DNA of 60,465 bases from a virus (IMGVR_UViG_3300021964_009736:1-60465); one strand, 5' to 3'; numbered from the stretch's first letter, positions 1 to 60,465 are shown. Made by a program: numbers and translations. Notes: generated by a model from the sequence alone, not told the origin.

Positions 1-3000
1 CCAAACTTTAAAGGTAACAAGATATTTTCTTACTCTACAGGAGAAGGATCTGTTGATATAGAACTAGGATTTCCTTTAAATTACAGATCTATTGAAAATG
101 TTGGAGATATTACATTTACATTTAACTTATTAAATGACACATATCAGTATCAAGATGATAGTTTTGTTTTTGACATTAATAGTGATATCTGTTTTGTTAA
201 GCAATATAACGAAAGAGAAGAATTTATTTACAAAAATGGTTGGACCAAGGCCTTAGAGAAAAGTACTCAGCGAGTAATATACCAAACTGTAGTAGATAGT
301 ACAGTAAACGATTTTGAAGTTATCGTTTATGATAAACCTTTGACTATAAATGATGTGGAAATTAATATTTCGGTCAACGGTAGTGTTAATCTTGATTGGC
401 AATTGATAGAACAGAACAATACAGTATATATTAGATTTGATAAAAGTTTAAATGAAGGCGACAATCTTGTAATAAAAAGTAAATCTCAAAAGCCAAAGAA
501 TAAAAATGGTTATTATGCTATTCCTAATAGTTTAGAAAAAAATCCTTTGAATAATAACATAAATCAATTTACTCTAGGCGAAGTAAATGATCATGTTACA
601 AGTATTATTGAAGAACTGGAAAATTTTGAAGGAACAAATCCAGGAATAAACAATTTACGAGATTTAGGAAATATTTCTAAATACGGTCAAAAATTTGTAC
701 AGCATACTGACTTGTCTCCTCTTTCTATGTACTTGTTAACTAATAAACAATTCAACATAATCGATGCTATAGATTTTGCAGGGCAAGAGTACGAAAAATT
801 TAAACGTCAATTTATTCAATTTTCAGAAACTTTAGGATTTGATGGTGAGCCTCGACAGCATGTAGACACTATACTTAATGAAATGTTTAAAACAAAACGT
901 AAGTCAGATCCTTTCTATTTTTCGGATATGGTTCCGTTTGGTGGTGCTAAAGAAATTCAGCATATAGTTTATAATCCAAATGAAAAATTCTATGCAATGA
1001 GTGAAATATATTCTAATGACAGTTTAACACAAAAAGCAGTATTAGTATATTTAAACAATACTCAATTATTATATTCTAAGGAATATGTATTTAATGATCA
1101 AGGATTTGTAGAAGTATTAGTTGAATTAAACAATGACGACATTATTACTATTTACGAATACGAAAATACAGACGGAAATTATATTCCTCCTACACCATCT
1201 AAATTAGGTATATTTCCTAAGTTTATTCCTGAATTATATATAGATAATAGCTATCTAGATCCGCAAACAGTAATCAAAGGACATGACGGAAGTAAACTAG
1301 TTGCATACGGTGATTATAGAGATGCACTAATATTAGAACTTGAAAAAAGAATATACAATAATATTAAACAGGATTATAATAAAGACATTTTTGATATCTT
1401 TGATTACTTACCAAGTGAGTACAGGAAAACTGACTACACATTAGCAGATATAGACAGTCCTTTAATTAGCGACTTTATTTCATGGTTAACACTTGTAGCA
1501 AGTAACGATTATTTGTTAAGTACAGATTATACTACTTCTAAATATTACGAAAAGGGTAGATCGTTTACATACAATTATGGCTTTATGAGTTCACCAACAG
1601 GAAAACCATTACCTGGTTGGTGGAGAAGAGTTTACGAGTTTGCTTTTGATACGCCTACACCCCACTTAACACCTTGGGAAATGCTAGGATACAAAATACA
1701 ACCAAAATGGTGGACACAAGTTTACGGTCCTGCACCATACACTAAAGAAAATTTAATACTTTGGGAAGATTTACAAAACGGTATTCACCGTATTCCGGGT
1801 CAAGTTCCTACAGTAGATATAAAGTTTAAACGTCCAAATCTACTTAATAATATTCCTGTAGATTCAGTAGGTCAACTTTTGAGCCCATTAGATAGTAGTT
1901 TTGCAAAAGAATATGTTGAATCATTAGCTAGAAATCCTTTCAAATTTGGTGATGCAGCTCCGGCTGAAAATGCATGGCGCAACAGCAGTGCCTATAATTT
2001 TGCTTTCTTAAAAACAATTATTATTAATAATCCTATGGGGACTATTGCTAAACTATTTGATGTAAGTCGTATGCAGAGAGACAATGCAGGTAATTTAATT
2101 TACACACCTACGCAAAAAAGAATTAAATTAAAAGACATTGTTTTCCCTAACACAGCAAACGACGATGATAGAGTTACAACTAGCGGTTTAATAAACTATA
2201 TTACAAACTATGTAATAAGTTCTCAAGATAAGGTTTACGATAAGCTAAAATTAAATATCAGAAGTTTAAACATAAACATTGGTTCTAAACTAGCTGGATT
2301 TAGTAATAAAGCAAAATTTAAGTTAATTCTAGACAGTCGTACTCCTTATAATCAGGGAAATGTTTTCATACCAGATGAAAATTATAATTTATTTGTAAAC
2401 ACAAGTAAACCTATAGATTTAATTTCATATAGCGGTATATTAATTGAAAAACAACCAGAAGGATTTATAATTTCAGGTTATGATAACGATAATCCTGTGT
2501 TTGTATCAAATCAGTATATACAACAAAACAGTGATAGATTAATTAATGTTGGTGGCATTACAGAACCATACAGAGATTTTGTTGTATCTGAAAGATATAC
2601 TGAAGGTGACGTAGTTAGGAATCAAGGCAAGTTCTACATAGCTAAATCTACCTTTACAGCAAATAGTTTTGATAAAGAAAAATGGCAAATTCTTCCATCG
2701 TTACCTACTAAAGGTGGCGTAGAAGCTATTGCCAGATCTAAATTTGATTCTAATATACAAAACATAGTGCCTTATGGAACACTATTTGAAAACATACAAG
2801 ATGTGGTGGACTTTATATTAGGATATTCGGACTATTTAAAGAATCAGGGATTTGTATTTGACTACTTTAATAAAGATAAGAATTTAATTGAAAACTGGAT
2901 TTCTAGTGTAAAGGAATTCATGTTCTGGACCACAGAGAATTGGGCTGCAGGATCAGTAATTACAATTAGTCCCAGTGCAAACCAATTAAAGTTAAAAACT

Positions 3001-6000
3001 GAATATTCGGTTGTTGATGACATTTTTGATATTTACAGCGGAAATACAATTTACAGTCAAGATGGTAGACAAATTAAACAGTCTAATTTATCAATTGATA
3101 GAAGCGAAGCTAATACCTTTGTTATAAAAAGTAGAGATGATAATATAGGAATTTATCATATAAATTTACCTATTGTTCAAACAGAACATGTTTTGGTATT
3201 AGACAATCAAACAGTATTTAGAGATGTTATCTATGATCAAGAACCAGGATATAGACAAGAAAGAATTAGAGTATTAGGATACAAGTCTGACGATTGGTCC
3301 GGCAGTTTAAATATTCCAGGGTTTATTTACGATCCGGCACAAACAGTAGAATGGGAGCAGTATACTGATTATAATATAGGTTCTCTTATACAATATAAAG
3401 AATTCTACTATGTTGCAAAAACTGAAGTTACAGGTAAAGAACTATTTGATCAAAGTGATTGGCAGCGGCTTACCGAAAAACCAGAGCCAACTTTATACAC
3501 TAATTTTGATTATAGAATTAATCAGTTTGCAGATTTCTATGACTTAGATAGTGATAACTTTGACGCTGCACAACAAAAATTAGCACAGCATTTGATAGGA
3601 TATCAAAAGCGTCAGTATTTACAAAATATCGTAAATGATGATGTAAGCCAATTTAAATTCTATCAGGGTATGATTCAAGAAAAGGGCAGTGCAAATAGTT
3701 TAACGAAACTATTTGATGCACTTGCTAGTGCAAATAAAGATAGTTTAGAATTCTTTGAAGAATGGGCAATACGCACAGGACAATACGGAGCAAGTCGAGG
3801 ATTTGAAGAAGTTGAATTTGTGTTAAACGAAAAAGATATAAGACTAAGTCCTCAGCCAGTTGAACTTGTTAACACAAGACAAGTTGGTACAACAGACTTA
3901 GTTATTAGACAACTTCCGGCCGATGTATATCTAAAACCAGAAGAATATAATCATACACCGTTCCCTACAGATACGTACAAAAATATTACAGAATATGTAC
4001 CAACAGCCGGATATGTTAGACCCCAAGACGTAACATTTAGTGTGTTAGATAAAGATGAAATTGTAGGTTTAGATATTACACAAATAGAATCTAATGAATA
4101 TCTTTGGATTGGTATCGGTGATCCAACTTGGAGTGTAGAAAAACATGTACAAGCAGGAATACAAATTATAGCAATTGAGTCTAGTATAGTAGAAGGCGGA
4201 ACAGTTGATTTAATACTTGATGCACCTATTTCTAATGTGGTGTTTAAAAATGATATTATTGGTATTAATGATATAGACGAAAATACTAATGGCTTCTACA
4301 AAGTCACAGATGCAGTGTTGAATAGGATAACAATTAATGACCCTGCTATTGGTACGTTACAACAAGCAAACGGATATTTGTCTTTATTTAGAAATAATAG
4401 ACTGCCAGATTTGAATCATGCAAATTTACAAGCGGAAAAAAATATTGACGATGGCGAAATATTATGGGTTGACGACGATAATCAAGAAAATTGGACAGTC
4501 ATACAAAATAATCAGCAGTACAACTTATTGCAGAGATTACAAAATCCTAATTTGTTAGATGATAGTTCTCAACCGTTTGATGAGTTTGGTGCAAGTATAG
4601 CAGTAAATTCTGATAACACTGTAATGGTGGTAGGAAGTCCTAAACTAGAAAATGGTGTAGTTCAAGTCTTTACTAGAGCAACAAACCAAAACAATATGGT
4701 ATTCAAACAAACACTAGGACCGCCAGGATCAGTGAAAGGTTTAGGCTATGACGGATCTACTTTAATTAACACAGATGAAAAATTTGGAACTGTTGTTGAA
4801 ATGAGCCCAGACGGAATTTATATGGCTGTAGGAAGTCCGTATGCAACAAATATATCTAGTGAATATAGAGGAAATTTTGATGACAGCGTACCTTACTCTG
4901 CAAATGAAATTGTAAAGTTTCAAGAAAGTTATTGGAAAGCAAGATTTGATATCCAAGCAGGCGCAACAGGCGGCGCCCCTTATCTGACTAACACTTCATT
5001 CGCACAGTTTGCAGAAGAAGTTGATAGTACCCAAATTAATTTGCTTAATTTAGGCAATTACAGAATGGGAGATACTATAGTAGACCATATGCTTGTAAGA
5101 GCACCTACACAAATGTTTAATGCAAGTAGTATTGGTGATACTGTTGTATTAAAATGGAATGAATACACTGGAGCAAATACAGGATCATATACGTTACAAA
5201 GTAGGGTTCCGTTCAACGGGCTGTTTAACGAAATAAGCACTTCATTCTTGACAGGTAGTCATACTATACTTAGAAAAGTAGATCATGTATTCTATGTAGA
5301 CAGTGCAATTAATATTCCTATTATAGGCGAAACTGTAAGCACAACAGATGCAAGTAGTAAAGTTGTGTATGTAGCAACAGACAATGCTAGATGTATAATT
5401 TATACTGAAGGAACAAACGGTCAGTTTGCATCAAGCGGTGAATTACTAGTAAACGGTACAACAGTTGTAGGAGATTATTTAGAAGATTTCCAAAATGTAA
5501 GCGATAAATTTAGTGGTTACTGGATGATAGGAACTGCTCAGTATAACAATTCTCCAGGCGATTCATCAGACATTTACTATGATGCCGGAAACGGACTAGT
5601 GTATCAAGATCTTATACCAGCAAGTGAAAATAGAGCACCTTATGAATATTATAATGTAGCAGATAATATTGTTGATATAGGACCTGTAGGAAATATTCTT
5701 GATGACGACAAAGATAGAATTAGTAATTTTGGTAATCTAAGTTACCAATCGGCGTTACCCCATACAAGTGTGCCACTTGGAATATTTGAAAGTAATTTAT
5801 GGTTCTTTAAAGCACCAACAGGATTTACTGACAAATATAATGTAGGTGCAGATTTCTATTTCTATGCCTTACCGGAGTCATTATATAATAATAATGATCC
5901 AGAAAGTGTACCTCCTTATGCAACAAATATAACAGATGATATATCATATCTAAATAAGCGGCATGAAATATACGATATATGGGATGGTTATATAGAAATT

Positions 6001-9000
6001 GAAGTAAGCGGAAATCAAAACCCTAGACCAAATGGAACACCGTATCATTTAATAGATAGACTTAACTTAGACGGACAAAATAATCCTATATACGACTTTG
6101 CACTGCCGGGTAGTAATTTAGATCCTGTGCAATTTTGGATCAGGGGAAGTCAAGGCGGTGTGGGTAGAGTAGTTTGGTATCAAAGTGATGGTAATAGGGC
6201 TAGAATCTATCTAAAAGATATTAGAGGTGATTGGACAGCAGGTAATATTGGATCACAAGCAACTATCGAAAGATTTAGACCAGGCTTAGATGTAACTAGG
6301 CCGGAGCACAACTTCTTTCCTTCTAAAGTTGATTTAAGTAGTTCAGGCGGTGCTAGAATTGCTGGAGACATTGGACCAGGTGGCGGAGTAAGTGATTACG
6401 ATAGCGAACCTACAGGAGGACTAAACTTTGACCCTGTGGCCTTAGTAGACGGAGATGATAATGCTGAGACTAGAGTTTATGGTAGCATTACAAAGGTAGC
6501 AGTCGGAAATAGGAATAACGATGTAGGTAAAATTGTTGTTTCTCGAAGAACAGACGAAGATTTAAGCACAATTAGTACATGGCCAGTAGTAAAGCCAGCT
6601 ACCGGTTTAGATGTTACAGTTCAAGAACTAAAAGACATTGAGTATTGGGTGTACATTGCACAAGATAGGATAGGAGCAATCAAAGTACCTCAGTATCCTA
6701 CTAGTTCAAATTTGTCATGGGAACAAGTTTACAATCTAAAGGCAAACCAAACAGGACAATTAAGCGGACTAACTAACCAAGGTATAGTACACATTTATAG
6801 GAGAAATAGATCCGGCACTTATAGTCATTTGTATAGTTTCATTTCTGAGAAATTAGAAAATAACATTTATTTCGGATCAAAAATTAAAATCATTCAATAT
6901 GATGATACCTATTACATGTTTGTTAGCGCCAAAGGTACAGGTAATGCAGGAATATCACAGTCTGGAACAGGCTTTATACAGATGTATAAGTTTGGTACAT
7001 ATACATCTCAAGGACAAGAAATAAGTGAATTTATTGTTGACCAAGATCCGTTATTTAGAGGTGTTTGGAGTTCAATAACAAACTATAATGATAATGAAAT
7101 TGTACTGTTTAGAGAAGAATCAGGTACTTATATTGAACAAGGATATGTTGAAGACGGTTATATTTCTTCTATTGTGAATGAAGGTGGATATGTAAACAGA
7201 GGATACGTTGCAGAAGGTTACAGTGTTTATGTAGAAGATTTCTTCAACCAACTATACGAAGCAAGAACTAATCTTGCACCGGCACCTGTGTTTAATCCTG
7301 ATGATTGGGCTGTAATTACAGGCATAAAAGAATACAATTCAATTTTGCCAAACAGAATAGGACAATATATAAATGATAAAGTTTTCTATGACGAATTAAA
7401 TTATCTTGTTGAATATGCAAGAGATTTTGATGTTAATGAAAACGGTCATGTGCTAGTGGTTAGTAGTGTATTAAGTGGTACTAATAATTCACCTAAGTCG
7501 GCCGTACTGGTATACAGATTAAACAGAGGTCACTACGAATTATCCCAAACAATTTTTGCTCCTAACAGTAATTTAGTTGATTTTGGTAGTAACGTAAGTA
7601 TTAATAAAGACGGAAAAATACTAACAATTAGTGAGCCATTTAATGACGAAGATGCACTAGACCAAGGTAAAGTTTATGTTTATACACAACAGCACGTTAA
7701 CGGACAAGCTCAATTTGTTCAAAGCCAAGTGCTCAAAGGCGCTGTAAATGAAGCTGCTGAAATGTTTGGATATAGAACACAATTTAGTGAAAATCAATTA
7801 GCAGTTACAAGTAGACTCGGCAATATTAAACAAGTCACAACGTTTGACAGCAAGCAAACAACATTTGATAATTTGTTTACAACTTTCCAAAACACTTCGT
7901 TTAACACTGGTGCTGTAAGTCTTTATGAAAATATTAATGATACGCTAGTATACGCAGGACAATTTAACTATGATAGTGATGAAGAAACATTATCAAAAAT
8001 ATTGTTCTTTGGCGAGAATATGAAGTTATCAGATAACCATCTGTATGTAGGACTTCCGACTATAACTACCGATGCTTATGAAGGATTAGTAATAGACTTT
8101 TCTAAACCAAAAGATAGTAACACATGGTCTATACTAAGACAACCTGTAGATAGAGTTAACCTAGAAAAAATTAAAGGAGCATATCTATATGATACAAAGT
8201 CTAATCAACTACTTGCAAATCTTGACTACATTGATCCTGTACAAGGAAAAGTTGCAGGAATAGCAGAACAAGAGTTATCATATAAAACTTACTACGATCC
8301 TGCTCTTTACAATATAAGCAATAATACTGATGTAGTAATAGACACATCTGATATATGGGATGAAAGATATGTAGGGCAATTATGGTGGGATTTAAGCACA
8401 GTAAGATTTATTTCTACGTATCAAGGCGATATTACTTTCCAAACTAATAACTTCAATAGCCTATTCCCAGGAACTGATATTGACATTTATGAATGGATAG
8501 AATCAGAATATATTCCTAGTGTAAGAGACGAATTAGCACTTACTATAGAAGGAGAAATTGAAGGGATAACAGGACAATCTAAATATGGAGATAGTTCTTA
8601 TGTTCAGGCGCAAAAGTTTGATAAAAGATCTAGAACTTTTGTTAATAGATATTATTATTGGGTCAAAGCACCCACTACAGTACCTAATGTAGAATTTAGA
8701 TCTCTCAGTGCATTCAATGTACAAAATTTGATAAAAGATCCAGTTGGACAAGGTTATAAATTTGTTGCTCTCCTTGCAAATAACAGATTTGCATTAGCAA
8801 ACTGTCAGGATTTAATTACTACTGACACATGTTCTGTCAACATACAATATTATACTATAGAAAACAAAAATCAAAATATACACAATCAATATCAGTTAAT
8901 TACAGATGGTTTATCATCTAGCACACCTAATAATACGTTGTTTGCAAAATGGACTGATAGTTTAGTAGGCTATGATAAATTCTTTAGACCAGTTCCTGAT

Positions 9001-12000
9001 CCTGATATTAGTCCTAAGATTAGATACGGAATAGAAAACAAGCCACGTCAAAGTATGTTTGTTAACAGGTTCGAAGCGTTAAAACAAGTTGTTGAAAGAA
9101 GCAATGAAGTTTTTGCTAACAATATTATGGTTGATGATTTTGATTTATCACCATTGTTTGATAGAGATGCAGAGCCAGCACCTTCAGAAAGAAGATATGA
9201 TGCTATTGTTGATACTGACGTTGAATTAGACTTTGTAGGCGTAGCAAATGTTAAACAAGCAATATTAACACCAGTTATTGAAAATGGAAAAATTATTGAT
9301 GTAATAATCACAGACCCTGGTAGAGGTTACATAGATATTACATACGACCAAACTTCGGGAAATCCAAGACAAGGACCAAGCTATACTATCACCGGTACTG
9401 GAACCGGAGCAGTAATAGAAATTACTTTAGACAATTTAGGTAAAATAAACTTAGTCCAAGTTATTAATAGCGGAGAAAGATATGAGGCTGATACAGTCAT
9501 AACTGTGCGTCCGTTTAGTGTGCTTGTACGAGCAGATAGTTTTGTAAACGGAAGATGGGCAATTTATACAAGAGCTGAAGGATTATGGAACAGAGTCAAA
9601 ACACAAGACTATGATGTCACAAATTATTGGCAGTATATTGATTATTATGCAGATGGTTATAATAAATTTACTGAAATCGATTACACTATTAATCAAAGTT
9701 ATCAACTAAATGGATTAAATGATTCAATTGGGGATGTTGTAAAGGTTGAATCTGTAGGAGGCGGTAGTTGGTTACTATTAGAAAAGATAGCAGAAGAAAA
9801 TAATGTTGATTACACTATAAATTATAAAACTATAGGTAAAGGTAACGGAACAATAAAACTACTTCCTACATTGTATGATATTTCTCAAAGTGTAGCAGGT
9901 TTTGACACAGTAAGTTACGATACACAATTTTTTGATAATCAACCTGTAATTGAAACAAGGGTTATACTAGAAACTATAAAAAATAATTTGTTTGTTGATA
10001 ATTTGGCGATAGAATTCAATCAACTATTTTTTGCTACTGTAAGATATGTGTTGTCTGAACAAAATTTTGTAGACTGGATTTTCAAAACTAGCTTTGTAAG
10101 AGCAAAACATAATGTAGGAGAATTATCTCAACGTAAAACATTTAAAAATGATAGTTTACCTAGTTATCAAGATTACATAGATGAAGTAAAACCTTATAAG
10201 TCAAAAATTAGAGAATACATTAGTTCTTATGAAAAACAAGAAACTACAGAATCGGTAGTTACTGATTTTGATTTATTTCCAGAGTATGACAGTAGTACAA
10301 GAAAAATATTACCTGAATCTATAAGAATTAGTGGCAACGAAATTACAGGAGCTAGTAGAAGCACAACTCTTTATCCTAAACGCCATTGGGTAGAAAATTT
10401 CAAATATGAAGTAAGTAAAGTTAATGTTAAAAATCCTGGTAGTAATTATGTTTTGCCACCCAAAATTACACTAGTTGGCGGAGGTGGCACCGGAGCAACA
10501 GCTAGAGCATTGTTGTCAGGAGGTAAAGTATCTGCAATAATAGTTGTCAATCCTGGAAGAGGATACACGTCTGCACCTGAAGTAATAATAGAAGGTAGTA
10601 TTAAGGAAGACGGATCACCTGCTACAGCCTTTGCCGAACTTAAAAATACAAAAGTCAGAGGCACACATGTAACTGTGAAGTTTGACAGACTCAAAGGGCA
10701 ATACGAAGTACTTGATGCAAATGAAATAGAAACATTTGTAGGCACAGGATCAAAGTTAATTTATGATGTAAAATGGCCATTTGATTTAACACCTAGTAAA
10801 ATAAAGGTATTAGTTAATAATGTACCTGCTCTTTCAAGTGAATATACATATGAAAATTTACCAGTAACTAATGCACCATATGAAAAATATCACGGCAGAA
10901 TAGTATTTGTTAAACCGCCAGAAGATAGAGCAGTAGTAGAAATTAAATATCAAAGAAGTAACGAACTGCTTGATGCAACAGATAGAATAAATCAGTACTA
11001 TAATCCTACAAGCGGTATGCTAGGAAAAGAATTAGGTCAACTCATGACCGGCATAGATTACGGCGGCGTTGAAGTAAAGAGTTTTGATTTTGGTACAGGC
11101 ACAGGTTGGGATAGCGATAGTTGGTATACAAAGACATGGGATACCTATGATACTACTTACGAGGACGAAGTATTCCAACTAGATCCTTCCACTGTAATTC
11201 TTGATCTAACAAAACCTTTAGAAGATGGTGTAATTTATAATGTTTATAGAAAAACAGCAAACGATTTACAACCAGTAAGAATTGATGATCCAGGTTGGTT
11301 CACTTCAACAGGCGTTTCTAGCTCTAGTGTTTATACAATAGATAGTGAGGATGCACTAATTGCCAACACAAATATTCCTATCAGCAGGACACAGGCAGGA
11401 AATCCATTGGCAAATCCAAATGCTCTTATGCCAAGTCTGGTAGGAGATGGAATACAGGATACTTTTGATCTTACACAGTATAATATTCCTGTTGAAGACA
11501 ATGATGTGATAATAATTAGAAAATCAACAAGTGACGGGTCATTTATTCCTGATCCTGAAAGTTATGATACCCAAATTACCGGAGGTAATTTAGCATATAA
11601 TACAGCTAAAGGTATAAACGCTGATGAAATCAACATAGACGGCGACGGCTTTGTTACACCTACAACTTCAAAAGGCCCTGAGGAACTTGTGCCTGGACAA
11701 GTATTAGATACTTTAGATATACAGGTTTATGATAGAGTTGCAGATGGCGGTTGTGCTATTGACAATAGAAATTATATTGTGGACGGAAACACTAATGTAT
11801 TTGAGTTTGATACTATTCCTAATACAACAGATGCAGTATTTGTCAAAGTAGAAAATAGTATCTTACCGCCAGATGAATACGATATAAATTTTGCTAACAA
11901 AACTATTACATTATTAGTAACTCCTGCTGCAGGATCAAGAGTTAATATAATTGTAATGGGAGTAAATGGTGAACAAATACTAGATATTGATACATTTTCA

Positions 12001-13683
12001 GGAGACGGAAGTACAAATATTTTCTCAACAAGAGTTACATATGACGAAACATATAGCTACATTGCGAGAGTAAATGGTGAACAAGTAAATTATGTGCTTG
12101 CTCCAGACGATAATGGTTTTGCAGCATTTGTATTTGGACAAGCACCAGGTGTCGATACAGTAATCACATTTGGCATTTTCTACAGTGAAAGAAAAGAAGA
12201 TAATAGTGCAACTACATATAGTGAAGTAGTGAGAGATAAGTTAATAGGTGACGGAAGCTCTGTTTCTTATAAATTTAGTGCAACTCCGTTTACAAGGACT
12301 CCTCTAGAACATAACGTTATTGTAATTGTAGACAACCAAATACAAAGAACAGGTTATAACTTTGAAACAACATTAACACAAACCAAAAATTACCAAGTAG
12401 AAACATGGCAAGTTATTCCTGGTACTGTTGACACAGCAAATGTGGATGTTTACTTAAATGGAGTATTACTGAAGCCGGCTGTAGAATATAGATGGAATGT
12501 TGCGCAAAGTGAAGTTATTTTGTTTGCTGGAACAGGAAATATAGGTGATAAGTTAGAAGTCTTTATACTTAACGATGGTGTTTATTCTATAAATGGTGAT
12601 GTAATTACTTTTGACAATCCGCCAGCAGATAATAGTGTAATCGAAATTATTCAGTTTAGTGAACATGATGTGTTAAAAATTGAAAGATTAAGTTATCAAC
12701 TAACTTCAAGAGTACCAAGTTTACAAGAGTCTGTTGCATATTACAAATTAGAACAAGCCATTGGCGGAAAAATTCAATTAAGACAACCTGCACAAAGCGC
12801 AAGGTTTGTTTGGCTTTCAGTTAACGGAAAATTACTTATTCCTAGTAGAGATTATTATGTTACTGATGACAAACTACACATTCAGGTTGTAGGCGGATTG
12901 TCAGAAAACGATTATATAGATATAATACACTTTACTGAACCACCAATTACAGGCAAGTTTGGTTATAGACAATTTAAAGATATGCTAAACAGAACACACT
13001 TTAAACGTTTAGGAGATTCAAATAAGTATTATCTCACCCAACCATTATATCAAAACGACCTTAGAATACATGTTAATGATGCATCTACATTGCCAGAACC
13101 TTCTAAAGGAAGTAATATACCTGGTGTAGTGTTTATAAACGGAGAAAGAATAGAGTATTTTGTTAAAGAAGATAATATGCTTAGACAGTTGCGTAGAGGC
13201 ACTTTAGGAACTGGAATACCAAATGTACATGCTGAAGATAGCGATGTATATGATCAAAGTATTAACCAGACTATTCCTTATAAGGATGAAACACTTACAC
13301 AAGTATTTACAGTTGTAAATAATGAACAAACATTTACACTTGATTGGACGCCACAATCTAATGATGAATTCGAAGTTTTCTTAGCAGGAAAGAGACTTAG
13401 AAAAAATGCTATTGATGCGTATAAATTCCAGTCTTATAATGATGATGGGACTGTGTCTGCTTACTTAGATAGTGATAGTCCAAATGGAGATGTTAGTCTA
13501 GAACCTGAATTTACTATTATAGGAAACACATTAACAGTTAACCAGCCTACAAGTGAAGATCAAAAGGTTATAATTATACGCAAGATTGGTAAGTCTTGGA
13601 CCAAACCTGGAATTTCTTTAAGAAATTCAGATAATGAAATATCAAGATTCTTGCGAGCAGAAGAAGTTGATTTACCTAAATAA
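1..13683 (+). CDS. Giant virion structural protein (baseplate wedge/tail-associated), 5'-truncated, >4560 aa
   Basis: Frame 1 is open from base 1 (PNFKGNKIFSYSTGEG...) into the 340..13683 ORF, so the true start is upstream of the window. Contains FG-GAP-like propeller repeats (FGASIAVNSDNTVMVVGSP, FGTVVEMSPDGIYMAVGSP, FGSNVSINKDGKILTISEP), CBM5/12-like modules (WEQYTDYNIGSLIQYKEFYYVAK...DW), NPGxxY...GGGGTGATA repeats as in T4-like phage baseplate proteins and F/LxGDGS repeats; lies directly upstream of tail-fibre genes. Confidence 0.8.
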   Translation, partial: PNFKGNKIFSYSTGEGSVDIELGFPLNYRSIENVGDITFTFNLLNDTYQYQDDSFVFDINSDICFVKQYNEREEFIYKNGWTKALEKSTQRVIYQTVVDSTVNDFEVIVYDKPLTINDVEINISVNGSVNLDWQLIEQNNTVYIRFDKSLNEGDNLVIKSKSQKPKNKNGYYAIPNSLEKNPLNNNINQFTLGEVNDHVTSIIEELENFEGTNPGINNLRDLGNISKYGQKFVQHTDLSPLSMYLLTNKQFNIIDAIDFAGQEYEKFKRQFIQFSETLGFDGEPRQHVDTILNEMFKTKRKSDPFYFSDMVPFGGAKEIQHIVYNPNEKFYAMSEIYSNDSLTQKAVLVYLNNTQLLYSKEYVFNDQGFVEVLVELNNDDIITIYEYENTDGNYIPPTPSKLGIFPKFIPELYIDNSYLDPQTVIKGHDGSKLVAYGDYRDALILELEKRIYNNIKQDYNKDIFDIFDYLPSEYRKTDYTLADIDSPLISDFISWLTLVASNDYLLSTDYTTSKYYEKGRSFTYNYGFMSSPTGKPLPGWWRRVYEFAFDTPTPHLTPWEMLGYKIQPKWWTQVYGPAPYTKENLILWEDLQNGIHRIPGQVPTVDIKFKRPNLLNNIPVDSVGQLLSPLDSSFAKEYVESLARNPFKFGDAAPAENAWRNSSAYNFAFLKTIIINNPMGTIAKLFDVSRMQRDNAGNLIYTPTQKRIKLKDIVFPNTANDDDRVTTSGLINYITNYVISSQDKVYDKLKLNIRSLNINIGSKLAGFSNKAKFKLILDSRTPYNQGNVFIPDENYNLFVNTSKPIDLISYSGILIEKQPEGFIISGYDNDNPVFVSNQYIQQNSDRLINVGGITEPYRDFVVSERYTEGDVVRNQGKFYIAKSTFTANSFDKEKWQILPSLPTKGGVEAIARSKFDSNIQNIVPYGTLFENIQDVVDFILGYSDYLKNQGFVFDYFNKDKNLIENWISSVKEFMFWTTENWAAGSVITISPSANQLKLKTEYSVVDDIFDIYSGNTIYSQDGRQIKQSNLSIDRSEANTFVIKSRDDNIGIYHINLPIVQTEHVLVLDNQTVFRDVIYDQEPGYRQERIRVLGYKSDDWSGSLNIPGFIYDPAQTVEWEQYTDYNIGSLIQYKEFYYVAKTEVTGKELFDQSDWQRLTEKPEPTLYTNFDYRINQFADFYDLDSDNFDAAQQKLAQHLIGYQKRQYLQNIVNDDVSQFKFYQGMIQEKGSANSLTKLFDALASANKDSLEFFEEWAIRTGQYGASRGFEEVEFVLNEKDIRLSPQPVELVNTRQVGTTDLVIRQLPADVYLKPEEYNHTPFPTDTYKNITEYVPTAGYVRPQDVTFSVLDKDEIVGLDITQIESNEYLWIGIGDPTWSVEKHVQAGIQIIAIESSIVEGGTVDLILDAPISNVVFKNDIIGINDIDENTNGFYKVTDAVLNRITINDPAIGTLQQANGYLSLFRNNRLPDLNHANLQAEKNIDDGEILWVDDDNQENWTVIQNNQQYNLLQRLQNPNLLDDSSQPFDEFGASIAVNSDNTVMVVGSPKLENGVVQVFTRATNQNNMVFKQTLGPPGSVKGLGYDGSTLINTDEKFGTVVEMSPDGIYMAVGSPYATNISSEYRGNFDDSVPYSANEIVKFQESYWKARFDIQAGATGGAPYLTNTSFAQFAEEVDSTQINLLNLGNYRMGDTIVDHMLVRAPTQMFNASSIGDTVVLKWNEYTGANTGSYTLQSRVPFNGLFNEISTSFLTGSHTILRKVDHVFYVDSAINIPIIGETVSTTDASSKVVYVATDNARCIIYTEGTNGQFASSGELLVNGTTVVGDYLEDFQNVSDKFSGYWMIGTAQYNNSPGDSSDIYYDAGNGLVYQDLIPASENRAPYEYYNVADNIVDIGPVGNILDDDKDRISNFGNLSYQSALPHTSVPLGIFESNLWFFKAPTGFTDKYNVGADFYFYALPESLYNNNDPESVPPYATNITDDISYLNKRHEIYDIWDGYIEIEVSGNQNPRPNGTPYHLIDRLNLDGQNNPIYDFALPGSNLDPVQFWIRGSQGGVGRVVWYQSDGNRARIYLKDIRGDWTAGNIGSQATIERFRPGLDVTRPEHNFFPSKVDLSSSGGARIAGDIGPGGGVSDYDSEPTGGLNFDPVALVDGDDNAETRVYGSITKVAVGNRNNDVGKIVVSRRTDEDLSTISTWPVVKPATGLDVTVQELKDIEYWVYIAQDRIGAIKVPQYPTSSNLSWEQVYNLKANQTGQLSGLTNQGIVHIYRRNRSGTYSHLYSFISEKLENNIYFGSKIKIIQYDDTYYMFVSAKGTGNAGISQSGTGFIQMYKFGTYTSQGQEISEFIVDQDPLFRGVWSSITNYNDNEIVLFREESGTYIEQGYVEDGYISSIVNEGGYVNRGYVAEGYSVYVEDFFNQLYEARTNLAPAPVFNPDDWAVITGIKEYNSILPNRIGQYINDKVFYDELNYLVEYARDFDVNENGHVLVVSSVLSGTNNSPKSAVLVYRLNRGHYELSQTIFAPNSNLVDFGSNVSINKDGKILTISEPFNDEDALDQGKVYVYTQQHVNGQAQFVQSQVLKGAVNEAAEMFGYRTQFSENQLAVTSRLGNIKQVTTFDSKQTTFDNLFTTFQNTSFNTGAVSLYENINDTLVYAGQFNYDSDEETLSKILFFGENMKLSDNHLYVGLPTITTDAYEGLVIDFSKPKDSNTWSILRQPVDRVNLEKIKGAYLYDTKSNQLLANLDYIDPVQGKVAGIAEQELSYKTYYDPALYNISNNTDVVIDTSDIWDERYVGQLWWDLSTVRFISTYQGDITFQTNNFNSLFPGTDIDIYEWIESEYIPSVRDELALTIEGEIEGITGQSKYGDSSYVQAQKFDKRSRTFVNRYYYWVKAPTTVPNVEFRSLSAFNVQNLIKDPVGQGYKFVALLANNRFALANCQDLITTDTCSVNIQYYTIENKNQNIHNQYQLITDGLSSSTPNNTLFAKWTDSLVGYDKFFRPVPDPDISPKIRYGIENKPRQSMFVNRFEALKQVVERSNEVFANNIMVDDFDLSPLFDRDAEPAPSERRYDAIVDTDVELDFVGVANVKQAILTPVIENGKIIDVIITDPGRGYIDITYDQTSGNPRQGPSYTITGTGTGAVIEITLDNLGKINLVQVINSGERYEADTVITVRPFSVLVRADSFVNGRWAIYTRAEGLWNRVKTQDYDVTNYWQYIDYYADGYNKFTEIDYTINQSYQLNGLNDSIGDVVKVESVGGGSWLLLEKIAEENNVDYTINYKTIGKGNGTIKLLPTLYDISQSVAGFDTVSYDTQFFDNQPVIETRVILETIKNNLFVDNLAIEFNQLFFATVRYVLSEQNFVDWIFKTSFVRAKHNVGELSQRKTFKNDSLPSYQDYIDEVKPYKSKIREYISSYEKQETTESVVTDFDLFPEYDSSTRKILPESIRISGNEITGASRSTTLYPKRHWVENFKYEVSKVNVKNPGSNYVLPPKITLVGGGGTGATARALLSGGKVSAIIVVNPGRGYTSAPEVIIEGSIKEDGSPATAFAELKNTKVRGTHVTVKFDRLKGQYEVLDANEIETFVGTGSKLIYDVKWPFDLTPSKIKVLVNNVPALSSEYTYENLPVTNAPYEKYHGRIVFVKPPEDRAVVEIKYQRSNELLDATDRINQYYNPTSGMLGKELGQLMTGIDYGGVEVKSFDFGTGTGWDSDSWYTKTWDTYDTTYEDEVFQLDPSTVILDLTKPLEDGVIYNVYRKTANDLQPVRIDDPGWFTSTGVSSSSVYTIDSEDALIANTNIPISRTQAGNPLANPNALMPSLVGDGIQDTFDLTQYNIPVEDNDVIIIRKSTSDGSFIPDPESYDTQITGGNLAYNTAKGINADEINIDGDGFVTPTTSKGPEELVPGQVLDTLDIQVYDRVADGGCAIDNRNYIVDGNTNVFEFDTIPNTTDAVFVKVENSILPPDEYDINFANKTITLLVTPAAGSRVNIIVMGVNGEQILDIDTFSGDGSTNIFSTRVTYDETYSYIARVNGEQVNYVLAPDDNGFAAFVFGQAPGVDTVITFGIFYSERKEDNSATTYSEVVRDKLIGDGSSVSYKFSATPFTRTPLEHNVIVIVDNQIQRTGYNFETTLTQTKNYQVETWQVIPGTVDTANVDVYLNGVLLKPAVEYRWNVAQSEVILFAGTGNIGDKLEVFILNDGVYSINGDVITFDNPPADNSVIEIIQFSEHDVLKIERLSYQLTSRVPSLQESVAYYKLEQAIGGKIQLRQPAQSARFVWLSVNGKLLIPSRDYYVTDDKLHIQVVGGLSENDYIDIIHFTEPPITGKFGYRQFKDMLNRTHFKRLGDSNKYYLTQPLYQNDLRIHVNDASTLPEPSKGSNIPGVVFINGERIEYFVKEDNMLRQLRRGTLGTGIPNVHAEDSDVYDQSINQTIPYKDETLTQVFTVVNNEQTFTLDWTPQSNDEFEVFLAGKRLRKNAIDAYKFQSYNDDGTVSAYLDSDSPNGDVSLEPEFTIIGNTLTVNQPTSEDQKVIIIRKIGKSWTKPGISLRNSDNEISRFLRAEEVDLPK

Positions 13684-13686
13684 ATA
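13681..13686 (+). promoter_or_regulatory. Putative late promoter core (TAAATA)
   Basis: TAAATA overlapping the stop codon, 22 nt before the next ATG; resembles the T4 late promoter TATAAATA and recurs upstream of other genes in this window. Confidence 0.45.
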
Positions 13687-13708
13687 CACTTAGTTAAAGA
13701 GAGAAAAC

Positions 13709-14320
13709 ATGGATCAGATAAAAGATTTAAACGGCATGCTAATTGAAGGACATATTAAAATACATGATCCTAATTCTGGCAAAGTCTTTATAGATAAACG
13801 GAATGCAATTCATTATGAAAATATGAGTATTGCAATGGCTGAAAGTTTAGCTAATGCAGGTCAAGGATTTATATATGAAATGAGTTTTGGAAATGGTGGC
13901 ACAAATGTTGACCCGACAGGAATTATTACATATTTGACACCTAATTCAACAGGAACAAATGCAAGCCTATATAATGAAACGTTTGTCAAAGTAGTAGATG
14001 ATAGAAGCGTAAATAACACTGATCCTGTACGCAACAAAATTGAAACTAGACATGTAAACGGTACAAATTATACTGATATATTTGTAACATGTTTGCTAGA
14101 TTATGGCGAACCAACTGGACAAGATGCATTTGACACAGCAACTAATCCCGATAGCTTATATGTATTTGATGAACTAGGTTTGCGTAGTTATGATCCTACA
14201 GGACAAGGAAGATTAATTACCCATGTTATATTCCATCCTGTACAAAAAAGTTTGAATAGATTAATACAGATTGATTATACAGTCCGTGTACAAAGTTTAA
14301 CCGGGTTCAATGAGGTGTAA
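13709..14320 (+). CDS. Putative virion/baseplate structural protein (203 aa)
   Basis: Long ORF with GAGAG RBS-like element, between the giant structural gene and the tail fibres; C-terminal FDELGL...LITHVIFHPVQKSLNRLIQIDYTVR pattern resembles tail-fibre attachment/baseplate proteins. Confidence 0.6.
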   Translation: MDQIKDLNGMLIEGHIKIHDPNSGKVFIDKRNAIHYENMSIAMAESLANAGQGFIYEMSFGNGGTNVDPTGIITYLTPNSTGTNASLYNETFVKVVDDRSVNNTDPVRNKIETRHVNGTNYTDIFVTCLLDYGEPTGQDAFDTATNPDSLYVFDELGLRSYDPTGQGRLITHVIFHPVQKSLNRLIQIDYTVRVQSLTGFNEV

Positions 14321-14323
14321 TAG

Positions 14324-16462
14324 ATGGCATATACAATAAGATACACCGATGAAGCAAATAAAGGAACAATAATTGTAGAAGATAGTACAATTAATGATTC
14401 GGATACAAGTTTACAATTACCTGGACGCAACACAACAGCATACGGTACTGTAATTGCAGAAAATTTCTTGCATCTATTAGAAAACTTTGCAAGCACTAGT
14501 GCTCCTGATAATCCTACAGAAGGACAACTTTGGTATGATGTATCTCCAGGTGAAAATAAACAATTAAGAATATATGACGGAACAAATTGGGTGTCTGCAG
14601 GTAATTTGAAAAAAGGACCTACTGCTCCTAGTGTTTCTCAAAGTATAATTGGAGACTTATGGTCTGATACAAACAACCAGCAATTATATATGTTTACTGG
14701 TGGTGCTTGGATTCTAGTTGGTCCGAAATTTTCAGATGGTTTAGAAACAGGTGCTGAAGCAGAGATCCTTACAGGTACAGACGATGTAGATTATGTTTGC
14801 CTAGTAGTAAGAGTAAATGCAGAAGCAGTAAGTATAATTTCCAATAGTGAATTTACACCAAAGGCTACCATTCCAGGATTTACATTGGTCAAACCAGGAA
14901 TAAACCTTTCCACTAGAGATGTGAATGGAGATGGTGCGCCTAAGTTCTTAGGTACAAGTGAAAAAGCCGAAAACTTAATTGTAGGAGCTGAAACAGTTGC
15001 TGGAGGAAATTTCTTAAGAGGCGATGCAACAAGCACTTCTAACTTTCCTATAAGAATAAAAAATAATGCAGGATTAACAGTAGGTTCAGGAAGTCAGTTT
15101 AAGGTAGGTGTTGAAGGTGATAAAGGAATACTAGATCATGCTGTGAATGGTAGCAGTATGAACATACGAATGAATAATGCAGGTACTACTCAAACTGCAA
15201 TGACTGTGTTAAGTAACACTAACATAGGAATCGGTAAAGAAAATCCTGCGGTAAAACTAGATGTAAATGGCGATACTAATGTTACTGGATTGTTCCAGGT
15301 ATTAGATAATACACAATCGATAAGTATTTCTACAGGGTCAGGTACATTTAAGGGCGGTGTCGGAATCGCTAGAGACTTATATGTAGGTGGCGATAGTTAT
15401 ATTGAACAAAATCTACAAACAAATGCAATATTGCCTAGTTTAAATAATACACACGACATTGGAACTCCAACCCGAAAATATGAAAATATATATGCAACAA
15501 CGTTTGTAGGTAACTTGCAGGGCACAGTTAGTGGTTCTATTAGCGGCAGAGCTGGTAGTGCTGATAAACTAACAACAATAAACACATTTAACATAACAGG
15601 CGATGTTGGGTTGACTACAGATCCGGTGCAATTTGATGGATCAGCACAAACAGGCACACAAAAAGTTTTCAACACAGTAATAAATCAAGAATTTGTTAGA
15701 ACAAAAGGCCCTGTACAAAATTTAAATTTCTCAGACGAAGTATTGATTAGTAGAACAACTACGTCAGCTGGTATACAAACTACAGGATTAAAAAGGGTTA
15801 CAGTACAAAACTTGTTCAACACTATTCCAAAAACTCCAGTAGGTGCTATAATGATGTATTCTGTACTTAATACCTCTGGCGAAATAGTAGATGATAGTGG
15901 CGGCAAATGGCTAATATGTGATGGAAGAGAAGTACTGCAAACAGATTATCCAGAGCTTTTCCTAAAAATAAATTTTGACTTTAAAGATAAAGCTGATATC
16001 GAAGGTCCAAGTGGAAGCGATAATGGTAGATTATATTTTGCTTTACCAGATCTCAGAGCAAGATTTCCACTAGGTTTAGCAAATATGCAAGTTACTAGTG
16101 CGCTTACAGACACTGTAGATCCTGCAAATGATTCTACTAGAGTGGATAATACCGGCAACAAGGATATAGGTGAAACTGGAGGTTCACCTAATAAGACACT
16201 TCAATATACAAATCTACCCGAACACGAACACTATTTACGATCAGAAGGTGGCGACAACTTCTATGCTATTGCACCTAATGCACCTGCAGGCGGTTCTGAT
16301 ACATACAACATTTCTTCTCCGACTGGCGGAAACAATTATAAAGGAATTGTTGAAACAGGAAACATAGTTACACCAAGCGGAGTAACTGTAGGAGATCCAT
16401 TCGATGTTGTCAATCCATTTATGATACTAAACTTTATTATATACGCAGGAGGAAGTAATTAA
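14324..16462 (+). CDS. Tail fibre protein with C-terminal tail-collar domain (712 aa)
   Basis: N-terminus shared with the next two ORFs (MAY...GRN...YG...ENFLHLLENF...GQLW); collar motif TPVGAIMMY...WLICDGREV...YPELF...FALPDLRARFPLG and terminal PFMILNFII; G/T/S-rich. Confidence 0.85.
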   Translation: MAYTIRYTDEANKGTIIVEDSTINDSDTSLQLPGRNTTAYGTVIAENFLHLLENFASTSAPDNPTEGQLWYDVSPGENKQLRIYDGTNWVSAGNLKKGPTAPSVSQSIIGDLWSDTNNQQLYMFTGGAWILVGPKFSDGLETGAEAEILTGTDDVDYVCLVVRVNAEAVSIISNSEFTPKATIPGFTLVKPGINLSTRDVNGDGAPKFLGTSEKAENLIVGAETVAGGNFLRGDATSTSNFPIRIKNNAGLTVGSGSQFKVGVEGDKGILDHAVNGSSMNIRMNNAGTTQTAMTVLSNTNIGIGKENPAVKLDVNGDTNVTGLFQVLDNTQSISISTGSGTFKGGVGIARDLYVGGDSYIEQNLQTNAILPSLNNTHDIGTPTRKYENIYATTFVGNLQGTVSGSISGRAGSADKLTTINTFNITGDVGLTTDPVQFDGSAQTGTQKVFNTVINQEFVRTKGPVQNLNFSDEVLISRTTTSAGIQTTGLKRVTVQNLFNTIPKTPVGAIMMYSVLNTSGEIVDDSGGKWLICDGREVLQTDYPELFLKINFDFKDKADIEGPSGSDNGRLYFALPDLRARFPLGLANMQVTSALTDTVDPANDSTRVDNTGNKDIGETGGSPNKTLQYTNLPEHEHYLRSEGGDNFYAIAPNAPAGGSDTYNISSPTGGNNYKGIVETGNIVTPSGVTVGDPFDVVNPFMILNFIIYAGGSN

Positions 16463-18345
16463 TGGCATACCAACTTAACAGAACTGATGGAACGCTGTTA
16501 GTAGATCTTGTAGATGGAACTATTGATGTAGATTCAACTGACCTTACTCTTGTAGGTAGAAATTATTCTGGATTTGGCGAATTTATAAATGAAAACTTTA
16601 TCAAGTTATTAGAAAACTTTTCAGGCAGTAGTAATCCTAACTTTCCTTTACGCGGACAATTATGGCATGATACTAATGAAGGCAGATTAAAAATATTTGA
16701 TGGTGAACAATGGATCCCAGCTGCCGCACCGTTTGTTCAAAATACTCGTCCTAATAATTTAAATTTAGGAGATTTTTGGATCGATGATTACAGAAATCAG
16801 CTTTATTTCTATGACGGAAGTGACTTAACTTTAGCAGGACCGATATATAGCACAGTGCAAGGAAAAAGCGGGTTTGAAGTACAAAGTATTAAAGATAACA
16901 CAGGTAGATCAAAAACTGTGGTATTACTTTATGTTGCAGGAACTATAACAGCCGTTATTGTTAATGAACAATTTGATTTACCACAAGGTGTAAACGTAGG
17001 TGGATTAACAGGAACACTAAGAAAAGGAATCAATATTGTAGAAGGTGAAGACTTTCAACTTTACGGTTCAGTAGAAAATGCTAGAAATTTGTTGAATGCA
17101 CAAGGCGAACAATTAAATCCTACGCAATTTTTGCCGGCAGATAGAAATGGTGTTACTACAGGATCTTTAGGAATACAAAATAATGATGGTTTACTGCTTG
17201 GTATTGCAGACAATCTTGAACTTAGTGTTAAGAAGGACCAAGTTGTTGACCAAGTTCAAATAAAGGCAAAAATTGCAAATCAAGATTTATTAATCGGTGC
17301 AACAGATGCAGCCGGCGAATATACTGCAATGTTTTGGAACGCACAAAATAGATATTTAGGCGTAGGTACAGCTAGTCCTAATTCTACAGTTGATGTAGCA
17401 GGTGATGTTACAATAAGAGGAGACCTTCTTGTACAAGGGCAGAATACATATCTTAATGTAACAACTCTTAGATCACAAGATTTAAATCTTGAACTAGGAT
17501 TACTTGACGATAGTACAGAAGGCGACGATGTAGCAGTAGACGGTGGCGGTATAATTGTAAGATCGTCACAAGGAAGCAAAGACTGGACTTGGGAAAATTC
17601 AACCAAAAGCTGGACATCAAATCAACATGTTAATTTAACAGGAACTAGTAGCCTTAAATTTAATGGTGTAGAAGTATTAACAGGCACCGAACTTAAAGGT
17701 GTTACAGTTGCAAATAATTTGAATACAATTGGTACTTTAAACGATCTCACTATTGATAATATAGAGTTAGACGGACAGCGTATTACTACTGGTGCTACAT
17801 ATAATTTACAAATTGATAGCCAAGGCGGAGCAGTTACATTAATCACTCCACAAAAAATATCAAATGTAAGTGATCCTACAACAGCACAAGATGTTGCTAC
17901 AAAAAATTATGTAGATACTGAGATTATCAGTAGAGACATGTACCTATCTTTGGATATAACAGGTTTAACGACTTTACAAGTTGCTGATGTTCTTCGTGAC
18001 ATTGCGCCTATATTTGATCCTAATTCTGGCATAAGAAGAATAGCAGACGGTGTGTTAATGCGTATACATGCAGTTTCGCAAGCCGGCGCAACAGTAACCG
18101 GAATAACATTCCAGAGTGCAAATCCTGCAGATCCAGGATACGTTGACAAAACATTTGCTCAAGTAGCAGCCCATCCAAACTACTTAGCTAGTGAATCAGT
18201 AGTACAAGATGTTAATATCAGTGATGCTGAAGGTAGTATTCAATCCACTGTAACAAGATCTACGTTATTCTTTGAAGTAACACCGGGCGGAGGAACTTCA
18301 GATTGGGTGCAAAGTACTACACCACAGCCGCCAACTAACTTTTGA
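16462..18345 (+). CDS. Tail fibre protein, paralogue 2 (627 aa)
   Basis: Same N-terminal module (MAYQLNRTDG...GRNYSGFGE...ENFIKLLENF...GQLW); LGVGTASPNSTVDVAG and DPTTAQDVATKNYVD fibre motifs; TAATG coupling to the previous gene. Confidence 0.8.
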   Translation: MAYQLNRTDGTLLVDLVDGTIDVDSTDLTLVGRNYSGFGEFINENFIKLLENFSGSSNPNFPLRGQLWHDTNEGRLKIFDGEQWIPAAAPFVQNTRPNNLNLGDFWIDDYRNQLYFYDGSDLTLAGPIYSTVQGKSGFEVQSIKDNTGRSKTVVLLYVAGTITAVIVNEQFDLPQGVNVGGLTGTLRKGINIVEGEDFQLYGSVENARNLLNAQGEQLNPTQFLPADRNGVTTGSLGIQNNDGLLLGIADNLELSVKKDQVVDQVQIKAKIANQDLLIGATDAAGEYTAMFWNAQNRYLGVGTASPNSTVDVAGDVTIRGDLLVQGQNTYLNVTTLRSQDLNLELGLLDDSTEGDDVAVDGGGIIVRSSQGSKDWTWENSTKSWTSNQHVNLTGTSSLKFNGVEVLTGTELKGVTVANNLNTIGTLNDLTIDNIELDGQRITTGATYNLQIDSQGGAVTLITPQKISNVSDPTTAQDVATKNYVDTEIISRDMYLSLDITGLTTLQVADVLRDIAPIFDPNSGIRRIADGVLMRIHAVSQAGATVTGITFQSANPADPGYVDKTFAQVAAHPNYLASESVVQDVNISDAEGSIQSTVTRSTLFFEVTPGGGTSDWVQSTTPQPPTNF

Positions 18346-18351
18346 TAAATA
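18346..18351 (+). promoter_or_regulatory. Putative late promoter core (GATAAATA)
   Basis: TAAATA in the short intergenic gap, followed by the AAGGGG RBS and ATG at 18377. Confidence 0.45.
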
Positions 18352-18376
18352 AGTACATACAAGGGGTTATTACACA

Positions 18377-19897
18377 ATGGCATACCAAATAGATAGATAT
18401 AATAACAGTTTACTCACTGTAGTTGAAGATGGTACTATTGACCAATCGACAGATTTAAAGTTTATAGGAAAAAATTACGCCGGTTATGGCGAGATACAAA
18501 ATGAAAACTTTTTGTTTTTGTTAGAAAACTTTGCAGGAGCAAAGCAACCACCGAGAGCCATTGCTGGACAGATTTGGTATGACAGTGCAAGTTCAAAAGT
18601 AAAGTTCTACGATGGTACACAATTTAGAGTTGCAGGTAGTTCTACAGTATCAAATGCGGCCCCTGCAGGCTTGTCAACTGGTGATTTTTGGTGGGATTCT
18701 ACTAACCAACAGTTGTATGCCTTTAATGGATCAACTTATGTATTAGTCGGACCGCAAGGAACTGGTGACGGTACTACACAACTTGTAAGTACAACAGTTC
18801 GTGATGATGTAGGTAATCAAAAGTCAATTATACAAGCAGTTGTTGACGATGAAGTGATATATGTAATTTCTGCACAAACATTCTACTTAGATCAAACTTT
18901 ATCTCCTATTCCAGGTTTTGATTATATCAGAGCAGGCTTAACTTTAAAGGATACTTCAAATACAGGAATTACTTCAAGTAATACAAGATTTTTTGGAACT
19001 TCATCTGATTCAGACAGACTAGGCGGTTTATTAGCAGCTGATTACATACAGTCAGCTAATCCTACATTCACTAATCAAGTTAAATTTTCAGATTCTGGTA
19101 TTTCAATTGGTGACTCAAACGATCTAAAGATCTATTTGGATATTAATGAGACTGGAGTAATTAAGAATGAAACAGGGGAAAGCATAGAATTCTATATCAA
19201 AGACAACTTGGGTGTAGTACAATTTCCTCTAAGAATGACATATGAATCATTATTACCAGGAATTACTTACTCAGCACCAAACACAGGTGTTGATATTGGA
19301 TCACCTATTAGAACATTTAGAACAATTTATACAAATTTTGTAGAAGGTGCAGCAAGACGTGCAAATACACTCCAATATGACGGTGTTGATGTTGGAGCAA
19401 ATTCGGGAAACTATGCTCAGGCATCTATAAACAATACTTTACAAGATGGAAATGGTAACAACATTGCTTCAGTAGCAGTGAGACAAGCCAACGGAACGCT
19501 AAATGCTGTAAGGTTCCAGGGTATTTCGACACTTGCTGAGTATGCTGACTTAGCTGAAAAATATACAACAGACAAAGAAGCTCCAATAGGAACTGTAATG
19601 TGTGTAAGTATATCCGAAGATCACGAAACTGAACCATGTGATTCTGATAATTATCCTATAGGTATTGTAAGTGAAAACCCAGCATACTTAATGAACTCTG
19701 CAGCCGACGGACAAGCCTTAGCATTGAAAGGTAGAGTTCCAGTCAGAACTATAGGTCCTGTGAAAAAAGGTGATAAATTATATGTAGTAGAAGATGGCGT
19801 TGTATCTTCTAGTGAACATGGTGAAATGATAGGTATTGCATTAGAATCAAGTTCAGAAATTGACGAAAAATTAGTAGAATGTATTATTACATTATAA
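18377..19897 (+). CDS. Tail fibre protein, paralogue 3, with C-terminal peptidase-G2/intramolecular-chaperone-like domain (506 aa)
   Basis: Same N-terminal module; C-terminal YADLAEKY...GTV...IGIVSENPAYLMN...ALKGRVPV...VKKGD motif typical of fibre C-terminal chaperone domains. Confidence 0.75.
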   Translation: MAYQIDRYNNSLLTVVEDGTIDQSTDLKFIGKNYAGYGEIQNENFLFLLENFAGAKQPPRAIAGQIWYDSASSKVKFYDGTQFRVAGSSTVSNAAPAGLSTGDFWWDSTNQQLYAFNGSTYVLVGPQGTGDGTTQLVSTTVRDDVGNQKSIIQAVVDDEVIYVISAQTFYLDQTLSPIPGFDYIRAGLTLKDTSNTGITSSNTRFFGTSSDSDRLGGLLAADYIQSANPTFTNQVKFSDSGISIGDSNDLKIYLDINETGVIKNETGESIEFYIKDNLGVVQFPLRMTYESLLPGITYSAPNTGVDIGSPIRTFRTIYTNFVEGAARRANTLQYDGVDVGANSGNYAQASINNTLQDGNGNNIASVAVRQANGTLNAVRFQGISTLAEYADLAEKYTTDKEAPIGTVMCVSISEDHETEPCDSDNYPIGIVSENPAYLMNSAADGQALALKGRVPVRTIGPVKKGDKLYVVEDGVVSSSEHGEMIGIALESSSEIDEKLVECIITL

Positions 19898-19909
19898 GGA
19901 AAATTTATT

Positions 19910-20998
19910 ATGGTAGCAACAGGTGATTTAATCCGCAGTCAAAATTATTTGGCTTTAAAGAACACAGTAACTGAATATATGAGCGCCACTCCAGATAACG
20001 ATGGTACAAAAGGTTACGGCCAAGCAACAGCAAGTTCATCAGACAACTATGTTGTTAACCAGGACTTTATTACTGCTAATGATATTAATCGCTTGTATGC
20101 GGATATTGCAAGGATGCGCATACATCAAACTGGTGTTAATTCAGTAAGCCAGCCTGTAGCCGGACTTTATCCTGTTTCTCTAGGAGAGCTTGTTGCGGCT
20201 GACACAGGTGACAATATAAATGGTATATCTACTTATGATGCAGACAAAGGTTATAATGACATGTTGTCAGCTCTCAATACTGTTGTATCTGCAGGACAAT
20301 ATCATAAGTTAGATGACTCCCAAGCAGATATTTCAACTAAAGAAAAGACTTACCAGGTTTCTACTTGGAATGGTGCAAAGAGTTGCAGGTTTGATGTTAA
20401 TTTTGGAACATATGCAAATCGCAGGTATTTCTTTAACGCAGGCGGAGAATTGCGTTTGTTTTTTGAAATGGATTATACCGGAACCCAAAACAAAACAGTA
20501 CAGTGGAAAGATTTATTAGTAAATGCCATAGGCACACTTACATTTAGAGTCAATGATTGTTCTATTGACGGTAACGGTCTTGCGTCTAGCGGTTATACAA
20601 CTAGTTTCCAGGCTTTAGGACATACTGATTTTCCTGTAGGCGGTACTAGCTATTCTCAGATACTTAGATTTGATGTTACAGGTACAAGAAGCACTACAAA
20701 TTACACTGACAATTTTGTTAGAATCCAAGTTTCTAATGGAAACTCCACAGGATCACAACTACGGTTTTTAATTAATTTAGAAGATAAAGCTTCTGAAGGT
20801 TATGCAGGAGATGCCAGTCCTACTTCACCCTATGATGAAAATGTATTAAATGACACAAGGGCTTGTATGGGATGGAAAAGACCAGACGGTGACGACTTTA
20901 CTATATTAGAATATGACGCTCAAGGTGGAACATCACCGATTACATATCCAGGTATCAGTGTTACTGGTATATCGTTTGGAAATGGCTCTGCATTCTAA
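19910..20998 (+). CDS. Putative virion structural protein (362 aa)
   Basis: AAGGA RBS; G/S/T/N-rich; GYGQ and RYFFNAGGELR motifs; last gene of the tail cluster. Confidence 0.6.
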   Translation: MVATGDLIRSQNYLALKNTVTEYMSATPDNDGTKGYGQATASSSDNYVVNQDFITANDINRLYADIARMRIHQTGVNSVSQPVAGLYPVSLGELVAADTGDNINGISTYDADKGYNDMLSALNTVVSAGQYHKLDDSQADISTKEKTYQVSTWNGAKSCRFDVNFGTYANRRYFFNAGGELRLFFEMDYTGTQNKTVQWKDLLVNAIGTLTFRVNDCSIDGNGLASSGYTTSFQALGHTDFPVGGTSYSQILRFDVTGTRSTTNYTDNFVRIQVSNGNSTGSQLRFLINLEDKASEGYAGDASPTSPYDENVLNDTRACMGWKRPDGDDFTILEYDAQGGTSPITYPGISVTGISFGNGSAF

Positions 20999-21006
20999 TA
21001 AATCAC

Positions 21007-21035
21007 TTGACTCCATATCAAAATGAAAGTATAAT
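21007..21035 (+). promoter_or_regulatory. Sigma70-type promoter TTGACT-N17-TATAAT
   Basis: TTGACT 21007-21012, 17-nt spacer, TATAAT 21030-21035, in the intergenic gap before 21062. Confidence 0.8.
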
Positions 21036-21061
21036 AACTACTATATTAGGTAGGTATTATC

Positions 21062-21421
21062 ATGGATCATCGACTAGAAAAAGCTCTTGAATTAGCATCA
21101 TCATTAAGCATGTTTAATGATCAAAAATGTATATTGCTGAATAAATTCCAAGATCAATGTATATATTACTTTAACGGCGGTAAATTTACTGTAACACAAA
21201 GTCTAGTAAATTTTTGCTTCACGCTAACAAGTAATAACCAAACTTCTGCAGTAATAATAGATGACAACAACATTCCTATTAAGATAGAAATTCTTGAAGA
21301 TTTTTACCAAAATTTATTAAACGTTTATTCTACTGCGACTAATGAATACTATAATGATTATGAACTATTGATCAAAAAAAGATCTAAAGAACGACTTATG
21401 GATCTTGATAACAATGAGTAA
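21062..21421 (+). CDS. Hypothetical protein (119 aa)
   Basis: ORF directly after the promoter with an AGGT RBS-like element; overlaps the next start. Confidence 0.65.
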   Translation: MDHRLEKALELASSLSMFNDQKCILLNKFQDQCIYYFNGGKFTVTQSLVNFCFTLTSNNQTSAVIIDDNNIPIKIEILEDFYQNLLNVYSTATNEYYNDYELLIKKRSKERLMDLDNNE

Positions 21422-22229
21422 AGGTGTTGTTGTTTTTGCCTTCAAAAACGAGAAAATAGATTATATATCTCAAGCTGAATTTTTGGCAGAAAGAGTAACA
21501 AAATTTCTTGGTTTACCTACTACAATAGTAACAGATGAAAATATCAAAAGTAGTGTTTTTGATAATGTTATATTATTAGAAAAACCGAGCAAGCAAACCA
21601 AAAAATTTACAAATTTTGACAAAAGCGAAGATCTTACTTGGTATAACTGCGCACGACACAAAAGCTATGACATAACACCTTATGACAAAACACTAGTATT
21701 AGATTCTGATTATGTAATTTCAAACAATTTGCTTATAAATTGTTTCGAAACTGATGATATAATGATGTATTCTAACAATACTTTATTTTTAAATAATCCT
21801 AAACCTATGCATAATTATTTTTCAAATACTGGTCCAAAAATGTATTGGGCAACATGTTTGTATTTCACAAAAAATAAACAAGCGGAAATATTTTTTAATT
21901 TAGCTAAACATATTTTAGAAAACTATAAATTTTATTCTTTAATATATGACTTTAGTCATTCACCAATACGTAACGATTTTATTTTTTCTATTGCTACGCA
22001 TATCTTTAATAACTTTACTAACGGATCGTTTGTTAAAGATTGTCCTGGCAAACATTATATATTAGATGCAAATGATCTGTTATTAGACATAAACGATGAT
22101 ACTATAACATACCTTGCCTTTGATAGTTATAATGACCTACATAAACCTATAATATCCAAAGGGCTCAGTGTTCATGTTATGAATAAGTATTCTTTTGATC
22201 AGTTCATAGCAGGAGAAAAAAATGGATAG
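21414..22229 (+). CDS. Putative glycosyltransferase, GT-A fold (GT8-like)
   Basis: Likely ATG at 21414 (MSKGVVVFAF); TPYDKTLVLDSDY with DxD; RNDFIFS motif; late HVMNK. Confidence 0.65.
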   Translation: MSKGVVVFAFKNEKIDYISQAEFLAERVTKFLGLPTTIVTDENIKSSVFDNVILLEKPSKQTKKFTNFDKSEDLTWYNCARHKSYDITPYDKTLVLDSDYVISNNLLINCFETDDIMMYSNNTLFLNNPKPMHNYFSNTGPKMYWATCLYFTKNKQAEIFFNLAKHILENYKFYSLIYDFSHSPIRNDFIFSIATHIFNNFTNGSFVKDCPGKHYILDANDLLLDINDDTITYLAFDSYNDLHKPIISKGLSVHVMNKYSFDQFIAGEKNG

Positions 22230-23052
22230 AGGGTTTGTAGTATTAGCACAAAACAATGGTCAAAATGATTACATACATGATGCATTTAATCTTGCTTTAA
22301 GTTTACATTGCACACAAAAAAATACCCCTCGAATATCTTTAATTACTAATAATCCAGTTCCTGCTGAATATAGAATTTTATTCGAACATATAATACCTAT
22401 ACCTTACAATGATAGTGCGAAGTATAGTAATTGGAAAATACAAAACCGTTGGAAAATATATCATGCAAGTCCTTATACAAGGACAATAGTATTAGATGCT
22501 GACATACTTGCAACAAAAGATTTAGAATATTTATGGAATGATTTTGAAAAATATAATATTTGTTTTTCAACAAATCCTTTAACGTACCGGAATGAAGTTA
22601 TCAAAAATAATTCTTATAGAACGTGGAATGATAAACTGCCAGACATTTATTCAACTGTGCATTTTTTCAAGAAATCAGACGAAGCAAAAGAATATTACAC
22701 TTGGTTAGAGTCTGTAATGAAAAATTGGGAAGTATTTTACAAAAAGATTCTTGGTAATGATATTCCTGACAAGTGTAGTGTTGACTTGTCGTCCGCTATA
22801 GTAAATAAATTAATAAGTATAGGCGATGAATATGTATATCATAAACCTTGTTTTGTACACATGAAGCACAAAGTCTTAGGCATAAACATAGTAAATCAAA
22901 TTAAATGGACACAACAAATTCCATTATATCTAACAGACAATTTAGAACTGTATGCAGCTAATTATAAACAAAACCATCTTTTTCACTACGCCGATAGTGA
23001 TATAATTAGCAAAAGAATTACAGATACATATAGAAAATATTTAGGAGTTTAA
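22222..23052 (+). CDS. Putative glycosyltransferase, GT-A fold (GT8-like), paralogue of the upstream gene
   Basis: AGGAG RBS; GFVVLA start, SPYTRTIVLDADIL (DxD), FVHMK and FHY motifs. Confidence 0.7.
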   Translation: MDRGFVVLAQNNGQNDYIHDAFNLALSLHCTQKNTPRISLITNNPVPAEYRILFEHIIPIPYNDSAKYSNWKIQNRWKIYHASPYTRTIVLDADILATKDLEYLWNDFEKYNICFSTNPLTYRNEVIKNNSYRTWNDKLPDIYSTVHFFKKSDEAKEYYTWLESVMKNWEVFYKKILGNDIPDKCSVDLSSAIVNKLISIGDEYVYHKPCFVHMKHKVLGINIVNQIKWTQQIPLYLTDNLELYAANYKQNHLFHYADSDIISKRITDTYRKYLGV

Positions 23053-23056
23053 CATT

Positions 23057-23584
23057 ATGTTTCTTTACTATAATAAATCCTCAGGAGAAGTATTAGGCGT
23101 ATCTAATAAACAGAAAGATACAGACCACGAAGTCTTACAAATTAACAATGCTTATCTAAAGAAATTTGACACAAAAAATTTACAAAAATATTATGTATAT
23201 TACAATGATAAATTAAATTCTTATGATATAGCCGAAAAGGTGACAAAAGTATCCTATCTGGATATTGCAAATAAGGTTCATATACTAGAAGAAAATCCTG
23301 ATGCAGATGTACTAGTAATAGTTGATACAAAACACAAAAAAATAAGTTGTAAACCAAATAATGGCTTCAAAGAAAAAATAGAAAAAAACATAGATGATTA
23401 TCCAATGAATTCTTTAACAATCTATATGGTGCAAAAGAATAATCCTAATGTAATTTTAGATACTTTTTCGTTTAATACTATAAATTTATTAAATGATAGT
23501 TGTGCAAATATAGATATTTCTACTATACATTGTGATTTTATGGTTACAAAGGTATTTGATAGTTACGGTATTGTATATGAATAA
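23057..23584 (+). CDS. Hypothetical protein (175 aa)
   Basis: AGGAG RBS; ORF in operon; no recognisable motif. Confidence 0.65.
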   Translation: MFLYYNKSSGEVLGVSNKQKDTDHEVLQINNAYLKKFDTKNLQKYYVYYNDKLNSYDIAEKVTKVSYLDIANKVHILEENPDADVLVIVDTKHKKISCKPNNGFKEKIEKNIDDYPMNSLTIYMVQKNNPNVILDTFSFNTINLLNDSCANIDISTIHCDFMVTKVFDSYGIVYE

Positions 23585-24464
23585 ATTAGCTATAGCTGAC
23601 ACTGATATAATTTATCTAAGTTTTGATGAACCTAATGCAGAAGAAAATTATTCTGACTTGCTGAGTAAATTTCCGTGGGCAAAACGTGTACACGGTGTAG
23701 AAGGATCAGATGCGGCACACAAAGCCTGTGCAGATATAGCAGAAACAAATAACTTTGTAACAGTAGACGGAGATAACAAAGTTAATCCAAGGTTTTTTGA
23801 TCAAATAGTAGACTTTGAAAAACATGACATAGACAAAAGTTATGTAGTAAGTTGGTGCGGAAAAATACATGTAAATGGTTTGATGTACGGAAACGGTGGA
23901 CTTAAATTATGGAATAAAGATTTTGTATATAATATGAAAACACACGAGGCGAGTGAAGGTGATGAAAAATATTCTGTAGAATTTTGTTTCGATCCTAAAT
24001 ATTTTCAACTAAATGAAAATTTTTCTGTTAGTTATACAAATTCTACACCTTGGCAAGCATGGCGTGCCGGATTTAGAGAAGGTGTAAAGATGTGTTTAGA
24101 TTCAGGAGTCAAAGTATCTAACATCAAAACACTATGGTGGCAAAACTACCACAGACTTTTAGTATGGTGTAATATTGGACATCATACTACAAATGGCATT
24201 TATAGTATATTAGGCGCTAGGGCAGGACTTTACAAAACAATGTGTGATAAATGGAACTATGAACTAGTAAGAGATTTTAGATATCTAAACAAGTTGTTTG
24301 ATGATGAATATGATTTAACAATATCAAAAGCATATGAAATGTCTGTAGATTTAGGAAGCAAAATATACAACGAACTTGACATACCAGTTAGTCCTGAGCC
24401 ATTATCAGAATTGCAAAGTAATTTTTTTAAAGAAGTATATATTAATACGAAAAGAGTTTTATAA
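23577..24464 (+). CDS. Putative glycosyltransferase, GT-A-like (phage family)
   Basis: Likely ATG at 23577 (MNKLAIADTD); DIIYLSFDEPNAEENY...RVHGVEG...AHK...VTVDGDN (DxD)...YGNGGLKLW...AWRAGFREGVK; clear paralogue of 29870..30556. Confidence 0.6.
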   Translation: MNKLAIADTDIIYLSFDEPNAEENYSDLLSKFPWAKRVHGVEGSDAAHKACADIAETNNFVTVDGDNKVNPRFFDQIVDFEKHDIDKSYVVSWCGKIHVNGLMYGNGGLKLWNKDFVYNMKTHEASEGDEKYSVEFCFDPKYFQLNENFSVSYTNSTPWQAWRAGFREGVKMCLDSGVKVSNIKTLWWQNYHRLLVWCNIGHHTTNGIYSILGARAGLYKTMCDKWNYELVRDFRYLNKLFDDEYDLTISKAYEMSVDLGSKIYNELDIPVSPEPLSELQSNFFKEVYINTKRVL

Positions 24465-25823
24465 ATGAATGAAGATCAAGAGTTTAATAACTTAGTTGAA
24501 AAAAAATTAAACAGTGTAAGCTGTAGCTTTTGCTTGGCAAAATGGAAACAGGTTACACTTCATTTAGGAACAGGTCACACACATAGTTGTCATCATCCTC
24601 GCACACATAAGATCCCATTGGAGGAAATTAAAGAAAATCCTAGTGCATTGCACAATACTAATTACAAAAAAATACAAAGAAAAATGATGCTTGAAGGAAC
24701 ACGGCCGCCTGAATGTAATTATTGTTGGAATGTAGAAGATGCAATTAAGGCAGAAGGTAATGATGTTATCAAAAGTGATAGGATTTACAAAAGTGGTGAC
24801 AGTTGGGCTAGAAAGTATTTTTATGAAGTTGCAGAAAGCGACTGGAAAGACAACGTAAATCCTAGTTATCTTGAAGTAAGTTTTAGTAATGTGTGTAATT
24901 TTAAGTGCGGTTACTGCAATCCTGAAAATAGTAGCAAGTGGATGGAAGAAATAAAGCAGTTTGGTGCTTATCCTACTAGAGATAACTTTAATGATCTGGA
25001 ATGGACAAAAAGCCAAGACAAGATGCCTATACCTGAAAATCAAGACAATCCTTATGTTGAAGCATTTTGGAAATGGTGGCCTGATTTATATAAAGACTTA
25101 CACACATTTAGGATAACAGGTGGAGAACCTTTACTAAACAAAAACACCTTTAAAGTGTTAGATTGGTTAATTGAAAATCCGCAACCTAAATTAGATCTAG
25201 CAGTAAACAGCAATTTATGTGTACCTAAAGAATTACTAGATAAGTTTTTGGAAAAGGTTGAAATATTAATAAGTAGTGGGCATTGCCGGTCATTCAAATT
25301 ATATACAAGTAATGAAGCATATGGAAGTAAAGCAGAATACATAAGATTTGGACTTAATTACAAAGATTGGTTAGAAAACTGTGAAAGATTTTTACAAATC
25401 CCTGGTAGAACAAAACTAGTGTGTATGGCTGCATATAATTTTTTAAGCATATCCAGTTTCAAAAATTTACTTGAAGATATTAAGTATCTTAAAGACAAAT
25501 ATACTAGTGAAGAAACTAAAGAAAGAGTAGCAATAGATATTCCATACTTGAATAATCCAAAATTTCTAAGTATAAATTTAGTTACACCCGAATTTACACC
25601 TTATATTGAAGATTCTATACAATACGCAAAAAATAATAATTTTGCAAAATGGGAAGTAGATAAGTTAGAAAGAATTCTAATGTTGGCAAATAATGCTGTA
25701 GCAGATGATTTGTTAAATATCGATTTCAAAAAATATATTATCGAACACGACCGTAGAAGGAATACAAACTTTTTAGAAACTTTTCCTGAATACAAAGATT
25801 TTTATGAAAGTATATTAACGTAA
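24465..25823 (+). CDS. Radical SAM enzyme with N-terminal twitch/SPASM-like Cys motif (452 aa)
   Basis: CNFKCGYC (CxxxCxxC), TGGEPLL; N-terminal CLAKW...SCHH...CNYCW; C-terminal DRRRNTNFLETFPE. Confidence 0.9.
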   Translation: MNEDQEFNNLVEKKLNSVSCSFCLAKWKQVTLHLGTGHTHSCHHPRTHKIPLEEIKENPSALHNTNYKKIQRKMMLEGTRPPECNYCWNVEDAIKAEGNDVIKSDRIYKSGDSWARKYFYEVAESDWKDNVNPSYLEVSFSNVCNFKCGYCNPENSSKWMEEIKQFGAYPTRDNFNDLEWTKSQDKMPIPENQDNPYVEAFWKWWPDLYKDLHTFRITGGEPLLNKNTFKVLDWLIENPQPKLDLAVNSNLCVPKELLDKFLEKVEILISSGHCRSFKLYTSNEAYGSKAEYIRFGLNYKDWLENCERFLQIPGRTKLVCMAAYNFLSISSFKNLLEDIKYLKDKYTSEETKERVAIDIPYLNNPKFLSINLVTPEFTPYIEDSIQYAKNNNFAKWEVDKLERILMLANNAVADDLLNIDFKKYIIEHDRRRNTNFLETFPEYKDFYESILT

Positions 25824-27380
25824 ATTTTTCATTGCATAAGGCAATTCAACTAGAGCCTTAGTATTATGGATTAGCACTGCCTCCATTTGTACTAGCATCT
25901 TATCTAATTGACTTTTAGGCAATCTACAGATTCTACTTACTTCAGAACCAATCATTTCTAATCTTTTTTCGTGGTTTGTTTCTTCATCATAACTTTCATC
26001 TAGCCATTTAGAAAAAGTTTTAAATCCTAAATCTTTCATAAGTTGTAAACTTCCGGGAGGTCCTGCAATGATAAACGGTCTCATAGCCGCCGCTGCTTTT
26101 AAAGTTTTTTCACTTACATAAGGCATAGGAGAATAATACCTTGTCTCTGTAGCAACATTTAGAAAGCTGTTTTGTATTATGTAAATGCTTCTAAATTGAT
26201 CCATATCATCTATATCAATTTCTTCTTTTAATTTATCATCGTATAATCCTGCAGGTCTAAAGTCTACATAATACTCTTTTTCTAGTAATAATTTATTATT
26301 ATCTATCATCTTATCTTGCATATTCTTTGAAAATTTACTAAATTTCAAACTAGGATTAGCCATTAAGTTTTGTTCATTTATTCTATAAGGCATACTTAAT
26401 GCAAGATTAGGACAATCAGCAATCATAGTTGCCATAATATATCTGTGCCAATCAAATCTTCTATTTAAACAGACCGCATGATTTTCGAAAGAATTATCAT
26501 AGTGGCTAATTACTTTACACATGATGTTGTCTGTTTTCTTAGTGCCAACTGGTTCGAACATTCTTTTGTACGCTTCGTATGTTTCCCAATTTCCTACTAA
26601 TATGAATTTATTATTACTTGCAACAAGTAAAGGATGATGAATGTGTAAGTCTGTTGCTTTATTAGATGTATGACCTTCATTTTGTATTGCTGTATATAAA
26701 CTCTTTAAATTATTTGTAATTCTTTCTACTTCAGGCTCATGTGCTGTATATTCGGTTGGGATGATATCTGCAAAAGGAACAGCAGTATTCCGACCCACAC
26801 TAGCAGTTTTGACACTGCTTTCGTCTACTAATCTAATACCTAAATAGTTTTGTTCAGACAAGAACCAGTCATAATACTTGATGGGAAATCCATATCTTTC
26901 TTCAAGATGGGTGCAATTACGCTCTCCAGAAAAAACTTCAAAATTCTTTATACCTGCGTTGTTTACTAGATATTCGACTATTTCTAATTCCATAGCTCCA
27001 GTATTTTTAGGATCTGATTGTAACAAGTAAGTATCAAATGTTCTACCCGGATGAAAATGTTTGTTGTGTACTATTCTAAACACATCTTCTACAAAAAAAT
27101 AAACCTTTGCTTTATTTGTGAGTTTTGCAAGTCGTCTAAGTATTATATTACAGTCTTCAAAATATACCCATCCTGATATTAACACAACAAAATCATCCTT
27201 GCCAAAATTAAAGGACTTTTGTGCCATTTCAAAGTAAGCAGGCGTAGATAACTTCTTATGCCTGCCGTTATGAGACATTAATGCAGAACCTTTATTATAT
27301 AAAGTAATAGACGGATGTTTAATAGGTTGCAACAGTTCAGTATGACGATCCTTATTAAATGCTTTTAGTTCTCTTTTCAT
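25815..27380 (-). CDS. Putative glycosyltransferase (GT10/GT-B-like C-terminal domain) with an internal insert (521 aa)
   Basis: CLNRR...HR and FLNVATET...YVSEKTLK...PFIIAG...GFKTF...DESYD motifs resemble the donor-binding region of GT10-like transferases. Confidence 0.55.
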   Translation of the reverse strand: MKRELKAFNKDRHTELLQPIKHPSITLYNKGSALMSHNGRHKKLSTPAYFEMAQKSFNFGKDDFVVLISGWVYFEDCNIILRRLAKLTNKAKVYFFVEDVFRIVHNKHFHPGRTFDTYLLQSDPKNTGAMELEIVEYLVNNAGIKNFEVFSGERNCTHLEERYGFPIKYYDWFLSEQNYLGIRLVDESSVKTASVGRNTAVPFADIIPTEYTAHEPEVERITNNLKSLYTAIQNEGHTSNKATDLHIHHPLLVASNNKFILVGNWETYEAYKRMFEPVGTKKTDNIMCKVISHYDNSFENHAVCLNRRFDWHRYIMATMIADCPNLALSMPYRINEQNLMANPSLKFSKFSKNMQDKMIDNNKLLLEKEYYVDFRPAGLYDDKLKEEIDIDDMDQFRSIYIIQNSFLNVATETRYYSPMPYVSEKTLKAAAAMRPFIIAGPPGSLQLMKDLGFKTFSKWLDESYDEETNHEKRLEMIGSEVSRICRLPKSQLDKMLVQMEAVLIHNTKALVELPYAMKNLR

Positions 27381-28072
27381 TTTATTTCCATTTGTTCTTT
27401 TATGTAATTTGCAAACTCTCTATGGCCTGCAGCATTAGGATGTCCGCAAGGGAGAAAATATTTACTCGGTCTATGGTTTTCTCTTTCTACTACAGCCCTT
27501 TGCCAATCTTTGCCCATGTTCTTTTTAGCAAATCTACTAACCAATTTGTAATTTTTATCGCTCATCCAATCAAATTCAAAAATAGGCATCCTATGTTTAA
27601 AGCCTATACCATTGTCCTGTTTTACTAGATACTCAAAAAACGTAAATGGCAAATAATTTTCTCCTGTTAATATTTCGTCAAACACAGAAAAGAAAATTAT
27701 TTCTGTACATGTATTTAAGCATTTTTGCCTAATTAACTTTTCATATTCTTTTGTAGGTCCTATCATCAGGTCAAGAGTTTTTATTTCTTTAAAGATTATC
27801 TCTCTGCGATTTTGTAAATTAGGCGGCACATAGCAAAAATCTATTGTACGCGAGCCGTAACTTCTACGTGTTACACCCGACCATCCTACAATTACAAGAT
27901 CATATTTTTCTTTACGCATGTTACTAGAAAAAATTTTATATATTTTTTCATTACTGGCGCCTGAAGTTCCGTGATTATCAACATCATGCCCTAACAACAT
28001 AGGCCAGGGAAGTTCATCTTCTTTTAATCCATATCCTTCTGTCCAACTACAACCTACTGTTAATATTCTCAT
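27377..28072 (-). CDS. SGNH/GDSL hydrolase-family protein (esterase or acyltransferase)
   Basis: Likely ATG at 28072 (ATGA overlap with the upstream stop); GCSWTEG (block I Ser), NHGTSGASN (block II), GHPNAAGH (block V His). Confidence 0.75.
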   Translation of the reverse strand: MRILTVGCSWTEGYGLKEDELPWPMLLGHDVDNHGTSGASNEKIYKIFSSNMRKEKYDLVIVGWSGVTRRSYGSRTIDFCYVPPNLQNRREIIFKEIKTLDLMIGPTKEYEKLIRQKCLNTCTEIIFFSVFDEILTGENYLPFTFFEYLVKQDNGIGFKHRMPIFEFDWMSDKNYKLVSRFAKKNMGKDWQRAVVERENHRPSKYFLPCGHPNAAGHREFANYIKEQMEIK

Positions 28073-28569
28073 TTGTACTCGCAAAATGTAATTTGGGCAG
28101 TATATCTAGGTTCTAGTCCTAAATTTGCAGCCATATGTAAGCAATCATGATTCCAAAGCACATAAGTTCCCGCAGTCCAATCTAATATTTTTCCATCTAT
28201 TTCAAAAATATGTCCCGGTCTTCTATCTTCTAGGAATATTATAGCTCTTTTAATGACACTAGGATCATCTATATTATAAAGTTCTCTATATTTTTTGTAA
28301 GTATCAGAGTGATGAGGAAGTATGTTACATGTATTCATTTTATAGAAGCTCAAAGTTATATTTACTCCGTCAAATAATTTCATGAATTTACTGGTCCAAT
28401 CGGGCATTTCTCTACTCATATCGTAAAGTTTACCAGTAAATTCTTTTTGACTGTATCCTTGGAGTTTCCAAGTTTGTATTTGTAAACTATCATTAAATGG
28501 TAGTCGCTGATAGTCTAGTTCCTTATGTTGCATTTTCCAAAAAGGTTGAATCAAACCAGTAGAATACAT
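28069..28569 (-). CDS. Fe(II)/2OG-type oxygenase (cupin, Asp/Asn beta-hydroxylase-like)
   Basis: LPHHSD (HxD)...LHMAAN (distal His)...PRYTAQIT (Arg); AGGAG RBS. Confidence 0.75.
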   Translation of the reverse strand: MYSTGLIQPFWKMQHKELDYQRLPFNDSLQIQTWKLQGYSQKEFTGKLYDMSREMPDWTSKFMKLFDGVNITLSFYKMNTCNILPHHSDTYKKYRELYNIDDPSVIKRAIIFLEDRRPGHIFEIDGKILDWTAGTYVLWNHDCLHMAANLGLEPRYTAQITFCEYK

Positions 28570-28582
28570 TATAACTCCTAGG

Positions 28583-28606
28583 TAAATAAACTGCGTATAT
28601 TATTTA
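28583..28606. promoter_or_regulatory. Face-to-face pair of TAAATA late-promoter-like motifs serving divergent operons
   Basis: TAAATA on + at 28583-28588 and on - at 28601-28606 in the 49-nt gap between divergent genes, each upstream of an AGGAG RBS. Confidence 0.55.
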
Positions 28607-28618
28607 TCAGGAGTACAA

Positions 28619-29851
28619 ATGCACATAGGATTTATAGGAGTCGGAAAACTTGGATTACCCTGTGCTGAGGAAGTTGCAATCAGAGGTCATCAAGTTGGAT
28701 GCTATGATATAGATACAGCAATCAAAAGTGAATTAGTTACAATGCATGATTCTATTAAGGATGCAGTAGAAAACAAAGACATTGTATTTGTTGCAGTGCC
28801 TACACCTCACGATAAATCATATGATGGCAGAGCACCAACTAGTCATTTACCTCCTAAAGATTTTGATTACACTATTGTGAAAGAAGTAATTGCTGAAGCA
28901 AATAAATTTATGAATAATACACAACTGCTTTGTTTGATAAGCACTGTATTGCCAGGTACGGTCCGCAGAGATATTATACCATTAGTTACAAATACACGTT
29001 TTGTATATAATCCTTACTTAATTGCAATGGGTAGTGTTGCATGGGATATGGTTAATCCAGAGATGGTAATGATTGGCACTGATGATGGTAGTGAAACTGG
29101 CGATGCAAAGCAATTACGCGAATTTTATGAATCTATTATGGATAATTTTCCACGTTATGTTATAGGAACCTATGACGAGTGCGAGTGTATTAAGGTTTTT
29201 TACAATACATTCATTAGTACAAAGTTAAGTTTAGTAAATATGATGCAAGATGTAGCAATGAAGCAAGGCAATATTAATGTTGATGTTGTTACAGATGCTC
29301 TAGCAGAATCAACTATGCGCATTATGAGTACTCAATACATGCGAGCGGGCATGGGAGACGGCGGTGCATGCCATCCTAGAGATAATATTGCTCTACGTTA
29401 CATGGCAAAGGACTTAGACTTAGGGTATGATATATTTGATACTATAATGAATGCTAGAGAAATACAAGCAAAAAATCTTGCAAAATTTTTAGTTGAAAAA
29501 GCAAAGCAATATAATCTTCCTATATTAATCCATGGTGTTACTTATAAACCGGATGTCCCATACAAAGACGGCAGTTACAGTTTATTGGTTGCTCACTATT
29601 GCGAAGAAATGGGTTATTATCCTATTTTAGTTGATCCAATGACGCATCCTTTGCGAGGACCGTTTAAGGCTGTTGTTCTACTTGGTCATTCTAACCAGGT
29701 TACATATAACTACACTAAAGAAGAACAAAAACAAACTTTCTATTGTTATCTAGAAAAAGATAGTGTCATTGTAGATCCTTGGCGACTTTATAAGAATGAA
29801 GAACAAAAATATATCTATATACCCTATGGAAATACTAGACAAAAGGTTTAA
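28619..29851 (+). CDS. ugd: UDP-glucose/GDP-mannose 6-dehydrogenase family
   Basis: GFIGVGKLG Rossmann motif, FVAVPTP, STVLPGT, KVFYNTF, catalytic Cys in GDGGACHPRD, TYKPD. Confidence 0.9.
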   Translation: MHIGFIGVGKLGLPCAEEVAIRGHQVGCYDIDTAIKSELVTMHDSIKDAVENKDIVFVAVPTPHDKSYDGRAPTSHLPPKDFDYTIVKEVIAEANKFMNNTQLLCLISTVLPGTVRRDIIPLVTNTRFVYNPYLIAMGSVAWDMVNPEMVMIGTDDGSETGDAKQLREFYESIMDNFPRYVIGTYDECECIKVFYNTFISTKLSLVNMMQDVAMKQGNINVDVVTDALAESTMRIMSTQYMRAGMGDGGACHPRDNIALRYMAKDLDLGYDIFDTIMNAREIQAKNLAKFLVEKAKQYNLPILIHGVTYKPDVPYKDGSYSLLVAHYCEEMGYYPILVDPMTHPLRGPFKAVVLLGHSNQVTYNYTKEEQKQTFYCYLEKDSVIVDPWRLYKNEEQKYIYIPYGNTRQKV

Positions 29852-29869
29852 TTTTTGTTATAATGTACT

Positions 29870-30556
29870 ATGTTTGATATAATCTTTATAAGCAACGGCG
29901 AGGCAAAAGCCGATGAAAATTACAACAACTTACTAGATAGGTTTCCTATCGCAAAAAGAGTAGATAAAGTACAAGGCATACATAATGCACACAAAAAAGC
30001 AGCCACCCTTTCATTAACAAAAATGTTCTGGGTAGTAGATGCAGATGCTGATATCGTTCCTAGTTTTGATTTTACATTTAATTATGCATATAAAGAATTA
30101 GACTTTAATACTGTATATACATATAGAAGTATAAATCCTGTAAACGATTTAATTTATGGGTATGGAGGTATTAAGTTATTACCTAAGAAGTTAGTACTAG
30201 ATATGAATATGAATTCTGTAGACATGACTACTAGCATTTCAGATAAATTTGTTCCGTTGCCGGAAATATCTAATATTACAAGGTTTAATATAGATGAATT
30301 TAGTGCTTGGAAGAGTGGATTTAGAGAATGTGTGAAACTAGCAAGTAAAGTTATTGAAAAGCAAGATGATAAAGAAACTGAACTTAGATTGAATGTATGG
30401 TGTAGTGACAAATTTACAGATAGAAAATTCGGCAAACAAACAATAAATGGAGCAAAAGCAGGGCGTAATTATGCATTCAACAATGCTAATTCTCTTTCAA
30501 ATATAAATGATTTCGGATGGTTATATGAACAATTTTCAAAAAATACCCTGGGATAA
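29870..30556 (+). CDS. Putative glycosyltransferase, GT-A-like (paralogue of 23577..24464)
   Basis: MFDIIFIS...RVDKVQGIHNAHK...WVVDADA (DxD)...NPVNDLIYGYGGIKL...AWKSGFRECVK. Confidence 0.65.
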   Translation: MFDIIFISNGEAKADENYNNLLDRFPIAKRVDKVQGIHNAHKKAATLSLTKMFWVVDADADIVPSFDFTFNYAYKELDFNTVYTYRSINPVNDLIYGYGGIKLLPKKLVLDMNMNSVDMTTSISDKFVPLPEISNITRFNIDEFSAWKSGFRECVKLASKVIEKQDDKETELRLNVWCSDKFTDRKFGKQTINGAKAGRNYAFNNANSLSNINDFGWLYEQFSKNTLG

Positions 30557-31511
30557 TATTACTGAATTCGGTCAGAAAACTCTCCTAAAGAGCCATCTTT
30601 TTACAGTTTCGTGGATCCTGGCTAGATTTTGTAATTATAACTGCTCTTATTGCTGGCCATACGCTAGATCTAGTACCCCTGACCACCAAGATTTAGAAAT
30701 TTACTTAAACACCATAGATAGTATCAAAGCACAGGCAAGAAACAATGGTTTCAAAGATTTCCACTTTAGTTTTAGTGGAGGGGAACCAACTGCTTATAAA
30801 TACTTTGGAGACATTATAGATCATTATTGTAATGATATTCAACCAGACTATCAAAGCATACATATGACAACTAATCTCTCACCAGGCAGTAAGTGGTGGA
30901 ACAAATGGATACAAAATACAAGCAAATTAAATAGAAAAAGTATTACTGCAAGTTTTCATGCAGAATTTGCTAAAGAGCAGGAGTTTGGAGACAAATGTCT
31001 TCAATTAATTAATGAAGGTGTATTACTTACAATTAACCAAGTTATGGTTCCTGAAATGTTTGAAGAGTATTACAAACGTTGTGAACGATTTGCCGCCAGA
31101 GGCATTAATGTCACTCTCAAGCCTCAGTCAGACACAACTGCCTCCTACGTGGTATCAGGATATACTAAAGACCAAATTCAAAGAATGCAAACAGGATTTC
31201 CCCAGCACGTTGACGGAGAACAAAAAGCTCAAATCGCACTCTACGACGATCAAGGAATAGAGTATGAATTAGACCAAGCCGAAAGGTTTAATGCGTTCGG
31301 ATTTAATAAATTTAAGGGTTGGACTTGCAATGCAGGATATCAAGGCTGTGTCATACGCGGTAATGAAGTAAAGCGCAGCTATAGTTGTCATGATGAACCC
31401 TTAGGCACGCTGTATGACGGTTTTACGCTGTTTAAGACACCATCTAAATGTATTACACCTAGTTGTGTTAGTTCAGCAGACAGCAAGCTACCTAAGGTCA
31501 AAAATGTATAA
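30525..31511 (+). CDS. Radical SAM enzyme with C-terminal twitch-like domain
   Basis: Likely ATG at 30525 (GGA upstream); CNYNCSYC, FSGGEP, SFHAE; C-terminal GWTCNAG...SC...C...C. Confidence 0.9.
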   Translation: MNNFQKIPWDNITEFGQKTLLKSHLFTVSWILARFCNYNCSYCWPYARSSTPDHQDLEIYLNTIDSIKAQARNNGFKDFHFSFSGGEPTAYKYFGDIIDHYCNDIQPDYQSIHMTTNLSPGSKWWNKWIQNTSKLNRKSITASFHAEFAKEQEFGDKCLQLINEGVLLTINQVMVPEMFEEYYKRCERFAARGINVTLKPQSDTTASYVVSGYTKDQIQRMQTGFPQHVDGEQKAQIALYDDQGIEYELDQAERFNAFGFNKFKGWTCNAGYQGCVIRGNEVKRSYSCHDEPLGTLYDGFTLFKTPSKCITPSCVSSADSKLPKVKNV

Positions 31512-32493
31512 TTTATCACAAATAACTCATATTCATTTAGAAGTCACGACAAAATGTCAAGCACGGTGTCCTATGTGTCCAAGAAGAATTCAAGGCGGAC
31601 CATTATCACCATTTATAGAACTAGTTGAAATTGATTTAGAAACTTTCAAAAATTGGTTTCCTTTGCATTTTTTACAAAAACTTCCTAGTATATCTTTTTG
31701 TGGTAATTTAGGAGATCCTATAATTGCAAAAGATACATTAGAAATATGTCAATATCTAAGACAATGTAATAACAACATCTATATCCAACTGCACACCAAT
31801 GGTAGCGCAAGAAGTTTAGATTGGTGGGAATCCTTAGCAAAATTAGATGTTGTAGTTGTATTTGGAATAGATGGATTAGAAGATACACACAGTAGGTATA
31901 GAATAAACACAAGTTTCCCTACAATAATAGAAAATGCAAAACACTTTATTGCTCATGGCGGTCGTGCTAGATGGGATATGTTAGTTTTTGATCATAATAA
32001 ACATCAAGTAGATGAGTGCAGATTATTTTCTGAGTTATTAGGATTTGAAAAGTTTTTTAGTAAGAATACATCAAGATTTAAAGATGGTAAATTTAATGTA
32101 TTAGATGACACAGGAAAAACTATCGATATACTTTATCCTACAGAAAAAAGTATTAGCCACACAAATAGTGTCAAAGAATCAATCTCTGAAAGTATTCCTA
32201 ACATAACTTGTAAAGCAAAAGAACTGAATAGCATTTATGTTTCTGCTAACGGAAATATTGCTCCATGTTGTTGGTTAGATTTTGAATACATACCTCCTCC
32301 GTCTGAATCTAGGATAGATTTTATGGACAAAATAGGAATTTTTCCTAATCTAAAGTCTCAATCGTTAGAAGATATTTTTAATTCTAGTTACTTCAGTGAT
32401 ATAGAAGACTTGTTCAATAGTAATCAATGTCTTAAGGAATGTAGCAAACAGTGTGGTAAGTTTGATAAACTAGGAGCTCAGTTTGAAAGTTGA
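31504..32493 (+). CDS. Radical SAM enzyme with C-terminal SPASM/twitch-like domain (GxxGDP type)
   Basis: Likely ATG at 31504; CQARCPMC, CGNLGDP, HTNG, GIDG; C-terminal CK...ANGNIAPCCW...C...C...C. Confidence 0.9.
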   Translation: MYNLSQITHIHLEVTTKCQARCPMCPRRIQGGPLSPFIELVEIDLETFKNWFPLHFLQKLPSISFCGNLGDPIIAKDTLEICQYLRQCNNNIYIQLHTNGSARSLDWWESLAKLDVVVVFGIDGLEDTHSRYRINTSFPTIIENAKHFIAHGGRARWDMLVFDHNKHQVDECRLFSELLGFEKFFSKNTSRFKDGKFNVLDDTGKTIDILYPTEKSISHTNSVKESISESIPNITCKAKELNSIYVSANGNIAPCCWLDFEYIPPPSESRIDFMDKIGIFPNLKSQSLEDIFNSSYFSDIEDLFNSNQCLKECSKQCGKFDKLGAQFES

Positions 32494-33082
32494 AATTGAA
32501 GATGTTCTTTTTTGGATGGATGCTGTCCGGAACAGTAACGATCATTACCGCACCTTAGAAAGTTTTTGGAAAGGACAAATAAGGAGTAAAGTTTGGCTGA
32601 CACAAGAATTACAAGGATTTGTCCCTGTAACGCCACAAAAGGTTGTAATATACGGCGGCTGGAATGGCGTTTTGGCTAGCATATTGTTTAACAGCAAACT
32701 TAATATTGATCATATTACTTCGGTTGATATAGATCCTAACTGTCAGGAAGTAGCCTATACTGTAAATAAGCGGCAAGAAATATTAGGAAGATTTTCTGCT
32801 GTAACAGCTGATATGTGTAATTATGCTACAGAAGCAGATATAGTAATTAATACTAGTTGTGAACATATTACACAACATCAGTATGAGAAATGGATTGAAA
32901 ATCAACCTTCTGATGCAACTTATGTTTTACAAAGTAACGATTATGATAGTCTTAATGAACATATTAATTGTGTATATGATTTAAATGAATTTACTTCTAA
33001 ATCAATGATTAAACCTTACTATAGGGGTATATTAGATACTCCTAAATATAATAGATACATGCTTATAGGTAAGAAAAAATGA
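32483..33082 (+). CDS. Class I SAM-dependent methyltransferase
   Basis: TTG start after AGGAG; VVIYGGWNG (motif I-like), SVDID, ADM, INTSCEH. Confidence 0.75.
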   Translation: MKVEIEDVLFWMDAVRNSNDHYRTLESFWKGQIRSKVWLTQELQGFVPVTPQKVVIYGGWNGVLASILFNSKLNIDHITSVDIDPNCQEVAYTVNKRQEILGRFSAVTADMCNYATEADIVINTSCEHITQHQYEKWIENQPSDATYVLQSNDYDSLNEHINCVYDLNEFTSKSMIKPYYRGILDTPKYNRYMLIGKKK

Positions 33083-34374
33083 GTAACACTTTTTGTCCAT
33101 TACCTTGGATTCATCTTGCCACTAGACCAAATGGTGATGTACGTGTTTGCTGTACTGCAAATGCAAGTGGAGCAGGCAAACAAGATGAAAAAGAAGCAGG
33201 TTTAGTTAAACAAGACGGTGTACGTATGAATCTCAGAGATCATAGTATAGAAGAAATCTGGAATAGCAGTCATATGCGTAGGACTAGGTTACAGATGCTA
33301 AACGGTGAAATCCCTGAAAGTTGTAAGAAATGTTTTATAGAGGAAAGCAAAGGTATACGTAGCAAACGGAATTGGGAAACAGAAGTTTGGAATCAACGGT
33401 TAGACATAGACAATATAGTTAGTAAGACAAAAGATGACGGATCACTTCCTGTGGAGATACCTTATTATGATTTGAGATTGGGCAATTTATGTAATTTGAA
33501 ATGTGTTATGTGTAGCCCACATGATAGTAGTTCATGGATCAAGGACTGGAAATTACAATATCCAAACTACAAAAATAAAGATCTTATCAATAACGAAAAT
33601 TGGAATCCTGCATTTGATTATACTTGGTATAAGAAAAGTTCATTTATAAATTCTATTAAAGATGATGCAAAAAATATTAAAGAATTATACTTTGCAGGAG
33701 GTGAACCATTATTAATTCCAGAACATTCTGCTATTTTGGATTTTATGATAGAAAGCGGCAATGCAAAAAATTGTGTTCTAAGATATAATACTAATGGTAC
33801 TATAATAGAAGATTCTATGATTAGTAAATGGGAAAAATTTAAGTCTGTCAAAGTTAATTTTAGTGTAGATAGCATTAGTGAACGCAACGAATATATTAGA
33901 TATCCTTCTATATGGAGTGATATTATATCAAATCTTGAAAGACTTGATCAAACACCAGACAATATTACAGTCAATTTAGCTTGTGCGGTGCAGCTACTAA
34001 ACATTACTACACTACCTTTGTTAGCAGAATGGAAACATGACATGAAATTCAAAAAGATCAATAAGCCTCCTTTTGGTGCAGGCACAATAGGATTGCATTT
34101 GGTGTATTTGCCCAGTCATATGAATGTTAAGGTGTTGCCGAAAATAATTAAGGATCGGGCTGCAGACAATATTGAAAAATTTATTGCTACACAATCTGAT
34201 AAAGAATTTATAGAAAATCCATACGGCAAACAAAGATGGCAGGGATTAGTTAATTACATGTATAGTGAAGATTGGACAGATAAACTTCCTGCTACTTTAG
34301 AATATTTAACAAGTTGCGACAAAACAAGAAATACAAATTTTAGGAATATATTTCCTGAGTTAGGAGAATTATAA
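33079..34374 (+). CDS. Radical SAM enzyme with N-terminal twitch/SPASM-like domain
   Basis: FCPLPW...NGDVRVCC...CKKC; DLRLGNLCNLKCVMC; AGGEP; NTNG; C-terminal DKTRNTNFRNIFPE. Confidence 0.9.
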   Translation: MSNTFCPLPWIHLATRPNGDVRVCCTANASGAGKQDEKEAGLVKQDGVRMNLRDHSIEEIWNSSHMRRTRLQMLNGEIPESCKKCFIEESKGIRSKRNWETEVWNQRLDIDNIVSKTKDDGSLPVEIPYYDLRLGNLCNLKCVMCSPHDSSSWIKDWKLQYPNYKNKDLINNENWNPAFDYTWYKKSSFINSIKDDAKNIKELYFAGGEPLLIPEHSAILDFMIESGNAKNCVLRYNTNGTIIEDSMISKWEKFKSVKVNFSVDSISERNEYIRYPSIWSDIISNLERLDQTPDNITVNLACAVQLLNITTLPLLAEWKHDMKFKKINKPPFGAGTIGLHLVYLPSHMNVKVLPKIIKDRAADNIEKFIATQSDKEFIENPYGKQRWQGLVNYMYSEDWTDKLPATLEYLTSCDKTRNTNFRNIFPELGEL

Positions 34375-35030
34375 TGGATAAAGATATGATAGAAAGAGGT
34401 TTGCTTTGGAATAGCCTAGCAAATTTAGGAGAAACTGCAAAACTAAAGTATAGCATTGACCTCGGTGAAGTACAAGACCAATTAAAGCAATTTGATGACA
34501 ACTGGTGTCCTTATAACCAAAAGAAAGATACTCATAATAATAGATGGGGATTACCGGTAACAAGTCATACTGGCGATGTTATGGATAATTATCATCTCAA
34601 TAGCTTTGGCTATATGCAAAAGTATCACGATGTAGAGATGAAAGAAGAAAATTTTAATACTCCTACAGAGGTTTACAAAAAAATTCCTGGTATTGCAAAA
34701 CTTGTTGATGTTTTTGCTCCTGATATAGGGCGTGTACATTTATTAAGAGTAGACCAAGGTGGATTTTTCCCACCACATAGAGATTTTCATGGTGTTGCAC
34801 CAGAGTATTTTAGATTGCTATGTGTTTTTGGCAAATGTAAGCCTGAAAATTTTGTTCACATGCTTAACGGAAAACCAATGTATCCTGATCCGGGATTCTT
34901 GTATTTTGTGAATTTTCAATTGGATCATAGCGTGTTTAGTTTTTCAGATGGACTTTACGCACTTATACTAACAGTAAAGTTGAATCAAAGAACTACTGAT
35001 ATAATTTTGAAAAATACTATGGCCGAATGA
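34374..35030 (+). CDS. Fe(II)/2OG-type oxygenase (Asp/Asn beta-hydroxylase-like)
   Basis: GRVHLLRV...GGFFPPHRD (HxD)...FVNFQLDHSV (distal His). Confidence 0.7.
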   Translation: MDKDMIERGLLWNSLANLGETAKLKYSIDLGEVQDQLKQFDDNWCPYNQKKDTHNNRWGLPVTSHTGDVMDNYHLNSFGYMQKYHDVEMKEENFNTPTEVYKKIPGIAKLVDVFAPDIGRVHLLRVDQGGFFPPHRDFHGVAPEYFRLLCVFGKCKPENFVHMLNGKPMYPDPGFLYFVNFQLDHSVFSFSDGLYALILTVKLNQRTTDIILKNTMAE

Positions 35031-35935
35031 ATATACAATACGAAAATAAAGCAAAAGAAGACTGGTTTTTAATTAGTTGGGCGTTAAGTAATAAATGTAA
35101 TTATAGATGTTCGTACTGTCCTGATTTTTTACACAACGGTAGTAGTGGACACCCTAATTGGGATACAGTAAGTAAATTTATTAAGAACTTTCATCCATCT
35201 GGCAAAAAACTTTGCTACAGAATTACTGGCGGCGAACCTACATTTTGGAAAAAATTTATAGACATGGCAAAACTTATCAAAGAAAATGGCCATAGCTTTA
35301 GTTTTATAACAAATGGAAGCCAAAGTGTAGACTATTATAAATTAATAGATCAATATACAGACGGTATGATTATAAGTTATCATCCTGAATATGCCGACAT
35401 TGATCATTTTGTAGACATAGCAAATAACATGCAGTGCGAAGTTGCAATAAACTTGATGATGCCTCATGATCCGGAAGGATTTAACAACTCTGTAAATATA
35501 GCAAAAAAACTTTTTGACAAAACACATAGATTAGCTATTTGGCCGAAAGTCATCTTAGATAAGACCACAGGTGAACATATTACAAATGAGCTTACAGATT
35601 ATACATCAGAGCAGTTACATATTATACAAAATTGGCCTTACTTTAGAAAATTAAATGATGAAAATCTGCATAGAGGAAATATATTGTATAACGGACAACC
35701 TACAGATGCAAATCAATTAATTACTAAAGGATTGAATAAGCATAAAGGTTGGACATGTTGGGCAGGATTAGATATGATTTATATCGAATGGGGGAAAATT
35801 TATAGAGCAGAATGTTTTCAGGGCGGCCCTATTGGCACTTTAGAAAACTTCAAAATGCCTAATAACACAGTAACTTGTAATAAGGATATATGTAGTTGTT
35901 TGAGCGATATTTACCTACGTAAATTCATGCCATAA
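35027..35935 (+). CDS. Radical SAM enzyme with C-terminal twitch-like domain (paralogue of 30525)
   Basis: CNYRCSYC, TGGEP, TNG, SYHPE; C-terminal GWTCWAG...C...C...CSC. Confidence 0.9.
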   Translation: MNIQYENKAKEDWFLISWALSNKCNYRCSYCPDFLHNGSSGHPNWDTVSKFIKNFHPSGKKLCYRITGGEPTFWKKFIDMAKLIKENGHSFSFITNGSQSVDYYKLIDQYTDGMIISYHPEYADIDHFVDIANNMQCEVAINLMMPHDPEGFNNSVNIAKKLFDKTHRLAIWPKVILDKTTGEHITNELTDYTSEQLHIIQNWPYFRKLNDENLHRGNILYNGQPTDANQLITKGLNKHKGWTCWAGLDMIYIEWGKIYRAECFQGGPIGTLENFKMPNNTVTCNKDICSCLSDIYLRKFMP

Positions 35936-36478
35936 TTTATTTTGTACAGGGTCTACACTTAGTTCATTGATATTAATATCATTTGGTTGATCTATAATCC
36001 ATTTAATATACTTTGCAGCTAATTCAATAGGCATAGTGTGTCTGTCTTCTTTAATTACATTACTTAAAGTACCTAAACTTAATAATGTAACTTTTGGTCC
36101 TTCTTTCCAAACACCGTTTAAAGACAGCACATTACACACAGACCTTAATGTTTTTTTGTCTGTAGCATATTGCCATACTCTGCCGTCAACTACTCTATCT
36201 ATTGTGCTACCTATACATATGATATGTATTTTGTGGTTATTTTCCAATGATTGATTGTAAACAGCATTTAGAATTTCTGTTTGTTTAAAGTTTGGTATGT
36301 GTGAGCAATTTACAAAGATATTGTAGTTTTGTGTCAATTTAACTAATCTATCTATATCTCTTTGTAGTTCAAGGTCAAAACCACTAGATCTGCTGACAAA
36401 GGCTGTATGTGGATACATCTTACCTATTTCTTTTGCTAATCCAAAATCTTTATTACCTGTAATTAATATATCAGACAT
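35915..36478 (-). CDS. Short-chain dehydrogenase/reductase (SDR)
   Basis: Likely ATG at 36478 (GAGG upstream); ILITGNKDFGLA, FVN, IICIGS, catalytic YATDK (YxxxK), ININELSV. Confidence 0.8.
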   Translation of the reverse strand: MSDILITGNKDFGLAKEIGKMYPHTAFVSRSSGFDLELQRDIDRLVKLTQNYNIFVNCSHIPNFKQTEILNAVYNQSLENNHKIHIICIGSTIDRVVDGRVWQYATDKKTLRSVCNVLSLNGVWKEGPKVTLLSLGTLSNVIKEDRHTMPIELAAKYIKWIIDQPNDININELSVDPVQNKLWHEFT

Positions 36479-37619
36479 AGTATTCCTCAAATTCTGGACA
36501 CACAGATAATAAATTTTCTTGTCTAATTTTATCTAAATCCTTTGTATAATGAATAAATGTTTGAAAGTATTTTGCAAGATTTAAATTGTGAACATAATTT
36601 ATTCCTGGTATATCGTTATTAGCATTTGCTTTATCTAGTATTTTTTGCGGCAATATACTTGGATTTAGATAATGAGGTGTAGTAACAACATTGTTGAAAT
36701 ATATTTCCCAGTTTAAGTCTCTAGTGTCCATATACCAATCTTTTATGTCTTGTAAGTGACAAATATTATATGTCATTATAGTCACAGCAATTATTACTCT
36801 ATCAAAACAATAATATTTTCGTAGGTTTCGTTCCAATTCCTTAAAGTTAAAGTTTTTTCCACCTCTAATGTATTTGTACAAATCGCCTGTACCTTCTAAA
36901 CTTACTGTCCATTTTGTATGACCAAACTGTAAAGCAAGATTATGTAATTCTTCATCTACTATAGTGCCATTAGTTGTTAAGTCAAGTGTAATTTTTTCAG
37001 CTATTCCCATATCTATTAATTTCTGCAAAATAATCTTATTACCAGGTTCCATGTAAGGCTCGCCGCCTTTGATGCTTAGATAATTTAAATTTTGAAAATA
37101 ATTTTCATTTTCAAATAAATTTTCAATAATTTTTGTATCAACAGATTTATAACCAAATTCTGGGTGATTGACCGGTCTGTCGTAGTCTGTATTTAAATTA
37201 AATAACTTGTGTTCGTCTTTGATCCATGCACTAGAACTTATTCCGTTACACATCCTACATTTAAGGTTGCATATGTTACTCATGTTAAATTCTAGAAACC
37301 TTACGTCCTTAAATTCTTCAGTGTATTTTTGATCTTTATCAATTAATGGATTTAGTATATCCTTAAAGAACATACGTCTACTGTGCCCGGTTACTTGTTC
37401 TTTCATAGGACAAGTATTACATTCTGCTGGAATAATATTCTTCAGCAAACTTTTTCTTGTATTCTTGGCTATATCACTATTAATTACTTCTTCAAAACTC
37501 TTTTCAAATATATTGCCGTATCGGTTCCAATACACTCCGTCTGGAGTAATGTCTCCGTTAAATCTAACTACTAGACTGTGCCATGGCGCATAACACTTTA
37601 AATAATTATTGTTTTGCAT
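36471..37619 (-). CDS. Radical SAM enzyme with N-terminal twitch-like domain
   Basis: CYAPW...CNTC; SNICNLKCRMC; KGGEP; TTNG; C-terminal DKIRQENLLSVCPE. Confidence 0.9.
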   Translation of the reverse strand: MQNNNYLKCYAPWHSLVVRFNGDITPDGVYWNRYGNIFEKSFEEVINSDIAKNTRKSLLKNIIPAECNTCPMKEQVTGHSRRMFFKDILNPLIDKDQKYTEEFKDVRFLEFNMSNICNLKCRMCNGISSSAWIKDEHKLFNLNTDYDRPVNHPEFGYKSVDTKIIENLFENENYFQNLNYLSIKGGEPYMEPGNKIILQKLIDMGIAEKITLDLTTNGTIVDEELHNLALQFGHTKWTVSLEGTGDLYKYIRGGKNFNFKELERNLRKYYCFDRVIIAVTIMTYNICHLQDIKDWYMDTRDLNWEIYFNNVVTTPHYLNPSILPQKILDKANANNDIPGINYVHNLNLAKYFQTFIHYTKDLDKIRQENLLSVCPEFEEYYV

Positions 37620-38743
37620 ATATTTAAATCTTCATCAAAAAATTCTACTTGGTGTGCATTAGATTCAATGTTTACACTAATAACACATATTTTATCATTA
37701 TGAATAATGGGTCTTCCCCATAATTTATCAGGGGTATTAATTTCTTTTATAATGTTGCCTTCTTTTGATATCTTAATAATACTACATCCTAGTGTTCCAG
37801 TTGGCCAAAAGTATGCACTGCCTTTATAAGCAACACCGGATCTAAATCTGTATTTGCCTCCAAAACTTTTTTCAATATCTATTTCATTGAAAGTATAATC
37901 AAGCAAATTTATACTTACCCCAATATTGCTATCATTATGGTGTTCATCTCCGTATGGTAACGCTAGTAAATAATTATCTATTAGTACGCTGCAATTATAT
38001 TTTTTTGCAAAATCTTTGTTGCATATTTTATGATAGGAAAATTTACTAGTAGTAGTATCAAAAACTACTAAGTCGTTTAATCCTTTTGTTTCTCCAAAAG
38101 GTAAAGCAATAAGTTTATCCCCATAAACTTCTATATCACTAAATTTTCTAGTAATACTAGGATCAACGTCTACTTTATAGGACTGCAATTGATCTCCATC
38201 AAACGAAAGTAGTTTACAGTATCCTGCATCGTCTCCTCTAGGCATACTCCAATATTTTCCGTTACAATAAACAGTGCCCATATGTAATTTTTTGCCTTCA
38301 TAAGGAACTTTATAAGTTTCTACTTTATCATTTTTAATATATAGACACTTGTTTGTACCTTTATAACCTAAAGGAAAACTAAATGCTGAATTATTATCTG
38401 AGGCTATACTATAATATTGTCCTTGCCCTTCAACATCTATGTGATGATAAACTACATCACCGTTTCCTTTTATTTGTGTTACATAATTGTAATCATCCCA
38501 TATACCATACGGAACAAACCATATACTATCACCTATAGATGTCACTGCACTTGTTTTGCTTGTTCCTTGTGATTTAGAACATTCTATGTATTTTACATCT
38601 TTGTCAATAAATACGCCTTGATTGTAATTTTTACATTTTTCTGTTGCAAACGGAGGAGAAAACAAAGTACCATTATGGCTATGTAATATCATATGCCTAA
38701 TGTTTTCTTCTTTGTAATAGTCTTCAAATGCTTTATATGTCAT
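37598..38743 (-). CDS. Beta-propeller repeat protein (about 8 kelch-like repeats)
   Basis: Likely ATG at 38743; repeats NGTLFSPP, GDSIWFVPYG, NSAFSFPLG, NGKYWSMPRG, GDKLIALPFG, DNYLLALPYG, KGSAYFWPTG, NDKICVI. Confidence 0.7.
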   Translation of the reverse strand: MTYKAFEDYYKEENIRHMILHSHNGTLFSPPFATEKCKNYNQGVFIDKDVKYIECSKSQGTSKTSAVTSIGDSIWFVPYGIWDDYNYVTQIKGNGDVVYHHIDVEGQGQYYSIASDNNSAFSFPLGYKGTNKCLYIKNDKVETYKVPYEGKKLHMGTVYCNGKYWSMPRGDDAGYCKLLSFDGDQLQSYKVDVDPSITRKFSDIEVYGDKLIALPFGETKGLNDLVVFDTTTSKFSYHKICNKDFAKKYNCSVLIDNYLLALPYGDEHHNDSNIGVSINLLDYTFNEIDIEKSFGGKYRFRSGVAYKGSAYFWPTGTLGCSIIKISKEGNIIKEINTPDKLWGRPIIHNDKICVISVNIESNAHQVEFFDEDLNICKTIII

Positions 38744-39971
38744 TGAGGTCAAATGTGTTAACTACTTTTTCTTGGATAGTATCAAATACTAGAACTGTTT
38801 GAAAACTATCACTCTCTCCATAAGGGAACGCATAAATTATATCATCTTTGATAACGCAACTATTGTATTTTTCTATTGTTGTATTATCATAGAAAAATTC
38901 ACTTATATCTATAGTATAGCACTTTTCGGTATAAGTGTCAACAACTAGTATTTCTGCTAAGTCTCCAAATTGCTTCCAAGTTGATTGAGGCTCACACACA
39001 CAGCCGCCTCTAGGAATGTAATATATTTTTCCTTTACTATTTTCAATACCGGCAAAATATTTTTTACTTTCTTTACCTATACCTAGCTTAATTAATCTCC
39101 ACGTACAAGTGTTACTGTCGATAACAAACATATCATCCCAATCTTCGTCATGTCCTGCAGGCGGACAGAATATTTTGCCATTTTTAGCAACTGTATGGGT
39201 ATAATATTTTCTACTTGTGCCTTTTATTCCGGTTTTTTCACTATACCATCTGTTGCCGTCAAACCACATGTATACATCGAATTCTGGGTTTTCACTGTAA
39301 GGAGGCGCAAACAGTTTATTTCCTACTTTAGCTAAAGTAGTAAATTTTTTATTTGTCATGCTTTGTTCTTCATATTCTAACCAATGATTAACACAATTAC
39401 AAAGTTCATATTTACGACTATTGCAATCATATTTTATTCTATAATTGAAATATGTTTCCCAATTTTCTCCTCTAGGTAATCCATATATTTCTCCATCTAC
39501 TATTTGAGTAGTGTGCCATTTCTTTTGGTCATTAAATGGTAAATCTAATTTTATTTGATTCGCTACATGATTATTTAGATCAAAGTGTAATACATAGTCA
39601 AATACCTCGTGTTCACCATATGGTAAAGCAATTAGTTCTCGACCGTTTATATGCCCTTGTATATACATTCCTTTACCTTTTTTATCTAATGGCGAATATG
39701 TTACTTCATCTGTTTCAGTATCTAATATAAGAATATTATCTTCGTTATAAGGTAGCCAATATATATAATTTCTGTATGTTATACCCTTTTGCCATTTTTC
39801 CGGAAAATCATTGACTTTAATTTGTATTTTTGACATAGCATTGTTTACAGGATTAAACTTTAATATATAATCAGTTACATTCGATAATCCAAAAGGTGCA
39901 ATGTAGATTACTCCATTGTTACCTAGTGTAGGATACGAAAATGTTTGCGCTCCAATATTACATGTAGTCAT
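38733..39971 (-). CDS. Beta-propeller repeat protein (8 kelch-like repeats), paralogue of the adjacent gene
   Basis: Likely ATG at 39971 (GGAG upstream); repeats NGVIYIAPFG, NYIYWLPYN, RELIALPYG, DGEIYGLPRG, GNKLFAPPYS, NGKIFCPPAG, KGKIYYIPRG, DDIIYAFPYG. Confidence 0.7.
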   Translation of the reverse strand: MTTCNIGAQTFSYPTLGNNGVIYIAPFGLSNVTDYILKFNPVNNAMSKIQIKVNDFPEKWQKGITYRNYIYWLPYNEDNILILDTETDEVTYSPLDKKGKGMYIQGHINGRELIALPYGEHEVFDYVLHFDLNNHVANQIKLDLPFNDQKKWHTTQIVDGEIYGLPRGENWETYFNYRIKYDCNSRKYELCNCVNHWLEYEEQSMTNKKFTTLAKVGNKLFAPPYSENPEFDVYMWFDGNRWYSEKTGIKGTSRKYYTHTVAKNGKIFCPPAGHDEDWDDMFVIDSNTCTWRLIKLGIGKESKKYFAGIENSKGKIYYIPRGGCVCEPQSTWKQFGDLAEILVVDTYTEKCYTIDISEFFYDNTTIEKYNSCVIKDDIIYAFPYGESDSFQTVLVFDTIQEKVVNTFDLNDI

Positions 39972-40410
39972 TAATTTTTTCTCCGAATGCACTTAACAAA
40001 TCGTGCCTTAACTTTTTCCTAGCTTCTACTAAAGAAACCATTTGTAAATTGTCCCAATCTACTAATTCGTAGCCTTCGCCTGTATCTATTATGTTACTTA
40101 GCACCCAATCCATATGTGCATATGGTTGTGTTTTTTCTATATTATCTTTGCAGAAATTTACAATTTCTTTAATAAATTTATCAGTATGCTCATAAGTGTT
40201 AACAGGATTTCCACTTATTTCATTGACTGTCATATACATTCTATTTGCAGTAAATCCATAGTCTACAACATAACCGGGTATAAGTCTATCTAGTAGTGCA
40301 ACTAAATTTTGTATCCATTCGCTATCACAAAAAAGCCAGACTTTCTTGTATGTGCCGTTGCCCTTATACACTTTCCTTTTTTTCCTATTATTTTCCTTAA
40401 CTAATTCCAT
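39958..40410 (-). CDS. Small protein-kinase-fold phosphotransferase (APH/RIO-like)
   Basis: Likely ATG at 40410; YKKVW (candidate Lys), HMDWVLSNII (HxDxxxxN catalytic loop), LVDWD (DFG equivalent). Confidence 0.6.
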   Translation of the reverse strand: MELVKENNRKKRKVYKGNGTYKKVWLFCDSEWIQNLVALLDRLIPGYVVDYGFTANRMYMTVNEISGNPVNTYEHTDKFIKEIVNFCKDNIEKTQPYAHMDWVLSNIIDTGEGYELVDWDNLQMVSLVEARKKLRHDLLSAFGEKINDYM

Positions 40411-41428
40411 AATATTTTGCAACCTCTGGCAAGAAAAATTTAATATGTGTTGACCTGTTTTTGTCTAAGACAGTTATATGTTCAATAAACTGTCGTAAAT
40501 GATTTTCGTCGCTTTTAAATGTTAAGAAATTTCTGAAATGATTTATCTTTCCCTTCATAGAATACGGAGCACTATTAATATTCATATACTTAGGATTTAC
40601 AAGTATGTTTTCATAAACTTCAAAATTATTCTTATCAGCATATTCTAGTAAATCATCATAATATAATATATTCTGTATTTGTATTGTTGGTCCTAAACTA
40701 GTATAACCTAAATCCTTAAACTTAGGTATATTATCAATAATATCTTCCCAACGACTACCCCATCTGATATAATCGTTTACTTTTCCTATACCGTCAATAC
40801 TTAAACAAAATGAAACATTGTCAAATCTTTCTAATGCTTGCATGGCCTTAGGATTTGCAACTGTACCGTTAGTAGAAAATCTTATGGCTACTTTTCTATC
40901 TAGCCTTTCAAGAAATTTTACAAGATTCTTTTCCAGCATCGGTTCACCGCCTGTAATATAAACCTCTTGTAATTCTTCTAAGTCGTCAACAAAGTCTAAC
41001 ACATTGTCGTCATACCAATTTGAAATTTTAGAACCACATGTAAATGGACTTTGCATTTGCTTACTAATAATTTCCTGATGTTCATAATATAAGGAACTAC
41101 TGCTATGCGGTCCGCACATATTACATTTTAGATTACAACTGTTGCCGAATCTTAAATCTAAATGGGTAATACCAGGACCTATTTTTGCTTTTGTGCGTTT
41201 ACTTTCTTTTCCAGAATATTCTTCGTACATACATTTACGGCAAGCATCCGGAAAAATTCCTTTTGATAAATTTTCTTTAGCTTTTTGTACTGTAGGACTG
41301 TTTAACCAATCTTTTGGTTTAGTATTGGTAATATTTTCAGTATTACTTTCCTCGTCACTTATGCAACACAGTCTATACTCTCCTGTAGTTCGAATACAAA
41401 CATGACTTTCTAAGAAAGGACATTTCAT
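40397..41428 (-). CDS. Radical SAM enzyme with N-terminal twitch-like domain
   Basis: Likely ATG at 41428 (ATGA overlap); CPFL...GEYRLCC...CRKC; DLRFGNSCNLKCNMC; TGGEP; STNG; DKNR...LPE. Confidence 0.9.
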   Translation of the reverse strand: MKCPFLESHVCIRTTGEYRLCCISDEESNTENITNTKPKDWLNSPTVQKAKENLSKGIFPDACRKCMYEEYSGKESKRTKAKIGPGITHLDLRFGNSCNLKCNMCGPHSSSSLYYEHQEIISKQMQSPFTCGSKISNWYDDNVLDFVDDLEELQEVYITGGEPMLEKNLVKFLERLDRKVAIRFSTNGTVANPKAMQALERFDNVSFCLSIDGIGKVNDYIRWGSRWEDIIDNIPKFKDLGYTSLGPTIQIQNILYYDDLLEYADKNNFEVYENILVNPKYMNINSAPYSMKGKINHFRNFLTFKSDENHLRQFIEHITVLDKNRSTHIKFFLPEVAKYYGIS

Positions 41429-42474
41429 TGCCCACATGTCCTTTCACATATTGCATATCTATTTTTGTTTTTCCAACTATCTACTAGATAGGTAAACCAT
41501 TCGTGATTAAGTATTGTGTTTAAATCAAAATGGTTTGTGTTATTCCAATTTTCTTCGCCAAAGTTTACAATTTTTTGTACATCTTGAGCATAAACACCTT
41601 GTGGATGTCGACTATATCTATCACTTAGGAAGTAACAACAGGGAAATACTTCTCCCATATGACTTATTTGTATTTTATTTTTTGTTTTCCATTTACACAC
41701 AATTTCTGCATTTTCAAATCCAGCATCTAAACTTCCGTGTTTTTCTTGTAATTTTATAAGGCGATCTCTGTTGTCGAGAAAATCTTTTTTGTAAGCAATA
41801 GCACGAGACTCTTCTTTTTTATTTGCCTTAAACTTTTCAATTGCATCACCTACTAAACTATTAATTGCACTAAATGTATGGCCCCCATTGATATCAAATT
41901 TTTGAAAACCCATTTCCTTAGCCAAAGATTCACAGCGTTCAATTTGATGGCAATTATGGTCAAAAACTAACATCCTCCATCTAGCTCTACCACCTGCTGA
42001 AATAAAGGTTTGAGCATTTTGCATAATTTTATCCCAAATTACACCTCTCCTATACAAGTGATTGGTATCTGATAATCCGTCTATACTGAATGTAACATGA
42101 GTTGGGAAAGGAAAGTCTTTTAAAGTAAATGCTAAATTTTTCCATAACTTATTAGTTCCTAGCCCTCCGTTTGTGTGTATGCTTATAACTGGTAAATTTT
42201 TTGTAGTATCTTTAATATATTCAAGTGCAGATATAAGATTAGGATTGAAAATAGGATCGCCATAACTTCCATTAAATATAATTTCTTTAATATTTTTCAA
42301 AACATCTGCCGTGAAGATTTTTTTCCAGTTTTCTAAAGTCATATGCTCTAAAGGCATAATAGGATTTACAGAAACACCGTCTATATTTCTACTACAATTA
42401 CCGCACATACTATTACAATGGCTAGTAAAGTCTATTATAACCGTTTCTAATTCTTCGAGTGTAAGATACTGCAT
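41425..42474 (-). CDS. Radical SAM enzyme with C-terminal SPASM/twitch-like domain (GxxGDP type, paralogue of 31504)
   Basis: CNSMCGNC, NGSYGDP, HTNG, SIDG, RWRMLVFDHN; C-terminal CK...GEVFPCC...CERTC. Confidence 0.9.
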   Translation of the reverse strand: MQYLTLEELETVIIDFTSHCNSMCGNCSRNIDGVSVNPIMPLEHMTLENWKKIFTADVLKNIKEIIFNGSYGDPIFNPNLISALEYIKDTTKNLPVISIHTNGGLGTNKLWKNLAFTLKDFPFPTHVTFSIDGLSDTNHLYRRGVIWDKIMQNAQTFISAGGRARWRMLVFDHNCHQIERCESLAKEMGFQKFDINGGHTFSAINSLVGDAIEKFKANKKEESRAIAYKKDFLDNRDRLIKLQEKHGSLDAGFENAEIVCKWKTKNKIQISHMGEVFPCCYFLSDRYSRHPQGVYAQDVQKIVNFGEENWNNTNHFDLNTILNHEWFTYLVDSWKNKNRYAICERTCGQ

Positions 42475-42486
42475 AAGTATACTTAT
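42473..42486. promoter_or_regulatory. Perfect 14-bp palindrome ATAAGTATACTTAT at a divergent junction (candidate bidirectional TAAGTA promoter or operator)
   Basis: Palindrome read directly; lies in the 26-nt gap between divergent rSAM genes; gives TAAGTA, one mismatch from TAAATA, on both strands. Confidence 0.5.
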
Positions 42487-42500
42487 TACTACCTATAGCT

Positions 42501-43820
42501 ATGACACAAGAATTAGAAAAAATTAAATTACGAGATTACATCAAAACACTTAACATTGGCCCTGTTGAACTAGACGGTCAGGCAATGTGCGCGAACAAAT
42601 GGACACATACTTATGTGTATTTAGGTGCAAACATTGTAAAGAACTGTTTTAATGTTCCTAATAGGATTGTTACCGAAGAGGAAATGGAAAAGTATGGCAA
42701 GGATGTATTTTTTAATCATCCTTATGAAATTGCAAGAAGACAAGAAAAGTTAGATAACATTAAACATATAGACTGTGCTAATTGTTGGGAATGTGAGTCT
42801 AGAGGTATGATTAGTAGTAGATTACCTAATAACTTTTATGAATTTCATAGACAACGATTAGGTGTTGAAAAGGGAACAGATCCTTTACCTACAAACCTAG
42901 AAGTTTATTTTACAAATACTTGTGACTTGAAGTGTGTATACTGTAGTCCGCAATATAGTTCACAATGGGAAGCAGAGTTAACCAAATATGGTGATCCATT
43001 TGTACTACGTAAAGAGAAAAATAATCAAAAGTTTAAAGATTTATTTTACCAATGGTTAGAAGAAGATGCTGTTACAAGTATTTTGAAGTATTTTGTTTTA
43101 GGAGGTGAGCCACTTATACAAAATGAATTTTATGAATTTACTGATAGATTATATAAGTTATTAAAGGAAAACGCAACTAAACATAATATTAAACCTGTAT
43201 TAATTGTTGTTACAAACGGCAACACACCAGAAAAATATTTAAACAAATGGTTTGAACAAATTGAAAAATTACAAGACTTGATTTCAATACAACTTGATAT
43301 TAGTATGGAATCTACAGGCGATAGGGCAGAATTTATTCGTAGCAATTTAGAATGGAGTAGATTCGAATCTAATGTAAAGCGTATTTTAGAATTTAGTAAA
43401 CACAAAGATGTCCAAATAAGATTTAGTTGTACACATACTGCTTTGAATTTGCCTACATTTAACAATTTCCTTATGTGGACACAATATTTAGGAGATTACG
43501 AATTTGACTTCACACGTAGTAGTGTAGTTAATCCGCCGGAGCTGGCACCTTGGATGTTAACAGAAGAATTTTCTAAAGATATAGATATGTCTATAGAGTG
43601 GTTTAAGAAACACAGGCCAGATTTAGAAGACTACCAAAATTTCTTACACACTATTAAGAATAGTTTTGGTAAACATACAGATGAACAATTAGCTAATGTT
43701 CCAAATTTTATTGAAAAGATTGTAGAAAGAAGAGGAAAAGATTTTGTTAGTACTTTTCCTGAATTACAAACATGGTATAACAAATGTTTACAGTTGAGAG
43801 AGTTTTATGACGCCAGTTGA
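42501..43820 (+). CDS. Radical SAM enzyme with N-terminal twitch-like domain (closest to 24465)
   Basis: CANKW...NC...CANCW; LEVYFTNTCDLKCVYC; LGGEP; TNG; C-terminal ERRGKDFVSTFPE. Confidence 0.9.
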   Translation: MTQELEKIKLRDYIKTLNIGPVELDGQAMCANKWTHTYVYLGANIVKNCFNVPNRIVTEEEMEKYGKDVFFNHPYEIARRQEKLDNIKHIDCANCWECESRGMISSRLPNNFYEFHRQRLGVEKGTDPLPTNLEVYFTNTCDLKCVYCSPQYSSQWEAELTKYGDPFVLRKEKNNQKFKDLFYQWLEEDAVTSILKYFVLGGEPLIQNEFYEFTDRLYKLLKENATKHNIKPVLIVVTNGNTPEKYLNKWFEQIEKLQDLISIQLDISMESTGDRAEFIRSNLEWSRFESNVKRILEFSKHKDVQIRFSCTHTALNLPTFNNFLMWTQYLGDYEFDFTRSSVVNPPELAPWMLTEEFSKDIDMSIEWFKKHRPDLEDYQNFLHTIKNSFGKHTDEQLANVPNFIEKIVERRGKDFVSTFPELQTWYNKCLQLREFYDAS

Positions 43821-44517
43821 ATTAGAAAAGTTTTTTGAAGAGCATTCAAAAGAATATAAATTTTCTTATCCTGATATATTCGATCCTACTTGGGTTGTAA
43901 AGGAAAGCGAATGGCCTTTCTTTAGGCTTAGTGCTTTAGATAAGCAACCGTATAGCGAAATGTATAAAGAGGCATATAAGTTATATGATAGGTTTTATGA
44001 ACATAGGGAGGCATACGGAAAAGGATGGCGCAGTCTTACACTTAACGGATTAGATGAAGACACACAAACATTGGACAGTTATGGAGACAGGAAACAAACT
44101 ATAGAAAAATTAGACTGGACTTGGGTAGCAGATGCTTGCCCGATTACAAAAAAATTCTTAACAGATGTTTGGCCCTCTGAATATTTGAATAGAGTAAGAT
44201 TTATGTTGTTAGAGCCCGGAGGTTATATATTACCACACCAGGATAGACCGGACACACAAAAAAGACTTAGTGTTTGTAATATTAGTTTAAATAATCCTAT
44301 AGGATGTGAATTTGTTATGAAAGACCAAGGCACTGTGCCTTTCGATCCAAACGGAAGTGCAATGTTAATGGATATTAGTAATGTACATGCAGTGTGGAAC
44401 AGAAGTAACGAACCAAGAATACACATGATTATACATTTTGAAATAGGTAGAAGAATAAGAGATTTTTTCTATGTGTTAAGAGAAAGTTATCATTTAAATA
44501 GGAATAATAATGTCTGA
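43807..44517 (+). CDS. Fe(II)/2OG oxygenase, Asp/Asn beta-hydroxylase-like
   Basis: RVRFMLLEPGGYILPHQD (HxD)...VHAVWNRSNEPRIHMII. Confidence 0.85.
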   Translation: MTPVELEKFFEEHSKEYKFSYPDIFDPTWVVKESEWPFFRLSALDKQPYSEMYKEAYKLYDRFYEHREAYGKGWRSLTLNGLDEDTQTLDSYGDRKQTIEKLDWTWVADACPITKKFLTDVWPSEYLNRVRFMLLEPGGYILPHQDRPDTQKRLSVCNISLNNPIGCEFVMKDQGTVPFDPNGSAMLMDISNVHAVWNRSNEPRIHMIIHFEIGRRIRDFFYVLRESYHLNRNNNV

Positions 44518-45997
44518 AGATTGGAATAGTATTACAGTTGATAGATATTGGGATAGACAGGGTAACACTTCTAATGATATAGGTATAGGTATCCTAGATA
44601 TAAGTAGAGATATCTCAAGTAGCGTTATACAGAAGCGTTGTTTTGATATGACATACTTTTATATCAATAGAATGGTAAAGATGGGAATCTGTAAATACTT
44701 AGGATTTGAAAATACAGTAGAAAAAATATTAGAATCAGCAGACAACGCCGGCAAAAAATATTGTTTGATAGCATGTCAGGGAAATTTACTTTTCCGAGGA
44801 CCAACTATAATAAATCTTACTTTGAAGTATATAGAAGAAAATCCAGATTTTTTTGTTATTGGTCATATAATAGACAAACAAAAACAAAAATCAACTACAG
44901 ATATATACCCTGGGTTACATAGGCAATATCTTTTTGTAAATGTACGAAAATGGCGAGCGTTGGGTAGCCCTCAGTTTGATGAAATTGGTTACTTTAAGGA
45001 CAGGAAACCAGTGCTTGCGAATTATCAATGTAGTCAAGATACATGCTATGCTAATTATACACCTGCGTATATCAAAGGTTTACCCGGGGAGCAAGAATAC
45101 ACAGAAACAAGTGATGGAAGTAATTGGATAGATATCGCATGTAGAAATGATATACGCATAGATAATTTAACAGACAAAATGCGAGATTGTAAAGTTTTTC
45201 TTTATCCTTATAGTGATACTGAAATTTTAGAAAAGGTTTGGTACAATAAACAATCTCCTTTAGTTGACAAAATTACCAATCAAAGTCAAAAAGCATGGAT
45301 TAGAAAATTAGGTTATCAAGAAGAAATAGAAAAAGATAGGGTATATGCATTTAACACAGAGATATTAAGTGGAGAAGGAATACGTTCTCAAACTATAGAT
45401 CATTTTTTCTCTGTAGCGGCAGGATTTAAGCCTTTGGCTATCTTAAATGCAAACGGATTCCACGAAAAAACAACAGTGACTTATTTTGATTGGTGCGAAG
45501 CAAGTTTAAATTACAAAAAACATTTATTAGAAACTTGGGACGGTGTAGACTTACACAAATGGCTTCTGGAGCATGATTTACTTTATAACTTTTCTAGCAC
45601 TTATAGAGGCACATACGAAGAATTTTGGATACAAGAAGCAAATGAACATGGCGGTCCTGAATCATTTAAGAATTTATGGGATAGGTATAGAAAATTAGAA
45701 CATAACTTTTGTGTAATTGATATTGTTAATAATCCAGAACTATTATTTGATAAAGTAAATAAGTGTATAGGAAATAAAGTTATGTGGACAACTAATATTT
45801 GGTCAAGCGAAATGTTGCACTGGAATGTTGAACCAGAGGTACTAGAACAGAAATGGATTAATTTTGAAAAACTTGTACCAAATGATCTAGTTCTTTACGG
45901 ACATGACTACATGGGTGTAGATATAAATCAGAGAGTGAGGAATAATGCAAGGACAACACATCCCCGGTTTCAAACCGTATATTCAAGTTTATCCTAG
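44510..45997 (+). CDS. Hypothetical two-domain enzyme (possible GT-A-like N-terminus and Rossmann/methyltransferase-like C-terminus), 495 aa
   Basis: Long ORF in operon; FFSVAAGFK...VTYFDW resembles a nucleotide-binding beta1-Gly/beta2-Asp unit; the function is a weak inference. Confidence 0.45.
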   Translation: MSEDWNSITVDRYWDRQGNTSNDIGIGILDISRDISSSVIQKRCFDMTYFYINRMVKMGICKYLGFENTVEKILESADNAGKKYCLIACQGNLLFRGPTIINLTLKYIEENPDFFVIGHIIDKQKQKSTTDIYPGLHRQYLFVNVRKWRALGSPQFDEIGYFKDRKPVLANYQCSQDTCYANYTPAYIKGLPGEQEYTETSDGSNWIDIACRNDIRIDNLTDKMRDCKVFLYPYSDTEILEKVWYNKQSPLVDKITNQSQKAWIRKLGYQEEIEKDRVYAFNTEILSGEGIRSQTIDHFFSVAAGFKPLAILNANGFHEKTTVTYFDWCEASLNYKKHLLETWDGVDLHKWLLEHDLLYNFSSTYRGTYEEFWIQEANEHGGPESFKNLWDRYRKLEHNFCVIDIVNNPELLFDKVNKCIGNKVMWTTNIWSSEMLHWNVEPEVLEQKWINFEKLVPNDLVLYGHDYMGVDINQRVRNNARTTHPRFQTVYSSLS

Positions 45998-46649
45998 AAT
46001 TGATACAGATTGGAAAGTTAAAGAACTTTTTGATGTAGATGTAGAAAAAATTTTAGACTGGTATGAGGATTTAGAAACTAATTGGCGAGATTGGAAATTT
46101 ATCCACGGACAGCATGCCGAGAAAATGTGGAAAATGGAAATATGCGATCCAACGGGAAAAACAGGACACATTCTGCCTGACGATAGTGCTTGGTATATTC
46201 TTTGCCAGAATAGCGATAAACCAGGACCGTTCCCACCAGAACAAAGTGTTGCAAGACAAGAATATACAGATGACGACAATGATGAACTTAATCCTCGGAA
46301 AAATTTTTACGGTTATGGACTTGATATAGTAGAAAGTTTACCATTTAAGAGTAAGAAATGGATGGTAACAATTCATACCCCAGGAACCAAATTAATTACA
46401 CATCAGGATTGTCCTGATAAATTTCGTGTTCATATTCCAATTGAAACTAATGACGATAGTTTTTGGATAATAGACGGCGAAGAGTTTCATATGAAACCAG
46501 GTAAGGTATATCTTGTGAACACATCACTTCCTCATAGTGTAGAGAATAAAGGTGATACAAACAGAATACATCTTTATGGAAAAGTATGGGCAAGAGACAT
46601 ATGTGAAAGTTACAACATAGATATTCCTGAGGAATTAGAATGGATTTAG
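45945..46649 (+). CDS. Fe(II)/2OG oxygenase, Asp/Asn beta-hydroxylase-like
   Basis: GAGG RBS; PGTKLITHQD...RVHIPIETN...VNTSLPHSVENKGDTNRIHL. Confidence 0.85.
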   Translation: MQGQHIPGFKPYIQVYPRIDTDWKVKELFDVDVEKILDWYEDLETNWRDWKFIHGQHAEKMWKMEICDPTGKTGHILPDDSAWYILCQNSDKPGPFPPEQSVARQEYTDDDNDELNPRKNFYGYGLDIVESLPFKSKKWMVTIHTPGTKLITHQDCPDKFRVHIPIETNDDSFWIIDGEEFHMKPGKVYLVNTSLPHSVENKGDTNRIHLYGKVWARDICESYNIDIPEELEWI

Positions 46650-47347
46650 TTAAAGAGTTTGACTTTTCGTCTTTGTTACCTAAAGATAAAGCACTATCTG
46701 CATGTGCAACTATAGATGAGTGGGTTGAAAGAGGCGATTATTGGGATGAAAATATTCAATATCAGACAAAAGGAAATATATTGTTTGATCCTAATCCGGT
46801 ATTTACAGTTCTAAGATATTCATTTATAGCTGCATGTAATTTATGGTTAGAGGATGATTTTGAACTCGGATTAATTCAATCCTGGGCTGTCAAAACAAAT
46901 AAAGAAAAATACAACAACATTGATGCAGAAAAATTATGGCATCATCATAACTATCCTAATTTAGGAGCACCTAATCCCTCCATACCCAATAAACCTCAAG
47001 ATGTAAATGGTTGCAGAATAATGAGAGGAAATATAAAGTCTCACAATAATGAAATTAGAGAAATAAGCAATGAACGTCCTGTAATATTAAGTGGTTTATT
47101 TTACTTACATGTACCAGAAGATAATGATAATATTGATTTATGTGGCACTGAATTTGCACCTAATGGATTAGATAGTAAAGAAAGATTTAACATTAAGCCC
47201 GAATACGGAAAATGGTTTATATATCCAGGATATTATTGGCACAGGACAATGCCTCAACAATCTATGAACTGGAGATACGTTATTGCTGCAGATGCAGAGA
47301 TTGACCCTGAAATTAACTTGAGATTAAGAATGGAAAAAAATGATTAA
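46640..47347 (+). CDS. Putative Fe(II)/2OG oxygenase (TIGR02466-like)
   Basis: SWAV...WHHHNY...LSGLFYL...FIYPGYYWHRT...RYVIAAD pattern. Confidence 0.65.
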   Translation: MDLVKEFDFSSLLPKDKALSACATIDEWVERGDYWDENIQYQTKGNILFDPNPVFTVLRYSFIAACNLWLEDDFELGLIQSWAVKTNKEKYNNIDAEKLWHHHNYPNLGAPNPSIPNKPQDVNGCRIMRGNIKSHNNEIREISNERPVILSGLFYLHVPEDNDNIDLCGTEFAPNGLDSKERFNIKPEYGKWFIYPGYYWHRTMPQQSMNWRYVIAADAEIDPEINLRLRMEKND

Positions 47348-47936
47348 AGACATTAGATTTTTGCCTGTAAGTGTTGACATCGAAAAATTAAGAATTTGGT
47401 ATAAAGAGCTAAAGACAAACTATGATCATTTAAAGTGGTCGGCAAACGATAATATTAATGTAGATGAAGGTGTTGGCGGACATAATCTTAATGGTATGTA
47501 TGGCTGGGCACTTCAGAGTAATTTGGAAGATTTAAATAAACCATGTCCTCCTTACAATATTACTAAAGAAAACAAATTAGAATATAGAGACACAGAAGCT
47601 ATGTTTGGTTATGTAAAGAAGATTAAAGAATTTTTTCCTTACGCAAAACAGTTCAGTGTTGCTGTTCACCCGCCGGGAGTAAAGGTAAATACTCATACAG
47701 ATTCGGATGATTTGTTAAAGGTACACGTACCTATATACACAAATCAGAAAGCATATTTTTTGTTTCCTCCGACTGTAAAGTACATATTACCTGATAACGG
47801 TAGGATGACCCTAGTTAACACTACTGCTTTACATGGTACATTAAACGAAGGTGATAGTGAAAGAGTTCATTTATTTTTCAAAATTCCTGCAGAAATGGAA
47901 AAAGAAGTTATGAATTTATCAAAGGAAACAATATGA
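47340..47936 (+). CDS. Fe(II)/2OG oxygenase, Asp/Asn beta-hydroxylase-like
   Basis: HPPGVKVNTHTD...VHVPIYTN...VNTTALHGTLNEGDSERVHL. Confidence 0.85.
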   Translation: MIKDIRFLPVSVDIEKLRIWYKELKTNYDHLKWSANDNINVDEGVGGHNLNGMYGWALQSNLEDLNKPCPPYNITKENKLEYRDTEAMFGYVKKIKEFFPYAKQFSVAVHPPGVKVNTHTDSDDLLKVHVPIYTNQKAYFLFPPTVKYILPDNGRMTLVNTTALHGTLNEGDSERVHLFFKIPAEMEKEVMNLSKETI

Positions 47937-48658
47937 GATTTTATAAAGGAAAAGATTTAGAAAAATTAGACTATGATACTATCTATAATGGAGATGATTG
48001 GGATATTATAGAGTTGAATGTTTCTTGGGATCCTATTAAAGCGTCTGAATGGTACAAGCAAGTTTGGGAAAAATTTGGTCATCTAGATTTTAACTTTAAC
48101 AGAGATCAACATTTAATTGATGTACCCGATAGTCAAATGGCATACACTGAAAACTTCTGCGGTACAGGCATGCAGATTCCTATTCACGGATTTACACTAG
48201 GATGGCCTATTGACAGAGATGATTACCCGTTACCGCCTCATAATCAAGCAAACAAGGAGTTATTTCCTGAAACTTTAGCTCCTGATTTTATTGAAACATC
48301 ATTATGGCTAGACAAGTATAAATTTGGATACATGAAAGATATTACTAGTATTTTTGAAAATTACAGATTATATCTTCCTACTTTAACTATACATGAACCG
48401 GGAGGCATAATTAATCCTCACGTTGATAGTAGGGTTAAGAAAATGCATATGATAATCGAAACAAATGAAGAAAACTATTTTACATTTGGTGAAGATCATG
48501 CTAGACAATATTTAATGGAGCCTGCAAAGGCATATATTATTAACACCCATATACCTCATGGAACTATTAATAAAGGTAAGACTGCAAGAGCACACATTTT
48601 GTTAAGAATAGAAGAAGAAGAAATGATGGATCTCTTAAAGTTAGAAGCCCATATATAA
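47933..48658 (+). CDS. Fe(II)/2OG oxygenase, Asp/Asn beta-hydroxylase-like
   Basis: HEPGGIINPHVD...MHMIIETN...INTHIPHGTINKGKTARAHI. Confidence 0.85.
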   Translation: MRFYKGKDLEKLDYDTIYNGDDWDIIELNVSWDPIKASEWYKQVWEKFGHLDFNFNRDQHLIDVPDSQMAYTENFCGTGMQIPIHGFTLGWPIDRDDYPLPPHNQANKELFPETLAPDFIETSLWLDKYKFGYMKDITSIFENYRLYLPTLTIHEPGGIINPHVDSRVKKMHMIIETNEENYFTFGEDHARQYLMEPAKAYIINTHIPHGTINKGKTARAHILLRIEEEEMMDLLKLEAHI

Positions 48659-49140
48659 TGCTGTATCAGTGGATTCCTGAAAAGGATAAAGAAACTTTTT
48701 ATAATCATATGATTAGACCTGACATGCCAGGTTTCGGTCCTGTAATAGATAGATATCAGAATAATGGGTATCATGATATTACTGAATATGAGACATATAA
48801 GGACTGTAGATGCGGCTTCTATCTAGGAAATTACGACAATGATGTTGTAATTAATCGTCCTTGTATTGTTACATTAACAAGTGATTTTGATAACCATCTG
48901 TTTATCAAAGCTGAACGCACTATCATTTATGGAGCCAACTATAAAGCAAAAAATATAAGTATTTTCACAGACGATGATTCTTTTATGGAAACAGGAACTT
49001 GTGTTGGAAAAGTTATGTTTATAGATTTGGCAATAGATAATCTGGATATTAAAGATTCAATTAACATAGCTTTCATTAATACTACTGTTAAATCAAAAAA
49101 TATTGTTAACACAACTAGTATAGTAGAGGTTATAGATTGA
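48658..49140 (+). CDS. Hypothetical protein (160 aa)
   Basis: Overlaps both neighbours (TAATG and TTGA); no recognisable motif. Confidence 0.6.
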   Translation: MLYQWIPEKDKETFYNHMIRPDMPGFGPVIDRYQNNGYHDITEYETYKDCRCGFYLGNYDNDVVINRPCIVTLTSDFDNHLFIKAERTIIYGANYKAKNISIFTDDDSFMETGTCVGKVMFIDLAIDNLDIKDSINIAFINTTVKSKNIVNTTSIVEVID

Positions 49141-50654
49141 AAATTTGTATAGTAGGCGGCGGAACAGCCGGATGGATTTCACTAAGTTACTTAGCGGCCA
49201 CTACAAAATACGATCTTACTATTTTACATAGTGATGAAATAGATGCTATAGGAGTGGGGGAAAGCACCACTCCTACTATCAAACATCTTGTAGATGTTAT
49301 AGGCATAGATGAAAAAACATGGATGAAGGATTCAAAAGCAACCTTTAAATATGGCATAGAATTTAAAGACTTTGCAAAAAAAGGTTCTAGATGGTTTCAT
49401 TCATTTGATGATCAATTGCCGCATCAAGTATTTCATCAGCCTGTTACACATAACGGCAAACTAGTTTATGACAGACAGCACACCAGTATAGATTATTTTC
49501 TGCAAACATATCCTTATGAAAGCAAACTTTTTAATGATACACACGGTCCTTTAGAATACTTATTAGAAAAAGAACTTAGTCCATTTAATGAGGCAGGAAC
49601 ACCAAACAATGGAAATTTTCCGGGATATAGTTATCATCTTAATGCTCAGTTGTTTGGAGATTGCTTAAAGAAGCATACTCCTGTTGATAGATACACGGAA
49701 ATTAATGCTACAGTAACAGACGTAGTAGTTAAAGACAATCTAGTTCAAAGTATTAAATTAGATAACGGGAATGCCATAGAAGCTGATATATTCATTGATT
49801 GTACAGGATTTCGCAGATTATTAATTAGTAAATTTAGTAAATTTCAAAAATACACTGATCTGAAAAACAACGCCGCAATTTTCGGTGTTATTCCTGGTTA
49901 TCAAATTAATAGACCATCTACAATAGCACATGCACAAGACTATGGATGGATATGGACTACACCTACAGTAGGGCAAGTAGGGACCGGGTATGTATATAGC
50001 GATGATTATATTTCAGAACAATATGCATTAGATACACTTAACAAATACTGGGAAGACCGCGGACAAAAATTCCAATTAGCAAAATCAGTAAAGTTTACAG
50101 CTGGTAGACAGGAAAAATTAAGTTTTGGAAATGTAATTTCAAATGGACTAGCACAAAGTTTTATTGAACCATTAGAAGCTACAAGTTTAATGGTCACATG
50201 TGTTACAGTAAAGAGCCTAGTAACATTGCTTAATAAACCAAGAAAAACTACAATTGAGTCTATTACAAAGGTTCATTCTAAGCACATGGAAAAATTTATA
50301 GACCACACAAAGTATTTTGTGTATATGCATTATGCTTTAAGCTCTCGTAATGATACAGATTATTGGAAAGATGTAGGTAACAAGGAAAATGCAGATAAAC
50401 AAGCCACAGACTATATTGTTAATAGAGTTAATACCAGTCAATGGTTACATAGTGGAGAAACACTTTTAAACCAATTTAATTGGGTAAGTATGCTCATTGG
50501 CTACGATAAGTCATACGGCAAATTGTTGCCTAAATTTAATAGTAGTGAGATAGAGAACTATAAATGGTATACAGAAAATCTTATGGCTAACTACAAATTT
50601 ATTACCAGAAACAATATTCCTGTAAAGGACTTGTTAATTGATATTAATGGTTAG
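49137..50654 (+). CDS. Flavin-dependent halogenase, tryptophan halogenase (PrnA-like) family
   Basis: IVGGGTAGW, GVGEST, ATFKYGI (Lys equivalent to the PrnA catalytic Lys), FIDCTGF, GWIWTTP (WxWxIP variant), FIEPLEAT. Confidence 0.9.
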   Translation: MKICIVGGGTAGWISLSYLAATTKYDLTILHSDEIDAIGVGESTTPTIKHLVDVIGIDEKTWMKDSKATFKYGIEFKDFAKKGSRWFHSFDDQLPHQVFHQPVTHNGKLVYDRQHTSIDYFLQTYPYESKLFNDTHGPLEYLLEKELSPFNEAGTPNNGNFPGYSYHLNAQLFGDCLKKHTPVDRYTEINATVTDVVVKDNLVQSIKLDNGNAIEADIFIDCTGFRRLLISKFSKFQKYTDLKNNAAIFGVIPGYQINRPSTIAHAQDYGWIWTTPTVGQVGTGYVYSDDYISEQYALDTLNKYWEDRGQKFQLAKSVKFTAGRQEKLSFGNVISNGLAQSFIEPLEATSLMVTCVTVKSLVTLLNKPRKTTIESITKVHSKHMEKFIDHTKYFVYMHYALSSRNDTDYWKDVGNKENADKQATDYIVNRVNTSQWLHSGETLLNQFNWVSMLIGYDKSYGKLLPKFNSSEIENYKWYTENLMANYKFITRNNIPVKDLLIDING

Positions 50655-51231
50655 CTCTAGCTCTATAGTATTCTTCTTCGTTTAATTTCCAAATATTTTG
50701 TTTAGTATTGAAAAGTTCAACTTCGCTATAAGCCTTAGAAAAAATCTTATTTTTAAGTAAAGTTCTATGTACAGCTAAATCCATTCTGTTACTTTTTCCT
50801 CTAGTTTCTTTATTAGTTGCACAGTTCGTGCTTAAATAGAATTCGGGTTTTTCAAACTGTTCTTTGATAAATTGCATTTGCATATGTAGTAAATAGTATG
50901 TTTGAAAACTATTAAACAGTGTACTGTCTAAACTGCCCTTCCTAGAATACTTGGGCAATGTAGCACCTCTAAATAAACATCGCCATGCATTAGGATTTAT
51001 TTGATCTAATTTATGTACTCCTGCCATGGAAAAAATTATTTCTTTTTCTGTATCTATACCTATAAAGAATTGTCCGTAAGGCATCTTCATTTTGTCGTAT
51101 TTTATGGTTTCTAAACTTACATTATTATGGTAATTTAAATCTTTACATTTATTACAAAATGATATTAATAAATCTAAATCAGATTCATTATATTGCCTAA
51201 ACAGCAGTTTTCCAAGTTTTACCATTTGCAT
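50644..51231 (-). CDS. Putative GNAT-fold acyltransferase
   Basis: FRQYNESDL start, FFIGID...IFSMAGVH...WRCLFRGATLPKY pattern resembling GNAT beta2-beta4; overlaps the adenylation gene. Confidence 0.5.
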   Translation of the reverse strand: MQMVKLGKLLFRQYNESDLDLLISFCNKCKDLNYHNNVSLETIKYDKMKMPYGQFFIGIDTEKEIIFSMAGVHKLDQINPNAWRCLFRGATLPKYSRKGSLDSTLFNSFQTYYLLHMQMQFIKEQFEKPEFYLSTNCATNKETRGKSNRMDLAVHRTLLKNKIFSKAYSEVELFNTKQNIWKLNEEEYYRARANH

Positions 51232-51868
51232 CTTTTATCCTACTGTGAAAGGTCTTTGATTCCATGTTAAATAAATCTCCTGTTGCAACACCATTTATAT
51301 AACACATACTGATTTTTGATTCTATTCCTGAAACAGGCATAAACATAACATGAAATCTCTTAGTGTCTATAGTCTCTAGATCAAAAGAAATAGAATTATA
51401 ACCTACAAAAACCGGCGGCGGAAATTCAGTCATTCCATACCAATTGCCTATTTTTTGTACTCCTTTTGACAAAAATGCATCTATAAATTCTTGTGTAATT
51501 TGCGAACTACCAGTAACCATATATTTGACACTGCTCATATCTAACTCTTTGAACACTTTAGATGCAGATAATAATTCAAAATGTTTAGGTATTAAAGAAA
51601 TATAAGTTGGTTTTATTTGATTAAATAACTCGCAATATGAATATGGTGAAAAATTGGCACAAGTTAAACTAGCACCAGCTAATCTTGCAGGGTACGCTGT
51701 AACTGTATAGTGGGCAACGGTATTCCCAGGAAATACATCTAGTACCCTGTCCTCAGAAGTCAAACCGATTTCTTTTATACTTGCTTTTGCACAGTCATTG
51801 ATATAATCCCAAGAATGTGTGACTAATTTTGGTTGATCAGTACTGCCACTAGTGAATAATGTTAGCAT
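51197..51868 (-). CDS. Truncated AMP-binding (ANL adenylate-forming) enzyme, 223 aa
   Basis: LFTSGSTDQPK (A3 P-loop), WYGMTE (A5), TGDL (A7); lacks the usual N-terminal part and the C-terminal subdomain. Confidence 0.75.
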   Translation of the reverse strand: MLTLFTSGSTDQPKLVTHSWDYINDCAKASIKEIGLTSEDRVLDVFPGNTVAHYTVTAYPARLAGASLTCANFSPYSYCELFNQIKPTYISLIPKHFELLSASKVFKELDMSSVKYMVTGSSQITQEFIDAFLSKGVQKIGNWYGMTEFPPPVFVGYNSISFDLETIDTKRFHVMFMPVSGIESKISMCYINGVATGDLFNMESKTFHSRIKDANGKTWKTAV

Positions 51869-51914
51869 ATAATAATTTATTTAGATTTTATGTATTAGTT
51901 TGCAGATATGGATT

Positions 51915-53360
51915 TTAGTAGAAAGCATTCCACGCATTACTATCATAATACACTGGATAACTTACTGCACCTGCTTTACCTGCAGGATCCCAATTCACTC
52001 CATCGGCTATAGCAATCATGCCTTCTACCAGTGTTGCTGGAGCCGAAGATTGCGGAGCAAGCCTTGCTATACCGTTTACATCTAATGTAGTGTCTGTACT
52101 TGGTGCTTGTGTATTAATACCTAATCTTCCAAAAGAATCAAAAACCATATATTTTAGATCCAATGCAGAGTTTGTTCCAGCATTAGTAACAACTTCAAAC
52201 ATACCCGATGCTTGATCAACTCCTGGAGTTCTGCTTGGATCTACCCGCATACCAAAGAGTCCAGAAACTACATAATCTGCTGTATTAGGGTCATATGCTT
52301 GGTAAGATATAGCTCCGAGATATTCTCCTCCGGTAGTAATTACTGGAGAGCTTGCACCGCCCTTAATTCCTTTGAATGTCAATTTAGGTTGTAGAGGCAT
52401 AGTGCCAGTATCGTGAATGATTTCAATTGGTGATGAACCTGATCCGCCAGTACTATCAAACTGAACTGTGGTAGGTCCTCCTGAAGCTCCTTCAATTCTA
52501 ATTATATTAACACCAGTATCAACAGGAGAAATAGCATCCTCTACTATTTTAAGCCCGCCGTTAGTAAGTGTTCCGTTCATTGTATCAACAAAAACTGTAG
52601 AATCTTCACCTACTACACTACCTATTAGGTCTCCTGTAATCGTACCTGTTAAGATTGTGTCAACATCTAATGTAGTAGCAGTAATTGTATTAGTAATATC
52701 TGCAGAAACAGCAGTAATACTTCCTCCACCATTTGGATCGATAATAACGGAACTATCGTCTGCTACAACAATACTATTAATAGATGTTGCTTCAATATGT
52801 CCGTCTGCTACTATACCGTTTACGTATAAATTTGCCCAACGCTTTGTGTTATTTCCTAATTCATATGCACTGTCGGTATCAGGAACTAATGAGCTTTGGA
52901 ATTCTGCACCTACACTAATTGAATCAGTGCCGGAGTCGCCTAAGACAATGTTACCATTTGCAGTTATAGATCCGCTTGCTACAATTGATCCTGTAATATC
53001 AATGTCGCCAGTTCCGGTAATGTCATAACTGTTCAGGTCTAAATTACCGCCTAACTGTGGTGTAAGATCATTAACAACATCTATTTCTAGTACATTAGGA
53101 TCTACTGCATTCCAATCGCCTGATGCGCTATCATAAGCAAGAATACTTCCATCGGATGCAGGTCCTGTACTATCTGTAACAACATTTGCAAGTTCTTCTA
53201 GGAACACTTCTCCTAGAGTAGTATCTACAGGTACACCACCTGCTGTAACGCCGTCTCCGACGTATAGTTTTTTCGTATCTGTAACATAAATCAGTTCACC
53301 GGACTCTGGTGTAAAGCTGGTTCTGTCAGCATCAAGTCCTCTTCTTAAGCGTAAGGCCAT
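51915..53360 (-). CDS. Tail fibre/spike-like virion protein with Mtd-N-like N-terminus (481 aa)
   Basis: MALRLRRG...GELIYVTDTKKLYVGDGVTAGG N-terminal module; DLTPQLGGNLDLN, LGNNTKRWANLY and GRLGINTQAP fibre motifs; GGAGA RBS. Confidence 0.75.
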   Translation of the reverse strand: MALRLRRGLDADRTSFTPESGELIYVTDTKKLYVGDGVTAGGVPVDTTLGEVFLEELANVVTDSTGPASDGSILAYDSASGDWNAVDPNVLEIDVVNDLTPQLGGNLDLNSYDITGTGDIDITGSIVASGSITANGNIVLGDSGTDSISVGAEFQSSLVPDTDSAYELGNNTKRWANLYVNGIVADGHIEATSINSIVVADDSSVIIDPNGGGSITAVSADITNTITATTLDVDTILTGTITGDLIGSVVGEDSTVFVDTMNGTLTNGGLKIVEDAISPVDTGVNIIRIEGASGGPTTVQFDSTGGSGSSPIEIIHDTGTMPLQPKLTFKGIKGGASSPVITTGGEYLGAISYQAYDPNTADYVVSGLFGMRVDPSRTPGVDQASGMFEVVTNAGTNSALDLKYMVFDSFGRLGINTQAPSTDTTLDVNGIARLAPQSSAPATLVEGMIAIADGVNWDPAGKAGAVSYPVYYDSNAWNAFY

Positions 53361-53389
53361 CTAAATGTCTCCTGAACAATTATTATATG

Positions 53390-53396
53390 TATTTAT
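53390..53396 (-). promoter_or_regulatory. Putative late promoter core (ATAAATA)
   Basis: Reverse-strand ATAAATA about 30 nt upstream of the fibre-like gene; similar motifs at 51878-51883, 54634-54639 and 58179-58186 (all minus strand). Confidence 0.45.
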
Positions 53397-53422
53397 GTCA
53401 TTTAGAGAATTACGTATTATCA

Positions 53423-53749
53423 TTATTTTCTTTTTTTCATGAAATACTTGGTTCGTTTTTCAATATCTTCTTTGACTCTAGCAGTATCCAAACGGAAATC
53501 TACATTATCTATTTCGTCCTCATATTCTGTAAACAATGATTGTAGATGTCCTTCTATTTCTTTTTCACCAGTATGCGGATGCTTTAACATGCTTTTTTGA
53601 ACATCTATAACCCATGTTTTTTCATTTTTGAAATGTATGTGGATAGAATGTAGGTAGTTTAGCGGTACTACATTGATATCAATATCTTTAAATATTTCCG
53701 GCCAAACTTCTGTGATATTTTGCTTAAACTTCTTACTGCCCTTAGGCAC
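53423..53749 (-). CDS. Hypothetical protein
   Basis: ORF; likely GTG start at 53749 overlapping the upstream stop. Confidence 0.6.
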   Translation of the reverse strand: MPKGSKKFKQNITEVWPEIFKDIDINVVPLNYLHSIHIHFKNEKTWVIDVQKSMLKHPHTGEKEIEGHLQSLFTEYEDEIDNVDFRLDTARVKEDIEKRTKYFMKKRK

Positions 53750-54350
53750 TACTTGTAGCCTTCTTCTTTTTAGTAGGAACAAGTTCTTCAGCCATTTCAC
53801 GTAATTTTTTTGCTTCTTTAAACATAGCGTCAGCTTGAGATCTATAAGAAGATGCTAATTGTTCGTCGTCTAGCACCTGTTCACTTGTTGCTACAGGTTC
53901 GTCGCTAGGTAAAGTTGACATTGGCTGTTCTTGAGTTTCAGTTTTTTCGGTCATAGATGTAGCATTTGCAAGCGACAACTCTTCAATAGTAATGCCTCTC
54001 GCATCTGCAATAGCTTGATTTACATCTGAAAGTAGAACTGCTGTTTTATTATTAGGCGTCATTTCAACAACATTTGTTGGTACCTTTGTTAGTTTGCCTG
54101 TTGTATGAAAAGCTGCAAGCATGATTCTGCCATCTGGGATACGTGTTCTAGCCATTGCATCAGCTAGTTCTACAGATTCTTGTCCTGATGCAGATTCTAC
54201 AAGTTTCATTAAACTATCATGCATATCTGCATCTAGGCTCTCTGTGTGTACCACTAAAGCATTGTTCGGATCATTCGGGATGGTTTTGTAAGCAACAATT
54301 AATTTACGGTTATTAGTAGTTAATCTACCTACGTGTTTAAAGTCAGGCAT
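53742..54350 (-). CDS. Hypothetical protein (202 aa)
   Basis: AGGAG RBS; long ORF in operon. Confidence 0.7.
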   Translation of the reverse strand: MPDFKHVGRLTTNNRKLIVAYKTIPNDPNNALVVHTESLDADMHDSLMKLVESASGQESVELADAMARTRIPDGRIMLAAFHTTGKLTKVPTNVVEMTPNNKTAVLLSDVNQAIADARGITIEELSLANATSMTEKTETQEQPMSTLPSDEPVATSEQVLDDEQLASSYRSQADAMFKEAKKLREMAEELVPTKKKKATSSA

Positions 54351-54351
54351 T

Positions 54352-54597
54352 TTACTCTCCTTGAGCTTCTTCTGTTACTGGCTGAGCAGTTTGTTCAGAA
54401 CCATTTTGCTGTTCTGCTTGTTGTGCTACTGCTGCCAAAAATGTTTCTAATTTTGTATATACGTTTCCAACTACAGTCATTTCATTTGGCTTAAATGCAC
54501 CGCGGCTGCTTGCAACATCAATAATAGATTTAATTGAACTTAAATCGTTAACTGTTAATTCTACAGGTTGATTTGCTTGCTGTTGTGTTTCACTCAT
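54352..54597 (-). CDS. Hypothetical protein (81 aa)
   Basis: AGGAG RBS; LTVNDL...IIDVASSRGAF...E...VG motif. Confidence 0.7.
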   Translation of the reverse strand: MSETQQQANQPVELTVNDLSSIKSIIDVASSRGAFKPNEMTVVGNVYTKLETFLAAVAQQAEQQNGSEQTAQPVTEEAQGE

Positions 54598-54636
54598 AAT
54601 AGTATTCTCCTTATAATGTATATATGCGCACTTTAT

Positions 54637-54903
54637 TTAACGATATTTCAAAAGTGGACAAGCCAATATGAAATAACTTAATTCTTTCTTGTTTTCGAAC
54701 CCTATCTTAAGTGATTGACCTTGTTTGTCTCTTACAGTGCCAATGTAGTATCTACCTTTACTGTTATCTTTGATCCAATTCTGTAAACTTTGTTCAAGGT
54801 TATAGGTTTTTGGAATAACAGTATATTCAAAATGTTTAAGAGGATAATCAGTTTTCCGCACCTTAAATAGTTCTAAAGCATTAGGAGACTTAATATTAAA
54901 CAC
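54637..54903 (-). CDS. Hypothetical protein (88 aa)
   Basis: GTG start coupled to the VWA gene stop; fills the gap. Confidence 0.6.
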   Translation of the reverse strand: MFNIKSPNALELFKVRKTDYPLKHFEYTVIPKTYNLEQSLQNWIKDNSKGRYYIGTVRDKQGQSLKIGFENKKELSYFILACPLLKYR

Positions 54904-56174
54904 TATGCAGCCTCGTAATGTGCTGTAATTCCAAAAGGTGCTTGTAGTTTTTTGTCGTAGTTGCTATGTATAACAAATACAGTGTCACAATAATCATCTT
55001 CACCCCAAGTGCCCCATGGATACCCATCTGTAAACATTATAAACTTCTTAGGAACAATATCATTTTCTTTCATATAATTCCAGTTACATTGAAATTCTGT
55101 TCCGCCGCCGCCCATGATTTCATAGTTTAACAAATCATCTCCGTTGTCAGCACTATAATCTTGTTCATTATATACTTTAGTATCAAAGCACCAAATTTTA
55201 ATATTGTAATCTTTATACTGTTCCATTATGCCTTTAATTTCACTAACAAAGTCTTTAGCCTGAGTATCACCAATTGATCCACTCATGTCAAGCGCGACAC
55301 AGATGTCAATAGTCTCTTCAAAATTCATACCCGGCAAGATAGCACCAGTATGCCAAGCCTTGCGTGACGGACGGCTAAATGTATAATCGTTCCGGATAGT
55401 TGACTGTATTTGTTGCTGAAGGAGTTCTCTCCAGTTCATTTTAGGTTCTGTCAGTTCTTTAATAAGTCTAGCAACTTCACCTGGAACATTACCTGCACCT
55501 GCTGCCTGAGCAGACGAAATCATACTCTCTTTTATTTCATCTCTAATTTTACGTAGTTCATCTTTTGAATAAGACGGACGTTTAGCATTACCATTGTCTG
55601 CATTACCATTATCAGAATCACCACCGTCTCCTTCCCAATCAACGTGATCATCTAATAATTCGCCTAATTCTTTTAGAAATTCATCACCGTTTTTCTTTGC
55701 CTGATCAAACAGGTCATCATATACTTCTTCTGATGACCAACCTTCATATTTAAAGTCTTGATAGATAGGAATTTGATCTACTTTTTCACCAATCTTATCT
55801 CTAATTAGAGTGTTATTTACAATGTAGTCACAGGCAATATTGTAAAGGATTGCATCTCTATCTTCTTTTCGTTCTAAATGATCAAAAACACAATGAAGAA
55901 TTTCATGTGCAATTACAAATTCAATTTGCTTTTCTGTCAATGCATTAAAGAATTGTGTGTTATAATAAAGGTTACGACCGTCTGTGGCCGCTGTAGGACA
56001 CCAATCATCGCAGTTTTGTACACCTAACCGTGTCGCCATGTTACCAAAAAAGGGAGCTCGGAATAGTAATCCTACTCTTGCGACAATAATTTTGTCAGCA
56101 ACTACTTTACGCATTTCTTCTAGTTCAGCCGGAGTAATTTCTTTTGGTACAAAACTTTTAGTATCTAAACTCAT
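54903..56174 (-). CDS. Metallopeptidase-like (HExxH) plus VWA domain protein (DUF2201-type), MoxR partner
   Basis: TAATDG...AHEILH (HExxH); MIDAS DMSGS...GGGGT...FTDG; adjacent to the AAA+ ATPase. Confidence 0.85.
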   Translation of the reverse strand: MSLDTKSFVPKEITPAELEEMRKVVADKIIVARVGLLFRAPFFGNMATRLGVQNCDDWCPTAATDGRNLYYNTQFFNALTEKQIEFVIAHEILHCVFDHLERKEDRDAILYNIACDYIVNNTLIRDKIGEKVDQIPIYQDFKYEGWSSEEVYDDLFDQAKKNGDEFLKELGELLDDHVDWEGDGGDSDNGNADNGNAKRPSYSKDELRKIRDEIKESMISSAQAAGAGNVPGEVARLIKELTEPKMNWRELLQQQIQSTIRNDYTFSRPSRKAWHTGAILPGMNFEETIDICVALDMSGSIGDTQAKDFVSEIKGIMEQYKDYNIKIWCFDTKVYNEQDYSADNGDDLLNYEIMGGGGTEFQCNWNYMKENDIVPKKFIMFTDGYPWGTWGEDDYCDTVFVIHSNYDKKLQAPFGITAHYEAA

Positions 56175-56204
56175 AAGTGCCTCTCATTCCTTAGTTATAC
56201 ATAC

Positions 56205-56233
56205 ATTATACAAATATTTAATGGAAAAGTCAA
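56205..56233 (-). promoter_or_regulatory. Sigma70-type promoter TTGACT-N17-TATAAT
   Basis: Minus strand -35 at 56228-56233 and -10 at 56205-56210, upstream of the VWA gene. Confidence 0.8.
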
Positions 56234-56236
56234 GAG

Positions 56237-56263
56237 AAAAAGGGTGTTTTGGAGAGATCACCC
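56237..56263 (-). terminator. Possible intrinsic terminator after the AAA+ ATPase gene
   Basis: Minus strand GGGTG-N12-CACCC followed by TTTTT, just after the stop; short stem and long loop, so weak. Confidence 0.4.
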
Positions 56264-56277
56264 AACTCTTTTTGGCA

Positions 56278-57363
56278 CTATGCTGCTTGTGCAGATTTGA
56301 TATACTTTCCGAAACGTTCGTGGAATTCATCAAAACATTCTACTTCGTCTGGATCAATGGGCAATGAATACTGTGTAAGAGCAAGTTTAATACCCATTAC
56401 AACAAGTTCAGTTTCAAAGTTATCCATTGCAAATCTAAGGAAATTATTTACTTTGTTATCAAAGTCTTTGTCACCTTTATTGCAAGATTCTTGCAGTTCA
56501 TAACAAAGAGAGACAGTCAAGGAATACTTGGCACTGATTTCTTTAGTCTCTAAATCTTTTACCTTTCCAAGCAAGATATCCGTTGGATTTGGCATTTTTG
56601 ATGCCATTTTACGGTGTGCCATAAACTTTACTGCAAGGCCTTCGCCTACAGAACCACTAACAAGATCTGTTGTAGTTTGTTCATCGTCGTCATCTTCTAG
56701 TAGCTCTGATACAAAAGACCACGAACGGGGTGTAGCAAATGAACGTGATGGACTTTTAGGATCAAAATCATAAAGATCTTGTTTTGCAAAAGTCAAATAC
56801 CCTACAACATCATTATGGATTTTGTTTTCTACTGCCCAGCTAAACCAATCATCAAACGACACAGCAAGTTCTAAGTGTACAAAACGATTTGCTAATGGAG
56901 CAGGCATTCTGTAAGTAACACCTTTGTCAGCGTCACGGTTGCCTGCCGCCACAATAAGAACGTTGTCTGGAAGTGTATATTGCCCTACCTTACGATTAAG
57001 GATTAATTGATAAGCTGCAGCCTGTACTGCTGGTGCTGCAGAATTCATTTCATCTAAGAACAAAATAATATTTTTATATTTTGATGCCATTTCAGCAGTA
57101 GGCAATTCTTGCGGTGGTGCCCACATCATTGCATTATCATTTGCCGCATAATATGGAATACCTTTAATGTCTGTAGGTTCCCAAAGTGATAATCGAATAT
57201 CAATTACATGAGCTTCAATAGAAGCACCAATTTGATGAATAATATCTGATTTGCCAATGCCTGGAGGTCCCCACAAAAAGATCGGACGTTTTTTCTTAAA
57301 TGCACGAACGATGCTTTTCTTTGCTCCGTTTGGACTTACTGTACGAATTGCTAAATTTTCCAT
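56278..57363 (-). CDS. MoxR-type AAA+ ATPase
   Basis: Walker A GPPGIGKS, Walker B LFLDEMN, AAGN sensor, LANRF arginine finger, TPRSW. Confidence 0.9.
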   Translation of the reverse strand: MENLAIRTVSPNGAKKSIVRAFKKKRPIFLWGPPGIGKSDIIHQIGASIEAHVIDIRLSLWEPTDIKGIPYYAANDNAMMWAPPQELPTAEMASKYKNIILFLDEMNSAAPAVQAAAYQLILNRKVGQYTLPDNVLIVAAGNRDADKGVTYRMPAPLANRFVHLELAVSFDDWFSWAVENKIHNDVVGYLTFAKQDLYDFDPKSPSRSFATPRSWSFVSELLEDDDDEQTTTDLVSGSVGEGLAVKFMAHRKMASKMPNPTDILLGKVKDLETKEISAKYSLTVSLCYELQESCNKGDKDFDNKVNNFLRFAMDNFETELVVMGIKLALTQYSLPIDPDEVECFDEFHERFGKYIKSAQAA

Positions 57364-57411
57364 GTTGTATCCTCTTGTTTGAAGTCAGTGCCAATTTCTA
57401 ACTATATATAT

Positions 57412-57439
57412 AGTATAGCACCTTAGTAGAAAAAGTCAA
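57412..57439 (-). promoter_or_regulatory. Sigma70-type promoter TTGACT-N16-TATACT with extended -10 TG
   Basis: Minus strand -35 at 57434-57439 and TGC-TATACT with -10 at 57412-57417, upstream of the ATPase. Confidence 0.65.
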
Positions 57440-57457
57440 GAAGATTTTTGCCGAAAG

Positions 57458-57844
57458 TTAATTTTTTTCTTGCCGCTTTAATGCTTTCATTATTCCGTAT
57501 TTTTTAACATCGCCTGAAAAAAGATGTAGTTCTAATGCTTTCTTTTCATTTGTCACTATCAATCCTTTTTTCCATAAGTAATACGGACAATCGATGAAAT
57601 TGTCTAACCAAATCAAAACATTAGTTGTCATTTCAAAGTCCCTAGGGAAAGGAACTTCATACGTTTGAAGATCTAATGTTTCTGTAACAAACTCATAACC
57701 AGCATCAGTTAATCTTAAACCACCTGTGTCTTTTGATCTAGTATTTTGCCACCATACAGGCATATACTCGGTCATAGTAGCTTCTGTGACTGCTTTTCCT
57801 GATTGTTTAAGAAAAATTTTAGTATAAGTTTCTTTCCAGTTCAT
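57458..57844 (-). CDS. Hypothetical protein (128 aa)
   Basis: ORF in operon; GGLRLTDAG and CPYY motifs. Confidence 0.7.
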   Translation of the reverse strand: MNWKETYTKIFLKQSGKAVTEATMTEYMPVWWQNTRSKDTGGLRLTDAGYEFVTETLDLQTYEVPFPRDFEMTTNVLIWLDNFIDCPYYLWKKGLIVTNEKKALELHLFSGDVKKYGIMKALKRQEKN

Positions 57845-57846
57845 AA

Positions 57847-58137
57847 CTATTCATTTTCTACAATTTCACCATTAGTGAGTTTGTATACTTGGAAATCATT
57901 ACAATTAAACATGTCGTTGAGTTTTTTTGCTAGATTAATAGCATGTCCCGGATTTGAAAAAGATACTTTTTTGTATTTAGGTCCGGGATAATTTGTTAAT
58001 GCATTTGCACTCTTTAGATTAAACGGTTTACCTTTGTAGAAGACTGCCCAAATTGCTTCTGCATCGAGAACTTGTTCGCTCTTGTAGGTTTTTTTGTTAA
58101 TATATTCTAATAATACATTAGGTTTGGGTCTACTCAT
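57847..58137 (-). CDS. Hypothetical protein (96 aa)
   Basis: AAGGA RBS; MSRPKP...KYKKVSFSNPGHA. Confidence 0.7.
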   Translation of the reverse strand: MSRPKPNVLLEYINKKTYKSEQVLDAEAIWAVFYKGKPFNLKSANALTNYPGPKYKKVSFSNPGHAINLAKKLNDMFNCNDFQVYKLTNGEIVENE

Positions 58138-58203
58138 ATACGTAATCCTTTATTATAAAGTACGTATATATTTATCCTTTATTGGTATTATCTACCCACA
58201 TAA

Positions 58204-58449
58204 TTACCATTTTGATCCTGCATCTACATTTACCTGTATAACTTCATTGTCAGTTGATTTGCTTTCTGCAACAAGTTTTTCAAGATCGCCCTCGAGTCTT
58301 GCCATAGTAGCACCTAATGCATAGGCTAGTGCTTTTGCTTCTGCTATATCCAGCATAACTTGTTTCGATTTACTAAAGTCTGCTGACTTAACTTTGTTAA
58401 TAAACTGTTGAATAGGAAACGTATTTAAAGGTTCATTTTGTGTTGGCAA
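58204..58449 (-). CDS. Hypothetical protein (81 aa)
   Basis: AGGAG upstream; overlaps the upstream gene end. Confidence 0.6.
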   Translation of the reverse strand: MPTQNEPLNTFPIQQFINKVKSADFSKSKQVMLDIAEAKALAYALGATMARLEGDLEKLVAESKSTDNEVIQVNVDAGSKW

Positions 58450-58903
58450 TAGATAACTCCTGTCTCATTTCTAACTCTGTATGAAACGGACCTTTAGATT
58501 GGTATCGTTCAATAGTAATAAGTTTAGGACAAAAGCTCTTAACCCAGCCTTTATCAAATTTAATAATATAATAGCCTGCACAATATAGACTTTTTGATTT
58601 ATCGCTTTTTGTAAATAATGGCAGTTTACGCTTTACATCGTACAATGCATTATATGGTGTAGTACTAGTAGGAAATCCGTGTACTACTTTATCTTGCACA
58701 GTTTCTTTAATTTCTAATTTTTCCCAATAGAAATCTTTTCCAAAGTTTTTCTTTAACTGTTTTTCGTTGTCAAAAAATCTAGTACCTAAGTTGTCAGTAA
58801 ACATAAATCTTGTGTCACTCAAACTTATAGTTCCTAGTTTTACGCCGTTTTCTTCTACAATCCAAAATCTATTATCTAAGATTTCTTTTGCATTAATTGT
58901 CAT
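58433..58903 (-). CDS. Hypothetical protein
   Basis: Likely ATG at 58903 (ATGA overlap with the exonuclease stop, GAGG RBS). Confidence 0.65.
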   Translation of the reverse strand: MTINAKEILDNRFWIVEENGVKLGTISLSDTRFMFTDNLGTRFFDNEKQLKKNFGKDFYWEKLEIKETVQDKVVHGFPTSTTPYNALYDVKRKLPLFTKSDKSKSLYCAGYYIIKFDKGWVKSFCPKLITIERYQSKGPFHTELEMRQELSIANTK

Positions 58904-59889
58904 TGTGGATACCTCGCCTGTAATGGTTCTGCATAATGTTGCACTTGATCTGAGACTCTTTGCATATCCCATTTAGCACAAAATTTTAGTAATCTTAAAC
59001 CAACTTGTGTAATCTGTTTAGGTTGATCTATAGCATCTTGTATAACATCATTGATAATTGATCTAATGTTACCAGGTTGTGCAGTCAAATCGCACAATAC
59101 TACATTTCTATTGTAATCATCTAACACCCGATGTTCAACACCTTCGTGATCTACCCAACGCTGTAACATCATGTTATTCCAGTTGTAGCCTTTTGTATCC
59201 TTATCTGCAAATGCTTCTTGTAAGCCTACTTTGTTCTTTGTGCCTTTTTTGCGTACACCAGGAAATGCAGAGAACACATTATCACTTGTATCTCCACGCA
59301 TACATTTTTCAAACAATTGATACTGAGGATGAGGAGCAGGTTTAGGTTGTCCTGTTTTCTTGTCGATTACCTCGTTACCTTTATCGTCAAAGTAACCTTC
59401 GTGTGTAATAGTTACATTTTGTATACCATTATATTGCTTTACATTAGGAGCAATAAGTTGTGCAAAGTCACCATCTGTACTAATAATAACGTGATTGTCA
59501 TTAGGGTGTGATTGTACCCAGCCTGCAATTAAATCATCTGCTTCTAGTTGCGGATGACGCATAACAGTACAGTTAGTTTTAGTATCTACAAAATCCTTAA
59601 ACTCATCAAAGATCTCCCAAAACACAGTATCTTCTTCTTGCTGTGTAGGAGTCATTGCATCACGAGTTTCTTGTCTGTTACGCTTGTATGGCTCGTAGTA
59701 GTCTTTACGCCAGCTACGTCCTTCTAAGCAAAAGACAATATGATCTGCATCAAAGTCATTCCATGCTTTCTTAATACTGTTTAATGTAATATGTAACGCC
59801 ATACCTACTTTAGTATCGATATCGCCACGCACAACATGACGAGCTCTAAAGAATGTGTTAGCAGTGTCTACAAGTATATAAGTTGCCAT
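58900..59889 (-). CDS. rnh: 5'-3' exonuclease/flap endonuclease (T4 RNase H-like)
   Basis: ILVDTAN...SWRK...YKRNR...EADDLIA...STDGDFAQL...GDTSDNV...PGV conserved acidic motifs. Confidence 0.9.
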   Translation of the reverse strand: MATYILVDTANTFFRARHVVRGDIDTKVGMALHITLNSIKKAWNDFDADHIVFCLEGRSWRKDYYEPYKRNRQETRDAMTPTQQEEDTVFWEIFDEFKDFVDTKTNCTVMRHPQLEADDLIAGWVQSHPNDNHVIISTDGDFAQLIAPNVKQYNGIQNVTITHEGYFDDKGNEVIDKKTGQPKPAPHPQYQLFEKCMRGDTSDNVFSAFPGVRKKGTKNKVGLQEAFADKDTKGYNWNNMMLQRWVDHEGVEHRVLDDYNRNVVLCDLTAQPGNIRSIINDVIQDAIDQPKQITQVGLRLLKFCAKWDMQRVSDQVQHYAEPLQARYPQ

Positions 59890-59917
59890 TCTAGTGCCTT
59901 TTCTAATTTATACTTAT

Positions 59918-59946
59918 ATAATAGTATCTTTTAGTAAGTTTGTCAA
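59918..59946 (-). promoter_or_regulatory. Sigma70-type promoter TTGACA-N17-TATTAT
   Basis: Minus strand -35 at 59941-59946 and -10 at 59918-59923, upstream of the exonuclease. Confidence 0.7.
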
Positions 59947-59949
59947 TCA

Positions 59950-60333
59950 TTAAGATACTTCTGACTTACCTTTTTCGATAGGAACAACATTAATATGACC
60001 CATTCCTCTATCGGAACTTTGTCCTTCATCTTCTAACATTTGAATAACAATAGTTCTAAACCAAGCATCAACAATTTCTTCGTTTGTTTCGCCTGAATAC
60101 CCTGCATCAAGTAGTTGCTCTATAAACTCATTATTCCAATCAAGTTCAAAGAACCCATTTCTAATATTCTCAGGATTTACTTGGGTATCTAGTACCGCTA
60201 CCCAAGGTTCGCCTGCAGCTGTAGCGGCTTCTTTTTCTGCTTCAAGTGCATCTCTGCGCATTTGTTCCGCTGTATTTTCAGTTTGATCTTCTTTTGTTTC
60301 TTGACCAAACAGTTTGTTAATAAATTTTTTCAT
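59950..60333 (-). CDS. Hypothetical protein (127 aa)
   Basis: ORF; EPWV...GFFELDWN...F...L...GY...IVDAWF motif. Confidence 0.7.
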   Translation of the reverse strand: MKKFINKLFGQETKEDQTENTAEQMRRDALEAEKEAATAAGEPWVAVLDTQVNPENIRNGFFELDWNNEFIEQLLDAGYSGETNEEIVDAWFRTIVIQMLEDEGQSSDRGMGHINVVPIEKGKSEVS

Positions 60334-60428
60334 TATAATCCACTCTTTCTAATCTTGTCTAAATCGATTTTAGCCTTCATAGCATTTTCGTGTTTTGCAT
60401 TGATGTATTCATCAAGTTCCCCAGGCAT
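60333..60428 (-). CDS. Possible small protein (31 aa, MPGELDEYINAKHENAMKAKIDLDKIRKSGL)
   Basis: Not in the ORF track; fills the gap, starts inside the upstream gene end and stops in a TAATG overlap with the next start. Confidence 0.4.
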   Translation of the reverse strand: MPGELDEYINAKHENAMKAKIDLDKIRKSGL

Positions 60429-60465
60429 TTCCGAATAGGCTGATGTGGAGTCTTGGTGTGAACCT
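60412..60465 (-). CDS. queE: C-terminal end of a probable 7-carboxy-7-deazaguanine synthase (QueE-like radical SAM), partial
   Basis: Minus-strand frame from the window end reads RFTPRLHISLFGNAWGT-stop, matching the QueE C-terminal R-x-x-P/x-R/Q-L-H pattern; only 17 residues are visible. Confidence 0.55.
   Translation of the reverse strand, partial: RFTPRLHISLFGNAWGT

Follow-up and report, generated by a model that had tools for sequence, protein, structure and literature searches.

We analysed a window of 60,465 nucleotides (IMGVR_UViG_3300021964_009736:1-60465), which is a 16%-complete fragment of an uncultured aquatic jumbo myovirus related to Atu_ph07, Rak2 and PA5oct. Positions 21062-51868 carry 35 non-nested open reading frames (ORFs), most of which resemble tailoring enzymes, with fibre genes on both sides. 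The ORFs are tightly packed: 30 of the 34 junctions overlap or abut, the largest gap is 49 nt, and 99.7% of the island is coding. Genes are named here by their first coordinate (for example, g24465), and the island and its flanks are organized as follows.

1..13683 (+), giant structural protein (4560 aa) whose 5' end runs off the contig; left flank, not part of the island
13709..14320 (+), conserved structural/baseplate-type protein
14324..19897 (+), three paralogous tail-fibre genes (14324-16462, 16462-18345, 18377-19897) sharing an N-terminal domain
19910..20998 (+), fast-evolving fibre-associated protein (362 aa)
21062..21421 (+), first island gene, 119 aa, no family
21405..23052 (+), two paralogous proteins, weakly GT8-like (21405-22229, 22222-23052)
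23057..23584 (+), 175-aa protein, no family
23532..24464 (+), predicted GT-A-fold protein, paralogue of g29870
24465..25823 (+), radical SAM, N-terminal twitch family
25815..27380 (-), 521-aa protein, possibly GT10-like
27377..28084 (-), 235-aa protein, no family
28069..28569 (-), small cupin/2OG-oxygenase-like protein
28619..29851 (+), UDP-glucose/GDP-mannose dehydrogenase family enzyme
29870..30556 (+), protein with a predicted GT-A/nucleotide-diphospho-sugar-transferase fold
30507..31511 (+), radical SAM, short type, paralogue of g35027
31414..32493 (+), radical SAM with C-terminal SPASM
32483..33082 (+), probable class-I methyltransferase (weak support)
33079..34374 (+), radical SAM, N-terminal twitch family, its best-conserved member
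34374..35030 (+), 2OG/Fe(II) oxygenase, proline-hydroxylase-like
35027..35935 (+), radical SAM, short type
35915..36490 (-), short-chain dehydrogenase/reductase (SDR)
36471..37619 (-), radical SAM, N-terminal twitch family
37598..39992 (-), two paralogous beta-propeller-like proteins (37598-38752, 38733-39992; weak support)
39958..40422 (-), 154-aa kinase-loop-like protein (weak support)
40397..41437 (-), radical SAM, N-terminal twitch family
41425..42474 (-), radical SAM with C-terminal SPASM-like region, paralogue of g31414
42501..43820 (+), radical SAM, N-terminal twitch family
43807..44517 (+), Asp/Asn-beta-hydroxylase-family 2OG oxygenase, partner of g44510
44510..45997 (+), two-domain protein with a predicted N-terminal GT-A fold and a C-terminal alpha/beta domain of unknown type
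45945..48658 (+), four more 2OG oxygenases (45945-46649, 46640-47347, 47340-47936, 47933-48658)
48658..49140 (+), 160-aa protein, no family
49137..50654 (+), flavin-dependent tryptophan-halogenase-family enzyme
50644..51231 (-), 195-aa protein, no family
51197..51868 (-), truncated stand-alone adenylation (ANL) core, 223 aa
51915..53360 (-), right-flank fibre/tropism protein

The giant structural protein shows 29% identity over 931 aa to the 4449-aa "structural protein" of Atu_ph07 and 41-47% identity to its counterparts in G001, G003 and G004, three of the related viral contigs to which we compared the window (G001 to G010). It gave a weak FG-GAP_2 match and contains 5 Cys in 4560 aa. The product of g13709 matches phrog_11259 with 238 bits and is 53-56% identical to proteins of Atu_ph07 and Phosso, its counterparts being annotated as "baseplate" or "structural" in some Rak2-like phages. 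The three fibre genes match PHROG tail fibre/tail families and are paralogous over the first ~175-340 aligned residues; a collar domain scored 29 bits and Peptidase_G2/IMC 23.8 bits, just under its cut-off. Their N-terminal domain matches the single fibre of Atu_ph07. For g19910 we found no family, and although it is only 28-31% identical in relatives, it always lies between the fibres and the island. On the right, the protein at 51915..53360 carries an Mtd_N domain (41.8 bits), is 32-40% identical in relatives and is always found at this island edge.

To validate the enzyme families assigned in a sequence-only reading of this DNA, we searched the ORFs against Pfam, NCBIfam, PHROGs and PDB profiles and compared structure models. 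The observation held: the claimed nine radical SAM enzymes, seven oxygenases, about five glycosyltransferase-like proteins, nucleotide-sugar dehydrogenase, halogenase, SDR and adenylation enzyme between tail-fibre genes are all there, although some of the lesser labels found weak or no support. All nine radical SAM enzymes carry CxxxCxxC. Eight score 36-55 bits against PF04055, whereas g24465 scores 27.4, under the cut-off of 29.5, but reaches 325 bits against NF033640 (cut-off 170). A six-frame PF04055 search of the record listed eight and did not include g41425, which nevertheless scores 39.2 bits as a translated ORF. Five of the nine belong to NF033640, whose twitch domain is N-terminal: g24465 (motif CNFKCGYC), g33079 (415.6 bits), g36471 (230.9 bits), g40397 (239.8 bits; PF04055 54.8 bits) and g42501 (204.3 bits). 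In g33079, SPASM at residues 6-85 precedes the radical SAM core at 134-289. The short-type enzymes g30507 (46.8 bits, CNYNCSYC) and g35027 (40.3 bits, CNYRCSYC) are paralogues, and g30507 is 62-78% identical in relatives and 45-52% identical in Bdellovibrionota. In g31414, PF04055 (36.4 bits) is combined with PF13186 (33.2 bits); g41425 is 30% identical to it, but its SPASM score of 18.8 bits lies under the cut-off.

Support for the seven 2OG/cupin-type oxygenases is uneven. The proteins g43807 (45.9 bits), g45945 (51.3 bits) and g47340 (28.4 bits) are over the PF05118 cut-off and g46640 is over that of PF13759 (28.4 bits), whereas g47933 scores 21.3 bits against a PF05118 cut-off of 22.6; paralogy was detected within the block of four. 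The assignment of g34374 rests only on a profile match to proline hydroxylases (1e5r at E 3.5e-4, 4p7w at 2.9e-3) with invariant H135, D137 and H185; the protein is 76-79% identical in relatives. For g28069 we found only PF05118 at E 0.055 and an HxD...H motif (H87-x-D89 ... H141/H145). Clear assignments were obtained for the tryptophan halogenase (PF04820, 291 bits; 27-32% identical to cyanophage and pelagiphage halogenases, with GGGTAG and a WIWTTP variant motif), the dehydrogenase (PF03721 65 bits, PF00984 60 bits; 61-66% identical in relatives), the SDR (profile match to 7w61 at E 1.4e-7, the other hits also being SDRs) and the adenylation fragment (PF00501, 70 bits, profile positions 168-331 of 384). 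The latter has the same length and 59-67% identity in G002-G004, and is thus not a pseudogene.

Among the glycosyltransferase-like proteins, the AlphaFold2 model of g29870 (pLDDT 87) matched only GT-A glycosyltransferases in Foldseek (E ~1e-4), and a VIA structure comparison gave Z 11.3 to B4GALNT1 (rmsd 2.8, 137 aligned). However, the IspD/MobA nucleotidyltransferases follow at Z ~10, so that the fold is equally close to nucleotidyltransferases. D57 and D59 are invariant, and g23532, 33% identical to g29870, belongs to the same alignment. For g44510 (pLDDT 63), residues 15-271 gave Z 10.4 (rmsd 4.5, 156 aligned), 10.1 and 10.0 against GT-A enzymes, including Mimivirus R699. The paralogues g21405 and g22222 are weakly GT8/glycogenin-like (profile E 1.2e-3, invariant D100/D102), with no match in Pfam or PHROGs. 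The poorly conserved g25815 is only a lead, since its nearest Atlas clusters are viral hypotheticals and the nearest named ones are GT10 at 0.79.

Other labels are weak. The methyltransferase rests on Methyltransf_25 at E 0.017, although g32483 is conserved in 80 of 80 related loci. The kinase label of g39958 rests on profile matches to protein-kinase-domain chains (8w7l at E 0.015, SalKC at 0.06) with invariant H103, D105, N110 and D122-W-D124. The propeller label rests on a Kelch match of g38733 (E 5.4e-5, 23 bits against a cut-off of 50) and its paralogy with g37598 (E 1.3e-5), without a PDB sequence match. The labels SGNH for g27377 (no family in Pfam or PHROGs) and GNAT for g50644 (no match in Pfam, PHROGs or the PDB profile search) were not supported by any tool; g50644 is, however, conserved next to g51197 in G002-G004. 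No family was found for g21062, g23057 or g48658, although g21062 is conserved at the island boundary in G001-G004 and G006 (39-46%).

To determine whether the island stays linked to the fibre genes, a test that had been set beforehand, we mapped it in related contigs. A relative of g33079 is encoded in 169 of 170 candidate IMG/VR stretches; it is 63-71% identical in 78 of the 80 kept loci, with one locus 100% and two 90% identical. Among the 8000 candidate proteins scored, 5538 reach E<=0.001, on contigs up to 379 kb. The island lies between the same fibre genes in G001, G003 and G004, and next to them in G002 (right side; the left is the contig end) and in G005, G006 and G007 (one side visible), even though G006 represents a divergent lineage with an island of about 44 kb. 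G009 and G010 carry the g13709 structural gene on the same contig, and G008 gave no match. Gene-by-gene synteny of 21062-51868 holds in G002-G004, whereas G001 keeps it up to g44510 but lacks the propellers and the whole 45945-51868 block, yet keeps the fibres. Island identities are 40-79%, higher than the 28-50% of the fibres. This outcome favours a link to the virion, but conserved position may simply reflect the genome architecture of the family. Moreover, Atu_ph07 has the giant protein, g13709 and a fibre with the same N-terminal domain, but none of the island proteins matched within the 40-kb stretch around its fibre module. The fibres therefore do not need the island to assemble.

Cellular homologues are mostly found in Bdellovibrionota, as tandem radical SAM arrays. 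The hydroxylase g43807 and the transferase-fold protein g44510, which are adjacent in every phage lineage mapped, are fused in that order in 3 of 4 Bdellovibrionota loci (L143, 733 aa; L126, 808 aa; L190, 738 aa) and adjacent in the fourth (L131). A complex prediction gave weak support: the median ipSAE was 0.56 against a best control of 0.00. That mark was reached by 58 of 80 solved complexes and 2 of 110 mismatched pairs, but scores of 0.60 or under by only 7 of those 80 and by both mismatches. The runs agree in at least 73% of contacts and the partner pLDDT is at least 83. The bacterial arrays sit among unrelated housekeeping genes and not next to fibre-like genes; in a Pfam tally of 118 neighbour ORFs from 12 of 78 loci, no family occurs in more than 2 members.

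All 35 island proteins look soluble, with no TM-like segment (maximum 19-residue hydropathy below 1.6), and no Wzx/Wzy/ABC or initiating-transferase family was found in the family searches. Together with the hydroxylase-transferase fusion, this fits a cytoplasmic acceptor such as assembling virion proteins. We tentatively favour the view that the island is a conserved cytoplasmic pathway of a clade of aquatic jumbo myoviruses that decorates the phage's own surface proteins during assembly, i.e., the fibres encoded on both sides and perhaps the giant structural protein. In this view, 2OG oxygenases of the Asp/Asn-hydroxylase and proline-hydroxylase types would put hydroxyl groups on side chains and GT-A/GT8-fold transferases would build sugars on them, with g43807 and g44510 working as a couple. 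The UDP-sugar dehydrogenase, SDR, methyltransferase-like and kinase-like proteins would supply or trim the sugars, the nine radical SAM enzymes would then carry out C-H chemistry on the glycan or the peptide, such as epimerisation, oxidation or cross-linking, and the halogenase and mini-adenylation enzyme would add further marks. Our data establish the enzyme families, their conservation, position and solubility, and the hydroxylase-transferase fusion, whereas the acceptor and every individual reaction are inferred, without direct evidence for any acceptor. The proposal of the sequence-only reading that the pathway builds and radically tailors a glycan or other decoration on the virion is thus partly supported. 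Structural matches of the transferase-fold proteins include enzymes that act on proteins or virions (PBCV-1 A64R, Mimivirus R699, LH3/ColGalT1 and the SunS/ThuS S-glycosyltransferases), but at fold level only. Against this view, the nearest solved relatives of g34374 hydroxylate free proline, tryptophan halogenases of this family commonly act on free tryptophan, UDP-sugar dehydrogenases are typical of polysaccharide pathways, the bacterial arrays do not lie next to fibre-like genes, and G001 keeps the fibres without the propellers and the 45945-51868 block. Since the structural proteins are almost free of Cys (0-0.8%), Cys-based thioether chemistry, the classic SPASM reaction, cannot be what happens on them.

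The statement that no characterised phage system has this enzyme set needs tempering. Enzyme-rich "host recognition clusters" with glycosyltransferases and radical SAM cassettes among tail fibres are described for pelagimyophages (PMC7029224), and a T4-like marine genome with 12 radical SAM genes has been noted (PMC5332604).

A less likely alternative is that the island makes a small molecule or tailored peptide, such as a halogenated, hydroxylated and glycosylated amino-acid- or sugar-derived metabolite or a RiPP-like product, acting during infection as, for example, an antibiotic against competitors, a signal or a cofactor. The enzyme set resembles natural-product tailoring (radical SAM/SPASM, AspH-like and proline-hydroxylase-like oxygenases, halogenase, adenylation core, SDR), and the nearest solved relatives of g34374 hydroxylate free proline. 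The weak kinase-domain matches of g39958, including SalKC, and the bacterial arrays, which stand alone among housekeeping genes as biosynthetic clusters do, also fit this reading. However, family searches found no scaffold synthase (NRPS, PKS, terpene or ATP-grasp families; no NRPS/PKS family in any ORF), transporter or peptidase in the island. No precursor peptide was found: there is no free intergenic space in the window and no room for a non-overlapping small ORF. Near the bacterial arrays no small ORF is conserved either, since among 868 small ORFs clustered the largest cross-locus cluster covers 4 loci and is a membrane peptide. Five or six transferase-fold proteins are many for a small molecule, and strict conservation of position among fibre genes is not expected for a metabolite cluster.

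It is similarly unlikely that the island remodels the host surface (LPS/O-antigen, capsule, lipid A or another envelope glycoconjugate) to block superinfection or to prevent progeny from sticking to debris, the function proposed for glycosyltransferases in pelagimyophage host recognition clusters. A UDP-sugar dehydrogenase and GT8- and GT-A-fold proteins are typical LPS/capsule enzymes, and PF05118 also contains the lipid A hydroxylase LpxO. GT8-rich fibre-linked clusters with radical SAM cassettes have been interpreted as O-chain modification (PMC7029224), and the cyanophage clusters have been called "capsular polysaccharide modification systems" (PMC7824862). On the other hand, no membrane-embedded or periplasmic component, flippase, polymerase or initiating phosphoglycosyl transferase was found among the 35 proteins. 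The phage would have to rely wholly on host export of a heavily altered glycan. The island is as conserved as core genes, unlike typical host-specific serotype-conversion modules, and nine oxygen-sensitive radical SAM enzymes have no known precedent in O-antigen conversion.

Hypermodification of phage DNA with glycosylated or amino-acid-derivatised bases to evade host nucleases appears very unlikely. Such pathways are reported to use kinases, radical SAM enzymes and glycosyltransferases (PMC5889632; Pyle et al., 2024), and the island enzymes, all of them predicted to be cytoplasmic, would be compatible with this. However, no nucleotide- or DNA-directed family was found among the 35 proteins (no hydroxymethylase, DNA-glycosylase-like transferase, dNMP kinase, nuclease or polymerase accessory), and AspH-like and proline-hydroxylase-like oxygenases and a tryptophan halogenase have no known DNA role. 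The island sits in the fibre module and not in the replication/nucleotide module, which begins to the right with the exonuclease at 58900-59889.

The region analyzed is a single IMG/VR contig of 60,465 bp. CheckV estimates it to be 16% complete, which implies a genome of roughly 380 kb, and its GC content is 0.29-0.38 throughout with no compositional break at the edges of the enzyme island. ORFs are designated by a "g" followed by their lower window coordinate. The features that frame the analysis are the following.

1-13683 (+), giant ORF of at least 4560 aa that runs off the 5' end of the contig, homologous to a phage structural protein
13709-14320, 203-aa protein (g13709)
14324-19897 (+), three tail-fibre paralogues
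21007-21035 (+), near-consensus sigma-70-like promoter
21062-51868, enzyme island of 35 ORFs
51197-51868 (-), stand-alone adenylation-enzyme core of 223 aa (g51197)
54903-57363 (-), MoxR-type AAA+ ATPase and DUF2201 metallopeptidase/vWA protein
58900-59889, exonuclease

The flanking genes place the phage in the jumbo-myovirus supergroup of Atu_ph07, Phosso, Rak2-like phages, PA5oct, and XbC2. The g13709 protein is 53-56% identical to Atu_ph07 and Phosso, the exonuclease is 50% identical to PA5oct-like phages, and the MoxR-vWA couple is the chaperone-cochaperone pair reported for "group 2.2" jumbo phages (PMC7824862). The giant protein is homologous to the 4449-aa "T4-like phage structural protein" of Atu_ph07 (29% identity over 931 aa) and appears in one large relative (contig G001) as two consecutive tblastn segments of about 2095 and 2439 aligned residues. 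It shows no internal repeats by self-BLAST. The three fibres share only their first ~140-340 residues, and the Atu_ph07 fibre matches the first ~137 residues, which suggests a common attachment domain carrying different distal parts. The fibres have PHROG tail-fibre hits and a Collar domain, and the third carries a weak Peptidase_G2/intramolecular-chaperone match (23.8 bits against a cut-off of 25). On the right side, the island is followed by a fibre protein with an Mtd_N domain (g51915). Atu_ph07 shows the same order of giant structural protein, g13709 homologue, and fibre with the same N-terminal domain, but none of the island proteins has a match in the 40-kb stretch around it.

Between 21062 and 51868 we found 35 non-nested ORFs arranged in six strand blocks. 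Of the 34 junctions, 30 overlap or abut, the largest intergenic gap is 49 nt, and 99.7% of the stretch is coding. Nine ORFs belong to the radical SAM superfamily. Eight of them score over the Pfam PF04055 cut-off, whereas g24465 scores 27.4 against 29.5 but reaches 325 bits with NCBIfam NF033640, and all nine carry an intact CxxxCxxC motif. They fall into three paralogous groups: five with an N-terminal auxiliary domain (g24465, g33079, g36471, g40397, and g42501), two with a C-terminal SPASM region (g31414 and g41425), and two short forms (g30507 and g35027).

The group of five matches NF033640, "twitch domain-containing radical SAM protein," over the full 398-position model (from positions 1-5 to 396-398) and above its cut-off of 170 bits, with 415.6 bits for g33079, 325.4 for g24465, 239.8 for g40397, 230.9 for g36471, and 204.3 for g42501. 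In these enzymes the Cys-rich twitch/SPASM-like domain unusually precedes the radical SAM core. Pfam SPASM lies at residues 6-85, 9-71, and 6-69 in g33079, g36471, and g40397, respectively, and C6, C82, and C85 are invariant in the alignment of the five paralogues, while cluster binding by this domain would be an inference from sequence alone. The nearest solved structures found with a profile of this group are only generic radical SAM proteins, namely MoaA (E 2.8e-5), SkfB, and viperin.

Seven ORFs encode 2OG/cupin-type oxygenases. Four are over Pfam cut-offs (g43807, g45945, g47340, and g46640), and g43807, g45945, and g47340 belong to the Asp/Asn beta-hydroxylase family PF05118, with g47933 just under its cut-off. 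HxD plus a distal H is present in each of the PF05118 proteins. The assignment of g34374 rests on a PDB profile match to proline hydroxylases (E 3.5e-4) with an invariant H-x-D...H, and that of g28069 on a PF05118 match of E 0.055 and the motif only.

The flavin-dependent tryptophan halogenase match of g49137 is strong, with 291 bits over profile positions 1-442 of 458 of PF04820 and about 30% identity to the halogenases of cyanophages and pelagiphage HTVC008M. The FAD motif GGGTAG is at residue 7, the second motif is the variant WIWTTP instead of WxWxIP, and the putative catalytic Lys and Glu were read from the sequence in "ATFKYG" and "EPLEAT." A substrate, either free Trp or a peptide, could only be inferred. 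The UDP-glucose/GDP-mannose dehydrogenase family enzyme is clear, with N-terminal and central domains over their cut-offs (65.2 and 60.5 bits) and the C-terminal domain at 18.4 against 30. The short-chain dehydrogenase/reductase (SDR; g35915) is clear at profile level (E 1.4e-7). The AMP-binding protein g51197 is a core fragment covering profile positions 168-331 of 384. It begins at the phosphate-binding "TSGST" motif and lacks both the N-terminal and the C-terminal subdomains, but has the same length and 59-67% identity in three relatives, always next to the unknown 195-aa g50644, and is thus a genuine short form.

The sugar-transferase-like proteins were invisible to Pfam and PHROGs and required profiles or fold comparisons. 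The model for g29870 and its paralogue g23532 has a pLDDT of 87 and matches GT-A enzymes (Foldseek E ~1e-4; VIA Z 11.3, rmsd 2.8, 137 aligned), with D57/D59 invariant in g29870, but nucleotidyltransferases of the same fold score almost as well (Z 10.8). The N-terminal half of g44510 has a predicted GT-A fold (Z 10.4, rmsd 4.5, 156 aligned), although the model has a pLDDT of only 63. g21405 and g22222 match glycogenin (GT8) at E 1.2e-3, and g25815 is only a lead. Pfam searches of 20 proteins at E up to 10 gave only noise, apart from g28069 and the methyltransferase-like g32483. None of ten unannotated island proteins had a PHROG family. PDB profile searches returned nothing usable for g44510, g29870, the two propeller-like proteins, the methyltransferase-like protein, or g50644. 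Scans of the window for tRNAs and Rfam families were negative.

Taken together, the block of tailoring enzymes described by the sequence-only reading is confirmed, apart from five of its labels: methyltransferase, kinase, and propeller are weakly supported, and SGNH and GNAT found no support in any search. Its interpretation, a dedicated pathway that decorates the virion, is plausible and only partly supported, as set out below.

The island is not a one-off. A relative of g33079 is encoded in 169 of 170 candidate IMG/VR stretches; in 78 of the 80 kept loci it is 63-71% identical, and one locus is 100% and two are 90% identical. A large protein database returned 5538 hits among 8000 scored candidates, on contigs up to 379 kb. 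In the 80 loci, homologues covering at least half of the query were found for g30507 in 73, g31414 in 77, g32483 in 80, g33079 in 80, g34374 in 68, and g35027 in 76, although some of these are paralogue hits and many contigs are short. By contrast, megablast of 21007-45900 against 50,697 phage records found no match, and in cultured phages g33079 is at most 29% identical, and at most 24% where most of it is covered.

To examine whether the island stays linked to the tail module, a test that had been set beforehand, we mapped four large relatives (G001-G004, 98-157 kb) gene by gene. The order and most genes of the block are conserved, and it lies after the giant protein, g13709, the three fibres, and the fibre-associated g19910, and before the Mtd_N fibre, the MoxR-vWA pair, and the exonuclease. 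Fibre genes are seen on both sides in G001, G003, and G004 and on one visible side in G002 and in three further relatives, G005, G006, and G007. The synteny test thus comes out in favor of the proposed interpretation. Island proteins are 40-79% identical, compared to 28-50% for the fibres and 81-86% for MoxR. Content does vary at the edges. G001 lacks the two propeller-like proteins and everything from 45945 to 51868. In the more distant G006, the enzyme block is expanded to about 44 kb (about 9.2-53.3 kb of the contig, loci L195-L197), with many ORFs that have no counterpart in the window, but still ends with the g29870, g23532, g22222, g21405, and g21062 homologues, next to a 1462-aa protein and a g19910-like protein. 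The island's content therefore grows and shrinks between lineages while its boundary genes stay. In G007, the g51915-like fibre borders the block, and G005 has the fibre trio about 7 kb before its locus. Two other relatives, G009 and G010, carry g13709, while G008 gave no match.

We also looked for regulatory signals at the island boundary. The sigma-70-like site at 21007-21035 (TTGACT, 17 nt, TATAAT; 11 of 12 consensus positions) lies just upstream of the first island gene but is not conserved in G001, G003, or G004, and promoter-like counts equal the shuffled expectation (96 against 93.9; 102 against 107.2). G003 instead has a strong hairpin plus T-run terminator between the g19910 homologue and the island (locus L111, about 10150-10230). 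The T4-type late motif occurs once in the window, inside a gene.

To determine where else this enzyme set occurs, we scanned one genome per prokaryotic species. Among at least 600 candidate stretches, at least 202 encode relatives, and 78 loci were kept. Judging from their names, 56 of the 78 are Bdellovibrionota-type taxa (Bdellovibrio-, Pseudobdellovibrio-, Bacteriovorac-, and Oligoflexia names) and 20 are scattered other taxa. There, the N-terminal-twitch enzymes stand in tandem arrays of up to six or seven (Bdellovibrionales loci L182, L125, and L146), at several loci per genome; one 3.04-Mb contig holds the loci L140, L143, and L159. Homologues of g30507, g31414, g32483, g35027, g35915, g23532/g29870, and the g43807+g44510 pair often accompany them. 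A Pfam tally of 118 neighbor ORFs from 12 of the 78 loci, chosen for long arrays or large contigs and leaving out ORFs that match window proteins, showed unrelated housekeeping genes and no recurrent family, and favors neither a polysaccharide nor a RiPP context. In the ESM Atlas, the 30 nearest named clusters of g33079 are all virus-dominated.

The most informative single result concerns the AspH-family hydroxylase g43807 and the predicted GT-A-fold protein g44510, which are adjacent in every phage lineage mapped. In Bdellovibrionota they are fused in the same order in 3 of 4 loci: L143:2383-4584(-), 733 aa; L126:3405-5831(-), 808 aa; and L190:3932-6148(-), 738 aa. In the L143 protein, residues 59-234 are 41% identical to g43807 (E 4e-38) and residues 314-682 are 25% identical to g44510 (E 6e-31). 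In L131, the two are adjacent but not fused. A protein database search for longer homologues of g44510 returned none; the 733-808-aa fusions fall in the range of near-query lengths, where at least 120 hits are unfused phage proteins. A complex prediction for the two phage proteins gave weak support. The median score was 0.56 against a best control of 0.00, a mark reached by 58 of 80 solved complexes and 2 of 110 mismatches, but scores of 0.60 or under were reached by only 7 of the 80 and by both mismatches. Contacts agree in at least 73%, and the partner pLDDT is at least 83.

A hydroxylase joined to a glycosyltransferase is the logic of collagen LH3, in which lysine hydroxylation is followed by glycosylation of the new hydroxyl within one protein (PMC6082870). 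Mimivirus has collagen-modifying enzymes of this kind, and its R699 glucosyltransferase is among the fold matches of g44510 (PMC9546862). L230 of Mimivirus reportedly combines both steps as well, although the abstract of PMC5802723 does not say so. More broadly, in the virion glycosylation of chlorovirus PBCV-1 (A64R), the Mimivirus fibril and collagen glycosylation, and mycobacteriophage capsid/tail glycans, a virus encodes its own cytoplasmic sugar-nucleotide enzymes and GT-A transferases and decorates its own surface proteins; A64R and R699 are among the structural matches of g29870 and g44510. This is an analogy of mechanism and not membership: the similarity is at fold level only (3-12% identity), the hydroxylase here belongs to the AspH and not the lysyl-hydroxylase family, a search for G-x-y repeats found no collagen-like repeats in the window's proteins, and none of those systems is known to contain radical SAM enzymes.

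All 35 island proteins look soluble, with no TM-like segment in any of them. Radical SAM enzymes and 2OG oxygenases need cytoplasmic reductant, iron, and co-substrates, and no flippase, polymerase, initiating transferase, ABC exporter, peptidase, or scaffold synthase was found by Pfam. This suggests that the acceptor is something available in the cytoplasm of the infected cell, i.e., assembling virion proteins, DNA, a free metabolite or peptide, or lipid-linked host glycan precursors that the host would then export. We tentatively favor virion proteins because of the invariant position inside the fibre module across divergent lineages, the core-gene-like conservation, the number of transferase-fold proteins, and the hydroxylase-transferase couple. 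However, position may be inherited architecture, Atu_ph07 builds the homologous fibres without the island, the bacterial arrays are not linked to fibre-like genes, and the solved relatives of g34374 act on free proline. In addition, the structural proteins are nearly free of Cys (0-0.8%; 5 Cys in 4560 residues of the giant protein), which rules out thioether-type SPASM chemistry on them and leaves epimerisation, oxidation, or C-C/C-O coupling, or action on the glycan. Our analysis thus establishes the enzyme block, its conservation, and its place among the fibre genes, whereas the acceptor is inferred.

An alternative is that the island makes a small molecule or a tailored peptide, which we regard as unlikely but possible. 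The radical SAM cores with auxiliary-cluster domains, clustered with other tailoring enzymes, resemble RiPP maturase systems (sactipeptide, ranthipeptide, cyclophane, and related) and show weak sub-threshold similarity to PapB, YhhB/XyeB, CcpM, WgkB, and mycofactocin maturases. Yet the best equivalog scores are 20-47 bits against cut-offs of 265-650, in five enzymes the auxiliary domain is at the N-terminus, and no peptidase, exporter, or family for an RRE or leader-binding domain appeared in the Pfam searches. The island leaves no intergenic space for an adjacent precursor gene, and clustering of small ORFs near the arrays in the 78 bacterial loci found no candidate precursor, although a precursor encoded elsewhere or a large protein substrate is not excluded. 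A conserved small membrane peptide of 39-57 aa with a "KKWW...P" motif recurs near the arrays in 4 of the 78 loci (L134:20415-20564(-), L131:2451-2570(+), L187:9761-9910(+), and L183:11263-11436(+)).

Remodeling of the host envelope appears similarly unlikely given the lack of TM-like segments and of Wzx/Wzy or ABC pathway components among the Pfam matches. DNA hypermodification is the least likely alternative. No pyrimidine hydroxymethylase, DNA base kinase, or DNA-glycosylase-like transferase was found among the 35 ORFs by Pfam or NCBIfam, but 17 ORFs had no Pfam family at E<=0.01 and 8 of these later got a fold- or profile-level assignment, so absence is not proof.

The closest described arrangement is the host recognition cluster (HRC) of pelagimyophages and cyanomyophages, a large region of these marine myoviruses in which tail fibres are interleaved with GT8 and other glycosyltransferases, a UDP-glucose dehydrogenase, Asp/Asn beta-hydroxylases, and "cassettes related to radical SAM proteins." Its function is unproven, and the authors interpret it as host O-chain modification (PMC7029224). 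Those are T4-like phages of about 150-200 kb whose HRC is described as hypervariable, whereas the present island belongs to a jumbo phage of the Atu_ph07/Rak2/PA5oct supergroup, is syntenic across the relatives, is dominated by an uncharacterized, largely viral radical SAM family with an N-terminal twitch domain, and shows kinship with Bdellovibrionota arrays. Iyer et al. (2021; PMC7824862) describe cyanophage clusters with several glycosyltransferases, an amino-acid halogenase, 2OG oxygenases, and cupins, predicted to decorate capsular polysaccharide or to make a halogenated metabolite. The core of that cluster consists of carbamoyltransferases, a HemK-like methylase, and HAD phosphatases, none of which were found here, and the nine radical SAM enzymes are not part of that description. 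Nishimura et al. noted a T4-like marine genome with 12 radical SAM genes in the context of Fe-S metabolism (PMC5332604). Literature searches found no description of this island and no function for NF033640, but they did not cover supplementary material such as Table S1E of PMC5332604, which lists the genes of that genome, or the data sets of PMC9123017, which may already list this phage clade.

These phages are common in aquatic metagenomes and spend about a tenth of an estimated ~380-kb genome on this pathway. If the target is the virion, radical SAM chemistry and hydroxylation-coupled glycosylation would be new ways for a phage to tune or shield its receptor-binding proteins, which would bear on host range and on why fibre sequence alone predicts hosts poorly. 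If the product is a metabolite, the island would be one of the largest biosynthetic clusters known in a phage. Either way, it gives a handle on an uncharacterized radical SAM family and on an AspH-glycosyltransferase couple that gene fusion predicts to work together. A more far-reaching and doubtful possibility is a radical-SAM-rich protein-tailoring factory with which the phage would hydroxylate, glycosylate, halogenate, and radical-modify its own receptor-binding fibres or giant surface protein, using a toolkit of N-terminal-twitch arrays plus an AspH-GT couple shared almost only with predatory Bdellovibrionota. Those bacteria carry phage-fibre-like adhesins of their own. This would represent a new class of virion post-translational modification and the first function for the NF033640 family.

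DNA near-identical to positions 28601-38600 is present mainly in sequencing runs labeled estuary metagenome, with some labeled soil or freshwater. No RNA run was found among them, and five runs contain at least half of the sampled words, one of which may be the source sample.
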